This document shows positions 1-64,000 of a stretch of 64,000 nt of DNA, one piece after another. The DNA is from a virus. Positions within the stretch are counted from its first letter, which is position 1, and every line of letters starts with the position of its first letter. Below the pieces are notes generated by a model that made no database searches, was not told where the DNA came from, and worked only from the letters and a program-made list of their open reading frames with translations. The translations under genes were made by a program, and so were the position numbers. Location of the stretch: positions 1 to 64,000 of IMG/VR virus record IMGVR_UViG_3300034102_002082. One strand, written 5' to 3'.

Positions 1-130
1 CGGGTTTTTCCAGACAGATTAAGATGAATTACGGTGGACATTTTATTTTGTGTTTTTGTTGGTTTCGTGTGAGTCGATAACCAAGACAATAAACAGAATC
101 GGAATTAAGTAAAGGATTATTTTAAAAATC

Positions 131-343
131 TTACTGTTCTAACAGTTCCGCTTCCTTACATAGCTCCCCAGCGAAACCATACTCTGACATTTCCATATTA
201 GCAACGACAAGTATTTTTGCTGCTTGTAGTGAGCAATCACCAAACTTCCGGCAATACTCAATTGCTTCATCTACACTTTCAAAGCAACGATTTTTTTCTA
301 TTTTGTCAATAGTCAATTCGGGAATTTTTGCGAGAATTTTCAT
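131..343 (-). CDS. small hypothetical phage protein
   Basis: 70 aa ORF in a co-oriented run of small minus-strand ORFs. Confidence 0.6.
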   Translation of the reverse strand: MKILAKIPELTIDKIEKNRCFESVDEAIEYCRKFGDCSLQAAKILVVANMEMSEYGFAGELCKEAELLEQ

Positions 344-358
344 GTTTAAATTTGCAGC

Positions 359-628
359 CTAGTCTTCGTCGGAGTCGTGTTCTTCGTCGTCGTTACGGAA
401 TTGACAAACGAACGCTTCAACTCTATTACTCAAGCAATTGTGAGCCTTTTCTAAATCGGCAAGACGACGCTGATAATACGTTATAGCCTCAACAAACGCA
501 GCGTCACGGGTCTTTGCTCGCATTGCCAAGTTCATGCTTTTGGTGAAGTCATATAGCCAGAAACCATCGTGATGCTCGGAAATTTGTAGCGTATCGTTTA
601 GCTTAGTGAAGGAGATATGCTTTTTCAT
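359..628 (-). CDS. hypothetical protein
   Basis: ORF 359..664; the ATG at 628 (MKKHISF) avoids overlap with the upstream ORF. Confidence 0.6.
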   Translation of the reverse strand: MKKHISFTKLNDTLQISEHHDGFWLYDFTKSMNLAMRAKTRDAAFVEAITYYQRRLADLEKAHNCLSNRVEAFVCQFRNDDEEHDSDED

Positions 629-635
629 TTGTATA

Positions 636-836
636 TTAAACAAAGAAACCACCGTGCTTGTCAACCAATTTCACAAAATCTTTCTTGGAAATATGCGCAA
701 CAAATTCAGATAGAAATTCTTCCGTCTTTGTCTTGTTAGGAAACCGCAACCCTTTGGCGATAACGATTCCACCATAGAGGGGAAACCATGTGACGCCATC
801 GGGAGCTTTTACCGCGCTGTTAGTTGACTTTTTCAT
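636..836 (-). CDS. small hypothetical protein
   Basis: 66 aa, tightly packed with neighbours. Confidence 0.55.
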   Translation of the reverse strand: MKKSTNSAVKAPDGVTWFPLYGGIVIAKGLRFPNKTKTEEFLSEFVAHISKKDFVKLVDKHGGFFV

Positions 837-839
837 TGG

Positions 840-1067
840 TCAAACAGTAACAGGCAAACCACGCCGAGCAAGCAAAAAATTGCGAAGCTTCAGGATTTTT
901 TCCTTCTTCTTTTTTTCATCTGCAAAATGTGCCTTCATAGAAGCATGAGCAGCCTTGGTATCAGGGTCGCTCATAACCTCTTCTTGACGTTCAGCGATCA
1001 TGATACGTTCAGCGGGGGTTAGATCCTTCCAAGGCTTGCGCTTGAAGTTGGATAGATAAGTAATCAT
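840..1067 (-). CDS. small basic hypothetical protein
   Basis: 75 aa, tightly packed. Confidence 0.6.
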   Translation of the reverse strand: MITYLSNFKRKPWKDLTPAERIMIAERQEEVMSDPDTKAAHASMKAHFADEKKKKEKILKLRNFLLARRGLPVTV

Positions 1068-1071
1068 AAAA

Positions 1072-1311
1072 TTATTTTTTGTGTGTTTTGAAAACCAACT
1101 CTTCTCGTTTTTTGAAATTCCTGATTTTCCGATTGATTTCTTTCGCTTCCTTTTCCGTCAACTCTTCCACGTTCAATGGATTCCATTGGTGCATCATCCA
1201 TGAAGAATCAATTCCGTGACTCTCCATAGTTTCAGACCACACAACCTTATGGAAAATTCCATCTTGTTTTACAATCGTGTTTCGATTCGATTTGAGTCGG
1301 TAAAGTTTCAT
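1072..1311 (-). CDS. small hypothetical protein, probably leaderless
   Basis: 79 aa; ATG lies 7 nt after a TTGACA-N16-TAACTT promoter. Confidence 0.65.
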   Translation of the reverse strand: MKLYRLKSNRNTIVKQDGIFHKVVWSETMESHGIDSSWMMHQWNPLNVEELTEKEAKEINRKIRNFKKREELVFKTHKK

Positions 1312-1318
1312 TGAAGAA

Positions 1319-1346
1319 AAGTTAAATTAAATCTAGAGAATGTCAA
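1319..1346 (-). promoter_or_regulatory. sigma70-like early promoter, 16-bp spacer
   Basis: TTGACA (1346-1341), N16, TAACTT (1324-1319), N7, ATG. Confidence 0.6.
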
Positions 1347-1347
1347 C

Positions 1348-1671
1348 TTATTTCTTTGAAGAATTTGCGTTTTTAATATCTTCTATCAATCCGTCATATA
1401 TCACCCGAATCATCAAAGAATTACAAAAGTCATCCTTCCATTTATCTTTATGGTTCATAGATACGTCCCACGGATAAGCAAAAGCTTTAATTAGTTTGGC
1501 AAATTCCAATTCCATCCCATAATGAAATCCACTCCCTTTAATTGCGTATATCTGTGAACCGATATTAACAAATAGATTTTCTTTTACTGATTTAACCCAT
1601 TCGTTATATTCCTCGGCAAGTTTTCGATAACCATTAAACTCAGCAATTTCCTCTTTTTGTTCAATCGTCAT
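1348..1671 (-). CDS. hypothetical protein
   Basis: ORF 1348..1698; first ATG at 1671 (MTIEQKEE). Confidence 0.55.
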   Translation of the reverse strand: MTIEQKEEIAEFNGYRKLAEEYNEWVKSVKENLFVNIGSQIYAIKGSGFHYGMELEFAKLIKAFAYPWDVSMNHKDKWKDDFCNSLMIRVIYDGLIEDIKNANSSKK

Positions 1672-1853
1672 TGTGTGAGGATTGTGTGAAGGCACCAAAG
1701 TGTCAATGGTAAAACGAAAGGAATTAGAAACTTTATCCCTTCCGGTAGGTTGATCTTATTGCCCCCGATTATAGCACAAAGGACAAAAATCCAATTGCAA
1801 ATTACATACGTAAAAGGAACGAGAAGGATATAGGAAAGGAGGATCATAAGAAT

Positions 1854-2042
1854 TTAGTTGTTTTTATATACGATAAAAAATAAATCAAGCACAATTCCAA
1901 AAATCATAGCAGGAATAAAACAGACAGAATAGACAGGGAAACGAAACGCTTTAACATACAAGCAATTAGCATTTCCAAATGACCATTCAGCGAAGTCGGT
2001 CATTATTCTATATAGATAAGTTTCGTTAAATAAGATATTCAT
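1854..2042 (-). CDS. small putative membrane protein
   Basis: 62 aa with hydrophobic C-terminal half. Confidence 0.45.
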   Translation of the reverse strand: MNILFNETYLYRIMTDFAEWSFGNANCLYVKAFRFPVYSVCFIPAMIFGIVLDLFFIVYKNN

Positions 2043-2262
2043 TTTGAAAAGTTTAGTTTATCTTTCTTGACTTGGACATTCGTATACTCTGAGAGATACA
2101 CGATAACAGAATCTTTATCGGTGGTCGATTCCCCACACTTATAGGTCTGAGAAGGAATAAGAGCCATTCCGAATTTGAGAACAACGATTTGCTTGGGGGA
2201 TGCGGTCATGTGAGTAAGATACTGAATTGTTTGAAGAAGTAAAGATTTATTTTCCCCTAATT

Positions 2263-2550
2263 TTAAACAAAATCAACTTGACAACGCTCTTTAACTTTGG
2301 AAGGGTCAAAGACTTCAACTTCCCTATAAGTTATCGGTTTCCGATTAGTGGGAACAAGTTGCTTTTCCCGCTCATTCCACTTGTTAATAAGCTCGGTAAA
2401 GCATTGTGTCAATGGCTTACCCCTACTTGCGGTTATATTCCAGTGAATCAATTGCCTGTGTAAAGCATCTTCGTCAATGGTGCTGATACTATCTTCTTGA
2501 CGTTGGGTAATGACATTGAAGTAGTTGGATGAGTAGCGAAAGAGTTTCAT
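2263..2550 (-). CDS. hypothetical protein, probably leaderless
   Basis: 95 aa; TTTACT-N16-TATCTT-N7-ATG upstream. Confidence 0.6.
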   Translation of the reverse strand: MKLFRYSSNYFNVITQRQEDSISTIDEDALHRQLIHWNITASRGKPLTQCFTELINKWNEREKQLVPTNRKPITYREVEVFDPSKVKERCQVDFV

Positions 2551-2557
2551 AAAAAGA

Positions 2558-2585
2558 AAGATAAACGATTCCCCTAAAAAGTAAA
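2558..2585 (-). promoter_or_regulatory. sigma70-like early promoter, 16-bp spacer
   Basis: TTTACT (2585-2580), N16, TATCTT (2563-2558). Confidence 0.5.
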
Positions 2586-2601
2586 TGATTATTTTGAAAA
2601 A

Positions 2602-2850
2602 TTATTGAGGAGGAACCAAAGGACCACAATACTCAATCAACCAAAAAGAATCTGGTTTATTTTTTAGGTTATTTACGTCCTCTTCCGTGAAGTCACTCCA
2701 AGTCGCCATCATCGCGATAGTTCTTTCGCGTCTAGTTTTCCAGTAGGTAGGTGGATATTCTGCATCTATTTGGATAATATCGGCTATCGTATTGCTACGC
2801 TTGACCCAATACCACCCCGAAACCGTAGGAACTTCATCTGTGTAATTCAT
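2602..2850 (-). CDS. hypothetical phage protein
   Basis: PTVSGWYWV N-terminal motif and GPLxPP C-terminus typical of small phage proteins. Confidence 0.65.
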   Translation of the reverse strand: MNYTDEVPTVSGWYWVKRSNTIADIIQIDAEYPPTYWKTRRERTIAMMATWSDFTEEDVNNLKNKPDSFWLIEYCGPLVPPQ

Positions 2851-2851
2851 T

Positions 2852-3055
2852 TTATTTTTCCCCTAAAATTAAAAAATCTGCGTTTCCATCCCTATCTAAT
2901 TCAGCCAATTTAAAGCTGCATAATGGTGACACCCTGCTTTTGAACGTGCAAATCAAACCAATAAGAGTGTCTGGATTGCTCGCTTTGAACTCCATCCCGT
3001 CAACGTAGCGGGGATATTTTTCTTTACACTGGACAATGAAAGCACCTTTGGTCAT
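2852..3055 (-). CDS. small hypothetical protein
   Basis: 67 aa; AGGGGA upstream; promoter repeat directly upstream. Confidence 0.6.
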   Translation of the reverse strand: MTKGAFIVQCKEKYPRYVDGMEFKASNPDTLIGLICTFKSRVSPLCSFKLAELDRDGNADFLILGEK

Positions 3056-3063
3056 AAGATTTA

Positions 3064-3121
3064 TTCCCCTAATTTATTTGAAAATTAAACTAAGTCAATC
3101 CAATTGTTTGAATTATTTTCC
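3064..3121 (-). repeat. ~58-bp direct repeat copy 1 containing a promoter (TTGACT-N16-TAAATT)
   Basis: near-identical to 3329-3387 (one indel, one mismatch). Confidence 0.85.
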
Positions 3122-3133
3122 CCTAAATTTATT

Positions 3134-3316
3134 TTAAGATCCGGTGGAAGTGCTTGACCAAAACTTTATCAGTCCATCCATTCCACCAACCTTTACCGCT
3201 TCCAATTCCTTCTCAGCGTAAGCGATATAATCGGCACCTTTAAAAGCGTCGGCACCGTGAAATTTTTTGACGGTCGCTAGTTTCTTTTCGTATTGATTGA
3301 TAAGTGCCTGTGACAT
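3134..3316 (-). CDS. small hypothetical protein flanked by promoter repeats
   Basis: 60 aa ORF between the two repeat copies. Confidence 0.65.
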   Translation of the reverse strand: MSQALINQYEKKLATVKKFHGADAFKGADYIAYAEKELEAVKVGGMDGLIKFWSSTSTGS

Positions 3317-3328
3317 AGTGGTATTTAT

Positions 3329-3387
3329 TTCCCCTAAATTTATTTGAAAATTAAACTAAGTCAATCCAATTGTTTTAATTATTTTCC
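3329..3387 (-). repeat. ~58-bp direct repeat copy 2 containing a promoter (TTGACT-N16-TAAATT)
   Basis: near-identical to 3064-3121. Confidence 0.85.
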
Positions 3388-3503
3388 AGCGTTGCCAGTA
3401 GCGCAAGCAAGCGAATGTCGTTACCCGTAGCAAGGTCACAAAGCAAACCCCTTGTCAGTCTTCCCCTAATCCAAAGAGCTAGTTTTTTATCAGCGTCATT
3501 CAT
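3375..3503 (-). CDS. 42-aa protein not in the ORF track (MNDADKKLALWIRGRLTRGLLCDLATGNDIRLLALLATLENN)
   Basis: hand translation; TTGACC-N16-TATTTT-N7-ATG upstream (3511-3538). Confidence 0.55.
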   Translation of the reverse strand: MNDADKKLALWIRGRLTRGLLCDLATGNDIRLLALLATLENN

Positions 3504-3550
3504 TGGCTTAAAAATACAAACAAAGGGAGGGAGGTCAATAGAATAAAACA

Positions 3551-3583
3551 AAAAAAGAGGGTCAACCTTTTACGATTGACCCC
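3551..3583 (-). terminator. intrinsic terminator
   Basis: GGGTCAA/TTGACCC stem followed on the minus strand by a T-run, downstream of 3595..4287. Confidence 0.55.
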
Positions 3584-3594
3584 CTAATTTTTTA

Positions 3595-4287
3595 TTAGAA
3601 GCAAACGGAGCCAGAGCGGACTGCCTCAAATTTGCCCTCACCCAGTGAGTAGGTGCGAATATCGACACGCTTGCTATTCAGAAGTTTCTCAATAGCGTTG
3701 TCCATCAGCACCTTGCTCCCCGAATTTACGGTTTTATATTCCACCGCTTCCGTGACGGTTTTCTTGACTAGCACGCATTGAAGGCGGATACCCTTCACGG
3801 TCATAAGACCTTGCGAGTTGAGAACGGGTTGCATAATGTCCCCTACTTTTTCGGTCAAAAGATCGACGACGACACCCGCACCAATTTTGCGTGAGCAACG
3901 GTCATGCCCTTGGCGGTGAGCGTCATCACGATCACCCGCAAGCGTTTTTTCGATGCTTGCAAGCTTCGCTTCGATGCAAAATTTGAACTGTTCAGCGACG
4001 GAAGCAAAGGAATTTTTGCCCTTGTTAGCAATCCACTTGCTCAACTCCAAATCTTCGATGCTAATGGACATAAGCTCTTCACGGGTAGCTTTGTAAACCG
4101 ATTCCGTTGCCGTTGCGCCGCGCACCAGCAAATTGGCCTTTTCCCCTTCGCTATTGCGATAACCGTCGATTGCGGTAAAGGAGTTTGAATTGACTTGCGA
4201 GGCAAGGGAAATGTCGAAAATGTCCTTTTCGGACAAGTGAACACCTGCAAAGGCAGGGTGTGATTTGATTTCAGAATGAGAGAGCAT
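3595..4287 (-). CDS. hypothetical protein (GC-richer early gene)
   Basis: 230 aa ORF with its own upstream element and terminator. Confidence 0.8.
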   Translation of the reverse strand: MLSHSEIKSHPAFAGVHLSEKDIFDISLASQVNSNSFTAIDGYRNSEGEKANLLVRGATATESVYKATREELMSISIEDLELSKWIANKGKNSFASVAEQFKFCIEAKLASIEKTLAGDRDDAHRQGHDRCSRKIGAGVVVDLLTEKVGDIMQPVLNSQGLMTVKGIRLQCVLVKKTVTEAVEYKTVNSGSKVLMDNAIEKLLNSKRVDIRTYSLGEGKFEAVRSGSVCF

Positions 4288-4326
4288 GGCGGTGGTTTTT
4301 GGTCGATTGGTTAAGAGTGTGAAGCT

Positions 4327-4373
4327 GCTTGCCTCACTTCACAAACTAAATCAGATGCCTTTTCATTGGTCAA
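4327..4373 (-). promoter_or_regulatory. conserved upstream element, copy A
   Basis: TTGACCAATGAAAAGGCATCTGATTTAGTTTGTGAAGTGAGGCAAGC; similar copies at 4842-4889 and 5954-5999. Confidence 0.6.
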
Positions 4374-4841
4374 TCACCAAAATGAAAAAAGTGAAAAAAT
4401 CTTTCGGTCATTTATTTGAAAAATTGTGATTGACTAATAGTTTGAATTATGCTGCACAAATTTGCTCACTAAGAAAATTTTCGATTGGAGTCAATACCAA
4501 ATTTTTTAATTTAATTTTTTAAAAAATGTGATTGACACTGAATGGACAAGGGTCATTATATGTTATAAGAGGGGACTAGCCAAAATTTTTTGGATTTTTT
4601 CTTGGAATCAGTCCAGCCTTCGGTGCCCCACTCTTCCCGTTTGATCGGGTCAATTCTTCAGGGAGAGCGATGCTTGCCAGTCCCTTCGATAGATAAGACA
4701 ATGAAGAAAAAACTGAATAGGTCAATAGCGAAAAACGAAAAAGTTGAAAAAACAAACAAGTGAGCAAAACAGAGCGTGTGCATATCTATTAGAGAGCACG
4801 AAAGTTTTCATAGGTAAAATGCAATTGTTTGAAGATTTGTC

Positions 4842-4889
4842 TTGTGTAGAAACAAGGCATCTGATTTGTTTGTGACATCGAAAGGCAAG
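4842..4889 (+). promoter_or_regulatory. conserved upstream element, copy B
   Basis: shares AAGGCATCTGATTT-GTTTGTGA...AGGCAAG with copy A. Confidence 0.55.
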
Positions 4890-4928
4890 ACGCCTAACGG
4901 TAAATCAAACACAAAACCAAAAACGAAA

Positions 4929-5534
4929 ATGTCCACCACGAACGCTACTCTTTCCACCTTTGCTCAGTCCCTTGCTACTATCGCAAACAACCTTGCGGCT
5001 TCCGCAAATGCGATCAATATGGGAACGGTCGGAATCGTTCAATCGGCTAACGACCTCGCAAAGCTGGCAACCGAAATTTCAGTTGCAAGTGTGGAAAAGG
5101 TCGAAGAGAAGAAACCGGAAATTGTCAAGGCTACCAATGACATTCAAATGGAGTTTAAAAATGAGGCAAATTTTCAGCCCCGTGCTTTCCAGTTGATCGA
5201 CTGCAAGACGATGGAAAAGGCTTTCTATTATCTGCAAAATGGAATTTCTCGCAAGGAAATTGCGGTCAAGTTTAATCTGGATATTACGCTTGCTTTTGAG
5301 CATCACTTTCGCAATAAGCAAAATTTTGGTGCGCGGTTGTCCACCTCACAAATCGAACGGATGCACTTTTACGTTGCTTTTTTCGCAATGTCCACCGTAG
5401 CGAGTTTTTTTACGACAACTAACGGAGGGGTTATGTATAGCCTGAAAAATAGCAAGTATTTTTCTTATCGGAATACCCGCCTAGGTGCCGTAAGTTATCT
5501 CGCAAATTGTCATCACTTGACACTCAGCGTTTAA
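4929..5534 (+). CDS. hypothetical protein, possible HTH-like C-terminal half
   Basis: ORF 4842..5534; likely ATG at 4929 (MSTTNATL); GISRKEIAVKFNL is HTH-like. Confidence 0.7.
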   Translation: MSTTNATLSTFAQSLATIANNLAASANAINMGTVGIVQSANDLAKLATEISVASVEKVEEKKPEIVKATNDIQMEFKNEANFQPRAFQLIDCKTMEKAFYYLQNGISRKEIAVKFNLDITLAFEHHFRNKQNFGARLSTSQIERMHFYVAFFAMSTVASFFTTTNGGVMYSLKNSKYFSYRNTRLGAVSYLANCHHLTLSV

Positions 5535-5550
5535 ACAATAAGTCAAGCGA

Positions 5551-5582
5551 AAATCCTCACCTTTAAACGGGTGGGGATTTTT
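5551..5582 (+). terminator. intrinsic terminator
   Basis: AAATCCTCACC-loop-GGTGGGGATTT followed by TT. Confidence 0.7.
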
Positions 5583-5953
5583 CATTGTTCCACGTAGAAC
5601 ATTCATTTTTTGAAAAATTACTATTGACTGATAAACAAAAGCAATTCAGTTTAAGAGTATGCCAGAAGTAAGCCAATGAGCCGAAAATGGGATTTGCGAG
5701 GATTAAACCTTTAGAGTTGGGGACCACACCCAACCCAAAAAATAGAATGGGCTTATTGAGATAGCTAATCTCAATAACGAATTGCTTTCGATTTAACGCT
5801 AGGGAATAGCCAAGGGCAGTCCTTACGCTCATAAGAGAAAAGACACGGGTAAAACACTAAGGAATAGCCAAGGGAAGCGAAGGAAACAGCTAGGCAATGG
5901 GAATGATTTTAAGAGGTAAAACAAACAAAGTTAAAAAAACAGATAGAAAAGAG

Positions 5954-5999
5954 TTGACCAATCAAAACCATTCTGTTTTGTTTTGTGAAGTGAAGCACG
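5954..5999 (+). promoter_or_regulatory. conserved upstream element, copy C
   Basis: TTGACCAATCAAAACCATTCTGTTTTGTTTTGTGAAGTGAAGCACG, similar to copy A. Confidence 0.6.
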
Positions 6000-6047
6000 T
6001 CGTTTCACACCTCACCACAAAGTTAGCAAAAATAAATCTAAATCATC

Positions 6048-7040
6048 ATGGCACACGAAATCACTTCTATCGACCGTCAGCAAGGCACCTTTCAGGCTTG
6101 GCATGGCTTGACTGAGATTATCGAAAATCTTTCCTTGCGCAATAACTGGCTTCGCCAATGGGATGTCACCCCCCGCAAAATGACCCTTATCGACGGCACC
6201 GAAACCCCTTACAGTATGCTTGTCGCAAGCGATGACGCAAAAATTCAAATTGGCGTGCCTTTCGCCGATTCCTACACTCCTATCACCAATGCAATGTTTC
6301 TCGATGTTTTGGGGGAGTCAACCCTTGGAATCGACGGTTTAACGCTTGACAGCGTGGGGAGTGTTTGCGGACGGGGCAAAATCTTTGCTAGTTTCAAAAT
6401 TTCAGAAGGCAATCGGACCATTGGCAATCGCACGTTTGAAACCTACCTGAATTTTGGTTCATCCCATGATAAGTCAGCACCTTTCTGGTTTAACACTTCA
6501 AACATTTGCACCGTGTGCGCGAATACGTTCGGAATGAATCTAAACGCTGAAAAATCGAAAGATGGCTTGGCTGGCAAGGTTCGCCATACGAAAAACGCCG
6601 CAATCGGATTGGGTAACGTGTCCGCAATCATTGAAAAGGCAATGGGCGCGCAAGCTGAATTTAACGCAATTTTTGCCTCGCTTGACTCCATGCCAGCGAG
6701 CGAAGAGACTGCCAATCGTGCCTTCGCTGGGTTTATCGGTAAAGGTGAGGAAATGTCAACCCGTAGCGCAAACACGGTTGACCGCTTGACCTCCCTCTTC
6801 GCTACTGGCAAGGGCAACCGTGGCGAAACGATGGCTGACGTTTTCTCAGCGGTTACTGACTTTTATTCACACGAATCGTCAGGTGGTGACGACCGCATGA
6901 AGCAATTTGTGTCAAGCGAATTTGGTAGCGGTGCCGAAAAGAAAAGCGAATTTTTCTCTTTACTCGCCGATGGCACCAATCGCCAAACCCTCATCGCAAA
7001 GGGTGTCAATAGCCTGAAGCTCACTGCCCTAGCCAACTAA
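6048..7040 (+). CDS. DUF932 family (TIGR03299-like phage/plasmid) protein
   Basis: MAHEI...AWHGL N-terminus, YTPITN, SHDKS, VCANT, VRHT, AVTDFYSH motifs. Confidence 0.85.
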   Translation: MAHEITSIDRQQGTFQAWHGLTEIIENLSLRNNWLRQWDVTPRKMTLIDGTETPYSMLVASDDAKIQIGVPFADSYTPITNAMFLDVLGESTLGIDGLTLDSVGSVCGRGKIFASFKISEGNRTIGNRTFETYLNFGSSHDKSAPFWFNTSNICTVCANTFGMNLNAEKSKDGLAGKVRHTKNAAIGLGNVSAIIEKAMGAQAEFNAIFASLDSMPASEETANRAFAGFIGKGEEMSTRSANTVDRLTSLFATGKGNRGETMADVFSAVTDFYSHESSGGDDRMKQFVSSEFGSGAEKKSEFFSLLADGTNRQTLIAKGVNSLKLTALAN

Positions 7041-7054
7041 GGCAAGCAAGTCAA

Positions 7055-7085
7055 GCCCTACCTTTAAAAGAGGTAGGGTTTTTTT
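7055..7085 (+). terminator. intrinsic terminator
   Basis: GCCCTACCT-loop-AGGTAGGGT followed by a T-run. Confidence 0.8.
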
Positions 7086-7182
7086 GTAACCGTGAATGGT
7101 GCGCAGCACAAGGGAGGTCGGGTGTCAATGAAAAAAGAAAAAAGAATTTTCATGAGGTGGGTCATTTGAGCTTGACAGAGGT

Positions 7183-7277
7183 GGGTGGTGGGGGGGCATG
7201 GTAGGGTAGGGGCACACGGGTCACCTACCTAGGTGCATTCTGAGTGGGGGGGTCTACCCCCTAGGGAGGGGCGGGGG
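7183..7277 (+). other. G-run-rich non-coding segment with two G-quadruplex-like motifs
   Basis: GGG-tggt-GGGGGGG-catggta-GGG-ta-GGGG and GGGGGGG-(11 nt)-GGG-a-GGGG-c-GGGGG. Confidence 0.6.
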
Positions 7278-7647
7278 ATACATCTGACACACACGGCAAT
7301 TTTTTCTTCCAATATTTCACCCTCTAAGTGTTTTTATGAATCAATTGTCACCAATGGTCTATTCGTCACTTATACTCAATTGTCAATTTTGTTCTATACT
7401 TTTTCATTCCTATATTCTTCTTTAGAAAAAATCGGGGGTAAAAATTCAATATACAGAACTTCCCCCCCTTACCGTATTATACCGTATCTATAGTATATCC
7501 CTATATGGGGGGGTAAATGATGCCCCTTATGACATTTTCTTTATATATTGATTTTGGTTTTACAACTTTTTGCCCCTATTGTCACATAGTTACAAAAAAC
7601 ACTGGGAAAATTTTGTTTATTGGACTTTGCTCCTCTAAATGTTTTTC

Positions 7648-7926
7648 CTATTCTTTCTTTGTATATTTGCAATCACAATGATGGACAACTCCACTTGGGT
7701 CACTCATAGGATTTACCTTTACTTCTTCTTTTGGCATTAGTGTTGTACCAACTCGTAGTTCTTTATATAAAAATCGTCCTATTATGTGCTTTTTATCGTA
7801 TCTACCTGTTTTCCAATTGTATCCAAGTAGCTTACAATAAATAAAATATTGCACCATGAACATATACACATTCAATGTACGCTTAAATTCTGTCAATTTT
7901 CTTTTTCGTGAATATTTATTAAACAT
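7648..7926 (-). CDS. small protein with a C-terminal major-capsid (Gol-region) mimic
   Basis: KEEVKVNPMSDPSGVVHHCDCKY vs the window's own MCP KEFVSVQPMNLPSGLIFYLDFKY (12/23 identical, ungapped). Confidence 0.7.
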   Translation of the reverse strand: MFNKYSRKRKLTEFKRTLNVYMFMVQYFIYCKLLGYNWKTGRYDKKHIIGRFLYKELRVGTTLMPKEEVKVNPMSDPSGVVHHCDCKYTKKE

Positions 7927-7933
7927 TTTATTT

Positions 7934-8206
7934 TTAGGTATATATACTCTCTTTACTATCTACCGTCATATTAAGTAGGTAACAGATCTCTTTTATTATT
8001 TCGTCTCTTGTTAGTGTTGTTCCATAGTAAAGATCATCTATGAGCAAATATATTCTAATATCTCTAATGGTGCGTGTTTTAAAAACGAAATCACATCTTG
8101 GTTCCCATGATTCTCTCTTTGCTAATTCTGATGTGGATGGATAACATTCCAATAGATCATACTCCAATTTAAGCATGTCAACGATTTCTTTTAATGTAAT
8201 GATCAT
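7934..8206 (-). CDS. hypothetical protein
   Basis: 90 aa, tightly packed in the operon. Confidence 0.6.
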   Translation of the reverse strand: MIITLKEIVDMLKLEYDLLECYPSTSELAKRESWEPRCDFVFKTRTIRDIRIYLLIDDLYYGTTLTRDEIIKEICYLLNMTVDSKESIYT

Positions 8207-8215
8207 TTATTATTT

Positions 8216-8383
8216 TTAATGTTGGTTCATGGAACACCATTCTTTGCATATGTCTCTTTTTGATTTAGCTTCCTCGTATGTATCAAATGGACCAACCCTT
8301 GTGTATTCTCCTTTTGAGCCGAGATAGTAGAACTTACCTAATTCTTCTACAATAGTAAAACTATCTTTGAAATATAATAACAT
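8216..8383 (-). CDS. 55-aa protein not in the ORF track (MLLYFKDSF...GPFDTYEEAKSKR...)
   Basis: hand translation; fills the gap between 8206 and 8385. Confidence 0.55.
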   Translation of the reverse strand: MLLYFKDSFTIVEELGKFYYLGSKGEYTRVGPFDTYEEAKSKRDICKEWCSMNQH

Positions 8384-8384
8384 A

Positions 8385-8612
8385 TTATACCGTGAAATTT
8401 ACTTCTATGTATTCCACTGGTTTTGGAACTTGAACGATTATATCTACTGTAAGAACATCGCCTTGTGAATTGACCTCGAAATTACCTTGTTTTATTGCTT
8501 CTCGGATTTGTTCATTTATGTTATCCATATTTTTCTTTCTTCGTTCCCTTGCTTCTCTCAATGATTTTTTCCAACAACTTCCTGTTATTGTATTAAACTT
8601 TGATTTTTTCAC
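8385..8612 (-). CDS. small protein with a tail-sheath C-terminal-like segment
   Basis: GDVLTVDIIVQVPKPVEYIEVNFTV vs sheath RNILYFQLYIQPSKTAEFIIVDFNI. Confidence 0.6.
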   Translation of the reverse strand: MKKSKFNTITGSCWKKSLREARERRKKNMDNINEQIREAIKQGNFEVNSQGDVLTVDIIVQVPKPVEYIEVNFTV

Positions 8613-8622
8613 TTTTGTAATA

Positions 8623-8997
8623 TCATAGATTTTCGGAATATGCGTTTATCGATGTTATTATATCCATCTTCCTTACTCCATTTTTTGTTACATCACCCAA
8701 TCCATTTATCGAGAACTGTAATGAATCTTTACCAAAGAACTCTATTGATTCCGCTAACCTCTTTCCCTCTGGTGTTGTGAGTATTTCAATGTCTATCTCC
8801 ACACATTTTCCACCATCGATAAATTCTACCGATGTTACTATATGTGATGCTTTCATCAATTCAACAGAAGCATTATCGTTGTTCCCGATACAACCGATGG
8901 ATCTACGGTTAATTACTGACTCCGCTACATACTTATCCATCGCGGATTTAAGATACATAGGATCGTAATCATACTGTGACTTTATAATGAATTTCAT
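8623..8997 (-). CDS. prohead protease (gp21/peptidase U9) paralog lacking catalytic residues
   Basis: aligns to 59501..60115 (NRRSIG, ELMKASH, EILTTPEG, SINGLGDVT); His and Asp positions are Asn. Confidence 0.75.
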   Translation of the reverse strand: MKFIIKSQYDYDPMYLKSAMDKYVAESVINRRSIGCIGNNDNASVELMKASHIVTSVEFIDGGKCVEIDIEILTTPEGKRLAESIEFFGKDSLQFSINGLGDVTKNGVRKMDIITSINAYSENL

Positions 8998-9003
8998 CGT
9001 GGT

Positions 9004-9417
9004 TTATTTCTTTGGATATTTATAATTAAAGGATATTAATCCATAATCCATAAATCTCTTTATTAATTCTAATGAGCCATTTTTACCTGTACCGAGAGAT
9101 ATATAATTATCTCCCTGCATTCCTTGTTCGGTATAATCAATATCATCTGCGCATTTCTTTGATATACCAAATAGACCAATCATTTCTTTCCTGAACTGTG
9201 TGATCCATAGTTTATCTGTATATACTAATCCGTGCTTTTCTACATTCCACGACTTTTTTGTGAAGTGCGCTTCGAAATTTACCATGTTTAGATCTGAATC
9301 TACATAAGATACTGATAGTCCATGGATATCTACATCTCTTTCGACTTTACTCCACAGTCCGTTTCCGCCTGTTCTACATATATTTGCGTGGAATTTATAT
9401 GGTTTTGTTTTTTTCAT
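9004..9417 (-). CDS. hypothetical phage protein
   Basis: ORF 9004..9492; likely ATG at 9417 (MKKTKP); GLVYTD and YTEQGMQG motifs. Confidence 0.65.
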   Translation of the reverse strand: MKKTKPYKFHANICRTGGNGLWSKVERDVDIHGLSVSYVDSDLNMVNFEAHFTKKSWNVEKHGLVYTDKLWITQFRKEMIGLFGISKKCADDIDYTEQGMQGDNYISLGTGKNGSLELIKRFMDYGLISFNYKYPKK

Positions 9418-9431
9418 TATCAACAATTCAC

Positions 9432-9845
9432 TTATTCTACTTCTTCTATCTGAACATCTTCCGAATAGTAACCGTTCGACGTTCCTATCCAACGAATTTG
9501 AACTTTGGTGTTACCTGTTTCGAATAGGTACGTTGTCCATGTCCACGATTCTGGTGAATATTTTCCTTTTTCTACATCGTTTGGCCAATCAGAAAAATCC
9601 CGATCATCACCATTGCAGGATTTTTCGGTAGCATTAGTTATGGTAGATCCAATAAGAGATTGTAGTTCTTCCTTTATATCATGTATTACTACAGATTCGC
9701 AACAATCTGGGTTGTGGAATATCCTATATTTCTTACCATTTTCTAGTTCAAAATGAATTTCATCATCTTGGCTTGTGTTGATATGCTTGATGGATTTGAT
9801 TGTCTCTCCTCGAAACGTCGATGCGTCTAAATATTTGTATGACAT
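9432..9845 (-). CDS. conserved phage protein (DUF7448-like)
   Basis: HNPDCCESV, SWTWTTY, IRWIGTSNGYYSE motifs. Confidence 0.7.
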   Translation of the reverse strand: MSYKYLDASTFRGETIKSIKHINTSQDDEIHFELENGKKYRIFHNPDCCESVVIHDIKEELQSLIGSTITNATEKSCNGDDRDFSDWPNDVEKGKYSPESWTWTTYLFETGNTKVQIRWIGTSNGYYSEDVQIEEVE

Positions 9846-9854
9846 ATAATTATT

Positions 9855-10373
9855 TTATTTATGTATAGCGTAGAACTTCATGGAATCATCATTAGATACG
9901 ACGAATTCGACCTTATCACTAGCTTCCGCCATAGACATTGCCTTGAAGAACATCATACTATCTACGAAATTCATCACAGTTACGGTTGCTTTCTTTCCAT
10001 CATTTTCCATTGCTTTAAACATATCAGGATAATTCTTCTTGATATCTTCGCGCAACTCCACGTTGTTTTTGAATGTTGTATCTAGTGAATTTTGCAGAAA
10101 ATTAATATTGTCTCTAACAAAACTATGTTGTTGTAGGAAATCTCCTTTTGTGATTTCGGAGAAAGCTTTAATGAATTCTTCGGCTTTGATTGGTTGCTGA
10201 TATGCAGTATCTCCGAAGTAGTTATAAGCCAATTCTATAAACAATTTTGCGTATCGTTGACTTACTTTCATTCCTAGCTTCTTGATATATTCTGCGGTTA
10301 TCTTTCCGCTCACTTGACCTTTTCTTTTTACTTTCGCTTTACCGAACGCTCCTGATGTATTTTTGTTTTTCAT
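9855..10373 (-). CDS. hypothetical protein
   Basis: 172 aa, operon packing. Confidence 0.7.
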   Translation of the reverse strand: MKNKNTSGAFGKAKVKRKGQVSGKITAEYIKKLGMKVSQRYAKLFIELAYNYFGDTAYQQPIKAEEFIKAFSEITKGDFLQQHSFVRDNINFLQNSLDTTFKNNVELREDIKKNYPDMFKAMENDGKKATVTVMNFVDSMMFFKAMSMAEASDKVEFVVSNDDSMKFYAIHK

Positions 10374-10374
10374 T

Positions 10375-10878
10375 TTATTTTTTAATTAATCTTTTTATAA
10401 TTGCCATGAATCCATATTCTGTGAATGTGTTTTTGGGGAAAATTGGTTTGCTATCGTTTTCATTTATCTCTCTTGCTTTCGGTACTTGTATATGTACATA
10501 CTTACCTTCCGAATATGCTTCATTTAATGGTACACCATCCGGCATATCGAACTTTATCGATATTCCTTTTTTCTTGGATATGAATTGCCCATAATCTAGC
10601 TTATTGCGTATTGCCATACGATCACTATATAAAGTCACATTTTCCCTGTCGTGGTATATAACCTCAAAAACATGATCAAATATTTTTACTTCCGGTCCAA
10701 ATCCTGTTCTGTTTTCGTGTGTGATTTCAATATCAATATGTGGGGGTAATTCAAATTTTACTCGAATATTTTTTAGTATTTCTAAGTAATCCTCTTCCTG
10801 CTTTTTCTTTAATTGTTCTATCCGAATAGCTACAAGATCTATAGCTTCACTCTCATAAATTTCTTTGGTTGTTTTCAT
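10375..10878 (-). CDS. hypothetical protein
   Basis: ORF 10375..10893; the -10 of a TTGCTT-N16-TAACAT promoter overlaps the first ATG, so the start is probably 10878. Confidence 0.65.
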   Translation of the reverse strand: MKTTKEIYESEAIDLVAIRIEQLKKKQEEDYLEILKNIRVKFELPPHIDIEITHENRTGFGPEVKIFDHVFEVIYHDRENVTLYSDRMAIRNKLDYGQFISKKKGISIKFDMPDGVPLNEAYSEGKYVHIQVPKAREINENDSKPIFPKNTFTEYGFMAIIKRLIKK

Positions 10879-10956
10879 TTTTATTATCTTCATGTTACAC
10901 GAATATACTAGGAAAGCAATATAATTCTATTACGTACGAAACTTTTCTTTACTATC

Positions 10957-11577
10957 CTACTTCTTAAAAAGCGTGACACTTACCATTCTCGTTACTTTTC
11001 CAAGTCCTTTGTATGGATATATATTAACATCGTTTCGCCAGCCATGTTTCAAGAACCCATTCTTTATATCTATGTCATTCTTCAAAAAATCCATTATCTC
11101 TTCCGGTTCTCTGTATTTTACGTTATGATTCTCGAACAAAACATTAACGTTAAATAATACCTCCTTATATGGGCTTAGTAATTTGAATATTTTTTTTATG
11201 TTTTCCTTTTCGGTTTGGAAGGTTCTTAGTAGGTCTAGATTTACGACTGCTGGATTATAATTTTTTGTTCTCGACATTACTCCATAGAAATCTCCGTGGT
11301 AGAAATTTCCAATGTTTAATTTCTTGTTTTCTTTTATTATTTCCTCATTCGTATCAACACCATGAAAATTTTCCGGAGATTGTATGAATCCAGACGATAA
11401 AATCTGATGGAGTTCCGATTCTTCTAATATGGTTTTTGTTTCTTTATTTATACATTCTGCACAAAGAGTCCAGTATTGTTTGTTTTCTTGTATATTGGAT
11501 TTACCAAAAGATTTTTTATATGGGAGAATTATGGTTTCTTCTCTGGATTTTTTCTTGTCTTGGAAGGTGAATTTCAT
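10957..11577 (-). CDS. hypothetical protein, possible SAM-dependent methyltransferase-like fold
   Basis: FHGVD, FYHGDF, VVNLDL pattern; 4-nt overlap with the helicase stop. Confidence 0.55.
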   Translation of the reverse strand: MKFTFQDKKKSREETIILPYKKSFGKSNIQENKQYWTLCAECINKETKTILEESELHQILSSGFIQSPENFHGVDTNEEIIKENKKLNIGNFYHGDFYGVMSRTKNYNPAVVNLDLLRTFQTEKENIKKIFKLLSPYKEVLFNVNVLFENHNVKYREPEEIMDFLKNDIDIKNGFLKHGWRNDVNIYPYKGLGKVTRMVSVTLFKK

Positions 11578-14405
11578 CTATACTTCCTACTCGATGGGTG
11601 AGGGTTATTGAAAAAATGGCTTATTTTTACATCAAATCCATCCCACGGGTTTTTATAGTATCCAGCTTCCACTAATTTGTGAGTATCTACATAATCGATC
11701 CACATTTTACTATTGGTTATACCGTTATTTCGCATAATGATTACATGTTCACTAATTGATCTATAATATTTTTTTCCGAAAATTGAATCATAAAACACCT
11801 TTTCGTTATTGCAGAATACTTTTCCCGGATATTTGTAATAATTTTGATCCTCCAATTTATTTTCTATGTGATATTTCTTCCACCCAACAACTCCAGTGAT
11901 ATTCAATTTCTTTATTAAGTCGATATGTTCTTGTTTTGTCCTGTAACCTCCCCATACTGAATTGAAGAACTCACACACTGTCAATTTTCTCCATGGATGT
12001 TTTAAATATCCACTCTCCAATAATTTATTTTCTTCGTAGTATTTCTTCCAACTACAACTATTTGTTATTTTGTGTATCTTTATTAGATCGATATGATCGA
12101 CCAAAGATTTTCTTCCGAACAGGTCGGTAATTTTTACATTAAATGTTGTCCATGGGTTTGAATAATATCCACTTTCCGATAATTTATTTTCTTTGTGGTA
12201 TTTCTTCCAACGACCACTATAGGTAATTTTTAGTTTCTTTATCAGATCGATGTGGTCCTGTTTTGTTTTATAGATAATATCCCCATTTATATAGTTAAAA
12301 AATTCTTTTTCTGTCATGTTATGCGTTCTCCATGGTTGGGACTTATATCCTATATCGGATAATCTATTTTTCCTACGATATTTATGCCACCCGTGGCTAC
12401 CAGTAATATTCGTTTTTTTTATTAGATTTACGTGTTCATCAAAAGATTTCTTTTCTCCCCATATAAAACGGAAGAAATCCTTTATCGTCATGTTGAATGC
12501 CTTCCATGGATTTATGTAATATCCATTATGTGCCAATTTATTCTCGTTGTGATGTTTCATCCAATATTTACTTCCCCTAATTTTTGTGCTTTTTATTAGA
12601 TTTACGTGTTCATCAAAAGATTTCTTTTCTCCAATTAATTTAAAAATTTCTTTCCTATAATCTAGAATATTTTTACTTGAAAGTAGATCACTACAGAAAT
12701 TGAACAAAAATCCGGTTGTGTCAACTGTATTTAAAAAATCATATTCGATATTATTAATATCTATATTGGAGCTTCTACTTAATATTGAAAGAGCACATTC
12801 GTTCAAAATCATACTGGCAATATCCTCTACACATTTATCTGAGACATCCTTAATGTTAATATTCCATCTGACCGAAGTTTTCATTATTTCTAACCTAACA
12901 ACAAAAAACTTTTTCGCTTCTTCATTTTCACTTGATAATCTGGAGAATGTTTTTATCGCTTCCACTCTCAACTTATTCTGTGCAATGTCATCTCCTATAA
13001 TCGATAATGGATTCTCTCGTGTAATATTTTCATATCCATCACCCTGTTTATTGTCATTCTTTATTCTAAGATAAACCGGCTTGAAGAAATTAGCCAAGCT
13101 CATAGATGCAACTATGAACTTCAAATGATTGTTTAGTATCTCCCTCGCGTTGTCCTCTCCAATATTTAAATCATGTGGAAGTAACATAGTAACTCGACAA
13201 AATGTTTTGTCCTTAAAGTCTCTAGTAACTCTACCAGCCATCTGAATAATGTTTCCGTAGCTATCCCTTATACCGTGAATTATGCAATGCTGTAGTGGAG
13301 GATAGTCGCTTCCTTCCATGAACATCTTCATTGCGATTATTACATCGACAACGAAAGATTTATCATCCTTACTAACTTTTCTTATATATTCTTTCGCATT
13401 ACATTGAAATGTCTCTGATACTAGGTCAGCAACAATCAACATCTTTCCGGATGTAGTTTTTATGGAATAAGTTCCTGTTTTTTTATCTTCAGAAACAATT
13501 TCTCCAATACTTTCTACTACATTTTTTACGATTCTATGTTTCTTTACTTTTCCCTCCATAGCCACTTTCGGGTGGATAAATATGATAGTTTTAAGTCGTT
13601 CGTCAAAACAGTTTTTCAGTCCTTCATGCACATCAGTCTTATAAACAGCATAATTAAACTGGATTTGTTTGTTGTAGAATCTACACTCATCTTGTACTCT
13701 ATAAAATGGAACTTCGAAATGAATAAACCCAGATTGTTGATCGGTAGGAATAATAGTCGTCTCATCGGTTCTAAAATGTGTCGCGGTGACAAGTAATATA
13801 CTATTAGATGATTCATTTAACGTGTCTAGAAAAATCTTTCCAACTTTATTGGGGTTAAAATTTCCTTGATAGTCCTCACCAGTAGATACATGATGTGCTT
13901 CATCAACAATAAGTTTTATATTTTTGTATTCACCGGAATCTTTCACTATATCATACGCTCCACATAAAGTCTGTTGGCAACATACTATTGTTCTTAGGTC
14001 TGGATTTTCTGGACATGACCTAATAAAATCAACCATGGAGTGTATGGTTTTTTCCGAATCGTCTCTACATAGATTATCACTTACCGACCATAACACTGTC
14101 TCTCCACTACCTAATAGTAGCATTTCAGATCCAAATTCCGCACCAATTGCAGTTTGTGGAACCACTATTATGGATTTGTTATATCTAGATTTGGCATTCC
14201 ATTTGTGGCTGGAAACTTTAATTGCTCTACTCTTACCTGCTCCAGTGGAAGCAACTAGACTTACTTTCAGATTCTCACAAATTTCTTCAAATTCCGATTG
14301 CCACTTAAAAGGTGATGGGCACGACAGTTCATCATCCGTAAATGGTTGAACTTCTAGGTTTCTGGTTATTTTATATCCTAATTTCCAAATAGAGAAAGAT
14401 TTCAT
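11574..14405 (-). CDS. superfamily 2 (DEAH) helicase with C-terminal tandem repeats
   Basis: ASTGAGKS, IVDEAHH, TAT, MFMEGSDYP, QMAGRVTR; about six ~55-aa repeats (H(V/I)xLIK...WxKY..ENKL...GY...PW). Confidence 0.85.
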   Translation of the reverse strand: MKSFSIWKLGYKITRNLEVQPFTDDELSCPSPFKWQSEFEEICENLKVSLVASTGAGKSRAIKVSSHKWNAKSRYNKSIIVVPQTAIGAEFGSEMLLLGSGETVLWSVSDNLCRDDSEKTIHSMVDFIRSCPENPDLRTIVCCQQTLCGAYDIVKDSGEYKNIKLIVDEAHHVSTGEDYQGNFNPNKVGKIFLDTLNESSNSILLVTATHFRTDETTIIPTDQQSGFIHFEVPFYRVQDECRFYNKQIQFNYAVYKTDVHEGLKNCFDERLKTIIFIHPKVAMEGKVKKHRIVKNVVESIGEIVSEDKKTGTYSIKTTSGKMLIVADLVSETFQCNAKEYIRKVSKDDKSFVVDVIIAMKMFMEGSDYPPLQHCIIHGIRDSYGNIIQMAGRVTRDFKDKTFCRVTMLLPHDLNIGEDNAREILNNHLKFIVASMSLANFFKPVYLRIKNDNKQGDGYENITRENPLSIIGDDIAQNKLRVEAIKTFSRLSSENEEAKKFFVVRLEIMKTSVRWNINIKDVSDKCVEDIASMILNECALSILSRSSNIDINNIEYDFLNTVDTTGFLFNFCSDLLSSKNILDYRKEIFKLIGEKKSFDEHVNLIKSTKIRGSKYWMKHHNENKLAHNGYYINPWKAFNMTIKDFFRFIWGEKKSFDEHVNLIKKTNITGSHGWHKYRRKNRLSDIGYKSQPWRTHNMTEKEFFNYINGDIIYKTKQDHIDLIKKLKITYSGRWKKYHKENKLSESGYYSNPWTTFNVKITDLFGRKSLVDHIDLIKIHKITNSCSWKKYYEENKLLESGYLKHPWRKLTVCEFFNSVWGGYRTKQEHIDLIKKLNITGVVGWKKYHIENKLEDQNYYKYPGKVFCNNEKVFYDSIFGKKYYRSISEHVIIMRNNGITNSKMWIDYVDTHKLVEAGYYKNPWDGFDVKISHFFNNPHPSSRKYR

Positions 14406-14429
14406 TTTTATTGTGATATTTATACTAAG

Positions 14430-14669
14430 ATGTTAAGAAAGCAATACAATTCTCTCGTTTCTACTACTAAAGGTAGTATACAGAATCTATTGAATGGTGA
14501 GAAAGTTTTATCGGATCAAGAACTTACAAATCACAGAAGAAAGATCTGCCTACAGTGTCCACAATGGGACGCTACTGGTTTTCTTGGCGTAGGAAAATGT
14601 AACGCTTGTGGTTGCTCCGGTTACAAATTAAACATCAGAGCGTCTACTTGTCCTGAGATGAAGTGGTGA
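14430..14669 (+). CDS. small Cys-rich zinc-binding protein (DUF6171-like)
   Basis: RRKICLQCPQW...GKCNACGC...CPEMKW; ATATTTATA motif upstream. Confidence 0.7.
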   Translation: MLRKQYNSLVSTTKGSIQNLLNGEKVLSDQELTNHRRKICLQCPQWDATGFLGVGKCNACGCSGYKLNIRASTCPEMKW

Positions 14670-14874
14670 TTGACTTTTTATATTTAACTACCGATTCAAA
14701 TATCTCTGTTTTTATAGCAATAAATTCTTCTTCGTCTGCGCCGAAAATTTCTCGATTGGATGCTGCCATAGATATTAATACTTTGACTATGTTATCTCTG
14801 CTCTCGATTGGATTATTTCTATCCATTAAAAATGCTAATGCTTGATCGTAATGATGTTCCGCTATTGGTGTCAT
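14644..14874 (-). CDS. hypothetical protein
   Basis: 76 aa following the nucleotidase. Confidence 0.5.
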   Translation of the reverse strand: MTPIAEHHYDQALAFLMDRNNPIESRDNIVKVLISMAASNREIFGADEEEFIAIKTEIFESVVKYKKSITTSSQDK

Positions 14875-14877
14875 AAT

Positions 14878-15438
14878 TTATTTAGAAAAGTGTTCTGTAA
14901 TTAGTTCTTTTACGTGATTGATATGCTTACCATCGTCACTATAATAATCAACATCTCTGTTCCATAACTGCGGGAATAACAATCCATTGCCTCCCCATTG
15001 AACAAATGAGTCGATCTGTGTTTCGGTATCATCAATCAAGATCTTGTTCGGAGAAGCCAATAAATACTTATGTCTCGTCAATATGGTTCTACTAATCATG
15101 TGCGGATAATGCTTTTTAATCCACTTCATTTTGCCGGAACAACACAATGGATTTCTCGATGGTGCTGTTAGGAAAAAAGTAGAACCACTTTTTTCGCAGA
15201 AACGGAGTAGGTCATCTGCCCAAGGATACTTCTCCAAGTTTTCCCAGAAAGATTCTCCACCAGCATCAATTGCTTCCCAAAAATGTTCGGTGGTTACATT
15301 TACACCATTCCATTTTTCTATAGGATGTACACCCTTTGGTACGGAGTAATCGGTTATGTTAAGTGCTTTCATTGCCCCACGGACAAACATAGCCATAACT
15401 CCATCTAAATCAATTAGATATATTTTTTTATTTTTCAT
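14878..15438 (-). CDS. HAD-family 5'(3')-deoxyribonucleotidase (NT5C-like)
   Basis: DLDGV motif I, FLTAP, GKMKWIKKH, LIDD motif. Confidence 0.85.
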   Translation of the reverse strand: MKNKKIYLIDLDGVMAMFVRGAMKALNITDYSVPKGVHPIEKWNGVNVTTEHFWEAIDAGGESFWENLEKYPWADDLLRFCEKSGSTFFLTAPSRNPLCCSGKMKWIKKHYPHMISRTILTRHKYLLASPNKILIDDTETQIDSFVQWGGNGLLFPQLWNRDVDYYSDDGKHINHVKELITEHFSK

Positions 15439-15509
15439 ATTTAATCATTACAACATATTTTTTACTGATGTCAATATTATTCTATCGTTTTTGTATTATA
15501 TTTATAGAC

Positions 15510-16547
15510 ATGGAAACACATAATAGCGAAATTAGTAAACGAAACGATTTAATATTGATTAGATATAAATCTGGGGTACATAGAATGGACATATTGAAAG
15601 AATTTCACATAACACAGAAAAAATATAGAGAAATAATACAAGGGTTTGGATTAAAAACGAAAAGGAATTTTATTAGACCAACGAGTTTACATAAACTAGA
15701 TATACATATTTTTGATAGTGTAGATTCATCAGATAAAGCATATTGGTTGGGATATCTCATGGCTGACGGTGGTATCATAAATCCGCGCAGATTTTCGTTA
15801 ATATCCAAAGATTTAGAAGTTTTAGAAAAATTCAAAATGTTCTTGTCTACGACTATTCCAATTATACATAATAAAAATTTTGACGACAGAACACAAAAAA
15901 CATATGAGTCATATCAAATGTTGATAAATTCTTCATATATGGTTGAAAAATTAAATGAATATCATATAAACAAAGAAAAATCATATAACGCTAAATTTCC
16001 AGATATAGATGAGAAATATTATCCTGACTATATCCGTGGGGTATTTGATGGTGATGGTTCTATCTTCAAGAAATTAAAATCAAATTTTGGAGTATCTATA
16101 ATAGGAACGGAGGAGATAACTAAATTTATGAAAGAATATTTTATAAAAACTTTTAATTTCTCCGATGTGAAATTTGGTAAAGTATGCGATAATAAAAAAG
16201 CAAAACAATTTAAACTTTATATACACAGACATGAAGATTTAATCAATTTTTATAATTTTATATATAACGATAAAAATTCATGTCGATTAACGAGAAAATT
16301 TATTAAGTTTAATGAACTGATAGAAATATATAAAAACCGACCGGTATACATTTCAAAGCCACGGGGGAAATCTTATAAAAAAAGAGAACTTCCTTATGCT
16401 ATATATAAGAATGGTAAAAAATTAAGTGTCGGTGTCTCTATAGGGAAATCTAAAATAAAATGGATAGGTACGTTCCAAACAATTGAATTGGCGAAAGAGG
16501 CAAGAAATAAATATTTATCGGAACATGGAATCCCAATAACGGATTAA
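15510..16547 (+). mobile_element. free-standing LAGLIDADG homing endonuclease with an AP2-like C-terminus
   Basis: KAYWLGYLMADG and DYIRGVFDGDGS; C-terminal WIGTFQTIELAKEARN; start at 15510 after ATATTTATA. Confidence 0.85.
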
Positions 16548-16549
16548 TT

Positions 16550-16765
16550 TTACTGTCTTTTTCCTCTTTCGATCATCATCGAATCAGCAAGTAATGCTGC
16601 ATTTTCGCAAGCAGTACGAACATTATCAATATTAAATATACGAGTTGATTCATTAGCTAACATGCCAGTAATAGCAGATTTTGCATATTCGTCCCATACC
16701 GACATAATATTTTTCGATAGTATTGATGTTGATTCTTTTGGTGCTATTTTTGATAGTGGTTCCAT
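16550..16765 (-). CDS. small conserved phage protein (DxFAxxAxxG...ADAMxxxR type)
   Basis: WDEYAKSAITGMLA...AALLADSMMIER. Confidence 0.6.
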   Translation of the reverse strand: MEPLSKIAPKESTSILSKNIMSVWDEYAKSAITGMLANESTRIFNIDNVRTACENAALLADSMMIERGKRQ

Positions 16766-16915
16766 AAATTTTAATTCTTATTAATGTATTTTTTCCATAG
16801 TGCCATCGACACACATATCCCCACGAAAAATACACCGTATGTTGATGGCTCTGGTACTACTGGATAATGAGGATTCCGCAAGTTATCCCACCCATTTCTT
16901 TGCTGCGCTAAAAAA

Positions 16916-17296
16916 TTATATATCTTTGGCATGTAATGTATTTATAAATTCTTCTATTTTTTCTTTTATTACGTCTCCGTGGCAAGCAACTTCTCTGTCC
17001 GGTTCCTTGCACCAACAACGTAACGCGAGGTTCTTACCAGACAGAACAATGTTTGTCAACTCTAAAATAGCATCTAATTTTTGACCATATGCATTTATAT
17101 CGGCATCGATCAATTCTCTGTATTTTTGTATGACGTTACTTCTCTCTACAGTGTCATGTCTATTGTTCAAAATAAATGGATTTCCTAATACTCTGTTAGT
17201 CCGGTCTATGTCAACCACGATTTCATTATCTCTCTTTTTGAACATTCCTTTTCTTTTACTCACTACTCGAACACCGATTGTCTCTTGCTTTTGCAT
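16916..17296 (-). CDS. DUF4326 domain protein
   Basis: IDRT..LGNPF, LALRCWCK, CHGDVI. Confidence 0.85.
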   Translation of the reverse strand: MQKQETIGVRVVSKRKGMFKKRDNEIVVDIDRTNRVLGNPFILNNRHDTVERSNVIQKYRELIDADINAYGQKLDAILELTNIVLSGKNLALRCWCKEPDREVACHGDVIKEKIEEFINTLHAKDI

Positions 17297-17561
17297 ATGC
17301 TATAATCTCCGATAGTATTTTAGTTGTGTTATCGTTCATTATTGAATCAATTATACATTTATTATCATCATCGTAATGACAATCGTTCTCCGAACAAAAT
17401 ACTATTTGGTCAAAAAAAGTGATTTGGAATGACGCAGAATTGGTAATATATTGATATGGATAATAATCAATTTCTTTTCCGGTATATTCAAATACTATTC
17501 TAGCATAATCCAGATTAAGATCATAAACATGGTCTAATATATCCTGTACTTCGTTTTTCAT
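17256..17561 (-). CDS. hypothetical protein
   Basis: 101 aa downstream of guaC. Confidence 0.55.
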   Translation of the reverse strand: MKNEVQDILDHVYDLNLDYARIVFEYTGKEIDYYPYQYITNSASFQITFFDQIVFCSENDCHYDDDNKCIIDSIMNDNTTKILSEIIAYAKARDNRCSSSE

Positions 17562-17562
17562 A

Positions 17563-18636
17563 TTAATTTATTACTTTCCATTTTGTGTTTTTTAGTGCCG
17601 ATAAATCATTACCACCAGAGTAGCTAATTTGAGACTGGATTGCTTGTGTGAGTGTTTCATAATATTCTGAATAAGTTAGATGGTTACATTCTACTTCTGT
17701 AGATATACCTTCTACGTTTTTCACAACTTGTCCAGTTTTCTGTTTACATTCTGCACTGGCAGAACCATAATACTTTTTATAAAGTTTCGTTGTTAGTTGT
17801 GGTTCATAATCCTTTGATATATTATTCCAATAATATTCGTTATTCCTATGTACCATTTTTTCTACTAGATCACCAGGTGAATCCAAACATGCAGCGAATA
17901 TACTACCAGCCATTACCATCGGAATATTGATTGGATTTCTCCAGATAGGTCCTGTAAATTGATTTGAGGTAAATGCCACAATAGCCTTGGCAATATCTGC
18001 TGGTTCTCTTACTCCACCATCAATAATACACGGAATTCTCGCATATATTCCGGCTTCTATCGCAGCACTAAACATCGGAGAACCGAATCCTGTTGTTGGG
18101 AATGTACTACAGCCCTTTCCACAACTAAGACCAATCTTGAATGCATCAGCACCAGAATTCTGGATAAATTGCACGGAATCTCTGTCACCCCAAATATTAC
18201 CAGCGATTACTTTCGTATCTAATCGTTCTTTTATGAACTTGATCATATCAGCAACGGTATCACTGTAACCATTTGCTATATCTATTGTTACGAAATCTAC
18301 TCTACATTTGCTTTCAGATATATCACTAATTAGTTGTTTATCTTCGGACTTTACTCCGACAGAAATAGATACGATTGGCCAGCTTTCCGATCTTGCTCGC
18401 TGTACAAACTTCCTCGTATCTGAGAATCTGTGAAAGATATAAAACTGCCCACCGAATGATAATTGTTTAGCGATATCTTCGTTTAAAACAGATATCATAT
18501 TCGATGGGACTACTGGTAATTTAAACTTTTTTCCTAGGAATGTTATCTCCGTAGAACATTCCGATCTAGACGTTACTTTGCATTTGTTTGGTACCAAACA
18601 TATATCTTTGTAATTTAGTGCGATATTATTTTCCAT
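17563..18636 (-). CDS. guaC: GMP reductase (IMPDH/GMPR family)
   Basis: YKDICLVP, PVVPSNM, IDIANG, VIAGNI, KIGLSCGKGCST, IIDGGVR, MVMAGSIFA, YYGSAS, VEG, ISYSGG; no CBS domains. Confidence 0.85.
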   Translation of the reverse strand: MENNIALNYKDICLVPNKCKVTSRSECSTEITFLGKKFKLPVVPSNMISVLNEDIAKQLSFGGQFYIFHRFSDTRKFVQRARSESWPIVSISVGVKSEDKQLISDISESKCRVDFVTIDIANGYSDTVADMIKFIKERLDTKVIAGNIWGDRDSVQFIQNSGADAFKIGLSCGKGCSTFPTTGFGSPMFSAAIEAGIYARIPCIIDGGVREPADIAKAIVAFTSNQFTGPIWRNPINIPMVMAGSIFAACLDSPGDLVEKMVHRNNEYYWNNISKDYEPQLTTKLYKKYYGSASAECKQKTGQVVKNVEGISTEVECNHLTYSEYYETLTQAIQSQISYSGGNDLSALKNTKWKVIN

Positions 18637-18639
18637 GTT

Positions 18640-19089
18640 TTAAATTTTCTTCCCATCGTTCCATTTTTTCCAAAATTCTTTCATTGGTTTCTTTCTGCTT
18701 GCATTTGGGGTTGCTCTAAATTCTTTTAATTTTATTGTTTTTATCTCGTCGGTGTAGACGAATGACCATTCCGCCCAATAATCATTTTCTAAATTGTCAT
18801 CATGCGTAAGTATATAGAAATCTATTATTTCTGGAGTTGGTACCAGCACACACTCACCAGATTCTTCTATATGTCCACCGAACCTGCTATTAAGATCTTC
18901 CGTCCATCGATTAAGTCTTTTCGTTATTGACATATCTACATGCACATCATACACATACATACAATTTTCCAAACTTTTTGTTTGAAATTCCTGTAGGTAA
19001 ATGTATTCTATATCTATTTCATTACCAATATTATCTGGTAGCGGAAGATTTACTCCCCTATTTATTATTAATCTGTCGAATAAACCCAT
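18640..19089 (-). CDS. conserved phage protein
   Basis: MGLFD N-terminus and FQTKSLEN motif. Confidence 0.7.
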   Translation of the reverse strand: MGLFDRLIINRGVNLPLPDNIGNEIDIEYIYLQEFQTKSLENCMYVYDVHVDMSITKRLNRWTEDLNSRFGGHIEESGECVLVPTPEIIDFYILTHDDNLENDYWAEWSFVYTDEIKTIKLKEFRATPNASRKKPMKEFWKKWNDGKKI

Positions 19090-19122
19090 ATGATTGCAGT
19101 GTTTCAGAAGTTACCGAGATTG

Positions 19123-19575
19123 TCAACGATTAAATTTTAGTAATTTTTGTAAGATATCGTTATATTCCAACAGCAATATATCTTTAACATGCTGATGTAA
19201 CATATCCTTTGACAAATCCTGCTTTATCCTATCGAACCTATTCTGTAACAGACATACTTCTTTGTTATTTTTGAATTCCGGTAAAACTCCATTACTTGTT
19301 GTTTTTCTTTTATTTGTATATTCGTAAATTACTCTGCCGAATTTATCTACCTGCTGCGTCTTTTTATACCTATGCTCTTTTAATTTAATCGTGTCGAGAT
19401 TATTAAAGTCATCGCCCGTGACTGGTGATAACCAGTCGAATTTCTTATTTGGTTTCACCGACCGTATGATATATACGAAATTTGCAAGAAATATTGGGTC
19501 TTCTCGGATTATCTTTTTATTGAATTTCCCACCGATCAATATTGCTATGCCACTGCCTTTCTTCTTATTTTTCAT
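19123..19575 (-). CDS. hypothetical protein
   Basis: 150 aa; TTGACT promoter-like element upstream. Confidence 0.6.
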   Translation of the reverse strand: MKNKKKGSGIAILIGGKFNKKIIREDPIFLANFVYIIRSVKPNKKFDWLSPVTGDDFNNLDTIKLKEHRYKKTQQVDKFGRVIYEYTNKRKTTSNGVLPEFKNNKEVCLLQNRFDRIKQDLSKDMLHQHVKDILLLEYNDILQKLLKFNR

Positions 19576-19636
19576 CTAATCTACATATAACCACAAAAAA
19601 CCGAGAGTCAATCATAAAAGTTGCATATTTATAGAA

Positions 19637-20179
19637 ATGAAATATACAGATTTTTACAGTGAGTTATTAGAAATTAAGTCTCAACAAGATACACCAGAAT
19701 TCAAGAATTGGTTCAAAAATTCTAAAGTAGTTGACGATCAAGGGAATCCGCTTCGTGCGTATCATGGTACTAGCAAGGATAAAGACTTTTCTAAATTTAC
19801 TGAGAAACAGAATGGAATGTGGTTTACGAGTTCTCCAGAATCGGCATCGTCGTATGCAGATCAAAATGATAGCATGAAATCTACGTATGGTTATCGTGGA
19901 AATATCGAGCATATTAACACAGCATCAAGAGTTATTCCAGTATATTTATCTATCCAAAATCCAGCAATTAACTTAACGAAAGAACAAGAAGATAAATTGA
20001 GATATTCTGACAATTATACTAAAGCGCAGCGAGAAGTTTTCGCTGAATTAAAGGCGCAAGGACATGATGGTGTCGATATGGGTGGAGGAGTATATGTTGT
20101 ATTTAGACCAGAACAGATAAAATCTGCAATAGGAAACACCGGAAAATTTAATCCGTCAGATCAACATATACACAAATAA
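19637..20179 (+). CDS. ADP-ribosyltransferase-like (ART-PolyVal type) protein with N-terminal YxDFY tag
   Basis: FKNWF..SKVVD..GNPLRAYHGT, GMWFTSSPESASSYA, VIPVYL, GHDGV, VVFRPEQIKSA; starts MKYTDFYSELLE. Confidence 0.75.
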   Translation: MKYTDFYSELLEIKSQQDTPEFKNWFKNSKVVDDQGNPLRAYHGTSKDKDFSKFTEKQNGMWFTSSPESASSYADQNDSMKSTYGYRGNIEHINTASRVIPVYLSIQNPAINLTKEQEDKLRYSDNYTKAQREVFAELKAQGHDGVDMGGGVYVVFRPEQIKSAIGNTGKFNPSDQHIHK

Positions 20180-20196
20180 ATATCGGTATAGTAATT

Positions 20197-20529
20197 TTAC
20201 ACCAGCGTGATTAGGCTATTTAGATCATCGAGTATAGTATTACAGATATCCACCAATTTTTTTCTGTTTTCTATCTCAAAATTATGAATAATATATTCAT
20301 TGTCTGACATAGCTAATTTTGTCTCTTCTATCAATTGTATAAGTTCATCCAATCTATCTTTGTGAGATAGCTTTCTCTGCTTTCCGCTGAATATATCGAG
20401 TATCAGAGTTTCTTTCTTTTCCAGTATTACGTTTATTCTATCCATAGCTACTTCCGTTTCGCTCTTTGGAATCCAGAAAAATATAACCGATCTGATTATT
20501 CTATAAATTGAGAATGCGATATTCGACAT
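20197..20529 (-). CDS. hypothetical protein
   Basis: 110 aa, operon packing. Confidence 0.6.
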   Translation of the reverse strand: MSNIAFSIYRIIRSVIFFWIPKSETEVAMDRINVILEKKETLILDIFSGKQRKLSHKDRLDELIQLIEETKLAMSDNEYIIHNFEIENRKKLVDICNTILDDLNSLITLV

Positions 20530-20531
20530 AA

Positions 20532-21068
20532 TTATTTTCCTTTTCTGGTTGCTCTGAATTTTAGTTCTCCGTTTATTTGTTTAAAGTAGTAAATATCGGA
20601 TTTTTCTGGTATATACTTCGATATTAAAATATTAGTTTTGCTCTTGAAGTCATATCCCTTGAACACCGAATTAACAATTATTGGTTGTCCCATTTGGATA
20701 TCAAATACTGCTACCTTATTGTTTTCTAATTCTATATAAAAGAAGCAATCCGAAAGTGGATCTAGTGATGTCCATTCTGTCGGTAAATCTCTACCGGAAT
20801 AATCCTTATTTGTATTATCCTTATTTTGCTGCGGTTTCTTTCTATTATTTTTTCTCAATCCGAATGTTTCATCATGATCGTAATAATAAACTGTTACGTT
20901 ATCTCGTAGAGTGCTTAGTAACCCATCTACAATTGCTATAGAACCCCATTCGAGTGGGTTTCGCATATTCGTATCATACAAAATATAATTGCTGTTTTTA
21001 AGCCCTATACAGTAATATGTATCGATTCCTTTTTCTATCTTCTTAAAAGTTTTCGGTTTTCTTGCCAT
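20532..21068 (-). CDS. hypothetical protein, possibly two repeated domains
   Basis: YCIGLKNSNYILYDTNMRNPL vs FYIELENNKVAVFDIQMGQPI. Confidence 0.65.
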   Translation of the reverse strand: MARKPKTFKKIEKGIDTYYCIGLKNSNYILYDTNMRNPLEWGSIAIVDGLLSTLRDNVTVYYYDHDETFGLRKNNRKKPQQNKDNTNKDYSGRDLPTEWTSLDPLSDCFFYIELENNKVAVFDIQMGQPIIVNSVFKGYDFKSKTNILISKYIPEKSDIYYFKQINGELKFRATRKGK

Positions 21069-21316
21069 TACACTTTTTCTATTTCAAAATTTATGTTACA
21101 TTCCGACAATATTTTACCACCGATTTTACACTTATCCTCCGTACCGAAATATAGAACTGGATTTCTGTCAGATTCTATATCCGTTAATATTTTGTCCACT
21201 AGATTGGAATCTACGTCACCATCGTATAATCTAGATAGTGTCGCTATGATCGCCATGTCATTAATTAGTTCATTTTCGGTCGTTTTTACCACCAATGAGT
21301 AATTTTCGTTTTTCAT
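21068..21316 (-). CDS. hypothetical protein
   Basis: 82 aa; TTGACA-N17-TAGTGT upstream. Confidence 0.6.
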   Translation of the reverse strand: MKNENYSLVVKTTENELINDMAIIATLSRLYDGDVDSNLVDKILTDIESDRNPVLYFGTEDKCKIGGKILSECNINFEIEKV

Positions 21317-21340
21317 TACGAAAACACTAAATCTAAAAAA

Positions 21341-21727
21341 TTATTTTGTCAAGACATTTTTCTTGCTTTGTTCGTTTCTGGTGAAGAATTGCCATAACTT
21401 TGAACAGACAAGCTTTATCGAATCTCTATCCCTAGCTATGTCAAGACCTAATCCGTGATCGGTTATCTTCTTATTTAAGTTATTTGATATTGGGTTAGGT
21501 GTAGATTTCCCGTCGATTATATTGATAAATTCTATAATGGTCTTTCTCTGTGTGATAGGATCTTCTACCGAACTGTATAATATCGGTGAAATTATGTTAT
21601 TGAATATCTTTTTTTCTTTCGCATCCGTTAATGTTAATGCGAAATTTTTTAAATCATTCATCATTTCTGCTTCCCACAGAACTTCGGATAAACATTCTTT
21701 TATTAATTCTTGTAATTTATTCTTCAT
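21341..21727 (-). CDS. hypothetical protein with LIKECLxE leader
   Basis: MKNKLQELIKECLSEVL; ATATTTATA upstream. Confidence 0.65.
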   Translation of the reverse strand: MKNKLQELIKECLSEVLWEAEMMNDLKNFALTLTDAKEKKIFNNIISPILYSSVEDPITQRKTIIEFINIIDGKSTPNPISNNLNKKITDHGLGLDIARDRDSIKLVCSKLWQFFTRNEQSKKNVLTK

Positions 21728-21760
21728 AGTTATAAATATAGTCTATTTCCCAAATTAACA

Positions 21761-21795
21761 AAAAATCACAACCCATATTATAGGTTGTGATTTTT
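21761..21795 (-). terminator. intrinsic terminator (bidirectional form)
   Basis: AAAAATCACAACC-loop-GGTTGTGATTTTT. Confidence 0.75.
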
Positions 21796-21849
21796 GCTTA
21801 GGGTTCGGATTGAACCTCCACCAGATTATTTATTCAAATAATCAAAATT

Positions 21850-23097
21850 TTATTTGTAGCTTCTTGAGTATAATATACTGCAAAGACCAGAATCTTTATT
21901 CCAGACGAATCCTTGTGCTCGTTGCTTTGATCCGATATATCCGTGAGTATTGTGGTAATTATCATTTCCACTCAACGCCGGAATTATTCGGACTATACAT
22001 GAACCATCTTCTGTCGCAACGGCGCGTTCATGATGTAAATGCCCAATGTGTATTTCTCTATGCGAGCACTTACTCCAATATTCACATTCAGAAGCCATTA
22101 TCATAGGCAACTTCGCTATCTTTATCTTGTCACCGTGATCATATCCTATCAAGACATCGCCGTATTTCCTATATTTTCTCGGAGAAGGTAAATTGTCGAT
22201 ACTCACATTCTTGTCATTCTTATACCAACATTCGAGCGAATCACCAATATGATGCATTGAATTTGTTTCGTGATTTCCGGCAACAACTATAACATCAACT
22301 GGTGCTACAGTAGATAGGAAATCGATTGCCCATACTAATAGTTCCCTTCCCTCTTTGAATATTTTTGGAAATCTGCTATCAACAGACTGTGGAGTAAACT
22401 TAGTTGTTGTATTCTGTTCATTATCAATAGTCAAGTAATCATTCCCGACAGGAAATAGTATTTTTTCTATGTTATATGAGCGAGCGGAATAAACAATATC
22501 AGCAATAGATTCCTTGAATCTTTCTTTGGCAATCGAAATATCAAAATCACCACCATCTGATGGCTTCCAGCCTAATTTACCGAGATGCAAATCAAATGCA
22601 CAAACTTCCAACATAACCGACTCCAATGATGGGTCTATTGAGTAATTGTATTGTTTTTTGTTTGGTGAATAGTTGAGTAGATCTGCTTTCAAGTCAATTA
22701 TTATCTGGTTAGTTTCTACACTAACTTTTCTTTTAAATTCACCTTTTGCTTGGAAATTTTCTCCGTATGAATTACCAACAAACTTGATACATTCCCAAAT
22801 GTTGGTATCTATATCACACACCCTGATAAGATCCTCGATAGTTCTTATGTTGGATGTTGTTGATTCTGCTACACCAGCATCATTGGAATAGGTAAATGAT
22901 GCTTGTGTCTGTGGGAGTGTATTGATATCAAGTTCTCTAACGGATACACCCGGTGATGGTAACGACGCAAATATCTTATTGAACCAATTATTAGCTGCGG
23001 TCTTCTTATAACCCAACTTTCTAATTTCTCTTCGTATTTGTGTGTCGGTTAACTTCCCCTTTAGGGTTTTTATTTTTTGTATTTGTTTATTATCCAT
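21850..23097 (-). CDS. calcineurin-like metallophosphoesterase
   Basis: DLHLG, GND, GNHE, HGD, GHLHH motifs. Confidence 0.85.
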   Translation of the reverse strand: MDNKQIQKIKTLKGKLTDTQIRREIRKLGYKKTAANNWFNKIFASLPSPGVSVRELDINTLPQTQASFTYSNDAGVAESTTSNIRTIEDLIRVCDIDTNIWECIKFVGNSYGENFQAKGEFKRKVSVETNQIIIDLKADLLNYSPNKKQYNYSIDPSLESVMLEVCAFDLHLGKLGWKPSDGGDFDISIAKERFKESIADIVYSARSYNIEKILFPVGNDYLTIDNEQNTTTKFTPQSVDSRFPKIFKEGRELLVWAIDFLSTVAPVDVIVVAGNHETNSMHHIGDSLECWYKNDKNVSIDNLPSPRKYRKYGDVLIGYDHGDKIKIAKLPMIMASECEYWSKCSHREIHIGHLHHERAVATEDGSCIVRIIPALSGNDNYHNTHGYIGSKQRAQGFVWNKDSGLCSILYSRSYK

Positions 23098-23148
23098 ATA
23101 TTGGTATCAGTAAATTAGGTAATGGGTTATTTGTCAATCTATAATAAA

Positions 23149-23976
23149 TCAACCATGTAATAATTCTTTTTTGGTTTGTGACTCAGGAAACATCGATTCT
23201 GGTTTAGGTGGGGTGTACGTTCCCTCGATAACCTCAACGATATATTTTAAAATTCCACTTCTAACAATGTCCTCTTTTGTGAATGAGAAGCAATGTATTC
23301 CCTGATCTCTAGAAGATTGACTGTTGAATATATCAAACATACGCATGAAACCAGAATGTCCATTTATATCTGATTGCAATGGATCTCCCAATATCACGAA
23401 CTTGGAAAATTTGCCTATTCTTGTTATTACCGTAGTTAATTCCTTGAACGTAAGATTTTGTGCTTCATCGACAACAACAAATTTAGCGTTTATTGATGCT
23501 CCTCTAAGATAATTAACTGGTATGCCCTGCACCCGTTCTTCTTTTACCAATAAATCTATCTGTGCTTTCGGTAGTAATTCTTCTAGCTTATCGCGTAATG
23601 GCATCAAGAATGGTTCCATTTTATCATTAGCTTCACCCGGTAATGATCCTAGAGATTTTGATGCGCTTTCTGCTATACTTCTAACGTATACAATATCACT
23701 GATTGTCTTTTTATTCATCAGCTTCAATCCAGCATATATTGATGTGAATGATTTACTTGTTCCTGCTGGACCTTGTATAAAAACTACTTTTGTGTTTTTG
23801 TCTTCTATTAAATCTATTAATGATTTTTGTTTTTCGGTGAAATCGGTTCTTTCGTATATGTCTAAATTAAAGTTCAATTTTTCATTTTGGAATACTCGTG
23901 GACTCGTATCTTTCGTTTGATTTGGAGTTGCCGATACTACGATTCTCTTTTTCTTCTTTTCTTTTGTTTTGCTCAT
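23149..23976 (-). CDS. phoH: PhoH-like ATPase
   Basis: GPAGTSKS, LGSLPG, YLRGAS, VDEAQN, TRIG, GDPLQSD, DIVRS. Confidence 0.92.
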   Translation of the reverse strand: MSKTKEKKKKRIVVSATPNQTKDTSPRVFQNEKLNFNLDIYERTDFTEKQKSLIDLIEDKNTKVVFIQGPAGTSKSFTSIYAGLKLMNKKTISDIVYVRSIAESASKSLGSLPGEANDKMEPFLMPLRDKLEELLPKAQIDLLVKEERVQGIPVNYLRGASINAKFVVVDEAQNLTFKELTTVITRIGKFSKFVILGDPLQSDINGHSGFMRMFDIFNSQSSRDQGIHCFSFTKEDIVRSGILKYIVEVIEGTYTPPKPESMFPESQTKKELLHG

Positions 23977-23979
23977 GTT

Positions 23980-24315
23980 TTAGTTATATGTTGTTTTAAC
24001 GTTTCTAACAAAATTGATCATTTTATCCTTTATATTTTTTGCCTTCTGGCAACTTTCATATATCTCATTCTCAAGGAAATATGAGAATATATGTTCTAAT
24101 GTCTGCGTGTAGTCTTTTTCGTATAATATTACATAATATTCAGTTTTCCCGAAATTAAATAATTCAACACAATCCATATTATTGTCTATTGCATATCCTA
24201 TACGATCAAGTATATGATTCGTTAACTTTTCTCTATTGTCGTTTACGAATACTTCCATTTCCAAGTCTTCACTTGGTATTTTTATTACTTTTTCGGTTAT
24301 TTTTTTTATGGACAT
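23980..24315 (-). CDS. hypothetical protein with UvrB/C-like C-terminal motif
   Basis: YFLENEIYESCQKAKNIKD. Confidence 0.6.
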   Translation of the reverse strand: MSIKKITEKVIKIPSEDLEMEVFVNDNREKLTNHILDRIGYAIDNNMDCVELFNFGKTEYYVILYEKDYTQTLEHIFSYFLENEIYESCQKAKNIKDKMINFVRNVKTTYN

Positions 24316-24658
24316 CTTTTTTTGTTTTTTCTACTTCCATTAAACATTTACCCATCAAAGATACAAATCTTTCATTGGAATACAACCTAGATTCACCCAT
24401 TACATCTAATACAATATGCACTAACTCATGAAAATACGTTTCTATCAAATCTTCTTCGGTTATGAGAACTTGTTCAAGTATTTCTTTACCGTCTTCTTTT
24501 ATTCTTCTGGTTACATAACCAGTTTTTTGTAAACATATTAGTTTCTTCTCTGGATCGGCGTATCCATAGCAATTTCTATTTTCATACAATCCATCCATCA
24601 TTTCTACCTTATATTCATGCCCTATCAAATTGAATGATTTTGGTATTTTGAATTCCAC
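24269..24658 (-). CDS. HExxH zinc metallopeptidase-like protein
   Basis: IPKSFNLIGHEYKV, YG, ETYFHELVHIVLD, NERFV. Confidence 0.75.
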   Translation of the reverse strand: MEFKIPKSFNLIGHEYKVEMMDGLYENRNCYGYADPEKKLICLQKTGYVTRRIKEDGKEILEQVLITEEDLIETYFHELVHIVLDVMGESRLYSNERFVSLMGKCLMEVEKTKKDVHKKNNRKSNKNTK

Positions 24659-24705
24659 TATGAATAAGTATCCATCAAATACCGTTTTGGTTAATATTTA
24701 TTTTT

Positions 24706-24948
24706 ATGGAAATTAAATTATATGAAAGAATTATTAACTTTTTGTTTGCTCTCTTGATATGGGCGAAAGGTGGATTTAAATTTCCCGATACCGAAATTTT
24801 ACATACCAGAATAAGTATATGTATTTCTACTCCATGCGAAAAGTGGAATAAGAAAGCCTACTTTGGTTTCGGTGGATGCAATAAGTGCGGTTGCTCAAAA
24901 CTAAAACTATACTTAAAAACATCGGAGTGCCCATTGAAAAAATGGTAA
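24706..24948 (+). CDS. small Cys-rich zinc-binding protein, paralog of 14430..14669
   Basis: RISIC...CEKW...FGGCNKCGCS...ECPLKKW. Confidence 0.7.
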   Translation: MEIKLYERIINFLFALLIWAKGGFKFPDTEILHTRISICISTPCEKWNKKAYFGFGGCNKCGCSKLKLYLKTSECPLKKW

Positions 24949-24950
24949 TA

Positions 24951-24984
24951 AAAAGGCTAACTAAATATTGTATCTAGTTAGCCT
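24951..24984. terminator. hairpin between convergent genes
   Basis: AGGCTAACTA-loop-TAGTTAGCCT. Confidence 0.6.
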
Positions 24985-24992
24985 GTGTATTA

Positions 24993-25196
24993 TTATATCC
25001 TATCTCTGTATCTAACAGGTAGGATCTCTATCTTTGTCCCATCTGGAAATTGAGAGAGGATTCTCTCCCAATATTTTTTTTCCTGTATAGCATAATTATC
25101 TTTCTTATCTGTATACGTGGAATCTGATACTCTCGCACCTGACCTAAATACGGCATATAATATCGTATCTTCTTTATTTCTTATATTTTCTACCAT
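24993..25196 (-). CDS. small hypothetical protein
   Basis: 67 aa; YAVFRSGARVSD..Y. Confidence 0.6.
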   Translation of the reverse strand: MVENIRNKEDTILYAVFRSGARVSDSTYTDKKDNYAIQEKKYWERILSQFPDGTKIEILPVRYRDRI

Positions 25197-25256
25197 AATA
25201 TTAATAGTTATATATGTTAATGCGAATTTTCGACTGAAAATTTACTACGCAAATTT

Positions 25257-25427
25257 TTATCGTCGTCTCAGTAACGACAGTTCCTCGGATATTTCGTCTG
25301 TGGAAGGACACAGTATGTCGGCTATTTTATCTATTTTCCGCAAGTCTATTACTTCCCTGACCACTCTGGTGATCTTCTGTTTCCGATATTCTATAAATTT
25401 ATTTTTAATATTTGTATTTTTATCCAT
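25257..25427 (-). CDS. 56-aa protein not in the ORF track (MDKNTNIKNKFIEYRKQK...)
   Basis: hand translation; TTGACA element upstream. Confidence 0.45.
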   Translation of the reverse strand: MDKNTNIKNKFIEYRKQKITRVVREVIDLRKIDKIADILCPSTDEISEELSLLRRR

Positions 25428-25480
25428 GTGTTTAGAATTAACAATACAAATACACAGATATTTTCTTTTGTCAAATGAAA

Positions 25481-25684
25481 TTATTCGATAATCTTTTTTA
25501 TAATCAGTTTTTCTGGTAATATCGACTCATACGTGCCATAAATTTCACAAGAAAACATTATTTTTGTTGCTTTTTCTTTTCCGAATAACTCTATTAATTT
25601 TTTGTAAGTGTTATTAGAATCAAGAACTTGTGAGTCGTTATTTGTTTGTATATTAAATTTGCTATTTTTCATATCATGTCCCAT
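25481..25684 (-). CDS. small hypothetical protein
   Basis: 67 aa. Confidence 0.45.
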   Translation of the reverse strand: MGHDMKNSKFNIQTNNDSQVLDSNNTYKKLIELFGKEKATKIMFSCEIYGTYESILPEKLIIKKIIE

Positions 25685-27363
25685 GTTGGTAAATTGTATT
25701 GGTTAGAATTTCCGAATAAATATTCAACAATCATATCGGGAGAAACCATGATATAATTGTATTTTTTGTCGGTTCCGAATAAATGCATAACTTTAAGAAA
25801 ATGTTGAACGTCTTCGTATTCATTGTTCAATTCTATCGTCTTTTGCTCCATCGAATTATCGTAAGCTTCCATTTTCCCATTCTTCAAGTCTATTACCAAC
25901 GGTATGGCTAAATACTCATCTATCCATTCTTGTATCTGTTCTCTTGGTTTTCCCACATATTTTAAATGGCTAGGAAAATTTTTCTTGAGTAATCTTGAAA
26001 ATAATTGGTCTACGTTGGTCTTATTGGATTGCACTACAGATATTTCTGTTATTTTTCTATTTTCTGAAATAGTTACTACCAATTGTTTCATTTCAGAAAA
26101 GAATTTTTCCAATTCGCTATAATCAGTCTTCCTCACCCGTAAAGTAAATGTAACTCTAAGATAATACATATCTTGATTATAATCAAATTGTATATGGGTC
26201 AATTTCTTGTATTTATTCGACAACACGGAAGCAAGCGCATCTGCCTTCTCTTGAGAAAACCCCATTACGCCATCTCCACCAAGATCATATTCTATGTCGC
26301 CATCAATTATATCTGGTTCGCCGCTATTTACGGTTAATGATACATCCTCAATAGCTACACCAGTATTCTTAAGTTCTCTTCTAACATCGTTTATGTACTC
26401 GGTTATTTTCCCGTATAAGTTTATACCTTTCTTCGTTACTTCATCTTCTGAGTCATAATATCCACCAAGTTTAAAATATTTTTTACTTTTTATTTCTTTA
26501 TTTATGTTGTTATCTGCCCATTTTCGTAACTCATTTTTGAACTGTGAAATAGGTACCCCGTAAATTTTAGAAACATTATAATATATTTCATCACTACTGG
26601 ATAATGACGCGAACGGTTTTATTAAACATCTAGATATGGGTTTCTTTATATTGTTATCGTTATCTGTTATTAAATATGCGACAATTGTACCATCGGATAC
26701 TTCATCCTTAACATATTGAGCATTCGATCCTTTGATTGGTTTTGTATCGTCGTTCTTCCCCTTATATACTATTTTATCCGTACCTAGATTCATGCAACTT
26801 GTCCAATTCCTGTCGGTTGACATACCGGCAATGTCGTATGGGTGTCTACTTATCGCAATTTTTAATTTTTTCCCGAATATCTGGCGATATGGATCTTCAT
26901 TGAATACTTTCAATAACTCAGTTTCATTTGGTAGATATTTTTGTATTACTTTTCCGAGTTTATATGGTATTTTATTTCCGTTCTTATCCTTCTTTACTTC
27001 TCCTGTCTTGTTATCAACGAAGTAACAAACGTTATCGACATAATTTTTAAAACTACCAACGCTCATATCATCATCCGATGTAGAATTGCTCAATGTAAAA
27101 TATCCATCTTGTGTATTTGTATTATTTTGTAACAACCCTATCAATCTATGGTATGATGTTTCTGTTCTGTATCTGGTTATGACATAATCAACTAATTCCT
27201 GATTTATCGGAACATCAAATGGAATATATATTCTATGTTTTCCATTAAATACATGATCCAGCAACGTCTTATATTTTCCACCAGAAATTTTTGTGTATTG
27301 CTTTGCTGTAGAGAGTGGCAATGCCATTTCCACTATATCGGAGTAAAAATCTTTATATATCAT
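25669..27363 (-). CDS. large hypothetical protein with N-terminal YKDFY tag
   Basis: starts MIYKDFYSDIVE; ISRHPYDIAGMSTDRNWTSCM core; ATATTTATA upstream. Confidence 0.75.
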   Translation of the reverse strand: MIYKDFYSDIVEMALPLSTAKQYTKISGGKYKTLLDHVFNGKHRIYIPFDVPINQELVDYVITRYRTETSYHRLIGLLQNNTNTQDGYFTLSNSTSDDDMSVGSFKNYVDNVCYFVDNKTGEVKKDKNGNKIPYKLGKVIQKYLPNETELLKVFNEDPYRQIFGKKLKIAISRHPYDIAGMSTDRNWTSCMNLGTDKIVYKGKNDDTKPIKGSNAQYVKDEVSDGTIVAYLITDNDNNIKKPISRCLIKPFASLSSSDEIYYNVSKIYGVPISQFKNELRKWADNNINKEIKSKKYFKLGGYYDSEDEVTKKGINLYGKITEYINDVRRELKNTGVAIEDVSLTVNSGEPDIIDGDIEYDLGGDGVMGFSQEKADALASVLSNKYKKLTHIQFDYNQDMYYLRVTFTLRVRKTDYSELEKFFSEMKQLVVTISENRKITEISVVQSNKTNVDQLFSRLLKKNFPSHLKYVGKPREQIQEWIDEYLAIPLVIDLKNGKMEAYDNSMEQKTIELNNEYEDVQHFLKVMHLFGTDKKYNYIMVSPDMIVEYLFGNSNQYNLPTWDMI

Positions 27364-27415
27364 TATTACCATATAAATATATGTTTATTTTAATATGTGC
27401 AAATAATTATACAAT

Positions 27416-27817
27416 ATGGGTATATTTAAGGTCATCTCTGGTAAATTGGGAGCTTCCGCCATATTGACGCACTCAATAGACAACCCAACCATACTATATT
27501 CCAATATGGCACATGATAAATTAACTGGTTATACAAATGTGGAACTGATAGGAGAATCTCCGAAAATATTCCAAGGAAAAAATACCAATAGAGATACAGT
27601 ATTAGATATTAAAAAGTCATTATTTGAGTGCAGTTACTGGTCGGGAAATATAATAAATTATACTAAAGATGGTATCGAAATCGACATACATCTCTTAATT
27701 TTTGGTATAATTTTTCAAGATGTGAAATATTTTGTAGTATATAAAAAACTAAATACTAATAAAATTTTATTTACTTTGAAAAAAATAGCAAAAAGATGTT
27801 GTAATATTTATCTGTAA
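27416..27817 (+). CDS. stand-alone PAS domain protein
   Basis: ILYSNMAHDKLTGYTNVELIGESPKIFQG...WSGNIINYTKDG. Confidence 0.8.
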   Translation: MGIFKVISGKLGASAILTHSIDNPTILYSNMAHDKLTGYTNVELIGESPKIFQGKNTNRDTVLDIKKSLFECSYWSGNIINYTKDGIEIDIHLLIFGIIFQDVKYFVVYKKLNTNKILFTLKKIAKRCCNIYL

Positions 27818-28446
27818 TGTGCTTTATGTACTTGATTAGATAGACCATAATCGACTATCACAACAGATTCTTTCCCGTTTCTATTTACTAGACCATAACT
27901 GTTTAATCTACCAAGATCCCCGTATCCTTTATCGAAATCTAACATGAAGGATTTTACTCTATCAGCAAATTCGTTATTATCATATTTTTCGATTAACTCT
28001 TTTGGTGGTTCCGAATAATGATTATTTCCGCTATATCGCAGATAATCATGAAGCTCATTTATATTTTTTATGCCGGTCAATTCTCTAAATTTCGACATGG
28101 ATAATTTTTTTGCCAATTCCATCTCTACCCATCGATATCCAACCTCATCAAAATCGTAAACTTTAGCAATAATATCTCCATACATATCTTGGGCACCCCA
28201 ATCAACTTCTACTTCATTTTGCGCAACCCCCGCATCATTCTTCGCCATTTTTAAAGCTTTCGTATCATCAATAACAAATACGACTCTACCGGTACCACTA
28301 GATATCCTCTGTAGGTGTTGAGCCGCGTACTTTACTTTCCCTGTATATGAATGTATTTTATTGAATTCATCCTTGTTCCACGAAGATGGGTAATCTTCCG
28401 ACAATACTTCATCTATACATTCCTTTATTATTAAATGTATATTCAT
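27808..28446 (-). CDS. protein kinase-like fold protein with IKECIxE leader
   Basis: SSGTGRVVF Gly-loop, ALKMAK, QNEVE, DLGRLNSYG, IVDYG. Confidence 0.7.
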   Translation of the reverse strand: MNIHLIIKECIDEVLSEDYPSSWNKDEFNKIHSYTGKVKYAAQHLQRISSGTGRVVFVIDDTKALKMAKNDAGVAQNEVEVDWGAQDMYGDIIAKVYDFDEVGYRWVEMELAKKLSMSKFRELTGIKNINELHDYLRYSGNNHYSEPPKELIEKYDNNEFADRVKSFMLDFDKGYGDLGRLNSYGLVNRNGKESVVIVDYGLSNQVHKAHYR

Positions 28447-29000
28447 AATCCGAGCCTTTGATAACTGACATATACCAATGGATCAACTATTTCATCGCTA
28501 ATATACATCCAACGTAAAGGTGCTAAGTCATTTTCTGTTCCGTCTCCTTTTGGTTTGGATGGGGATTCTGCGTCAGTCAGATCAATACCAAACAAATAAT
28601 AAGTTGTGTCTGAACTCTTTGTTCCTCTGCACGTACCAAGTTCTTTTATCTTCGATATATCAACATCGTAACCAGTTTCCTCGAATAATTCTCGTTTTGC
28701 TGCGGCTTTCGGTTCTTCTCCCTTATCAACACCACCAGTTACCGATGATAATGATCTACTTTCTCCCCAGCATGGAGTTATTTCTTCTCTAATACCGATT
28801 TCATATGCATCTCTGCCTGCTCTTCTATATGGTAATATAGAGATGATCTTTCCATCACATCGTATTTCATGTGAATATGTGTATGTACCAGTTGGTGTTT
28901 CCATTTCACGTAGTTCTAACCACTCATCACCACCTAATTTTTTAAAATCTGGTTTGGTAGATTCGGTTAATATGTCTTTGTAAAATTCTTTATATTTCAT
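28443..29000 (-). CDS. Nudix hydrolase with N-terminal YKEFY tag
   Basis: Nudix box GGVDKGEEPKAAAKRELFEETG; starts MKYKEFYKDILTE. Confidence 0.88.
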   Translation of the reverse strand: MKYKEFYKDILTESTKPDFKKLGGDEWLELREMETPTGTYTYSHEIRCDGKIISILPYRRAGRDAYEIGIREEITPCWGESRSLSSVTGGVDKGEEPKAAAKRELFEETGYDVDISKIKELGTCRGTKSSDTTYYLFGIDLTDAESPSKPKGDGTENDLAPLRWMYISDEIVDPLVYVSYQRLGL

Positions 29001-29009
29001 ATTAGTTTA

Positions 29010-29516
29010 TTAAAATTTTGGATAAACGATTATTCGCCCATCTTCTCTTACTGTCCCTTTGTGTGTTTTCAATAACTTCTTATATATAGCAGCAGCACCA
29101 TCACTTAATTCTTTATCTGACGTAATACTATATTTCTTATCGTCTAATAACCACAAATAAAACTCCATTCCATATCCATAACCACGAGCGTTTCTAGTAA
29201 AACCAATGGTGTTTATAATAACTGAATTACCATTTTTTCCTAAATTGCACGAACCAATATATTCGTCTTTATTATTAAAGAAGTGAAGGTTGTGTGGTCC
29301 CGCATTCTGTATTCCATCTCGATCTACATAAATATCAAAACCATTGGTTCCATCTTCATACCATAGGTCTTCCATTTTTGGTTGCTTTGATGGGAGAACT
29401 TGTTCATCATCATATGAACTATGAGAATTTAACGCATCAATAGCAACATACAAATCACTAATGTTTGATTGTAAATTTTCTAAGACTAAATGAGAATAAA
29501 AATCCTTGTAATGCAT
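29010..29516 (-). CDS. GNAT-like protein with N-terminal YKDFY tag
   Basis: in-frame ATG at 29516 (MHYKDFYSHLVLE); RGYGYG acetyl-CoA motif; SDKELSDGAAAIYKKL. Confidence 0.7.
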   Translation of the reverse strand: MHYKDFYSHLVLENLQSNISDLYVAIDALNSHSSYDDEQVLPSKQPKMEDLWYEDGTNGFDIYVDRDGIQNAGPHNLHFFNNKDEYIGSCNLGKNGNSVIINTIGFTRNARGYGYGMEFYLWLLDDKKYSITSDKELSDGAAAIYKKLLKTHKGTVREDGRIIVYPKF

Positions 29517-29520
29517 ATTA

Positions 29521-31248
29521 TTAAATATCAAGATTTTCAAAAAAAGAGTTAATTGCTTCTTTTTCGTCGTATCTATCGAACCCATAATTTGGGACATGCA
29601 TATCACCATCGATACTAAAATTATATCTGTGGAATATATTAAAGTGTGGATCAATATCAATAGATCCAGTATCAATCACTTCGATAAATTCTACCAAATC
29701 CCATTTCTGATATACTGGTGAGTTAAATTTGCGAGTTGGGTCTTCATATCCTACATGAAACATATATCCCGTATCGTCTTGTATAAATTTTAGATCTGTT
29801 ATTCCTTCAAGAAAATTCTCCGTCATTTCCGATAATATACCAACTTCATATCCTACCCGCACAGCAGAATTTAATTGTTCTATTATCAGATCTTCATTAT
29901 CGTATAAATAGTCGAATTCATTAATATCTTCGTCGTCATTGGTCGAAGTTTTGTTACTTACGTAGCTATCGACACCCTTTGATTTATACCTACTGTCTCT
30001 AGATACCATATCAAATAGTCTTTCTGTTGAATTTTTGTCGTCGTGTATATTGCCATGATAGTGGTTTTCCATATAGTCACCGTCTATAACGTATTGCTTG
30101 TAATATTTTAACTTCTGTGGTTCTTGTGTCGATGGTATGTCTTGCCACAACTCTTCAATATTTTTCCACGATACGATACGAATCGAACCATTATTGGTGA
30201 ATTGAACTAGGTTTCTAGTGTTTGGTGGGAGTCTATCCAATATTAAATTCTTAACCCGTTCCGTGAGTCCTTCTTCTTTATATATTAATTTCAACGGCTT
30301 TAATTCTGGTCTTGCTACATATAATTTTCGCCTTTCTGATTCATCTAAGTCATCAACACTGAAGTTCTGCTCTGGTGCGTATCCACCTCCACGAATTCCT
30401 TTTATGAAAAATGAACTACCATCTTTTAATTTTAATAAGCTTATTATATACTTGTGATAAATTTCGGCTGGCTTTTCGTTGGCTCTGCCTTTCATTTCTC
30501 CCAACATACCAGTTGATTTATCCAATATAAAGGTACACGAAGGTCTACCAAATATTTTGTCTCCACGTTTTGTAATTTTCCTCAAACTTAAAACTGTGTC
30601 CGATGGTTTGTGTGATGCTGTATTTCCGCAGTGTCCCATAGCATCACCCTCTTTCCTACAGAATGGTATCGATAAATCAAACCAAATAAAACCATCTGGA
30701 AACTTTATTAATTGCGTCATTGAATCTATTTCATCTGTCATATCGATCCATTGATTATCCTCTCCATGTGATTCCTTCCATTTGTCCTCATATTTCTGGA
30801 ACAGATAAATGATTTTCCTAGGATCTTCGTAAGAAAACCTAAAATTCTTTATTTCTGATATTGGTAACGATAAAAAATGCTCAAGAGTGCCTAGTTCTAA
30901 TGAATACCGAATAGAACCATTCGTGAGTTCCTTCGGTGCTGCATATTTTTCATTTTTAATTATATTACTAAAATCGTCTAGCCATTTACTCTTACTCTTA
31001 TCATATGCTCCGCGATAAGTAGTATGATAGTTATGCCTTTCATTCTCCCATGCCAAATATCTCCACCAACGTAGATACCATTGAATAATATCGTCTCTCC
31101 TTAACGACTTAACTACTTGAGAAACATGCCTTTTATCGTATTCTGAATATGGTCCATTGGTGCCCGTTAAAATTGGGAGATACCTATCATATCTAGCCTC
31201 CAATAATAATTCAGAGTAAAAATCCGAAAATTTCTGCTCAATTATCAT
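29521..31248 (-). CDS. large hypothetical protein (PcfJ-like region) with tag variant
   Basis: MIIEQKFSDFYSELLLE; EGDAMGHCG, SLR, EMKGRANEKP. Confidence 0.7.
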   Translation of the reverse strand: MIIEQKFSDFYSELLLEARYDRYLPILTGTNGPYSEYDKRHVSQVVKSLRRDDIIQWYLRWWRYLAWENERHNYHTTYRGAYDKSKSKWLDDFSNIIKNEKYAAPKELTNGSIRYSLELGTLEHFLSLPISEIKNFRFSYEDPRKIIYLFQKYEDKWKESHGEDNQWIDMTDEIDSMTQLIKFPDGFIWFDLSIPFCRKEGDAMGHCGNTASHKPSDTVLSLRKITKRGDKIFGRPSCTFILDKSTGMLGEMKGRANEKPAEIYHKYIISLLKLKDGSSFFIKGIRGGGYAPEQNFSVDDLDESERRKLYVARPELKPLKLIYKEEGLTERVKNLILDRLPPNTRNLVQFTNNGSIRIVSWKNIEELWQDIPSTQEPQKLKYYKQYVIDGDYMENHYHGNIHDDKNSTERLFDMVSRDSRYKSKGVDSYVSNKTSTNDDEDINEFDYLYDNEDLIIEQLNSAVRVGYEVGILSEMTENFLEGITDLKFIQDDTGYMFHVGYEDPTRKFNSPVYQKWDLVEFIEVIDTGSIDIDPHFNIFHRYNFSIDGDMHVPNYGFDRYDEKEAINSFFENLDI

Positions 31249-31654
31249 CTGTAGAATCCTCTTCCTCATCCCCATTACCGGATGACCAATTTTCAAAATC
31301 TGTTATACTCAGTTCCAGTAATTTTATGATGGATAATATTAAGAAGCTTTCATCTTTCTTAGATAATTTCAGGTCTTGGATATCTTTTCCGATATCTATC
31401 CCTAACTGCATCAACTTATTTGTTTTATGTTGATTCACTAATTTTTTATTCAATAAACCAGGCACCGTCTCTTTTCCTAGTATAGATTCTGTCAAATTCT
31501 CCATCTCTTTTTCAAATTCCACCTTTTTATTTTTACTACCTTTCACTTTACCAACTTTTCGTTTTATATCGGTGATATCTTTTGGTGATATCTTTCTAGC
31601 AATTTCAAAGGATAGTAATAAATTCGTTTTTTGTAAAATATGACTGGTTTCCAT
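31238..31654 (-). CDS. hypothetical protein
   Basis: 138 aa; ATATTTATT upstream. Confidence 0.6.
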   Translation of the reverse strand: METSHILQKTNLLLSFEIARKISPKDITDIKRKVGKVKGSKNKKVEFEKEMENLTESILGKETVPGLLNKKLVNQHKTNKLMQLGIDIGKDIQDLKLSKKDESFLILSIIKLLELSITDFENWSSGNGDEEEDSTDDN

Positions 31655-31708
31655 AGTATGTGTTAATAAATATGGTTTTATTATCGTTTTGATATATTTA
31701 TAATCAAT

Positions 31709-32122
31709 ATGACGAAAAAAGAATTGAAGAATATGATAGCAGAATGTATTGTTGAAGAGGGAATGGTTGATAGATTAAAGGCCAGAGGAGCAGGAATTGT
31801 TGGTGGGGCGAAACGTGGATTACAAGGTGGTATAGAAACAGTTAAGTCAAAAATAACAAATGATCCAGCCGATAAGTATAATGCCACTAAGAGTATTACG
31901 TTAGCGAAGAATAGAAATGAAGTAGCAAAAATAGAATCGTATAAGAAAACTGCCATTGCCAAATTGGACAAAGTGGCAAATGAAATTATTGTTGACCTAG
32001 AGAAACTAGGGATAAGCAAAAGAGGTATTTCGGCAAAACAAATAAACTTTTTGAAGAGTGCTTTGCGGAAATCGTTAGAGAAAACGATAGATAGTATTCC
32101 TGTTGGTTACTGGAATCCTTGA
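31709..32122 (+). CDS. hypothetical protein with IAECIxE leader
   Basis: MTKKELKNMIAECIVEEG; ATATTTATA upstream. Confidence 0.65.
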   Translation: MTKKELKNMIAECIVEEGMVDRLKARGAGIVGGAKRGLQGGIETVKSKITNDPADKYNATKSITLAKNRNEVAKIESYKKTAIAKLDKVANEIIVDLEKLGISKRGISAKQINFLKSALRKSLEKTIDSIPVGYWNP

Positions 32123-32725
32123 TTATACCAAATTCTTAAAGAACTGTATATAATCTCTGGCTCGCTTTCCCGTTTGTTTTGCCCACTTACTGTCGGCTAA
32201 TTCAGCCGATGCTGATTTCCAGTCCTTATTTGCTATAGCCGATCTGAAATCGTTGAATTTTTGGATTCCACCTCTCCCCATATTGAATGTCAACGATACT
32301 AGTTTTATCTTGACTTCTTTTGGTAAGGTATCGAAGTTATGAAATACTCGTTTGGTATCCGATATAGCTTGTTCTAAATCTTTCTTAAAAAACGAATCTA
32401 CTTCGGACTCGGTATACGTAGATTTTACCGGTTCCCCCTTTTCGAACTTGTGACCTATACCGACAGTCTTGTATCCCATACTATCAATATAAGTACTTTT
32501 CTTATGCCCCTCATACTCAACGAAATGTTTTTTATAATCATCAAATGATGGATTGCTGTTTGATGTTTTTGAAAAATCTATATTTTTATTTGTATATATA
32601 TCTGACTTCTTATCTTGTTGCTTTACTTGATGAATAGGAACATTCTTAGTTGGTCCATCGAAGCTAACCATAGGTGGTGGAAGATCTAGTTCTTTTAATA
32701 TATCCTTTAGTTTTATAATTTCCAT
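32123..32725 (-). CDS. T4-type lysozyme (GH24) with N-terminal extension
   Basis: EG...YIDSMGYKTVGIGH (E-D-T triad), FNMG, SKWAKQT..RA. Confidence 0.9.
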   Translation of the reverse strand: MEIIKLKDILKELDLPPPMVSFDGPTKNVPIHQVKQQDKKSDIYTNKNIDFSKTSNSNPSFDDYKKHFVEYEGHKKSTYIDSMGYKTVGIGHKFEKGEPVKSTYTESEVDSFFKKDLEQAISDTKRVFHNFDTLPKEVKIKLVSLTFNMGRGGIQKFNDFRSAIANKDWKSASAELADSKWAKQTGKRARDYIQFFKNLV

Positions 32726-32767
32726 ATTTTATATAAGTATTGCTGGAATGCTAATATTTATGTTAAT

Positions 32768-34003
32768 ATGACAATACCAGTTCAAGATAAAGTTAGATAT
32801 CCGGGTTCAGCGTCCTTTTTACCTGGCTCCGGTTCTACACCATACGGTTATTTCGATAACGACCCTCACTTCCAATCATCGATAGTCAGTGCTACTAAGT
32901 GGGCAGCAACTAGTATGGGGTATCCTATCGTTGATATAGAATTGGTCGATGTAAACTTTTTCTCAAGATTCGAAGAAGCTGTTCTCGAATATGGTGCGCA
33001 GGTAAATCAATTTAATATTCGCAATAATATGTATTTATTGCAGGGACAATCTACCAGTAACAGAGTTACACAAAAAAATATACAGGGTTCTGGTGTAGTA
33101 TATCAATCATCATTGGCGCAAGACTATGGTGTTGAATTGGGTGTTGGTGGCAACGTTGACTGGAAGCGTGGACATTTTGCTACACAAACTGGCAGCGATG
33201 GTGGTTACCGTCAATTATATGATCTACAAGCCATATGGGGAGACTCGGTGGAAAGCGGGTCTAGAATAGAAATAAAACGAGTATTTCATAGTATGCCACC
33301 AGCCTCTGCTAGAATATACGATCCATTCTCTATGACTGGTATGAGTTATAGTAATATAATGAACGAAATGGGATTTGCTGGGTATTCTCCAGCAACACAG
33401 TTCTTAATGACTCCTATATTCGAGGATCTTTTACGTATGCAAGCTATTGAGTTTAACGATATCGTCAGAAAGAGTGCATATTCCTTCGAACTAGTAAACA
33501 ACAAGTTAAGAATATTTCCTACTCCATCGTATACGCATAATATCTACTTTGAATATGTAGTCAAGAAAGATGTCATAGAAAATATATATTTTCCAGCTGG
33601 CTCAAACCTGATTACTAGTTCAGCTGCAAATTATTATACTGATACACAAGGTTCTGGTATAGTCGGTGACTATAGTAATGCGCCATATGATATTATCCCA
33701 TTTATTGACATAAATTCCGTTGGTCGCCAGTGGATAAATAAATATTTCTTGGCATTATGCAAAGAAATGTTAGGTGGAATAAGACAGAAATACATGACCA
33801 TCCCTATTCCCGGTTCAGAAATAACATTGGATGGTGCTGAACTTAGACAAGAAGCAGCAGCTGAAAAGACGGAATTGATAAATCAACTTCGCGAAAATTT
33901 AGAAGCTACAGGAAGATCGGCCCAGATGGAAAAGCAAGCACAACAAGCCGAGCAACTTCAACAAACATTAAAGGTGTCTCCTCTATATATTTATATAGGT
34001 TGA
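32768..34003 (+). CDS. neck protein (T4 gp13-like)
   Basis: MGYPIVDIEL, WINKYFLALCKEMLG..RQKY..IPIPGSEITLDG, PLYIYIG. Confidence 0.8.
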   Translation: MTIPVQDKVRYPGSASFLPGSGSTPYGYFDNDPHFQSSIVSATKWAATSMGYPIVDIELVDVNFFSRFEEAVLEYGAQVNQFNIRNNMYLLQGQSTSNRVTQKNIQGSGVVYQSSLAQDYGVELGVGGNVDWKRGHFATQTGSDGGYRQLYDLQAIWGDSVESGSRIEIKRVFHSMPPASARIYDPFSMTGMSYSNIMNEMGFAGYSPATQFLMTPIFEDLLRMQAIEFNDIVRKSAYSFELVNNKLRIFPTPSYTHNIYFEYVVKKDVIENIYFPAGSNLITSSAANYYTDTQGSGIVGDYSNAPYDIIPFIDINSVGRQWINKYFLALCKEMLGGIRQKYMTIPIPGSEITLDGAELRQEAAAEKTELINQLRENLEATGRSAQMEKQAQQAEQLQQTLKVSPLYIYIG

Positions 34004-34007
34004 CATA

Positions 34008-34038
34008 AAAAATGGGACTAATTTAATAGTCCCATTTT
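34008..34038. terminator. bidirectional terminator
   Basis: AAAATGGGACTA-loop-TAGTCCCATTTT between convergent genes. Confidence 0.75.
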
Positions 34039-34045
34039 ACTTAGA

Positions 34046-34315
34046 TTACGATTCCTCTGTCGTATCTACTACAACTTTCGGTCTGCGCTCGTTCTTATCA
34101 GTATCGGATACGTTCAAGACAGACTTGACGAATTTCCGGATTCTTCCCTTTGAAAAGGGAACCTTAACGTCCTTGATTTCTTTCTTTCCAGTAACTTTGT
34201 TAGTTACTTCTACACTTTCCAAAAAAGATGTTTTTGGCATAGTCTTGATAGACTCGATCATTCTCTTGTTCCAGCGTGCTCGTGTTCCCGTTGGGAAGTA
34301 TGTTAGATGTGACAT
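34046..34315 (-). CDS. small basic hypothetical protein
   Basis: 89 aa. Confidence 0.6.
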   Translation of the reverse strand: MSHLTYFPTGTRARWNKRMIESIKTMPKTSFLESVEVTNKVTGKKEIKDVKVPFSKGRIRKFVKSVLNVSDTDKNERRPKVVVDTTEES

Positions 34316-34409
34316 ATAGTTAATGTGTTATTTTTTGTTTACTTTCCCAATATATATAACTTAACACAGAAAGCAAGACATTTTTCTTAAAACAAACATA
34401 TTTATTCGT

Positions 34410-34874
34410 ATGCAAAGAGGAAAATATATATCGTCCAGAGATTTTAAACTCTTCACCAGTGTCAATAATGAACTGATGGATGATGTTATGGAAATAATAG
34501 TTTCTATCTTTAAGATATCACCAGAAACACAAACTAATATTTATGGTGAGGTTTCGCAGAAGACTGGTAAATGGTATTATTCTCCTATAGAGGTATCATC
34601 TATACCGGAGAGACCGGAAATGACCAGTGATGATGAAGGTTTCGGTGTTAATAGAAGCCAGACACATATATTTAAGTTTTTGGAATCGGAACTAAAGCGT
34701 ATCAATTTTTATCCAGAGCACGGAGATTTAATATTGTACAATGACAAGTATTTTGAAATAAATAACGTAGTTCAGGAGCAATTGCTTGGTGGACAACCAG
34801 ATAAGTCTTTTTCTATAATATGTAATGCACAATACACGACATTGAGTTCAATCCAAATCGTCCCTAGAATATAA
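34410..34874 (+). CDS. head completion/neck protein (T4 gp14-like)
   Basis: TNIYGE, PEHGDLILYNDKYFEI; gene context. Confidence 0.7.
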   Translation: MQRGKYISSRDFKLFTSVNNELMDDVMEIIVSIFKISPETQTNIYGEVSQKTGKWYYSPIEVSSIPERPEMTSDDEGFGVNRSQTHIFKFLESELKRINFYPEHGDLILYNDKYFEINNVVQEQLLGGQPDKSFSIICNAQYTTLSSIQIVPRI

Positions 34875-34878
34875 TATT

Positions 34879-35787
34879 ATGGCATGGAAAGGAAGCAAGT
34901 CTAACAATAACGTACCGAACAATTTCAATAATGAAATTGGTTATACTGGTTCGCCTATATCAGTAAATAGAGAAGAACAGTTAAAAATATGGGATAAATT
35001 TCCGGATGTTACTATGGATCTCTATCGTATCGATGAGACCATATTAAAACATATAAATGTTGCATTGTCACCAACTGTTCTCGATAATGGCAATATGATA
35101 AAAGTTCCAGTCATGTTGGGTTCTCCTGAGAGATGGGCGTCGGTGAAGAAAGATGGGATCTTTCGGGATCAGAACGGGAAAATACAAAAACCATTGATAA
35201 TGTTCAAGCGTAGTGGAGTAGCAAAAAATGATCAGTTCATGATGTTTAATAGACATATATCATACACTTTCCAGAGAAAATATTCCGAGAAAAATCAATA
35301 TGATCAGTTTTCTGTACTCAACAAAACAAGAACAGAACAACCAGTTACGGAATTTTATAGTGTGACCACACCTGACCATGTAATAGTCACATATGAGTTC
35401 GTGATATGGACCGATTCCACCGAGCAGAATAATGAATTGATACAATTATTCAATTTCGCCACACATGAATATTGGGGAGAAAAGAATAAATATAAATTTA
35501 GAACAGAGATATCGGATTTTTCTAATCAAGTTGAAGTTCCATCCGATCAAGATAGGGTTATTAAGACTACATTCAATTTAACTGTGTATGCTCATTTACT
35601 CCCAGAAAAATTTGAAAACAATAAATTGACTGTCCAGCAGATGATATCACCGAAAAAGATAGTAATAAAAGAGAATGTGTTTGGTATACAACCTACACAA
35701 ACCACTGGCGTGTCAAATGAGTTCGTTAATCCAAACAAGAATAAAGCAAATAATCCAAACGTTTCTCCGATAAAATTTATAGAATAA
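34879..35787 (+). CDS. tail terminator/sheath stabilizer (T4 gp15-like)
   Basis: IKVPVMLGSPERW, PDHVIVTYEFVIWT...QNNELIQ; context before the sheath. Confidence 0.75.
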   Translation: MAWKGSKSNNNVPNNFNNEIGYTGSPISVNREEQLKIWDKFPDVTMDLYRIDETILKHINVALSPTVLDNGNMIKVPVMLGSPERWASVKKDGIFRDQNGKIQKPLIMFKRSGVAKNDQFMMFNRHISYTFQRKYSEKNQYDQFSVLNKTRTEQPVTEFYSVTTPDHVIVTYEFVIWTDSTEQNNELIQLFNFATHEYWGEKNKYKFRTEISDFSNQVEVPSDQDRVIKTTFNLTVYAHLLPEKFENNKLTVQQMISPKKIVIKENVFGIQPTQTTGVSNEFVNPNKNKANNPNVSPIKFIE

Positions 35788-35822
35788 TGTTGTTTTGGAA
35801 TTCTATATATACTTATATATAT

Positions 35823-36098
35823 ATGGAAAAAACACCTATACAATTATCGAAAGAGGAACTTGACAATATTAATGACATCGGAAATTCATACCGAAACACG
35901 GTTATGAAATTTGGAGAATTACAGTTAGAAAAAATTGAAATTCAACACCTAATAGAAACACTTAACCAACGCGAAGAAAAATTGGTCGGTGATATAAACG
36001 AGTTAAAGGTTAAAGAAAAAACAGCAATAAATTCAATACTAGAGAAATACGGAGAAGGCTCATTATCTCTAAAAGATGGTACTTTCATACCAGCGTAA
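35823..36098 (+). CDS. small coiled-coil protein
   Basis: start at 35823 after ATACTTATA; EKYGEGSLSLKDGTF. Confidence 0.65.
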   Translation: MEKTPIQLSKEELDNINDIGNSYRNTVMKFGELQLEKIEIQHLIETLNQREEKLVGDINELKVKEKTAINSILEKYGEGSLSLKDGTFIPA

Positions 36099-36202
36099 CA
36101 TTATCAAATTTTTTTAAATAAAAAATATAATTTTGATTTTTGTTGGAATATTTATATTTAGCAACAGATCAATATTTTCAACAATAAAAGGAACCATAAA
36201 AT

Positions 36203-39184
36203 ATGCCAATACAAGAAGGTGGAAGATTCACACCAAATGCACAAATAGTATCTCCAGGTGTTTTCACCAGAGAATTAGACCAATCATTTCTGTCACAGGG
36301 AGTTGATTCAATCGGTGGAGCAATTGTTGCTCCATTCTCAAAGGGACCAGCGTTCTCACCAACAAAAATAACCACACAAGGAGATCTAGAAGCAGTATTC
36401 GGTGCTCCAGATGGTGTATTATACGGGCCATATACCGCTCAACAATATTTACAGGAACAGGGAGTAGTAACTATTGTTCGTACTGGTGGTCTTGGTGGAT
36501 ACAATCAACAAGCACCATTAGCAATAGTTGCTCAACCTGGTCAATACACAAGATTCACTGAGTCCGGTTCCTATAGTGGAAGTTTGGTTAATGTTGTTGT
36601 CACCACTAGCGGAAGCGTATCCGCATCGTTGAGTGGAACTATATACGGACAATTCTATAGCGGAGTTTATTCCGGTTCAAATATACAGATCGGAACTATT
36701 AGTGCATCAATAATTGACCCACAAATAAGCGCATCTATTCTTATTAGCGGATCATTGACTGCAATTGCTATATCTGGGTCAAGTATCGGTCATACAGGAG
36801 CACTATTAACTACGGTAAAAATAACATCATCCAATCTATGTGGAAATGTAGTTTATTTCGCGTCTGGTTCATTAAACGGAGCATACGGATTGCTAAACCC
36901 AGCAGCATTCGTTCCTGAAGGGGTAGATTACGTTGATGATTGTGGTTTATTGGTAACTGGTTCATCGACCAGAAGAGAAAAAGTATTGGCTGTTCTAGCG
37001 AACACCGCTTATGATACTGGTCAAAATCTATATGGTTTCTCTGGATCTGTCCTTACTTCTGGTTCATCGATATCCGCAGACTTCTCATTGACGCTAAATA
37101 CTGCTCGTCTCGATTCCAATACTGGATTGGTTCTTTCCTCTTCATATGGAACTTACAGCTTCTCGTTAGATAGTTCTTCACCAAAGTATATTACAAATGT
37201 ATTTGGTAGCGATCCGAAGGCTGGATTTATCCCTGTCGCTGTTGGTGCTAAGATAGAAGCAGCTTACACATACAAGCTATTCGAAAATTCTATAGACACC
37301 GTAATTCCACAGTTGGTTGATTCTGGTTCATGGAGAATTTCTGTTCGTCCAGTAACTAACGGTCTAAAGTTTGTCCAAGATGGTGTTACTACTGGCTTAG
37401 AAGACTCAGCTTATGATATTACAAACGCATATACCCCATGGATTAACTCACAAAAAGTTGCTCCGTTCAGCGGTTCAGTTGGTTCTCCTTCAACAACGAG
37501 CTATAACTTGTTCAAGGTACATACTATGACAGACGGAACAAATTCGAATACCTTATACAAGGTCGAAATCTCCAACGTAAAGTCTGCTGGAACAGTTCCT
37601 GGTTCAGATTATGGTACATTTACATTAGCTGTCAGAGATTATACCGATACCGACAAGAAACCGGTATATCTAGAAATCTACCAGAACTTAAATCTAAATC
37701 CAGATTCTGCCGACTTTATTGCTCGCAAGATCGGTGATCGTTATAGCTATATAAACGCTAACGGGAAGATTCTAGAATTCGGTGATTACTCAAATCAGAG
37801 TCGTTACATCAGAGTCGAGATGACTAATAGCCCATATCCAAAATCATCGATCCCATACGGATTCGATGCTTACGCTACACCAACTGGTGGATCTTTGGTA
37901 ACCGTAAAAGCATTCCCAAAGATGACTTTTACTAGCGCATCAACATATAGCAAACAGACTGGAAAATATTGCTCAGGTATAGTATTCCAATCAGCACCAG
38001 CTGGGGCAGATGCTGAACTTTCTGCGCTATATCCAGAAGGATCATCAGAAGGTTCTGAAAGAGACAACAAGACTTACTTTGCTCCATTACCAATCGGTTC
38101 TGGTGTCGGTCAGAATGTCGCCTTCGATTTACAAGATGTATGTGGAATAGAATCTGTTGATACAGCATCAACCAGCGTAACTAACGCAAAACAAAGAAAA
38201 TTCATTCTAGGTTTCCAAGGTGGATTTGACGGTGCATCACCATCTGTTCCAGTTCTTGTCGGAAATGACATAATTTCTACAAACCAACAGGGCTTCGATT
38301 GTTCTACTAATCAGAGCGTCGGTTCATATTCGTATATGCAATGTCTAAACGCATTGAGTAATGCGGACGAATTCGATATAAATCTCCTAGTAACCCCTGG
38401 TCTACTATATGAATATAACCCATACTTGATTTCACAAGGTGTTGAGCTATGTGAAACTCGTGGAGATTGTTTCTATATTCTAGATTCTGCCGCAAATAAA
38501 ACCGCTGGTGCTGCTGCTCTTGACAGTGTTGTTGCTCTAGCTGCTGAATTTGATACTAGCTACGCTGCTACTTATTACCCATGGGTAAAGATTCGTGATG
38601 TTAATAGCAACAAGATAATCACTGTTCCACCATCAGTCGTACTACCAGCAGTCTATGCTGCTAACGATAGAGTTGGTGCAGAATGGTTCGCTCCTGCTGG
38701 TTTAACTCGCGGCGGAATTCAAACCGCTGTTCAGGTATGTGATAGATTGACACACGCAGATAGAGATGTTCTTTACTCTGGTCGCGTAAATCCAATCGCT
38801 GCATTTCCAGGACAAGGAATTTGTGTATGGGGTCAAAAGACATTGCAGGTTCAGCCAAGCGCATTGGACAGAGTTAATGTCCGTAGATTGTTAATAACAC
38901 TAAAGAAGTTCGTTGCAAGTTCCAGCAAGTTCTTGGTATTCGAACAGAATGTAACTACTACAAGAAACAAGTTCTTGAACCTAGTTAACCCATACCTACA
39001 ATCTGTTCAACAGCGTTCTGGTATCTATGCATTCAAGGTTGTTGGAGATGACTCAATCAATACTCCTGACATCGTTGATCGTAATATTCTGTACTTCCAA
39101 TTGTATATTCAACCATCAAAGACTGCTGAATTTATCATAGTAGACTTCAATATAACTCCTACCGGAGCATCATTTAACGCTTAA
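36203..39184 (+). CDS. gp18: contractile tail sheath protein
   Basis: SPGVFTRELDQS, KGPAF, YYPWV, PPS, WFAPAGLTRG, VNPI, VWGQKTL, DRVNVRRLL. Confidence 0.95.
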   Translation: MPIQEGGRFTPNAQIVSPGVFTRELDQSFLSQGVDSIGGAIVAPFSKGPAFSPTKITTQGDLEAVFGAPDGVLYGPYTAQQYLQEQGVVTIVRTGGLGGYNQQAPLAIVAQPGQYTRFTESGSYSGSLVNVVVTTSGSVSASLSGTIYGQFYSGVYSGSNIQIGTISASIIDPQISASILISGSLTAIAISGSSIGHTGALLTTVKITSSNLCGNVVYFASGSLNGAYGLLNPAAFVPEGVDYVDDCGLLVTGSSTRREKVLAVLANTAYDTGQNLYGFSGSVLTSGSSISADFSLTLNTARLDSNTGLVLSSSYGTYSFSLDSSSPKYITNVFGSDPKAGFIPVAVGAKIEAAYTYKLFENSIDTVIPQLVDSGSWRISVRPVTNGLKFVQDGVTTGLEDSAYDITNAYTPWINSQKVAPFSGSVGSPSTTSYNLFKVHTMTDGTNSNTLYKVEISNVKSAGTVPGSDYGTFTLAVRDYTDTDKKPVYLEIYQNLNLNPDSADFIARKIGDRYSYINANGKILEFGDYSNQSRYIRVEMTNSPYPKSSIPYGFDAYATPTGGSLVTVKAFPKMTFTSASTYSKQTGKYCSGIVFQSAPAGADAELSALYPEGSSEGSERDNKTYFAPLPIGSGVGQNVAFDLQDVCGIESVDTASTSVTNAKQRKFILGFQGGFDGASPSVPVLVGNDIISTNQQGFDCSTNQSVGSYSYMQCLNALSNADEFDINLLVTPGLLYEYNPYLISQGVELCETRGDCFYILDSAANKTAGAAALDSVVALAAEFDTSYAATYYPWVKIRDVNSNKIITVPPSVVLPAVYAANDRVGAEWFAPAGLTRGGIQTAVQVCDRLTHADRDVLYSGRVNPIAAFPGQGICVWGQKTLQVQPSALDRVNVRRLLITLKKFVASSSKFLVFEQNVTTTRNKFLNLVNPYLQSVQQRSGIYAFKVVGDDSINTPDIVDRNILYFQLYIQPSKTAEFIIVDFNITPTGASFNA

Positions 39185-39202
39185 TAGTTAAATAATAAAA
39201 AC

Positions 39203-39234
39203 AAAAACTCCCACGTAATAGTGGGAGTTTTTTT
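39203..39234 (+). terminator. terminator after the sheath gene
   Basis: AAAAACTCCCAC-loop-GTGGGAGTTTTTT. Confidence 0.8.
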
Positions 39235-39268
39235 ATGTCCGCGTAACAACGATAGAAAGTGGACAATA

Positions 39269-39298
39269 AAAAACTCCAATCGAAAGATTGGAGTTTTT
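39269..39298 (-). terminator. terminator after the tube gene
   Basis: AAAAACTCCAATC-GAAA-GATTGGAGTTTTT. Confidence 0.8.
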
Positions 39299-39320
39299 GA
39301 CGAGTATTTAAATTTAAAGA

Positions 39321-39812
39321 CTAGAATTGCAAGATTGCTTGATCGTAGGATATTGTGAGGTTAACCATTACCGGATCTCCACCACTTGCCCAATCCATCT
39401 GCCCACCGTCAAAGTTAGTAATGAATGCTCCTTGTAGAGTCCATTCTTCAACCTTGTCACCAACTGGTCCAAGAGCATTAAAAGTAATGTCCTTTTTGTA
39501 GAAATCGGAATAACCCATGCGACCAGTTACTGATTCGAAGCTTAGACGAATCCATTCCATAGCAGCTTGCGCAGCACTCGGAACGATTGGGTCATATAAA
39601 CTGATGGACAATTCCTGCCATTCTGGTTTACCAGCGATGTAACGCTTTAAGTTAATATGATCCAATGTAACTCTTGGGATCTGGAGTGATGGACGACTTG
39701 CCATCTTGATCATAAATGATGGAATGCCATCAATATACATGATGAAGCGATTAGCCATCTTTGGTTCGAAGTTTGCGCTGAATATTTCACTTTGGTCTAG
39801 TAGTTCTGCCAT
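39321..39812 (-). CDS. gp19: tail tube protein
   Basis: FEPKMANRF, YIAGKPEWQ, LYDPI, GYSDFYKKD, EEWTLQGAF. Confidence 0.88.
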   Translation of the reverse strand: MAELLDQSEIFSANFEPKMANRFIMYIDGIPSFMIKMASRPSLQIPRVTLDHINLKRYIAGKPEWQELSISLYDPIVPSAAQAAMEWIRLSFESVTGRMGYSDFYKKDITFNALGPVGDKVEEWTLQGAFITNFDGGQMDWASGGDPVMVNLTISYDQAILQF

Positions 39813-39919
39813 AATTTTCCTTATATTTATTGTTTGTTGTTAAAGTTGTAAAAATAAATATATAGAATTTATATTTTTTATAGTAATAATAAACAGTTTC
39901 ATTATGTATTTATTATAAT

Positions 39920-40621
39920 ATGAAAGAAATATTATCTGATATTACTGAGAATGATTCATCTATATTGATAAAATCACCAGTTAAATTTTATTCTAAGTTA
40001 CATAAGTTGGCAATTGATATAGCTAACATGAACGAGAAAAAGAATAAGAATTCGAATAAAATGAAATCGTTGGCTTTCCATGGTATAGAATATATGCTAT
40101 TATTCCCAACGGAAGTAGCAAGAAAAGATACCGTGATATCCTACATCTTGGATAAGATATCACCAAACAATCATTATACTAATTATACAATAAAGAAAAT
40201 ATTGGAGAAGGAGTATAGAGTTTTCGCTAGAATCAATTCGTTCAGAACACTTGGTAGACCATCAATAAATTACGGGATTTTTATTGATAATGTTTTATAT
40301 TTTACGCTATCACTGAGAAAAATGTCTGACGGTTATGAGATAGTGAATTTCGTAAGAAAAAACGGTGAAGTATCCACGGTGATGTTTGACGTTATGTTCA
40401 ATGTATTTTTATTGGAGTATAAACCAAAATCAATTACGTATTTCGTGGATAGGAGAATTGACAGATATAATTATCTATTAAAAATTGGATTTAATGTCGT
40501 TGGATTTGGTCCACCTAGGTGGTATCTGATCAATGATAACATCATCGAGAGAAATACGAATGTATATGTCGGTAATAAGGTATGGGATTGTGGAACAATT
40601 AGGTTACAATGGAAAACTTAA
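39920..40621 (+). CDS. degenerate Hef-like homing endonuclease-related protein
   Basis: C-terminal YKPKSITYFVDRR...KIGF...VWDCG resembles Hef-like endonuclease C-termini. Confidence 0.5.
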   Translation: MKEILSDITENDSSILIKSPVKFYSKLHKLAIDIANMNEKKNKNSNKMKSLAFHGIEYMLLFPTEVARKDTVISYILDKISPNNHYTNYTIKKILEKEYRVFARINSFRTLGRPSINYGIFIDNVLYFTLSLRKMSDGYEIVNFVRKNGEVSTVMFDVMFNVFLLEYKPKSITYFVDRRIDRYNYLLKIGFNVVGFGPPRWYLINDNIIERNTNVYVGNKVWDCGTIRLQWKT

Positions 40622-40645
40622 TATTATTCATAATACTTATATATT

Positions 40646-40777
40646 ATGAAAATTGATGATAATGAAAAAGATGCTATGTTTTTCATAGCTGGGTGTTCTA
40701 CTATTATTTTATTACTAATCACTGCCGTTTTTACAATCGGTTGGTTGATTATAAAAAATATAATCCCACATTTATAA
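40646..40777 (+). CDS. 43-aa membrane protein not in the ORF track
   Basis: MKIDDNEKDAMFFIAGCSTIILLLITAVFTIGWLIIKNIIPHL; ATACTTATA upstream. Confidence 0.55.
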   Translation: MKIDDNEKDAMFFIAGCSTIILLLITAVFTIGWLIIKNIIPHL

Positions 40778-40840
40778 GTGACAATATAATGTTAGTTAAT
40801 GTATCATTTATGATACAAGTAACAACATAATGTCACTTAT
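40774..40840. repeat. long imperfect inverted repeat
   Basis: ATAAGTGACA..ATGTT.GTTA.TGTATCA / TGATACA..TAAC.AACAT..TGTCACTTAT. Confidence 0.7.
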
Positions 40841-40848
40841 ATGAGTAA

Positions 40849-41928
40849 TTAATAACTCATATGTGTATGTCCACCATCTTGTTTAATCACCGTTAAACCA
40901 TTCTTTTTAAAGGTATTTATCAGCAATGGATTGACGACATCAATCTTTAATTTAATCTTTGAATTGTAGCCATTCTTTAGTGATTTATAATCATCTAACC
41001 CAAGCTTTACTAACTTATCACCTAGTCCTTTATTTCTGTGTTCTGGTTTGACGATTAGATCAAATGAGAATTCTTCTCCCTTACTTGAGTTCTGTAATTC
41101 TGTATATAAAGCTCCGAGAACTTCACCATCTTCAACTAATACAACATTTAATTCTTTCCCTCTAAGAATTGATATTCCAGAAGACTTTTCTAGCTCGTTT
41201 ATTTGCTCCCAAAAATCCGGTATATCTTCCCCGTCATCTGACTGTAATTGCCCATCTTGAATATACTTTGTTTCTATTTCTTCAGTCAATGCCAATTCCG
41301 GTGAATGAACCGGTGAATTTGCATACGGAGGAGTCTCGACTGGTTCTTCTTTCTGTTCTTTGCTTCCACCCTTATCTATCAATTTCTTAACGTCTTTAGC
41401 TAACTCGTAGAAACTACCGTTTGGTAATATATATTGGTCAAATGTGCTATTCTTTCCACCTAATTGACCAATCTGTTCCTCATCAGTTTCATATAAACCA
41501 GATGGTCCTTTTTTTACGTCCGATTGATATACTTGTATTATCCCCGTTAATGGTTTTGATGTATCGACTGGTAACTTTTTTATAGCATCGGTATGACTCT
41601 TTAGGTTCTTGCCGTGTGCATAATCATTAAAGTCACTAGATACTGGCTTATCATTCCAGTTTATTATGTTGAACTTTATTTTATAATATGATGCTTTGTA
41701 ATAAAAAGTGAAGAATCCAAGAATTGATGTGATCGATTTTTTCGGAACTCTATGGTCGGTAGCTATTCCAATTGATGTGTATGATATATCTGGTTCAAAT
41801 ACGTTCCCGATCTGATCATCATCTAGATCTAAAGCAAGCTTGAAAGCGGAATATATCGAAGACTGTAAAGAGTTGGGTGGAATAACCACTTCATTCAGAA
41901 TATGTGAGTAAAAATCCTTATAATTCAT
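40849..41928 (-). CDS. two-domain protein with C-terminal GNAT and N-terminal YKDFY tag
   Basis: MNYKDFYSHILNE; DLIVKPEHRNKGLG; internal LTEE linker. Confidence 0.75.
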   Translation of the reverse strand: MNYKDFYSHILNEVVIPPNSLQSSIYSAFKLALDLDDDQIGNVFEPDISYTSIGIATDHRVPKKSITSILGFFTFYYKASYYKIKFNIINWNDKPVSSDFNDYAHGKNLKSHTDAIKKLPVDTSKPLTGIIQVYQSDVKKGPSGLYETDEEQIGQLGGKNSTFDQYILPNGSFYELAKDVKKLIDKGGSKEQKEEPVETPPYANSPVHSPELALTEEIETKYIQDGQLQSDDGEDIPDFWEQINELEKSSGISILRGKELNVVLVEDGEVLGALYTELQNSSKGEEFSFDLIVKPEHRNKGLGDKLVKLGLDDYKSLKNGYNSKIKLKIDVVNPLLINTFKKNGLTVIKQDGGHTHMSY

Positions 41929-41940
41929 ATGCTATAAATA

Positions 41941-42849
41941 TTAATTTAAAATCCTAACGTTCTTTATTTCTGTCACATCTATTGTTTTCCAGTCCACGTT
42001 AGATTCTTGTGAAACATCATTTACATTAATAACACCAGTAAACAATGATCTAGTTCCCTTCAAGTCTGCATATCCCTCTGCGTATTCTTTTGATGGTGAT
42101 ACATATAAATCCTTCGGTAGCTTGCCAGAATCTTTTATTCGTAATACCATAGAGCTATCGTGAGATGCATATATTCTAACTTGTTTACCGGAAGGATTAA
42201 GTAATTTGTTTACCATCTTAATCGTTTCTTCCGATGCTTCATCATTACCCTCAAACATTTCTAGCTTACCATTATAATCTACAGTTAATGATATCTGCAT
42301 ATCATCGTCAGCTGAAGCTGATACTTCTATTACTACAGGGAAAAATTGTTGGATATTATGGTTATGTTCCCCATCAAACAATAAACTATATTTTAATTGT
42401 TCTATATCAACATACGGAATATGGCTCGTTAATTCTTTAACTTTCTTTATTACGTCATTTCTTAGGTTAATAAAATCGACAGCAAATTCGGAAGTTTTAC
42501 TTTTTAGAACTCTATTCAGAGTATATTCATTTTTATGTTGTGGTTTTTTTAGGATATTAGCAATAAAATCGAAGTTTATTAATTCTGGGTTTCTTATTGG
42601 TTCGGTAGCTTTTGGTTCCAATTCATCCATAACGTATTCTAGTTCATCGTGTAATTTATCATATTGTCTCTTTAATGATATATATTCTTCCGAATCCGCA
42701 TATCTACTATGCATATCACCCATACCATTTTTCCTAATGGTTTGGAGTTTATTGAATACGATATCTATTTCTTTACTCAACTCGGATCTTCTTGCTATCA
42801 GATCCGAATTTTCTTTTAGTATGTGTATGTAAAAATCTTTGTATTTCAT
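41941..42849 (-). CDS. YKDFY-tagged protein with possible ART-like C-terminal domain
   Basis: MKYKDFYIHILKE; VRIYASH...LYVSPSKEYAEGYA. Confidence 0.65.
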   Translation of the reverse strand: MKYKDFYIHILKENSDLIARRSELSKEIDIVFNKLQTIRKNGMGDMHSRYADSEEYISLKRQYDKLHDELEYVMDELEPKATEPIRNPELINFDFIANILKKPQHKNEYTLNRVLKSKTSEFAVDFINLRNDVIKKVKELTSHIPYVDIEQLKYSLLFDGEHNHNIQQFFPVVIEVSASADDDMQISLTVDYNGKLEMFEGNDEASEETIKMVNKLLNPSGKQVRIYASHDSSMVLRIKDSGKLPKDLYVSPSKEYAEGYADLKGTRSLFTGVINVNDVSQESNVDWKTIDVTEIKNVRILN

Positions 42850-42850
42850 G

Positions 42851-43660
42851 TCAAAATGGTAGGTCTTTATTGTCTGGTTGTTGTATATGTTGTCTTGTTG
42901 TGATTTTTGGTTTTTCGTTTTTCACATTAAATCCACCACCTTTATACATCTCCGGTTCTTCATCATCGTAACCAATTTCAGCTTTGAGTAATCTATCATG
43001 TTTTTGATATGGATTTTCTCCTTCCCAGAATGGATCTATCAATACAAATTCTCCATTATCCCTTTTCATTATATTTCCCTGTGTAAAATCCGGTGTTCCG
43101 AACTCTTTATCCGCCGTAATTAAGAACCAATAATCTTTTTTGAATTCTATTATAGATGGACGACTTTTTTCAATTTCTTTTATCTTGCTATATGTTTGTT
43201 TCCAAATATTATTCCTGTCTTTCATTTTTTCCAGATACTCATTATCTCCACCGTAAACTTTATAAAAGTCTATATCTAAGAATTCTTCCTTTGTTATTGG
43301 ATTTAATTTCTCAGTTTTTATTATATATAAATGAGAATGAGATGTTGGTCGGGTAAAGTTTGGGACTATTCTTCTCGGTTTATCGAAGAATTTAGGAAAA
43401 GATTTCCTTGGATTTTTTAACGCAAATCTAACAAATTTTAAATATGGAACGTCGCTATGGAATATTTTTAAAACATATTTCCAAGACGGATGTGATAGTA
43501 CGGTTGCGTATGTTCCTTGCCCCAATATTTTACCACCATGTTTCTCAAAATCTGATAGAAGTTCACGTAATTGTAAATCATTGTTCGTCGGGTCAGATAA
43601 AAGTTCCCCAATGCTATCATACTTCTCAAACAGATATGAGTAAAAATCTTTGTATTTCAT
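42851..43660 (-). CDS. protein kinase-like protein with YKDFY tag
   Basis: ILGQGTYATV, VLKIF, EKL, DFTQGNIM, LIDP. Confidence 0.8.
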   Translation of the reverse strand: MKYKDFYSYLFEKYDSIGELLSDPTNNDLQLRELLSDFEKHGGKILGQGTYATVLSHPSWKYVLKIFHSDVPYLKFVRFALKNPRKSFPKFFDKPRRIVPNFTRPTSHSHLYIIKTEKLNPITKEEFLDIDFYKVYGGDNEYLEKMKDRNNIWKQTYSKIKEIEKSRPSIIEFKKDYWFLITADKEFGTPDFTQGNIMKRDNGEFVLIDPFWEGENPYQKHDRLLKAEIGYDDEEPEMYKGGGFNVKNEKPKITTRQHIQQPDNKDLPF

Positions 43661-43661
43661 G

Positions 43662-45803
43662 TTATGTGTTTCTCCAATTTTTTATTTTTGCTGCTTCTGG
43701 TGTTGGATACTTTGGTTTTACATTTAATAAAATCACTTCTCCCTCATCACTCCCTATCATATCCGGTATATCGAGTGCCACATCAAACCCAAACTTATGA
43801 TTAAATTCTTGTGTCGATAGATATTTTTCTACCTTCTCTATGTCTATACTACCATCGAAAGATTTTAATGCTAACGTTGTGTAACCAACCAAACCGAAGA
43901 GTCTCATAGTAGGAGACTTAGAGAATGATAATGCGGATAAAAAATATTTGAGATATTCTTCATCGGAGTTGTCTATGTTATCTGGGTATACCTCATCTCC
44001 TCTATATAATAATCGATTAGATGTATATTTAAACATTTCCTTATATCTGTCATCTAGTTTACTCCACGCATTTAATAATCCGATTCTATCCTGTGTATGG
44101 TTTCCTTGGTGTATGTTAACCATAACTAGAAAATCATATAAAATATAGTCAGCTTCCGTTGGTAATAAATAATTCTCTTGTTGGATTTTTATGTATTCCT
44201 GTTCTTTCCCCCTTTTATTTTTTATAAGATATAATTCTTTTATAGTAATATCGTATCGTTTTCTGTCCTTATAATACTTGTTAATGTACATGGAGAATAT
44301 CGCATTTGTCGGTGACTCTCCATGAGATATTAAACGACCACCATTTTCAAGTACAATTAAATAATTACCGGATTGTTTAGTAAATAACTTATTTATTCCT
44401 TCACACATAAGAAGTTCTCGATAAAAATCTTTATATTGTATCTCATTTATTCTTATCGCATTGAAGAGATCGATTACTTCTTGATATCCCAGTTTCTGAT
44501 AAAATTTTACTATGTCCTCCGTAGAATTTATTTTCGGTGGTAAGTCGAATGTTTTTGTTTCGTCTTGATCGAACCCAACACTTAAATCCGCACCAAATAC
44601 ATAAGCTTCAAAATCCGTTTCAAAATGTACCATACTATAAAATTCTTTAATTTGTTCCTTCGTTAATATATTTGTTAGTGTGTCGATCATACTCTCATAG
44701 AAATCACTGAAATAATTTATATATTTTATCGACCTGTTAAACTTTTCAAAATCTTTTTGCTCTAAAGAATTACGTAGAAATTCCGTAAACTCTTTATCCG
44801 TATCAAATTGACTATTAATGTGGTATATGCGAGAAAACGGAAGTTCAAACTTCATACGATTGCCTTGGGACATACACAAATTATAACATATGTTTTTTAA
44901 TTTGTCAAATCCGATAGCTCCCATTATTATACCCGATATGTCAAGATTTTTACTAACATCAAATTTAGAATTCACTATATTAAAAATGCCACTGAGAAAT
45001 TTCCTTAATTCTTTTCTAAATTCTCCTTCACCAAAATAGATATTTGCTCCTGATATGAATTTTTTCTGTTTATGTCCACCTTTTCTTTTTATTCTATTAT
45101 TCTTTTCTGAATCAAAATAGTTAATTATACCAGAAGAAATTTTTTCCGGTAGAGTTGATAAAAATTCAGTAGCACCGGATTGACCCAATTCAGTATCATT
45201 GGCATCATATGCTTCTATATCGTTTGTCTTACCGACCAAAGCGATTTTCCATAGAGGATTTATCTTGTCCAGATTTCTGTTTTTCACTATTACTATCGTA
45301 TTCGCCTTTTCATCATAATATGAATCCCAGTAAGTTTCATTCGATGTTGATATACACCACTTAGTTGAACCACCATAATGTTTGGCAGCTTCATGGGATT
45401 CTGGTGCAATTACCAGCCAATCATCGGTATCTGCAATTACGTCGATATCACCCGATAGTTGTTCTTTTTTCGAAACGGTTCTATTTTTTAGTATATCTGA
45501 TAAATCATCTATAGTTTTTACTTTGAATATATCGATTCCCTTAACCCTACTATCGAACTCCCTAATATTGTCCATTAGTTCATTTTTCTTACTTCCTCGC
45601 CAGAAATTTTTATGGAAATAATCAAACCCCTTATCGTCGTAAATATCGTTTAGACGTTGGCTAATCCATTTCAGATATTTCTTAGATGTAGATGGATCTT
45701 CGTCTATTATATAATTTATATCGTCCGGAGTTAGTAATTTATCTACTCTATTACGGAAATCATCTTCTCTACCCTCGATCAATAATATTTCTAATAATTT
45801 CAT
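43662..45803 (-). CDS. large fusion protein with an internal YKDFY tag and a C-terminal ADP-ribosyltransferase-like domain
   Basis: KYLKWI, AAKHYGGSTKWCIS; internal IQYKDFYRELLMCE; LLYRGD / LSFS / EGEVIL R-S-E pattern. Confidence 0.7.
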   Translation of the reverse strand: MKLLEILLIEGREDDFRNRVDKLLTPDDINYIIDEDPSTSKKYLKWISQRLNDIYDDKGFDYFHKNFWRGSKKNELMDNIREFDSRVKGIDIFKVKTIDDLSDILKNRTVSKKEQLSGDIDVIADTDDWLVIAPESHEAAKHYGGSTKWCISTSNETYWDSYYDEKANTIVIVKNRNLDKINPLWKIALVGKTNDIEAYDANDTELGQSGATEFLSTLPEKISSGIINYFDSEKNNRIKRKGGHKQKKFISGANIYFGEGEFRKELRKFLSGIFNIVNSKFDVSKNLDISGIIMGAIGFDKLKNICYNLCMSQGNRMKFELPFSRIYHINSQFDTDKEFTEFLRNSLEQKDFEKFNRSIKYINYFSDFYESMIDTLTNILTKEQIKEFYSMVHFETDFEAYVFGADLSVGFDQDETKTFDLPPKINSTEDIVKFYQKLGYQEVIDLFNAIRINEIQYKDFYRELLMCEGINKLFTKQSGNYLIVLENGGRLISHGESPTNAIFSMYINKYYKDRKRYDITIKELYLIKNKRGKEQEYIKIQQENYLLPTEADYILYDFLVMVNIHQGNHTQDRIGLLNAWSKLDDRYKEMFKYTSNRLLYRGDEVYPDNIDNSDEEYLKYFLSALSFSKSPTMRLFGLVGYTTLALKSFDGSIDIEKVEKYLSTQEFNHKFGFDVALDIPDMIGSDEGEVILLNVKPKYPTPEAAKIKNWRNT

Positions 45804-46519
45804 TTTTGTAATAGTGTTAAATACTTAGGATCTATTTTCCCATTGATTATAACTGTTTCTTCCCACTGCCCATCACTACTATCGGGACTATATCTATTAT
45901 CCCCTATTATATGTGCTATTTGTCCTCTAACGGCACCATCTAATACATCTGGTTCCATTGATACGTATGGTGTCACTCCATCTCGCTTCATTGCTGATGT
46001 ATCGATCTTGAATATGTTATCACCATATTCACCAAGAAGTATTAGATCAATGTTACTTACGGTAAATACCCCACTGGTTCCTCTATTACTTATACCGGTT
46101 CCGGTAGTTGTGTTTAATCCATTTTCTTTTATACCATCTACGTTCTCGTCCCTCGTTCCGTGGTATAATGGTGATGGTGAACCCCAAAAATCTTTATTGA
46201 AAGTTTCCTCGACATTAGATTCTATCTCAGAAAAATCAGAATCATATAGGAACCTGTCCTTCTTATGGAAAGTCAATGGATAATTTTGTGCAGTTGGGTC
46301 AAATTCTATAACAGCTTGGTCAGTTAGTATGTACGAATTTCCCGAAAATGGTATGTTAATATCGTTATACTTTACCTTCATGTTGTCTAGAACTATTTTG
46401 ATATCTTCTAACGGTTCCGTTTCTGGATTTTCTTGTAGATAATCATCATATTCATATTCTATATCACTTGCGGAATGACCTTCGATTATCAGGTGTTGAT
46501 AAAAATCCTTATATTTCAT
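45800..46519 (-). CDS. ART-fold (Tpt1/KptA-like) protein with YKDFY tag
   Basis: MKYKDFYQHLIIE; LYHGT...IKENGL, GVF, IFKIDTSAM, IDPKYL. Confidence 0.65.
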   Translation of the reverse strand: MKYKDFYQHLIIEGHSASDIEYEYDDYLQENPETEPLEDIKIVLDNMKVKYNDINIPFSGNSYILTDQAVIEFDPTAQNYPLTFHKKDRFLYDSDFSEIESNVEETFNKDFWGSPSPLYHGTRDENVDGIKENGLNTTTGTGISNRGTSGVFTVSNIDLILLGEYGDNIFKIDTSAMKRDGVTPYVSMEPDVLDGAVRGQIAHIIGDNRYSPDSSDGQWEETVIINGKIDPKYLTLLQK

Positions 46520-46521
46520 GA

Positions 46522-47136
46522 TCAATAAGTAAAATCGTTTATGATCCTATAATTTATATTAAAAGCATCAAATAGAAGTCTAAATTCCGCCAAACATTGT
46601 TCCTTTGCTCCACCCACTAAATAGCAACCAGATAATTTTTTTAAATCCGAAATCACAACATCTGGTATATTCACGGAGTCATTTTCGATAATATCTGGCA
46701 AATCAGTAAATTCGTTCCAATCATCTGCAAATAATTTTTCCCACTCATCGGTAGTTACGTCACGACTGTCGTATTTTTTATTCATAACCATAAATCGAAT
46801 AGCCTTAATAATATAAGCTCTATCCATCCCATTGTCCATCCACACACGAAAAAATCCGTATCCTTTATCAATAAATTTCATATTGGGTATCACATCATCA
46901 TTCAACCCATGTTCTAGATAGTAGTCTATTATTGAATTTTTATCATCTTCACTTCCGATACTATCACCATTGAAATAAACTACAATCGGACCTTTTCTAT
47001 TGTTTAAAAAATTACAAATACCATCAACAATCCCACCACAATATTTATTGTATTCGGGTTGAACATCTACGACTACAGTTGGTGATGATAATGTTCCTTC
47101 ATTAATTAAATGTAAATAAAAATCTTTGTATTTCAT
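46522..47136 (-). CDS. isochorismatase/cysteine-hydrolase-like protein with YKDFY tag
   Basis: MKYKDFYLHLINE; VVVDVQPEY, DKGYG, LVGGAKEQCL (D-K-C triad pattern). Confidence 0.7.
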   Translation of the reverse strand: MKYKDFYLHLINEGTLSSPTVVVDVQPEYNKYCGGIVDGICNFLNNRKGPIVVYFNGDSIGSEDDKNSIIDYYLEHGLNDDVIPNMKFIDKGYGFFRVWMDNGMDRAYIIKAIRFMVMNKKYDSRDVTTDEWEKLFADDWNEFTDLPDIIENDSVNIPDVVISDLKKLSGCYLVGGAKEQCLAEFRLLFDAFNINYRIINDFTY

Positions 47137-47213
47137 ATATGTTAAAATAATAAATATCAATAAAACTTTTTATATTCGTTATTTGTCATATATATTCATA
47201 TTTATACATATAT

Positions 47214-47534
47214 ATGGAAAAACTAAAATATTACGTAGCCGATTCAACTTTGCGGAAAAATAACCAAACTCCGGTCTACATTTACAATAACATACCCGAA
47301 TTGATACATCATTTAGAAGGGACATGTCTCAGAAATTTTAAACAATCCAGAGCAAAGTTGATGGAATCTGCCGCAGATACCGGTCTTATTGAAGATGACC
47401 GTGGGGGTAGAGCATTCTATGAATTGATGACCGAATATTTTAATATCGGTTATGTTAAGAATAATACACCAGTAAAGAAGAATATCTTCGAAGCTGAGTA
47501 CTTATCAACTAGACGAGATGAATTAGGAGATTAA
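47214..47534 (+). CDS. hypothetical protein
   Basis: 106 aa; ATATTTATA upstream. Confidence 0.7.
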   Translation: MEKLKYYVADSTLRKNNQTPVYIYNNIPELIHHLEGTCLRNFKQSRAKLMESAADTGLIEDDRGGRAFYELMTEYFNIGYVKNNTPVKKNIFEAEYLSTRRDELGD

Positions 47535-47539
47535 TACCT

Positions 47540-49165
47540 TTGGATATTATTTGGAATAAACCTGTTCAGGTATATACCAAGAGTGGAATGATGTTTGTTC
47601 GTTCTTGGTATATACCAGAAGAATTAAAGTCTGGATTTTTTAGATTTTGGGGTAAAAACCAAGATCTGAGAAAGCAAGGATTTAGTATAAAAGAGGAAGA
47701 TGGTAGTTGGGTATTATCCGAGTGGAGAAGAATGATAAGAGATTTCTCAAACATAGGAAGATACCCAGAAAAGAAAAAGATAATGATTCCAACTGAATCA
47801 TCGTTGGAAATAATACCGATTAAGAATCACTCTGGTTTGCGCGAGTGGCAACCCAATGTAGTTGCAAAATTGTGCGCATCTATACGGAAATATGGAGCAG
47901 CAATCGACGGGTCTGACTTGGGTACGGGGAAAAGTTATTGTGCTGTCGCTGTTGCTCGTGAGATGGGATATAATGTTGGTGTAGTGTGTCCAAAAGCAGT
48001 AGTAACGGAATGGAACAGAGTAATATCTAATCACTTTGGTATGACTCCTTTATTTGTAATAAATTATGAGGGATTGCGCACGGGAAAGCATAAGGATATT
48101 GCTGTATGGGAACGGTTATCGAAGAAAACGACACGAACAAAATTTAAATGGAAAATAAAGAATCCAGAAAAGACATTAATTATTTTCGACGAGAGTCATA
48201 AATTAAAAACATGGAGTACACAGAACGCAGAAATGGGTTACACAGCAAAAGATCAAGGATATAAAATTTTATGTCTATCTGCTACTAATAGCATATCGCC
48301 GATAGAGATGAGAACCGTTGGTAAAATAATTGGACTACATAATGGATCAAGTAAGGAATATACGAACTTCTTGACTGAGAGCGATTGTGAGAAGGGAAGA
48401 TTTGGGTGGCAATTTGGTGGAGATGAGGACGTATTAAAAAAGTTAAACTTTGATATATTCAAAGAAAGAGGAACTAGAATAAAACGAGAAGAAATCCCAT
48501 CTTTCCCGTCGTGTGATTTATCGGCAGAAGCCTTTGACATAGACGATAAATCTAAGAATGAGATGAATAAGATATTCAGTGAAATGAATTCAGAACTTAA
48601 ATCACTGGAAAGAACAATTAAATCAAACAAAGAGAAAAATCAGTTAGCGATGGTAATTCAATTGAGGGCTAGGCAAAAATGTGAATTTTTGAAAGTTCCT
48701 TTACTTGTTGATATGGCAAAGGATGCTATGGATAATGGGATGAGCGTAGCCATATTTATAAACTTCTCAGATACAATTAGATCGCTGGCAGAAAAGCTAG
48801 ATACTATCTGTATTGTGTGGGGGGAAGATGTAAAAAATAGACAACAACATATAGATGACTTCCAATCCAATAAGTCAAAAATAATATTAGTTAACATAAA
48901 AGCTGGTGGTGCTGGATTATCACTGCATAATTTAAATGGGAATCATCCACGACTTGCTTTGATTTCTCCAACAAACTCAGCGGTAGATTTAAAACAATGT
49001 ACGGGTAGAGTTTGGCGAACTGGAGCATTGACAAAGGCAGTACAAAAGATTATATTCATTTCTGGAACTGAGGAAGAAGTTATTTGCAATAAAATGAAAA
49101 CAAAATTACATAATTTAGATCTTATAAATGACGGAGACCTATCAGTTTCTCCGATTTTTAAGTGA
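47540..49165 (+). CDS. SNF2-like superfamily 2 helicase
   Basis: LREWQ, DLGTGKS, INYE, IFDESHKLK, LSAT, AGGAGLSLH, QCTGRVWR. Confidence 0.88.
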   Translation: MDIIWNKPVQVYTKSGMMFVRSWYIPEELKSGFFRFWGKNQDLRKQGFSIKEEDGSWVLSEWRRMIRDFSNIGRYPEKKKIMIPTESSLEIIPIKNHSGLREWQPNVVAKLCASIRKYGAAIDGSDLGTGKSYCAVAVAREMGYNVGVVCPKAVVTEWNRVISNHFGMTPLFVINYEGLRTGKHKDIAVWERLSKKTTRTKFKWKIKNPEKTLIIFDESHKLKTWSTQNAEMGYTAKDQGYKILCLSATNSISPIEMRTVGKIIGLHNGSSKEYTNFLTESDCEKGRFGWQFGGDEDVLKKLNFDIFKERGTRIKREEIPSFPSCDLSAEAFDIDDKSKNEMNKIFSEMNSELKSLERTIKSNKEKNQLAMVIQLRARQKCEFLKVPLLVDMAKDAMDNGMSVAIFINFSDTIRSLAEKLDTICIVWGEDVKNRQQHIDDFQSNKSKIILVNIKAGGAGLSLHNLNGNHPRLALISPTNSAVDLKQCTGRVWRTGALTKAVQKIIFISGTEEEVICNKMKTKLHNLDLINDGDLSVSPIFK

Positions 49166-49184
49166 GTCAACCATATTTATAATC

Positions 49185-49526
49185 ATGGAATCAATAAAAT
49201 TAAACAAAAAAGAACTCTTTCACGTAGAAGGAACGAATTGGAAAGTTGGTATTGAATTGACTACCGCAGATTTTGATAGCTTAGATGTGATGTTTATAGA
49301 AGCAGCGACAAGAGGAGTAGAATTTTGCTATCACGCAAAACCAAAGGAATTTAAACTAGGCGCATACATTCAGATATCATTAAAAAAGAAAACACCATAT
49401 ACGCGATGGGTTAACTCATACACCACGTTAGTAAACGCTTCTATGTTTAATATGTCAAACAAATTAAAGGAAAACTTTTTGAAATCACAAAAAGTCGATA
49501 TATCACTAGAAAAAGTAATAGTATAA
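49185..49526 (+). CDS. hypothetical protein
   Basis: start at 49185 (MESIKL) after ATATTTATA. Confidence 0.65.
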   Translation: MESIKLNKKELFHVEGTNWKVGIELTTADFDSLDVMFIEAATRGVEFCYHAKPKEFKLGAYIQISLKKKTPYTRWVNSYTTLVNASMFNMSNKLKENFLKSQKVDISLEKVIV

Positions 49527-49530
49527 ATTT

Positions 49531-50049
49531 ATGGGATTATCAGGAATAAAAAAGCCTATTAGTGAATTTGAGATAATATCAGTTCAGAAAATAGCGAAGT
49601 CAAAGAGTGAGTGTTCTCGTTTATTGGGAGTAAGTATATGCACGTATATAAAGTATGCTAGGTTATATGGGTTGGATATAAAGTTCACTAAACCAGATGG
49701 AACGAGGAAATATACTATCAAAAAAGGACCAAGAAATCCATTTAAAACTAGACAACCAATCGATGCTATATTACAGAACAAATATAAGGGACTGAATAAG
49801 AATACAGTTAAGAATAGATTATTCTCCGCTGGATTAAAGAAAGAAGAATGTGAACTATGTAAGTATTCCGATAAGAGAGAAATTGATGGAAAGTCTCCGT
49901 TGATGCTCAGACAAAAAGATCAAAATCCGGATAACTATAGTTTCGATAACTTAGAAATATTATGTTTCAATTGTTTTTTTACCTATTATGATGGTTGGTA
50001 TATTTCCGGAGAAAAATCACTCAGAAAATGTAAGAAGGTAAATGGATAA
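49531..50049 (+). CDS. HTH plus HNH-like nuclease domain protein
   Basis: SECSRLLGVSICTY HTH; CELC...PLML..KD...NY..DNLEILCFNC; canonical His appears missing. Confidence 0.7.
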   Translation: MGLSGIKKPISEFEIISVQKIAKSKSECSRLLGVSICTYIKYARLYGLDIKFTKPDGTRKYTIKKGPRNPFKTRQPIDAILQNKYKGLNKNTVKNRLFSAGLKKEECELCKYSDKREIDGKSPLMLRQKDQNPDNYSFDNLEILCFNCFFTYYDGWYISGEKSLRKCKKVNG

Positions 50050-50419
50050 TAATAACGAAATGTTTCATAAATTACTATCAGAGGCTCAAACGAATCTGAT
50101 TAGCAATAATATATTATACTCTAACCTTATATCCGATAGGGAAAAAGTTATAAAATTTTACGTAAAGAGAATAAATAAAGTACAGAAAAGAATAAGATCT
50201 ATTGGTAATGCCGTAAAAAGAGAAGAATCGAGAATACGGGAATGCAAAAAAATGCTCGGTATGTCGATTGATACAATACAAAAGGGAAAGGTAATTGTAA
50301 AGGAATCGATAGAACCTATAGATAAATTTGCTATAAATCCAATTACTGGAGAAGTAATCGAATTATCGTACGATGAAATAAATCAACTGTTAGAAGACAG
50401 AAAGAAAAAAACCCCGTAA
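50042..50419 (+). CDS. hypothetical coiled-coil protein
   Basis: 125 aa. Confidence 0.55.
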   Translation: MDNNNEMFHKLLSEAQTNLISNNILYSNLISDREKVIKFYVKRINKVQKRIRSIGNAVKREESRIRECKKMLGMSIDTIQKGKVIVKESIEPIDKFAINPITGEVIELSYDEINQLLEDRKKKTP

Positions 50420-50432
50420 GTTACGGGGTTTT
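50405..50432. terminator. bidirectional terminator
   Basis: AAAAAACCCCGTAA/TTACGGGGTTTTT between convergent genes. Confidence 0.75.
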
Positions 50433-50436
50433 TATT

Positions 50437-50979
50437 TTATATTTTTGGTGTTATTTTACCCTTATTCGGATAAGCATTTATCGACCATCTGGCTGGTTTC
50501 CCATCTTTTGTCATATCTGACGTAATTCCGGCTCTTGGTTCCGTTATTTTTGCACCACCTTCGTTAACAGAAGATATAGTTTTGTTTAACGGAGTTCCGT
50601 CGATATCGCCAGTTATGTGTGGACCACTAGCAGACAACTTTTCTGAGTTATTGCCTGCTTCTATGTTTTCTTCTCCACCATCTGGATTTACGACAACGGC
50701 AGTAGATATATCACCTAGACTTTTACATTTTTCCATATTACTATAATAATGTGGGTCTTCCTTTAAATGATCCATCGCAATTTTTTGCGCTATAGTATCA
50801 TCATCGGTATGTTCATGTTCTTCGTCTGATCCTTTTTGTAATTCTGGTGCATTGAACTCTTCCGGTTTTTCTTCTACTGTATCTTTATTGAGATGTGAGA
50901 AGAAATCCTTGAAATTGATATCCGTAGAATCTAAGTCATGTGTTTCTTTCAATTTTACTTTTTTTATTTGTTTTTTCAT
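50437..50979 (-). CDS. DUF5661-like protein
   Basis: ELQKGSDEEHEHTDD...IAMDHLKEDPHYYS; internal NFKDFFSHL tag variant. Confidence 0.75.
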   Translation of the reverse strand: MKKQIKKVKLKETHDLDSTDINFKDFFSHLNKDTVEEKPEEFNAPELQKGSDEEHEHTDDDTIAQKIAMDHLKEDPHYYSNMEKCKSLGDISTAVVVNPDGGEENIEAGNNSEKLSASGPHITGDIDGTPLNKTISSVNEGGAKITEPRAGITSDMTKDGKPARWSINAYPNKGKITPKI

Positions 50980-50983
50980 AATT

Positions 50984-52099
50984 TTATTTCTTATTATTCA
51001 TTCCTCGCATAATAGATGATATTGATTCTATCCCGCGACCAGCAACTCTTTCCTTGATGCCAGCTTGTACAATTTCATTTGCTACGCTGTTTACTACTGG
51101 AGAATTTCTGTTTCTGTTTTTCATCATTTCATCGATAATGTTACCGACTTGTTTTATCTTTTCTTCTTGTGTTACTTTTAGATCAGGCATAAGCATTTGT
51201 AATTTTGAATAATATTTTGGGTTTGTCTTTAAATTGTTTACTACTATCTCCTTGGCTTTTTCTTTACTTGGTCTCATTTGTTTTGCCATCTCGTAACGAA
51301 GACCGGAAAAAATTTCATCTTTATCTAAACCATCGACATTTAGATCGACATCGCTAACATTGTCATATGGAGCAGATCCTAATATAGTGTTTCCGTTCAT
51401 TGGTGAATACCTAGTATTCCTCGTTTCGGATGAGAATTTGCTTGGATCTTGTGAGGTTCCATTAAATGTAGCTGCCCATCCAGATGCGGCGATACTACCA
51501 CCAGCAGCACCACCGTAACCTCCACCAGCACCATAATCTTCTAATATTCTGGTATGTTGCTTTTTGTTATCTGAATATATTACTCTATCGATATCTATTT
51601 CCATACCATCGAAACCGTCATAATCCAATAGATCGTTGCCCTCATCAGATTTTACATATGCTAATGTAATATGTGCTTTATAATCTGGATAATTATTTTT
51701 ATAAGATAATTCTTTTAGTTCATTATTAATTTGATTTAATACTTCACCAGTTACATCTATCTTTATAACATCAAAATCGTCCGTACTGAATTTGGTCACT
51801 TTACCTAATGTAGCTTTTATCTTACCTTCATACTTCTTTAATATTTCTCTGGCAGCATCCTCGTTACCATCTTCTAACCCGTACAGCAAGGTTATATGTG
51901 GCCATTCTTCTTTTCCCTTTGAATCATCCCCTTCTTCTTGATATAGAATATCATCCGGTATTTCTTCGATAAATTCATATACCTTCATTAGTACTGGTAT
52001 ACTGTCAGATTTAGTGGTCTCTGTCGGAGGAACTTCCGCCATGACACAATCCTTGAACTCTTCATTTAATAGTTGCTTATAAAAATCTTTGTATTTCAT
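50984..52099 (-). CDS. 2H phosphoesterase (Acb1-like) fused to a DUF5661-like domain, with YKDFY tag
   Basis: MKYKDFYKQLLNE; two HxT motifs PHITLLYGL and AHITLAY; C-terminal GLRYEM...AKEIVVNNLKTNPKYYSKL. Confidence 0.8.
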   Translation of the reverse strand: MKYKDFYKQLLNEEFKDCVMAEVPPTETTKSDSIPVLMKVYEFIEEIPDDILYQEEGDDSKGKEEWPHITLLYGLEDGNEDAAREILKKYEGKIKATLGKVTKFSTDDFDVIKIDVTGEVLNQINNELKELSYKNNYPDYKAHITLAYVKSDEGNDLLDYDGFDGMEIDIDRVIYSDNKKQHTRILEDYGAGGGYGGAAGGSIAASGWAATFNGTSQDPSKFSSETRNTRYSPMNGNTILGSAPYDNVSDVDLNVDGLDKDEIFSGLRYEMAKQMRPSKEKAKEIVVNNLKTNPKYYSKLQMLMPDLKVTQEEKIKQVGNIIDEMMKNRNRNSPVVNSVANEIVQAGIKERVAGRGIESISSIMRGMNNKK

Positions 52100-52100
52100 A

Positions 52101-52442
52101 TTAATCAAATAATATTTTCTTGTCTGATATTCTTCCTTCGGTCGGTATTCCAGTTTTTCCTTTTAACATATTCATTACTGTTCTTGGACTCATCCCACCG
52201 AAATTTACACCAATTATACCTCGTTGTTTACAGTAATCTTCCAATTCTTTTATTTCTTCTGGATTGTATTCTTGTATATTATTCGGTTGGAATCCTAACG
52301 GTTTATCCTCTGTACTTCTTTTGCTGAATAGTTTAGTTGGATCAAACTCACCCGGTTTTGATACGTGGGGTTTAATTTCATTTTTCCCCATCATAGATGC
52401 CATGGTAGAGAAGTTAAATGTATTGAACGATAGTTGTTCCAT
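52101..52442 (-). CDS. hypothetical protein
   Basis: 113 aa; ATATTTATA upstream. Confidence 0.65.
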   Translation of the reverse strand: MEQLSFNTFNFSTMASMMGKNEIKPHVSKPGEFDPTKLFSKRSTEDKPLGFQPNNIQEYNPEEIKELEDYCKQRGIIGVNFGGMSPRTVMNMLKGKTGIPTEGRISDKKILFD

Positions 52443-52541
52443 TATCGTTATAAATATGCGACTAGTTACGTATTATGCGAATATTCTCCGGATTGTGATA
52501 TTTTTATACGCAATTGATAATTCATATATACTTATATATAT

Positions 52542-53360
52542 ATGAAAAATGGAGTGTACAACATACAGAATATAATAACAGGAGATTGTTATATAGGTAG
52601 TTGTGCGAGTAAATCTGGGTATAAAGCAAGATGGACAAACCATAAGAATGACCTAAGAAAAGGAAAACATCATTCTATCATATTACAGAATGCATGGAAC
52701 AAGTATAGCGAAGAAAATTTCATATTTTTTATGTTGGAGTACTGTGAACCAGTGATGTGTATCGAACGAGAGCAGTATTATATGGATAATTTGAATCCGA
52801 AATATAATGTCGCAGAAGTTGCCGGTAGCAACCTAGGGGTTAAACAATCAGAAGAAACGAAGAAAAAGTTACGAAATAGATCATATGACTGGATGCGTGG
52901 AGATAATAATTGGAATAGATTGCCGGAAAATAGAAAATCGTTACGCGATAGAATATTAAGAAATCCAATAAAACAAACAGAGGACGGGTGGAAAAAAATC
53001 TCCGAGTTCCACAAAGGAAAAAGTAAGACCGAAGAACATAGAGCTAAAATCTCAATATCAAATAAAGGGAAACAGAAATCACAGGAACAGTTAGAGAAAA
53101 TGCGAAAATGGCAAGTAGAACATAATACTGGCGATAAATGTCATTTCTCGAAGGATCGATATATATTTTCCGGTGAAAGTAATTCTAAGTTTAGTGGTTA
53201 TTTTAAATTTAAACACAAACTAACAAATGAAGAATTCATCGGATCAAAGATTGAATTCACTAACAAATTTAATTTGGAACATACGAAGGTATGTGCAATA
53301 TGCAACGGAAAAAGGAAATCTACTAAGAAATGGGTTTTTATCGAAAAAATATTAAAATAA
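52542..53360 (+). mobile_element. GIY-YIG homing endonuclease with NUMOD3-like repeats
   Basis: GVYNIQN...YIGS, RW..H, LQNAWNKY, EQYY, YN; SEETKKK and TEEHRAKIS repeats. Confidence 0.9.
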
Positions 53361-53364
53361 AATT

Positions 53365-53982
53365 ATGAAAAGAGCAAAAAACAAAAGTAATACGGATATA
53401 GTTCGTGGATATTTGGCGGGAGAACGTCCCTTCACTCAAGTAGGATATGAAGGTGTACCAGACGCAAAAAGAAAAGAAGGTGAAATATGGACGGATAGTA
53501 AAGGCCGCGAATGGATCAAAACATCTTATGGTATCCGTTCACATAATCCACAGGCAGATTTAATTAAAGAGGAAGCCGATAAGATGTGGATATGTAAAAG
53601 AACCGGACAGAATTTAAAGTTTTCACACAATAAATATGACAGAATGACTTTGATGAAAACTGGTATGAGTTTCGATGCTCTCGTCGAATACGAAACTGAG
53701 TTAAGAATAAAGGGTCTATACAACGATTATGCCGCTAAGAAGGTTTATAGAAACCAATTGGCTTATCTAGAAGATCTGAAAAAGAAATTAGAGGAGAGTT
53801 ACAAGTATACCGATGAACATAAGATTATAACTTATGTAAATTCGAATGGTTTGGTAGAAGAATGGGAGAATGATGCCCGTCAAGAATTGATGGAAAATAT
53901 AGTAAAAGATTTAGAGCAATGTAATAAATCGATAGAAGAAACAAAAGCAGAGATAGAAAAGTTAAGCCATATTGATATATGA
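53365..53982 (+). CDS. conserved hypothetical protein upstream of the terminase
   Basis: GERPFTQVGY, RKEGEIWTD; overlaps the terminase start. Confidence 0.75.
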   Translation: MKRAKNKSNTDIVRGYLAGERPFTQVGYEGVPDAKRKEGEIWTDSKGREWIKTSYGIRSHNPQADLIKEEADKMWICKRTGQNLKFSHNKYDRMTLMKTGMSFDALVEYETELRIKGLYNDYAAKKVYRNQLAYLEDLKKKLEESYKYTDEHKIITYVNSNGLVEEWENDARQELMENIVKDLEQCNKSIEETKAEIEKLSHIDI

Positions 53983-55598
53983 GCGAAGATAAGAATATCA
54001 GCGTAAAAGACGCTATACGGATAGAGTATAAAAAATGCGCGACGGATATTATATACTTCCTAAAAAAGTATGTCTATATACAAAACCCAGTAAAAGGTAG
54101 GGTTAAGTTCGAATTATATCCATTCCAAGAAGAAACCCTACGTCAATTTCAGAGCAATGACAAGAACATAGTACTAAAATCTAGGCAGATGGGAATATCC
54201 ACTCTGTGTTCATGTTATATATTATGGATAATGATATTCAACTCAGATAAAAATTGCTTAATTATATCAAAAACACAAGATGCTGCTAAGGAACTGGTGA
54301 CGAAGATTAGATTCGGTAATGATCACCTACCTAGTTGGTTAAAAGTTCCTGCCACAGAAGATAATAGATTATCATTAAGACTCAAGAACGGATCACAAGT
54401 TAAATCCGTATCTAGTTCTAAGGACTCTGCCCGTGGTGCTGCATGTTCTGTTCTCATAATGGACGAAACCGCTTTCTTGGATGATGGTGAAGCTATATGG
54501 TTGGCAGCACAACCAACATTGTCTACTGGTGGTAAGGTAGTAATGTTGTCTACACCAAATGGTCTTGGTAACTTCTTTCATAAAATGTGGATAGAAGCAG
54601 AATCAAGCAAGAATGGATTCAATCCTATTAGCTTAAAATGGGATCTACATCCAGATAGAGATCAACGGTGGAGAGATAAACAAACAGCGGAACAAGGTGT
54701 TAGACAATCTGCACAAGAATGTGATTGCGACTTTGCTTCATCTGGTAATACCGTAATAAATGACAATATAATAAAGCTATATGATACGATGGTTAAGCTC
54801 CCATTAGAGAAACAGGGACCAAGCGGAAATCTACATATATGGAAGTATCCGGTAGATGGTAAAAAGTATATGGTTTCTGCTGACGTTGGTAGAGGAGACT
54901 CCGAAGATTATTCTGCTTGTCATGTATTGGAACTTGAAACCATGGAACAAGTTGCTGAATTTGAACATAAATTATCAACAAAGGAATATGGTAATTTTTT
55001 GGTGGGCTTGGCTACACAATATAATGATGCTTTACTTGTCATAGAAAATAACAATATTGGGTGGGCGACTATTCAACAAGTAATAGATAGAAACTATAGG
55101 AATCTGTTTTATATGACTAACGACATGAAATATGTCGATGTTGAAGAGCAGATGACCAATAAGTTATATTCAGAGGATAAGAAGATGACACCAGGATTTT
55201 TGACTAGCTCAAAAACGAGACCATTGATAATTTCTAAGATGGAATTATATATGCAACAAAAAGAAGTCATAATAAATTCCCAGAGATTGATGAATCAATT
55301 CAGAACGTTCATATGGAATAACGGAAAAGCCGAAGCTGCTCGTGGCTATAACGACGATCTTGTGATGTCATTTGCAATAAGTATGTGGGTAAGAGATACA
55401 GCATTGAGATTACAAAGTCAAGGGATAGAACTAAATAAGATCATGTTAGATAAAATAGGAAATTCTTCTAGTAGAGGATATACAACATCAGGCACAAGTG
55501 GTGTTGGTGGAATATATAGAGCCAACGGAACTAACTCAAATCCGTGGGAGATAAAACTTGGTGGGGTATCTGAGGATTTACGGTGGTTAATTAGGTAA
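53979..55598 (+). CDS. gp17: terminase large subunit
   Basis: LYPFQ, KSRQMGIST Walker A, LIMDETAF, STPNG, ADVGRG..DYS, IENNNIG, NDDLVMS. Confidence 0.95.
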   Translation: MSEDKNISVKDAIRIEYKKCATDIIYFLKKYVYIQNPVKGRVKFELYPFQEETLRQFQSNDKNIVLKSRQMGISTLCSCYILWIMIFNSDKNCLIISKTQDAAKELVTKIRFGNDHLPSWLKVPATEDNRLSLRLKNGSQVKSVSSSKDSARGAACSVLIMDETAFLDDGEAIWLAAQPTLSTGGKVVMLSTPNGLGNFFHKMWIEAESSKNGFNPISLKWDLHPDRDQRWRDKQTAEQGVRQSAQECDCDFASSGNTVINDNIIKLYDTMVKLPLEKQGPSGNLHIWKYPVDGKKYMVSADVGRGDSEDYSACHVLELETMEQVAEFEHKLSTKEYGNFLVGLATQYNDALLVIENNNIGWATIQQVIDRNYRNLFYMTNDMKYVDVEEQMTNKLYSEDKKMTPGFLTSSKTRPLIISKMELYMQQKEVIINSQRLMNQFRTFIWNNGKAEAARGYNDDLVMSFAISMWVRDTALRLQSQGIELNKIMLDKIGNSSSRGYTTSGTSGVGGIYRANGTNSNPWEIKLGGVSEDLRWLIR

Positions 55599-55654
55599 TA
55601 ACTATCGTATTATAATAACATTTTACCCAAACGAATAGATACTTATTCATATAT

Positions 55655-57556
55655 ATGATAAACGAACAAGATAAGTTGGAACATAAAGATGGCGTTTTTG
55701 CTAAATTAAAAAGATTGTTTAGTGATGAAGTAGTCATAAGAAATGTTGGTGGTAAGAAAATAAAAGTAGCAGATACTGAACACAATCAATTCTCTACCGA
55801 CAGAAATTCTCTGCGTGATAGGTTTAATAGGCTCCGATCAAGTACATATAACTTACATAACCGAGATATGGCTATGTCATACCAATCGGCGAGATTGGAG
55901 CTATTTCGCGATTATGATGTCATGGATATGGACCCTATATTGGCATCTGCTCTAGATATTTATGCCGATGAATGTTTGACTGCAAATGAACACGGTAAAG
56001 TACTGACCATATCATCGGACGATGAAAATATAAAGCAGATATTAGAAAACTTGTTTTATGATATTCTCAACGTAGAATTTAACTTATGGAGTTGGATAAG
56101 AAATTTATGTAAATATGGAGATATGTATTTACTCATGGATATTTCTCCTGAGTATGGCGTGTATAATGTCCACCCACTATCGTCATATGAAGTTACCCGC
56201 ATCGAAGGAATCGACCCAGAAAACAAAGCATATGTAAAATTTCAACATGATGGTGCTAGGGGTGGACAAGAATACGATAACTTCGAAGTCGCACATTTTA
56301 GATTACTAAGCGATTCTAACTTCTTACCATATGGAAAGTCCATGTTGGAATCTGCTAGAAGAATCTGGAAACAATTATCGCTAATGGAAGACGCGATGTT
56401 AATACATCGTATAATGAGAGCACCAGAGAAGAGAATATTTAAGATAGACATAGGAAATATACCACCAAATGAAGTAGATGGTTATATGGAAAAGTTGATA
56501 TCCAGAATGAAAAAAATTCCATATATTGACGAAAAAACTGGGGATTACAATTTAAGATTCAATTTACAAAACATGGTAGAAGACTTCTATCTACCAGTTC
56601 GTGGATCAGATAGTGGTACTAGTATCGATTCACTAAGCGGGATGGAGTTTACTGGCACGGAGGACATAGAATATCTGAGAAATAAGCTAATGTCTGCCTT
56701 GAAAATTCCAAAGGCGTTTTTGGGTTATGACGAAACAATGTCAGGAAAATCAACACTTTCTATGGAAGACGTTCGTTTTTCTAAGACTATCAATAGACTA
56801 CAGAAAATCATATGTAGTGAATTGAATAAGATAGCTATTCTCCATTTATATGTTCAGGGATATAGAGATGCATCATTATTGAATTTTAAATTGGAATTAA
56901 CCAATTCGTCAGCGGTTCTTGAGCAAGAGAAGATAGCTTTCTGGCAAGATAAAATAAACTTGGCCAAGGATATGAAGGAAAGCAAATTATTTGATTCCGA
57001 TTATATATACAAGGAAATATTTAAACTAAGTGCTGGTAAGATTCAGGAGATAAAGAAGGGTGTAATCTCAGATCAAAAAACATTCTGGAGATATGACCAG
57101 ATAGAAAATGAAGGTAACGATCCAACATTTTCAAAACAATCAGTAGATTCTAATGGGTCAACTAAGGATGTTCCACAAGAAGATGCCGGAAATTCACCCT
57201 TGGAGTCTGGTGGAGAAGAGCCACCACTAAAAGAAGCGGTGCGGAAAAAAACCAAAGATAGAATATTGCCAGACCAGTCCGGTATTAAAGATGCATCTGA
57301 TTACCCGTTTGGAGAAAATCCATTAGGAAAGAAAGAAGATGAAGGTAGTAGAACAGATCCATTGAGACATACAACTAGAGGAGGGACATTCTCTATGCGC
57401 GAGAATGAGCTATCCGAGATATTAAATAAGGTAACTAACCGAGAAAAAAAGAAAAATTCTAACAACAGCAATATATTATTAGAAGACATTACCACCCCAA
57501 TAACAAGAAAAACTCCATCGATCATGGATGAAACACAAATTCTTACAGAAGAATAA
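55655..57556 (+). CDS. gp20: portal protein
   Basis: ALDIYADE, QLSLMEDAMLIHRIMRAPEKRIFKIDIGN, EDFYLPVRG, ALKIPKAFL. Confidence 0.95.
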   Translation: MINEQDKLEHKDGVFAKLKRLFSDEVVIRNVGGKKIKVADTEHNQFSTDRNSLRDRFNRLRSSTYNLHNRDMAMSYQSARLELFRDYDVMDMDPILASALDIYADECLTANEHGKVLTISSDDENIKQILENLFYDILNVEFNLWSWIRNLCKYGDMYLLMDISPEYGVYNVHPLSSYEVTRIEGIDPENKAYVKFQHDGARGGQEYDNFEVAHFRLLSDSNFLPYGKSMLESARRIWKQLSLMEDAMLIHRIMRAPEKRIFKIDIGNIPPNEVDGYMEKLISRMKKIPYIDEKTGDYNLRFNLQNMVEDFYLPVRGSDSGTSIDSLSGMEFTGTEDIEYLRNKLMSALKIPKAFLGYDETMSGKSTLSMEDVRFSKTINRLQKIICSELNKIAILHLYVQGYRDASLLNFKLELTNSSAVLEQEKIAFWQDKINLAKDMKESKLFDSDYIYKEIFKLSAGKIQEIKKGVISDQKTFWRYDQIENEGNDPTFSKQSVDSNGSTKDVPQEDAGNSPLESGGEEPPLKEAVRKKTKDRILPDQSGIKDASDYPFGENPLGKKEDEGSRTDPLRHTTRGGTFSMRENELSEILNKVTNREKKKNSNNSNILLEDITTPITRKTPSIMDETQILTEE

Positions 57557-57599
57557 ATAAAAAACTTACTTTTTATAAACATTTACATATTTATTAATT

Positions 57600-58487
57600 A
57601 TGATTCAAACCAAGAAGTTAAAACATTCTAAATTTAAAAATACAGGCATTTTGTTTGAGCTTCTAGTCAAGCAAGTGACCGCAGACATCCTTTCCGGCAA
57701 GGAAACATCAAATGCTGTCGGTATTCTACAGAAATATTTCGGTGAGGGAACTGAACTCGGGAAGGAACACAAGATATACAAGTTCATAAATGAGGAGAAG
57801 ATAAAGAATGATACTAATGCTGAAAAAGCCATTGAAGTATGCATACGAGCAAAGAAAAAACTGAACGAAAATAAATTAAACAAGGAAAAGTTTGAATTGA
57901 TCAAGGAAATAAAGGGTAATTGGGATATCGATAGTTTTCTCAAGGGTAGTATAACTAACTACAAGTTAATGGCTTCTATATATAAAACATTAGAAGAATC
58001 TATCAAAGTTGATTTTGATATAGACCCAAAAGAATCGTATCAGTCTAGACAATTTATATTGGAACATCTCACGACCACAAAGAAAAAAGTATTAGAATCA
58101 ACGGACAAGGATGATCTAATAAAACTATATCAAGAACAATCGGAAGATATGAGACTGTTATCTTATAAGTTAATGGTTGATAACTTTAATACTAAGTACT
58201 CCACACTAAATGACCCACAGAAGTCATTAATAAAAGAATATATTTATAATGTGAGCAATACGAATTCGCTCCGTAAATTCATAAACGATGAAGTTCCTAA
58301 AGTAAGAGTTAAATTAAATGAATTATCTGGTAATATAAATAACCAGATATTGAAGATAAAAATAAAAGAGGCAGCAAACCAATTATCTAAAATATGTGAA
58401 GGTGCTGTCGTCAAGGATAATCACGTTTCTTCTTTATTGGTTGCATATGAATTGATAAAAGAAATGGAGTCGTTGAATGGAAAATAA
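57600..58487 (+). CDS. conserved head-module protein
   Basis: KHSKFKNTGILFELLV; located between portal and protease. Confidence 0.75.
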   Translation: MIQTKKLKHSKFKNTGILFELLVKQVTADILSGKETSNAVGILQKYFGEGTELGKEHKIYKFINEEKIKNDTNAEKAIEVCIRAKKKLNENKLNKEKFELIKEIKGNWDIDSFLKGSITNYKLMASIYKTLEESIKVDFDIDPKESYQSRQFILEHLTTTKKKVLESTDKDDLIKLYQEQSEDMRLLSYKLMVDNFNTKYSTLNDPQKSLIKEYIYNVSNTNSLRKFINDEVPKVRVKLNELSGNINNQILKIKIKEAANQLSKICEGAVVKDNHVSSLLVAYELIKEMESLNGK

Positions 58488-59499
58488 GAAATTAATTTGT
58501 ATTGAGGGCGGGAAAGAATCCACTAAGGGTTACTCATTCGTTAAGTCTATAGGTTACGATATATTAGTCAGAAGTCCTGATAATAAGTTGGAACTTTGGA
58601 AGCCATTGGGTGGAAACTCGAATGTACGCCATTTGAATCATGACGGAAAAAAGTATGAGTTCTCATCAGCCGACAAGAACAAGATAAAACAGATACTCAC
58701 GGAATTGAGTGCAACTGGTGGGGTAGCTGGTTATGCTACACCATACGCATTTTCTAAGGGTGGAGAAGGAAATAAAAAAGCTGCCGAAATGGTTGGTTAC
58801 AAGTTAGTTAAAGAAGAACCAGAGAAAGAAGTCATTGGTGAAGGTAAGTACTCAAACTACAAGAAGCACCCAATGAAGAATGAAGCTAAAATATCATTAT
58901 CGTTACGTGAAGTAAATAAGTTGTTACGTGAGATAGAAAACCTAGTAAATTTCAATAGCAGATTAAAAACAGAAACCAAGGTTGATGGTACTTACTGGAG
59001 CAGAAGCGCAAAGGATGTAGCTCAGATCAGGGAAAGAACAAAAAATATTGTTCGTGGTATTCGCGGCATAGTAAAGGGTAAATTGAATGAAATTTCACAA
59101 CCAATGTCGGAGCCTGTAGTCGGTACTGATTCACAACCAGTGTTACCTACGACCCACGCGAATTCTCCGGAGAAATTATACACCATTTCCATAGACTTTC
59201 TAAATTTTCAGAACGATATAAGCGGAACAGTAATCAAGCACACAAACACAATTAAGAAAAAGGTATTAAATAGAGAAGTTACTGTGAGAGCATCCAAGGG
59301 ATACGGTCAAGTAGAAAAGGATTATACTATACTAGTAAAAAATGTATCTATTGTATTATATAAGGAAGAGTATAACCTAATATTTAAAGATCAGAATAAG
59401 AAAGAATATTATATCAATACAGCATTCAAATTAAAAGTAAAATCTCCGATAGAAGCCACACAATCAGTTACACAAGAACAACCAATTTTAAAGAAATAA
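58477..59499 (+). CDS. head-module protein, possibly a protease-processed core protein
   Basis: ELSATGGVAGYATPYAF; several L/I-x-E sites. Confidence 0.7.
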   Translation: MENKKLICIEGGKESTKGYSFVKSIGYDILVRSPDNKLELWKPLGGNSNVRHLNHDGKKYEFSSADKNKIKQILTELSATGGVAGYATPYAFSKGGEGNKKAAEMVGYKLVKEEPEKEVIGEGKYSNYKKHPMKNEAKISLSLREVNKLLREIENLVNFNSRLKTETKVDGTYWSRSAKDVAQIRERTKNIVRGIRGIVKGKLNEISQPMSEPVVGTDSQPVLPTTHANSPEKLYTISIDFLNFQNDISGTVIKHTNTIKKKVLNREVTVRASKGYGQVEKDYTILVKNVSIVLYKEEYNLIFKDQNKKEYYINTAFKLKVKSPIEATQSVTQEQPILKK

Positions 59500-59500
59500 T

Positions 59501-60115
59501 ATGAGCAAACAATTACTAATAGACTGCATCCCGTTCGAGATATCACCAACATTATTAAACGAGATAAAAGTTGCTGGTCCGAATTCTTTACTTATAGTAA
59601 AGGGTGTTTTACAGCGTGCCGATTCCGAGAATCAAAACGGAAGAACTTACGCAAAAAAGATACTTGAGCGAGAGATAGAAAACTACAAGAAGAATTTCGT
59701 TAATGAGCGCAGAGCAGTGGGGGAATTAGATCACCCTGAAAAGAGTATAATAGAACTGAAGAACGTCAGTCATAACATAACGGAAATTCACTGGGAAGGT
59801 GATGACGTTGTTGGTACCGTTGAAATATTGACTACTCCTGCTGGTAATATCCTTCGCGAATTAATTAAAAACGGGATAAAAATTGGTATTTCTAGTAGAG
59901 CACTTGGATCAGTAACAGAAGGTCGTAACGGTACGAAAGTTGTCGGTGATGACTTGTCATTAATTTGCTGGGACTTTGTTAGTAATCCAAGCACCAGTGG
60001 GGCATGGATGAATCCAACAAACTTGAATGAGGGAATTGATAATAGCATCACACCAAAGAATTCAAAACTAGAAGAATTGGTTAGGGACTTGATCATCGAA
60101 ATCGGAAGCAAATAA
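59501..60115 (+). CDS. gp21: prohead core protease
   Basis: NQNGRTY, GELDHP (His), GISSRALGS (Ser), WDFVSNPS (Asp). Confidence 0.95.
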   Translation: MSKQLLIDCIPFEISPTLLNEIKVAGPNSLLIVKGVLQRADSENQNGRTYAKKILEREIENYKKNFVNERRAVGELDHPEKSIIELKNVSHNITEIHWEGDDVVGTVEILTTPAGNILRELIKNGIKIGISSRALGSVTEGRNGTKVVGDDLSLICWDFVSNPSTSGAWMNPTNLNEGIDNSITPKNSKLEELVRDLIIEIGSK

Positions 60116-60124
60116 TTTAAAAAT

Positions 60125-60709
60125 ATGAAAACAACAAAAAAATTTAACATCGGAAGTATTCTAAAAGAAATTTCCAGCCACGCAACTATCGGTAGATTAG
60201 ATGAAGCTGGAAATTTTCCAGAAAAGAAAAAACCAGCAGCCACACCGGAAGAAGATGATAATCAAGCGGAGGTTCCGGTTGGTGGAGATACACCACCAGC
60301 CGCTGCTCCTGTCGATAAACAAACAGCACCGGCACCAGAACAACCAAATTCTGAGCCACCAGCCCAAGAACAAGATGCGCCAGCTGCTCCAGTAGATAAT
60401 GCTCCAGCGGAACCAGCACAAGAAGATCCAAATATGGCAAAGTCGGAAACCGACCAAGCGGAACAAGAAATAGATCAACCATCGTTCGTAAAGTTAAATA
60501 GTGATACCGGAGTTAAGTTTTTGCTTGGTACCATTCTTGAGCCAGCTGTAGAGACAAATACAATAGATTCTATTGCACAAGACTTCATCGATAAACTAAA
60601 GATAAATACAAACGAGGACTTCCAGAAGTTTAGGGATGAAACTATTCAATTTAGACCAGTAAGTGGATTCAATCAATTGTTATCCAGCATGGAAAATTTC
60701 ATTGGATGA
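60125..60709 (+). CDS. Pro/Ala/acidic head-module protein
   Basis: ILKE leader; low-complexity linker. Confidence 0.7.
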   Translation: MKTTKKFNIGSILKEISSHATIGRLDEAGNFPEKKKPAATPEEDDNQAEVPVGGDTPPAAAPVDKQTAPAPEQPNSEPPAQEQDAPAAPVDNAPAEPAQEDPNMAKSETDQAEQEIDQPSFVKLNSDTGVKFLLGTILEPAVETNTIDSIAQDFIDKLKINTNEDFQKFRDETIQFRPVSGFNQLLSSMENFIG

Positions 60710-61350
60710 ACGAAGAACTTATAAGTTATTCTATATCTGTTTTAAGAGAGGATTTATCGAAAATAACATCCTCTCTTCCAGATAAACCAGCTGACCTATT
60801 CAGGAAGTTGGTTATAGCGTTTCCTAAATTGATTAAGAGTATAGGAGCAGTAAAAGCATTTATTTTAAAAGACACAGTAATACAAATAAAATGTAAAAAT
60901 TTTACCGTTTTTATTTGTAGATCGAAGACTGATTATACGAAAGTCGATATAATAATAAGAAAAGGTGGGACTAATTTAGTAAAGAAAGAGAATGTATTTT
61001 TTGAGGATTTGGAACGAGTCATCATGTCAGCAAATAAATCAACATTAACCGAATATGAGGTTGGGGATTTGGATAAAAATAAGTCCAAGATAGATAAAAA
61101 TCAAGGCAAACAGAAGATTGGAACCAATAGTTCCAATGTGAAGAATGTGGCAACATCGCTATCCTCAGCGATGTCCGCTGTTGATGGTTATCCATCAACG
61201 GAAAAAGAAATAATATCAAATACTAATGATAGGTTTGAGGACTTAGATAAAGTAATAAATACATCACAGTTCAGGAGTTCTGTCGGAGATGACAAAACAT
61301 ACCAGAAAATAAAAAAGAATTACGCAACAATTAAACAGAATAAAATATAA
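60706..61350 (+). CDS. hypothetical head-module protein
   Basis: 214 aa, operon packing. Confidence 0.65.
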   Translation: MNEELISYSISVLREDLSKITSSLPDKPADLFRKLVIAFPKLIKSIGAVKAFILKDTVIQIKCKNFTVFICRSKTDYTKVDIIIRKGGTNLVKKENVFFEDLERVIMSANKSTLTEYEVGDLDKNKSKIDKNQGKQKIGTNSSNVKNVATSLSSAMSAVDGYPSTEKEIISNTNDRFEDLDKVINTSQFRSSVGDDKTYQKIKKNYATIKQNKI

Positions 61351-61381
61351 TTTTTATATTTATTCATATATACTTATAAAC

Positions 61382-61810
61382 ATGAAATTAAAAAAACTCT
61401 TAGCAGAAATGGGAGCACCCGATTCATTCGGTGCACCAAAACAAGAAAAGACTATCGGTAAAGAGCTTAAATTGGCACTTGAAACCATCGGTGGATACAA
61501 CGGTCATGGTAAGTCATTAAAACGAGAAATTGGGTTACCAGAACTATCAAAAAAATTAAGAGAAACCGTTGATTTGGCATCAAAAATTGCACTAGAGAAT
61601 CTGAATGAAGATGAATGGTTCGAAAGAAAAACTGTTGAACGCAATATGACAGAAGCGAAGAAGCATGTATCCGAATTTGAAAAAATAGCTTCCGAGGCAC
61701 ATAAATGCGAAATGCAACTAGAAGCATTGTTCGATGAAATCGGACATAAGTTAGGAAGATATTATGAGATAAAAGATTTAGATGTAGAAACTACACCAAT
61801 AATAAAATAA
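61382..61810 (+). CDS. conserved head-module protein
   Basis: MKLKKLLAE; EWFE..TVERNM; GHKLGRYYEI. Confidence 0.7.
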   Translation: MKLKKLLAEMGAPDSFGAPKQEKTIGKELKLALETIGGYNGHGKSLKREIGLPELSKKLRETVDLASKIALENLNEDEWFERKTVERNMTEAKKHVSEFEKIASEAHKCEMQLEALFDEIGHKLGRYYEIKDLDVETTPIIK

Positions 61811-61817
61811 TATAGTC

Positions 61818-62189
61818 ATGGACGCATCTGATAATAATACATTAGCTGGGTTGATAACTGCTGGCTCGACAATACTTACTGGCATAGTTTCTCTGATTGG
61901 TGCCATACTATACAACAATAGAAAGCAGAAAATTAGCAACCAAAATGACTTTACTCTACTTGCTGACGCAAATAACAAATTTAGGGATGAGGTTAGAGGT
62001 GATCTGAAGATCGCTCGTGACCGTATAGACAATTTGGAGAAGGATTTGGATATAGCAAAAAAGACCATAGTTAAAATGGATGCTGAACTGGAAGAAGCGA
62101 AGGCTACTATTGTTAAACTTGAGTTTGAATTGACCGAAAAGAATATTCTGATTCACGCACTTACGAGAAACACATCGAAAAATATTTAA
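61818..62189 (+). CDS. membrane-anchored coiled-coil protein (holin-like architecture)
   Basis: N-terminal hydrophobic helix followed by a coiled coil. Confidence 0.55.
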   Translation: MDASDNNTLAGLITAGSTILTGIVSLIGAILYNNRKQKISNQNDFTLLADANNKFRDEVRGDLKIARDRIDNLEKDLDIAKKTIVKMDAELEEAKATIVKLEFELTEKNILIHALTRNTSKNI

Positions 62190-62315
62190 AAATATTTTAT
62201 CTTTTTGTTAATTGTATATATACTTATATAGAAATGCGACAACCTTTATTTGTGGCAATAAAAAATAATTTTTATTACTGATATTAATATCGGTACCACG
62301 TAATAAAGGAAACAC

Positions 62316-63575
62316 ATGTCAAAAATACTAAAAGATGCAATGATTGATGCGAAGGCTGTTAGAGCCACCGCATTAGCAAACGCTCGCGCAGCATTAGAAG
62401 AAGCTTTTTCTCCTAAGCTAGAAGCGATGTTTAGCCAAAAACTAAAAGAGATGGATCAAGAGGGTCAACAAGAACCAGAATCGATTGATTCTATTGATGC
62501 TCTTCAACCAGAAGACCAAAACATCGGCGGGGAAGAAATTCCAACCGATTTTAACAATGCTCAGGACTCCGCCGGGATTAATCCGGTTGCCGATATTACT
62601 TCCGGTAACGAAATTGATCAGGCTACACAAGCACTAGCAGAATCAGACGATTCATTCGCTCTCGACTCATCGAAGTCAGGAGAAAAAACAACCGATTCTG
62701 TAGGTGTTAATGGACAAACCAAACAAGCACTAAAGAAGGATGACAAGAACGTAACTGCCAATTTCTCGGGTAGCGCACAAAAAGTTCCAGCAAAGTCTGC
62801 GTCCGGAGAAAAAACAACCGATTCTGTAGGTGTTAATGGACAAACCAAACAAGCACTAAAGAAGGATGACAAGAACGTAACTGCTCCACTAAAAGAAAAT
62901 GAATGTGAAGATGGGGAGTCAGAAAAAACTGAATTAGAAGAGATCCTGTCCGAATTAGAAGATGGTTCTAAAGAAGATGAAGATGGTAAAGACCTAGACG
63001 AATCCGAGAATCCTTTCGCCAAGAAAGAAGACGGCGATGAAGAGATCGACCTAGATGAAGTACTATCCTCACTAAAAGAAGAATCCGAAGAAGAGGAAAA
63101 GGAAGAAGAGTCCGATGAAGAAAAAGACGAATTGAAGGAACAAAATGCTTCACTCGTTAAAGAAAACACCGACTATAAACGCGCACTTTCATACTTGAAA
63201 ACCAAGTTGAACGAAATCAATTTGCTTAATGCCAAACTACTTTACACAAACAAGTTGTTTAAGGCCGCTGATTTGAGCAACAACCAGAAGGTAAAGATCG
63301 TAGAAAATATGGACCTAGCGAAGACTGTTCGTGAAGTTAAATATGCCTACGCAATAATCGCTGAATCGATTAATTTCGGTGGAAAGCAACCAATAAAAGA
63401 ATCCGCTGCTCCTAAAAAAGTAGTAGTTCAAAATAAAGTGGTTAGCACTATCACTGAAGGTTTAGCATCAAGAACCGTAGCTTCCACTAAGCCATCAAAA
63501 GAATTGCTTACAGAAGGTGCTGTAATGTCCAATAGATTCCAGAAACTAGCTGGTATCAAAACAAGAAAAGCTTAA
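62316..63575 (+). CDS. prohead scaffolding protein
   Basis: ILKDAMIDAKAVRATALANARAALEEAF, acidic middle, LNEINLLNAKLLYTNKLF, RFQKLAGI; directly upstream of the MCP. Confidence 0.85.
   Translation: MSKILKDAMIDAKAVRATALANARAALEEAFSPKLEAMFSQKLKEMDQEGQQEPESIDSIDALQPEDQNIGGEEIPTDFNNAQDSAGINPVADITSGNEIDQATQALAESDDSFALDSSKSGEKTTDSVGVNGQTKQALKKDDKNVTANFSGSAQKVPAKSASGEKTTDSVGVNGQTKQALKKDDKNVTAPLKENECEDGESEKTELEEILSELEDGSKEDEDGKDLDESENPFAKKEDGDEEIDLDEVLSSLKEESEEEEKEEESDEEKDELKEQNASLVKENTDYKRALSYLKTKLNEINLLNAKLLYTNKLFKAADLSNNQKVKIVENMDLAKTVREVKYAYAIIAESINFGGKQPIKESAAPKKVVVQNKVVSTITEGLASRTVASTKPSKELLTEGAVMSNRFQKLAGIKTRKA
62679..62884 (+). repeat. exact 80-bp direct repeat inside the scaffold gene
   Basis: 62679-62758 equals 62805-62884; encodes GEKTTDSVGVNGQTKQALKKDDKNVTA twice. 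Confidence 0.9.
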
Positions 63576-63627
63576 TATATTGTATATATAAAGTAGAGTA
63601 GATGAGAAAATTCAAAACACAAAAATT

Positions 63628-64000
63628 ATGTCAAATGTAAAATCACTATTAACAGACACATTCAATCCACAAGCTCGTCTTATGGCTGAAACTCGCGGTC
63701 TTCGTCAGAAATGGGAAAAAACTGGTCTTCTAGAAGGAATCACCAGCGAAACCGAACAAGGACACATGTCCATCCTTCTTGAAAATCAGGCTAAACAGCT
63801 GATTGAAGAAGCTACCCGTACCGGAACTTCCGCTAACTCAGAACAATGGGCTGGCGTTGCTCTCCCACTAGTTCGTCGTGTATTCGCCGAAATCGCTGCT
63901 AAGGAATTCGTTTCCGTTCAGCCAATGAATCTACCATCTGGTCTTATTTTCTATTTGGACTTCAAATACGGATCTAATATAGCTGGTAAGCCATCATTCC
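63628..64000 (+). CDS. gp23: major capsid protein, partial (runs off the window)
   Basis: hand translation: KWEKTGLLEG, ILLENQAKQL, ALPLVRRVF, FVSVQPMNLPSGLIFYLDFKYG. Confidence 0.93.
   Translation, partial: MSNVKSLLTDTFNPQARLMAETRGLRQKWEKTGLLEGITSETEQGHMSILLENQAKQLIEEATRTGTSANSEQWAGVALPLVRRVFAEIAAKEFVSVQPMNLPSGLIFYLDFKYGSNIAGKPSF

Follow-up and report, generated by a model that had tools for sequence, protein, structure and literature searches.

In a 130-kb far-T4 myovirus with a T4-type head module, unrelated proteins share a short N-terminal leader that is real and non-random. This leader is maintained at the peptide level and is portable, with its boundary at a Glu. We consider it likely that it serves as a capsid-targeting propeptide like those of the T4 internal proteins, loading enzymes for injection with the DNA. 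If so, the phage would extend the known theme of the T4 capsid-targeting sequence (CTS) by an unusually large set of enzymes as cargo, by two leaders that can replace each other and by polyprotein forms.

A leader peptide shared by unrelated proteins

The window analysed is a stretch of 64,000 nucleotides. All 11 ORFs named in the original prediction were confirmed to begin with M-K-Y-K-D-F-Y-x-x-h-h-x-E, a leader of 12-13 residues that closes in a putative head-protease site, (L/I)-x-E. Scanning the 129,856-bp genome in six frames with the expression [YF]x[DE]F[YF]x(2-3)hh x(0-2)E gave 12 matches, every one within a 33-kb region (19.6-52.1 kb), while 50 mononucleotide-shuffled versions averaged 0.06 matches and never exceeded 1. 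The twelfth copy is internal, within a 713-aa ORF. The aromatic residue and the Phe are spaced three apart, with Asp or Glu preceding the Phe, in 12/12 tags; at P3 of the closing motif, seven tags have L, three I, one V and one M. A Met lies two residues ahead of the aromatic, as the first ATG compatible with gene packing, in 9/12 tags; at 27363 the start is the second of the in-frame ATGs, and 31248 has four additional residues. Outside the window, a degenerate thirteenth candidate, MKFKDFYVDDRLEE, was found at genome nt 112043, and a relative of it at locus L116 (28% identity) has the N-terminus MKYKDFYKELLNE. Similarity had been noted to stop after the Glu, and all-versus-all BLASTP of 13 proteins agreed: alignments cover the initial 10-17 residues (50-80% identity), and beyond the tag only weak pairs appear (T42849/T52099, 6e-5, in an alignment that includes the tag; T27363/T47136, 7e-4), with E-values that relate to a 13-sequence database.

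The function labels previously proposed for these ORFs fared unevenly, two being unproven. Pfam upheld the ADP-ribosyltransferase (ART) label of 19637..20179 (plus strand, leader MKYTDFYSELLE, 180 aa; polyvalent-protein family, PF18760, 3.4e-22) and, among the remaining tagged genes, all on the minus strand, the Nudix hydrolase label of 28443..29000 (MKYKEFYKDILTE, 185 aa; NUDIX 8e-11, with PHROG nudix families), the GNAT label of 40849..41928 (MNYKDFYSHILNE, 359 aa; Acetyltransf_1 1.1e-7) and the 2H phosphoesterase/Acb1-like label of 50984..52099 (MKYKDFYKQLLNE, 371 aa; 2_5_RNA_ligase2 28.1 bits and Acb1 27.3 bits, cut-offs 27; phrog_755 1.6e-11). The protein-kinase-like label of 42851..43660 (MKYKDFYSYLFE, 269 aa) had no Pfam match and is supported by PHROG only (phrog_15752, 4e-6); the GNAT-like label of 29010..29516 (MHYKDFYSHLVLE, 168 aa), also without a Pfam match, is supported only by the Atlas comparison with viral GNAT clusters (features 0.94-0.95, structure TM 0.61-0.65, residues 29-167). 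Matches of 45800..46519 (MKYKDFYQHLIIE, 239 aa) to a possible ART/Tpt1 fold are weak (phrog_5470 8.2e-4, PF01885 0.024, PF00644 0.059), and the Rossmann-like product of 46522..47136 (MKYKDFYLHLINE, 204 aa) is possibly an isochorismatase-type hydrolase, by a borderline fold match of its model (AF2 pLDDT 72.9; VIA Z 8-9 to isochorismatase/nicotinamidase and CARF chains). The gene at 29521..31248 (MIIEQKFSDFYSELLLE, 575 aa) offers a PcfJ-like lead (Pfam PcfJ E 0.099; Atlas 0.94 to PcfJ-bearing viral clusters). Pfam searches found no family for 25669..27363 (MIYKDFYSDIVE, 564 aa) or for 41941..42849 (MKYKDFYIHILKE, 302 aa), which has a homologue in L178/L179 at 96% identity. The mature cargos measure 18-66 kDa, 8/13 have a pI of 4.3-5.4, and Pfam linked none of them to a T4 internal-protein family.

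Leader exchange, cassette turnover and fused genes

The original prediction asked whether cargo varies while the tag persists; homologous proteins show swapped leaders, and a related contig shows an extra tagged gene. The nine ART homologues nearest in sequence (62-73% identity) divide into three with this leader, five with a class-2 leader and one that starts with M-N-E directly; whichever start is present, the mature sequence (I/T)K.QQDTP.FKNWF is common to them and the junction falls at the Glu. The majority of 62 ART homologues, distant ones included, have no leader. Orthologues of 46522..47136 start with MKYKDFYLHLINE, MNYTDFHKSLIEE or MSLLLE, homology setting in at h-x-E, and the orthologue of 50984..52099 in the related genome G001 has the N-terminus MDNPYKKFTQFLLNE. 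The tag is therefore not the sole leader, as a second, clade-wide type, h-L-L-K-x-L-L-x-E / MKKSELKQLIRE, substitutes for it on orthologous cargo. In the window, class-2 leaders (a slash marks the boundary) are found on the products of 21341..21727 (minus strand, MKNKLQELIKE/C, 128 aa), 27808..28446 (minus strand, MNIHLIIKE/C, 212 aa, in a unit shared with the tagged genes at 28443..29000, 29010..29516 and 29521..31248) and 31709..32122 (plus strand, MTKKELKNMIAE/C, 137 aa), and on a lysozyme-domain protein (32123..32725, minus strand, MEIIKLKDILKE/L; PF00959 1.2e-14) whose G001 orthologue starts with MIKLKTLIFE/V. The class-2 expression alone is weak, because N-terminal (L/I)-x-E is mildly enriched in unrelated contigs too (G006, 4 versus 1.5 expected; G007, 3 versus 0.9). 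Class-1 tags are rare: several copies together occur only here, in G001 and in one small metagenome contig, and none was found in G002-G004, clade members at 59-64% portal identity.

Whole genes also come and go. Contig Ga0007798_10005280, on which three flanking proteins are 95-99% identical to those of this phage, has a further tagged gene, of 458 aa, situated precisely between two others that bear the tag; the borders of this indel are a repeat of TAATAT plus the ATG-tag. Judged from these alignments, the leader is demonstrably portable and exchanged exactly at the Glu; it would behave as a module, swapped there with the second type and gained or lost along with whole genes.

Tags are not only N-terminal, a further departure from the original prediction. 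The 713-aa fused ORF (43662..45803, minus strand) starts with a class-2-like leader, MKLLEILLIE/G, and carries an internal tag, IQYKDFYRELLMCE, at residues 455-468 (44400..44441, minus strand), with ATA where relatives have ATG. The 245 aa that follow have a stand-alone homologue, P0015 (251 aa, N-terminus MNYKDFYVEILNE/GINP, 54% identity). Fused forms further include an 832-aa G001 protein, P0005, P0007, P0010 and P0014, and two tags per ORF were seen in 4 of the best 10 profile matches among 1.84 billion proteins. The product of 40849..41928 runs from an N-domain through an internal LALTE/EIETKYIQDGQ to the GNAT domain, its relatives having L-x-E or a full tag ahead of the GNAT module, and the G001 homologue of 45800..46519 is positioned after an internal tag. 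When two tagged genes fuse, the leader would be retained between the two parts, serving there both as linker and as cut site, and the fusion may in this way act as a polyprotein.

The head module and the probable destination of the tagged proteins

The head genes follow the T4 order 20-67-68-21-22-23, all on the plus strand: a gp20-type portal (55655..57556; PF07230, Portal_T4, 3.5e-71), a gp21-type prohead serine protease of the S77 type (59501..60115; PF03420 3.3e-30; PDB 5JBL 1.4e-18), candidate scaffold/core genes (60125..63575) and the start of a gp23-type major capsid protein (63628..64000; PF07068; 31% identity to T4 gp23). The core candidates include 60125, whose product starts with MKTTKKFNIGSILKE, 61382, starting with MKLKKLLAE/MG, and 62316, which encodes an acidic gp22-like candidate of 419 aa. 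The protease, 32% identical to T4 gp21, keeps GELDHP, GISSR and DFV..PS (the His, Ser and Asp motifs) and is presumed to be the leader-cutting enzyme; a clade-conserved I-x-E lies 2-6 residues from its C-terminus, and 5/5 clade protease C-termini examined outside immuto and Mel-JY01 finish with I-x-E and 2-4 further residues. Propeptide sites in the capsid protein are LLE-36, LLE-52 and IEE-61/A. Across the clade, T4 gp23 LLE-18 aligns with LLE/G in 7/7 capsid proteins, IFE-38 with h-LE/NQ in 6/7, and the maturation site LTE-65/A with (I/L/V)-x-E/A in 7/7.

These data are consistent with capsid targeting, which came through all in-silico tests that could have broken it, the T4-type head module, intact protease, clade-wide propeptide site of the capsid protein, CTS architecture and portability being in its favour. 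One prediction of this model is that, during head assembly, the aromatic core of the leader (Tyr3, Phe6 and the acidic residue before the Phe) would dock the new enzyme onto the scaffolding core. Once the shell is closed, the gp21-type protease would cleave after the Glu of (L/I)-x-E, and the released enzyme would remain in the head until it exits along with the DNA when the next cell is infected. It would then modify proteins, nucleotides or signalling molecules of the host ahead of any phage gene expression. We infer all these steps, from core binding through cleavage and packaging to ejection, as well as the action of the cargo against the host.

A promoter-like box, ATATTTAT, heads 6/6 transcription units containing tagged genes. 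It is found as ATATTTATA at 19625..19633 (plus strand), 3 nt ahead of the ATG of the ART gene, at 41933-41941 (minus strand) at the GNAT gene 40849..41928, at 52449-52457 (minus strand) and at 36148-36156 (plus strand) ahead of the sheath gene, and as ATATTTAT / ATATTTATA at 27372-27380 (minus strand), abutting 25669..27363. ATATTTAT also lies ahead of genes for the sheath, tube, adaptor and baseplate module but not ahead of those for the polymerase, clamp loader, RNR and helicase. Late expression of the tagged genes, for which this shared box is the one argument, is not secure, because some non-structural genes have the box too: it lies 58 nt ahead of an ssb gene and also precedes homing-endonuclease-like ORFs and others.

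Modularity and a boundary at the Glu are what the data show, rather than a destination. The leader could thus be a propeptide or docking signal for another site, such as the tail or baseplate, or a zymogen-like inactivation device without head packaging. The class-2 leader on the lysozyme-domain protein points towards the baseplate, on which the T4 lysozyme domain rides, and the ART, kinase-like and Nudix cargos could harm the producing cell. We regard another destination or purpose as unlikely: the closing motif fits both head-protease specificity and the propeptide site of the clade's own capsid protein, the T4 counterpart protease is described as working within the closed prohead, and the Tyr/Phe core equals the T4 residues reported as proven for capsid targeting. 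A zymogen role would be compatible with head loading, not opposed to it.

Less probable again is that the conserved stretch acts as nucleic acid, either enhancing translation starts in an AT-rich, Shine-Dalgarno-poor phage or serving as a recombination site for cassette shuffling, the peptide having no targeting role. The tag DNA is indeed AT-rich and lies 0-13 nt from the promoter-like box, the 458-aa cassette indel is bordered by box plus tag repeat, and codon use is near-uniform for Phe (TTT 10/10) and Asp (GAT 9/10). Tyr codons, however, are mixed (TAC/TAT 5:5 and 6:4), as are those for Lys, and many different codons occur at the hydrophobic and Glu positions; by this codon evidence, selection on the tag is at the peptide level. 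Tags also stand in frame inside fused ORFs, where a translation start is unnecessary, class 1 and class 2, unrelated in DNA, interchange on one cargo and both close in h-x-E, and one orthologue retains only MSLLLE. Recombination at tags may still occur as a by-product.

That the tagged genes are diverged paralogues retaining only the N-terminus, as the weak BLASTP pairs (6e-5 and 7e-4 in the 13-sequence database) might suggest, or match by chance is scarcely credible, being contradicted by the separate Pfam families (ART, Nudix, GNAT, 2H), the shuffle statistics (12 observed versus 0.06 expected) and the leader swaps on orthologous cargo.

Comparison with known systems

Capsid targeting has its closest parallel in T4, where IPII and IPIII begin with MKTYQEFIAE/A. 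In the account of Kuhn & Thomas (2022, PMC9026906), CTS residues 4 and 7 (Tyr, Phe) serve targeting, residues 8 and 10 (Ile, Glu) serve processing, and gp21 cleaves after L/I-X-E. T-even phages are described as injecting diverse defence proteins with the CTS as their sole common part, and the CTS has been put forward as a route for loading a variety of proteins (Rao & Black 2010; Kuhn & Thomas 2022, PMC9026906). Shared with T4 are a short N-terminal leader on unrelated proteins, with Tyr-x-(acidic)-Phe and then (L/I)-x-E, a gp21-type protease and the head gene order. However, 12-13 proteins are tagged here versus three in T4, and the cargos, recognisable as enzymes, span 18-66 kDa and are mostly acidic, unlike the small, basic internal proteins of T4, a point on which the original prediction needs amending. 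The leader here is also 2-3 residues longer, with a spacer: the T4 cut motif directly follows Phe7 (F-I-A-E), whereas 3-4 further residues intervene here, and this spacing and the V or M at P3 in two tags limit the fit. The second interchangeable leader class and the tags within fused ORFs are further differences.

T4 Alt, a head-carried ART that gp21 trims at ITE-6 and LTE-619 (as given in Ali 2017), is a packaged and injected ADP-ribosyltransferase, a property predicted for the ART here. The present ART falls in the H-Y-D PolyVal family (PF18760), not the Alt R-S-E clade, as these are delimited in Iyer 2017 (PMC5512222), and has a CTS-like leader versus the 6-residue propeptide of Alt. The T4 N-termini MELITE, MEGLIE, MLKEQLIAE and MAKINELLRE resemble class-2 leaders and the MSLLLE variant.

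Inner-body proteins of phiKZ and SPN3US have propeptides cut after the Glu of a three-residue motif by S80 proteases, and the paralogues gp53 and gp54 have identical 15-residue N-termini on diverged proteins, according to Ali 2017. Many head-internal proteins with propeptides cut after Glu would thus be common to both, but the giant phages, as portrayed there, differ in protease (S80 versus S77), motif (A/S-x-E) and long propeptides, and the sections of Ali 2017 used here do not describe a short portable leader on unrelated enzyme folds.

Polyvalent proteins of phages and conjugative elements carry protein-modifying domains predicted to be delivered with the DNA (Iyer 2017, PMC5512222). On that description they share with this phage a repertoire of PolyVal-family ART, kinase(-like) and GNAT domains and a location among virion genes; their domains are joined in one giant polypeptide, whereas here most are encoded by separate genes that each carry a leader. 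The polyvalent architecture is approached only by the fused forms, their leaders being presumed cut sites.

The leader is a module with its boundary at a glutamate

The genome under study is a single virus contig of 129,856 bp with 34% G+C. The original prediction was that 11 of its ORFs begin with a common tag, and the pattern M-K-Y-K-D-F-Y-x-x-h-h-(x)-E (h, hydrophobic residue; hereafter the class-1 leader, and the protein behind it the cargo) was indeed found at 11/11 of these starts. A strict six-frame scan of the genome gave 12 copies, every one within 19.6-52.1 kb, while 50 mononucleotide shuffles of the genome gave a mean of 0.06 and a maximum of 1. The twelfth copy, IQYKDFYRELLMCE, which the prediction had not included, is internal and occupies residues 455-468 of a 713-aa ORF (43662-45803(-)). 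Beyond the window, a degenerate thirteenth candidate, MKFKDFYVDDRLEE, heads a 192-aa ORF at genome nt 112043, and a relative of this ORF in another contig (28% identity) has a canonical tag at its start.

Apart from the internal copy and one of 17 residues, the leaders are 12-13 residues long (10/12). All 12 contain [YF]-x-[DE]-F, that is, an aromatic residue and a Phe three apart with an acidic residue preceding the Phe, and all 12 close with Glu at P1, P3 being Leu or Ile in ten, Val in one and Met in one. Synonymous codons vary at the conserved Tyr (TAC/TAT 5:5 and 6:4), at Lys (AAA and AAG mixed) and at the hydrophobic positions (many codons), so conservation acts on the peptide. Similarity had also been said to stop right after the Glu. 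This proved correct in an all-vs-all BLASTP of 13 proteins, which aligned just the first 10-17 residues; past the tag there were two or three weak pairs, the best at 6e-5 and 7e-4 in this 13-sequence database. Immediately after the tagged 2H phosphoesterase gene comes a DUF5661 ORF (50437-50979(-)) with an internal, degenerate tag-like stretch, INFKDFFSHLNKD, that lacks the closing Glu.

At the sequence level, five independent lines of evidence establish the leader as a module that meets its cargo at the Glu, and the differing folds of the cargos, the swapping of leaders between ART (ADP-ribosyltransferase) orthologues and a cassette indel indicate that it is portable across unrelated cargo. 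At E<=1e-5, the ART cargo (19637-20179(+)) belongs to a set of 62 stand-alone homologues, itself counted. Its nine nearest homologues (62-73% identity) share the mature sequence (I/T)K.QQDTP.FKNWF after differing starts, which are a class-1 leader in three, another leader (MHILLKxLLxE or MKTLKQILSE) in five and M-N-E in one; distant homologues begin at the domain itself. By regular expression, class 1 occurs in 5 of the 62 and a second type, class 2 (h-L-L-K-x-L-L-x-E), in 9. Orthologues of ORF 46522-47136 likewise begin with MKYKDFYLHLINE, MNYTDFHKSLIEE or a bare MSLLLE, with homology from h-x-E onward. The indel was found in a 3.3-kb metagenome contig that shares the kinase-like (99% identity), 302-aa (96%) and GNAT (95%) cargos: an additional 458-aa tagged gene lies exactly between two shared cargo genes, with TAATAT plus the ATG-tag sequence at both borders.

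Fused forms were observed as well. When a leader profile was run against 1.84 billion proteins, 4 of the best 10 matches had two tags per protein. In the closest relative, G001, a 590-aa tagged protein is fused via A-K-Y-K-D-F-Y to a homologue of ORF 45800-46519, and the C-terminal part of the 713-aa ORF has a stand-alone homologue, 54% identical, that starts MNYKDFYVEILNE↓GINP (the arrow marks the presumed cut after Glu). The GNAT module of ORF 40849-41928 and of its relatives always has L-x-E ahead of it, with a full tag in one relative. The 713-aa ORF also contains a perfect sigma-70-type promoter (TTGACA-17-TATAAT with an upstream TG) at 44880-44908(-). Oriented with the gene and upstream of its internal tag by about 440 nt, it may be either a relic or a promoter internal to the ORF.

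Class-1 tags are rare. Among the matches listed, more than one copy occurs only in this genome, G001 (at least six copies, variants included) and the small near-identical contig; single canonical tags in metagenomes, again among the matches listed, head new cargos, namely a Nudix protein, a 333-aa WYHGTS protein and proteins of 247, 324 and at least 507 aa. Scanning viral contigs for the exact pattern gave 8 and 18 stretches among the matches listed, mostly single chance-like ORFs, and a word-indexed search queried with the first 40 residues of the kinase-like cargo gave 11 candidates and one match. De novo N-terminal clustering did not find a class-1 family in the clade members G002, G003 and G004 or in the phages immuto and Mel-JY01, and across 80 portal-centred loci of relatives (about 1 Mb) there were just two loose, non-canonical matches, both on the G001 contig. 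No T4-like core genes were found in the parts examined of two contigs with single canonical tags (G006 and G007), which are therefore uninformative on head type. Among cultured phages there was no close tagged ART, each of nine records having <42% identity.

A second leader and the sites of the head protease

The class-2 leader was counted as an N-terminus of the form M-x(0-7)-h-x-x-h-h-x-E, observed vs expected per genome. The counts were 10 vs 1.9 in this phage, 6 vs 0.9 in G001, 8 vs 0.9 in G002, 8 vs 1.2 in G003, 6 vs 1.7 in G004, 12 vs 2.3 in immuto and 7 vs 2.7 in Mel-JY01, an enrichment of 3-9 fold throughout the clade genomes examined; the unrelated contigs G006 and G007 gave 4 vs 1.5 and 3 vs 0.9. 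The leaders are much alike (MKKSELKQLIRE↓C, MNKSELKNIIKE↓C, MIKLKxLLxE, M..LKxLLxE), and among 38 class-2 proteins only six pairs have similarity past residue 22. In the window, class-2 leaders head the ORFs at 21341-21727(-), 27808-28446(-) and 31709-32122(+), a lysozyme-domain ORF (32123-32725(-)), the 713-aa fused ORF (43662-45803(-)) and two head-module ORFs (60125-60709(+) and 61382-61810(+)). They resemble the propeptides of T4 gp22, gp24, gp67 and Alt. Because class 2 replaces the YKDFY leader on orthologous ART, the two leaders are probably equivalent in function, and the YKDFY leader looks like a lineage-specific addition.

The head module runs from terminase and a gp20-type portal through two ORFs to an S77 prohead protease, and then, across four small ORFs and an acidic 419-aa scaffold candidate, to a gp23-type capsid protein, the same gene order as T4 20-67-68-21-22-23. 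Portal, protease and capsid protein matched PF07230 (3.5e-71), PF03420 (3.3e-30) and PF07068, respectively. The portal has 306 relatives in IMG/VR, and the nearest named phages, Microcystis phage Mel-JY01 and Flavobacterium phage immuto, have about 50% portal identity. A second terminase-large-subunit-like ORF of 297 aa, comprising the N-terminal ATPase part (phrog_5989, 8e-33), lies outside the window at genome 102857-103753(-), distant from the packaging module.

The protease (59501-60115(+)) has 32% identity to T4 gp21, the T4 prohead protease, across 150 residues, matches crystal structure 5JBL at 1.4e-18 and retains the GEL(D/N)HP, G(I/V)SSR and D-x-V..PS motifs, which bear the His, Ser and Asp. 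When T4 gp23 was aligned with capsid propeptides from seven members of the clade, LLE-18 of T4 aligned with LLE↓G in 7/7, IFE-38 with h-LE↓NQ in 6/7, and the maturation site LTE-65↓A with (I/L/V)-x-E↓A in 7/7 (IEE-61↓A in this phage). Since these substrate sites are conserved, it is very likely that the h-x-E↓ specificity of the protease is conserved in this phage. Clade proteases also have a conserved I-x-E 2-6 residues from the C-terminus, which they keep as (L/I)(I/M)RDI-I-x-E with 2-4 residues behind it, and that of this phage has LLNE-21 near its N-terminus; both are candidate self-processing sites, the former echoing the C-terminal self-processing described for related proteases (Ali 2017). 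A complex prediction for protease and leader gave no answer (score 0.00) and is evidence neither for nor against.

Cargo domains and a promoter-like box

Four of the domain labels first proposed for the cargos were supported by Pfam, with ART-PolyVal at 3.4e-22 (PF18760, full-length match, 1-140 of 140), Nudix at 8e-11, GNAT at 1.1e-7 and 2H/Acb1-like just over the cut-off. The ART matches to phrog_21376 and phrog_30335 fall within profiles of 1664 and 2900 positions. The kinase-like cargo matches a T7-0.7-like kinase PHROG (4e-6), the cargo at 29516 has a GNAT-like fold (Atlas) and that at 31248 a PcfJ-like lead. At E<=0.01, Pfam gave no match for 8/13 proteins or for most environmental cargos. 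The model of ORF 45800-46519, built from a 2-sequence alignment, reached a pLDDT of 31.6, so its ART fold stays a weak HMM lead. For ORF 46522-47136, Foldseek gave no match at E<=1e-3, and VIA gave borderline Z values of 8-9 to many isochorismatase/nicotinamidase chains, level with CARF domains; D24, K91 and C171 are invariant in three sequences. The triad order of isochorismatase-like cysteine hydrolases is Asp-Lys-Cys.

The top-enriched 8-mer upstream of genes is ATATTTAT (29 genes vs 3.0 expected), and of 69 occurrences in all, 30 are no more than 100 nt ahead of a start on the same strand (about 7% expected). The ATATTTAT(A) box usually stands 4-13 nt ahead of the ATG, for example at window 19625-19633(+), 36148-36156(+) and 41933-41941(-), so near that very short or absent mRNA leaders are implied. 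It heads 6/6 units containing tagged genes and also stands ahead of the sheath, tube and head-tail adaptor genes, two head-module genes and two baseplate-module genes; the polymerase, clamp loader, RNR and helicase genes do not have it upstream. Since it is also found ahead of ssb and some homing-endonuclease-like ORFs, to call it a late promoter is reasonable but unproven. The T4 late box TATAAATA is its reverse complement, yet here the box is read in gene direction. Two small paralogous ORFs (phrog_13558; window 14430-14669(+) and 24706-24948(+)) each have the box before them. A strong bidirectional terminator with a 12-bp stem (50407-50433) lies between convergent units ending at 50419(+) and 50437(-), and ends unit 52442-50437.

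Head loading compared with T4 and with polyvalent proteins

By analogy with T4, from which we infer docking, packaging and ejection, it is likely that these enzymes are carried in the head: the leader would dock cargo onto the scaffold core, the S77 protease would cleave behind the Glu of every copy, whether N-terminal or internal, and the cut enzymes would remain within the head and pass into the next host along with the DNA. The acidic cargo, the non-T4 spacing of the tag and the uncertain promoter timing count against head loading. T4 IPI-III, the internal proteins, are typically small and basic, whereas the mature cargos here are of 17.6-65.8 kDa and 8/13 are acidic (pI 4.3-5.4). Small basic cargo is not a requirement of the T4 capsid-targeting sequence (CTS) class, as Alt and engineered fusions are neither.

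A wider reading, possible rather than probable, is plug-and-play effector loading. Both interchangeable leaders would end in a head-protease site, and swapping a 36-nt cassette head would turn almost any enzyme gene into an injected weapon. The leader DNA and the adjacent promoter box would act as a recombination joint at which cargo genes are added, removed or fused, and fused genes would stay functional because the protease separates them in the head. Such a split polyvalent protein would bring in between 12 and about 20 ready-made enzymes the moment the DNA enters (ARTs, a kinase, GNATs, Nudix, an Acb1-like 2H phosphodiesterase and perhaps a nicotinamidase-like hydrolase), which could disarm NAD- and cyclic-nucleotide-based defences before they fire. 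Outside the window, at genome 88328-91202, a nicotinamide phosphoribosyltransferase gene and a second Nudix gene point to NAD salvage; with the tagged ARTs, Nudix, 2H and possible nicotinamidase-like fold, they lend the genome an NAD/ADP-ribose theme. If injected, an enzyme of the Acb1-like or Nudix type would provide counter-defence from the first minute, of a kind hard to detect otherwise. If head loading holds, an injected arsenal could be listed from sequence alone through a shared leader ending in a head-protease motif, and new, naturally validated leaders would be available for loading foreign proteins into phage heads. Swaps of leader between orthologous cargos also amount to a clean natural experiment on the requirements of a targeting peptide.

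Knowledge of the T4 CTS comes from three small proteins and engineering work. T4 IPII and IPIII share the start MKTYQEFIAE↓A, and the tag matches it element for element: aromatic and Phe at i and i+3, an acidic residue before the Phe and a closing h-x-E. Apart from the internal tag copy, both lie at the extreme N-terminus, the CTS with 10-19 residues and the tag mostly with 12-13, but in the tag a spacer of 3-4 residues separates the aromatic core from the cut motif. In T4, targeting is described as depending mainly on Tyr4 and Phe7 and processing on Ile8 and Glu10, with gp21 cleaving after L/I-X-E (PMC9026906); the internal proteins are reported to receive one cut, adjoining the CTS of about 10 residues (10.1101/2021.01.19.427310). 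For T-even phages it is established that diverse injected proteins share CTS leaders (Rao & Black 2010; PMC9026906), and the CTS as a means for T4-like phages to load varied proteins is already published (PMC9026906). A literature search, from which subscription journals were largely out of reach, returned no report of the tag or of a large CTS enzyme set in distant T4-like phages. What appears new is the scale (12-13 tagged proteins, perhaps 20 with class 2), the enzymatic nature of the cargo, with its overlap with the polyvalent-protein repertoire, the two interchangeable leaders and the polyprotein forms. If head loading holds, the T4 CTS principle is used in nature at far larger scale and with real enzymes.

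Polyvalent proteins, as described by Iyer et al. (2017), combine 2-15 disparate effector domains per polypeptide, whereas most tagged ORFs here have one recognisable domain each and two modules occur in fused forms only; the signature ART-PolyVal domain is present, and the cargo repertoires overlap. If head loading holds, polyvalent proteins and T4 internal proteins could be linked as two answers to one delivery problem.
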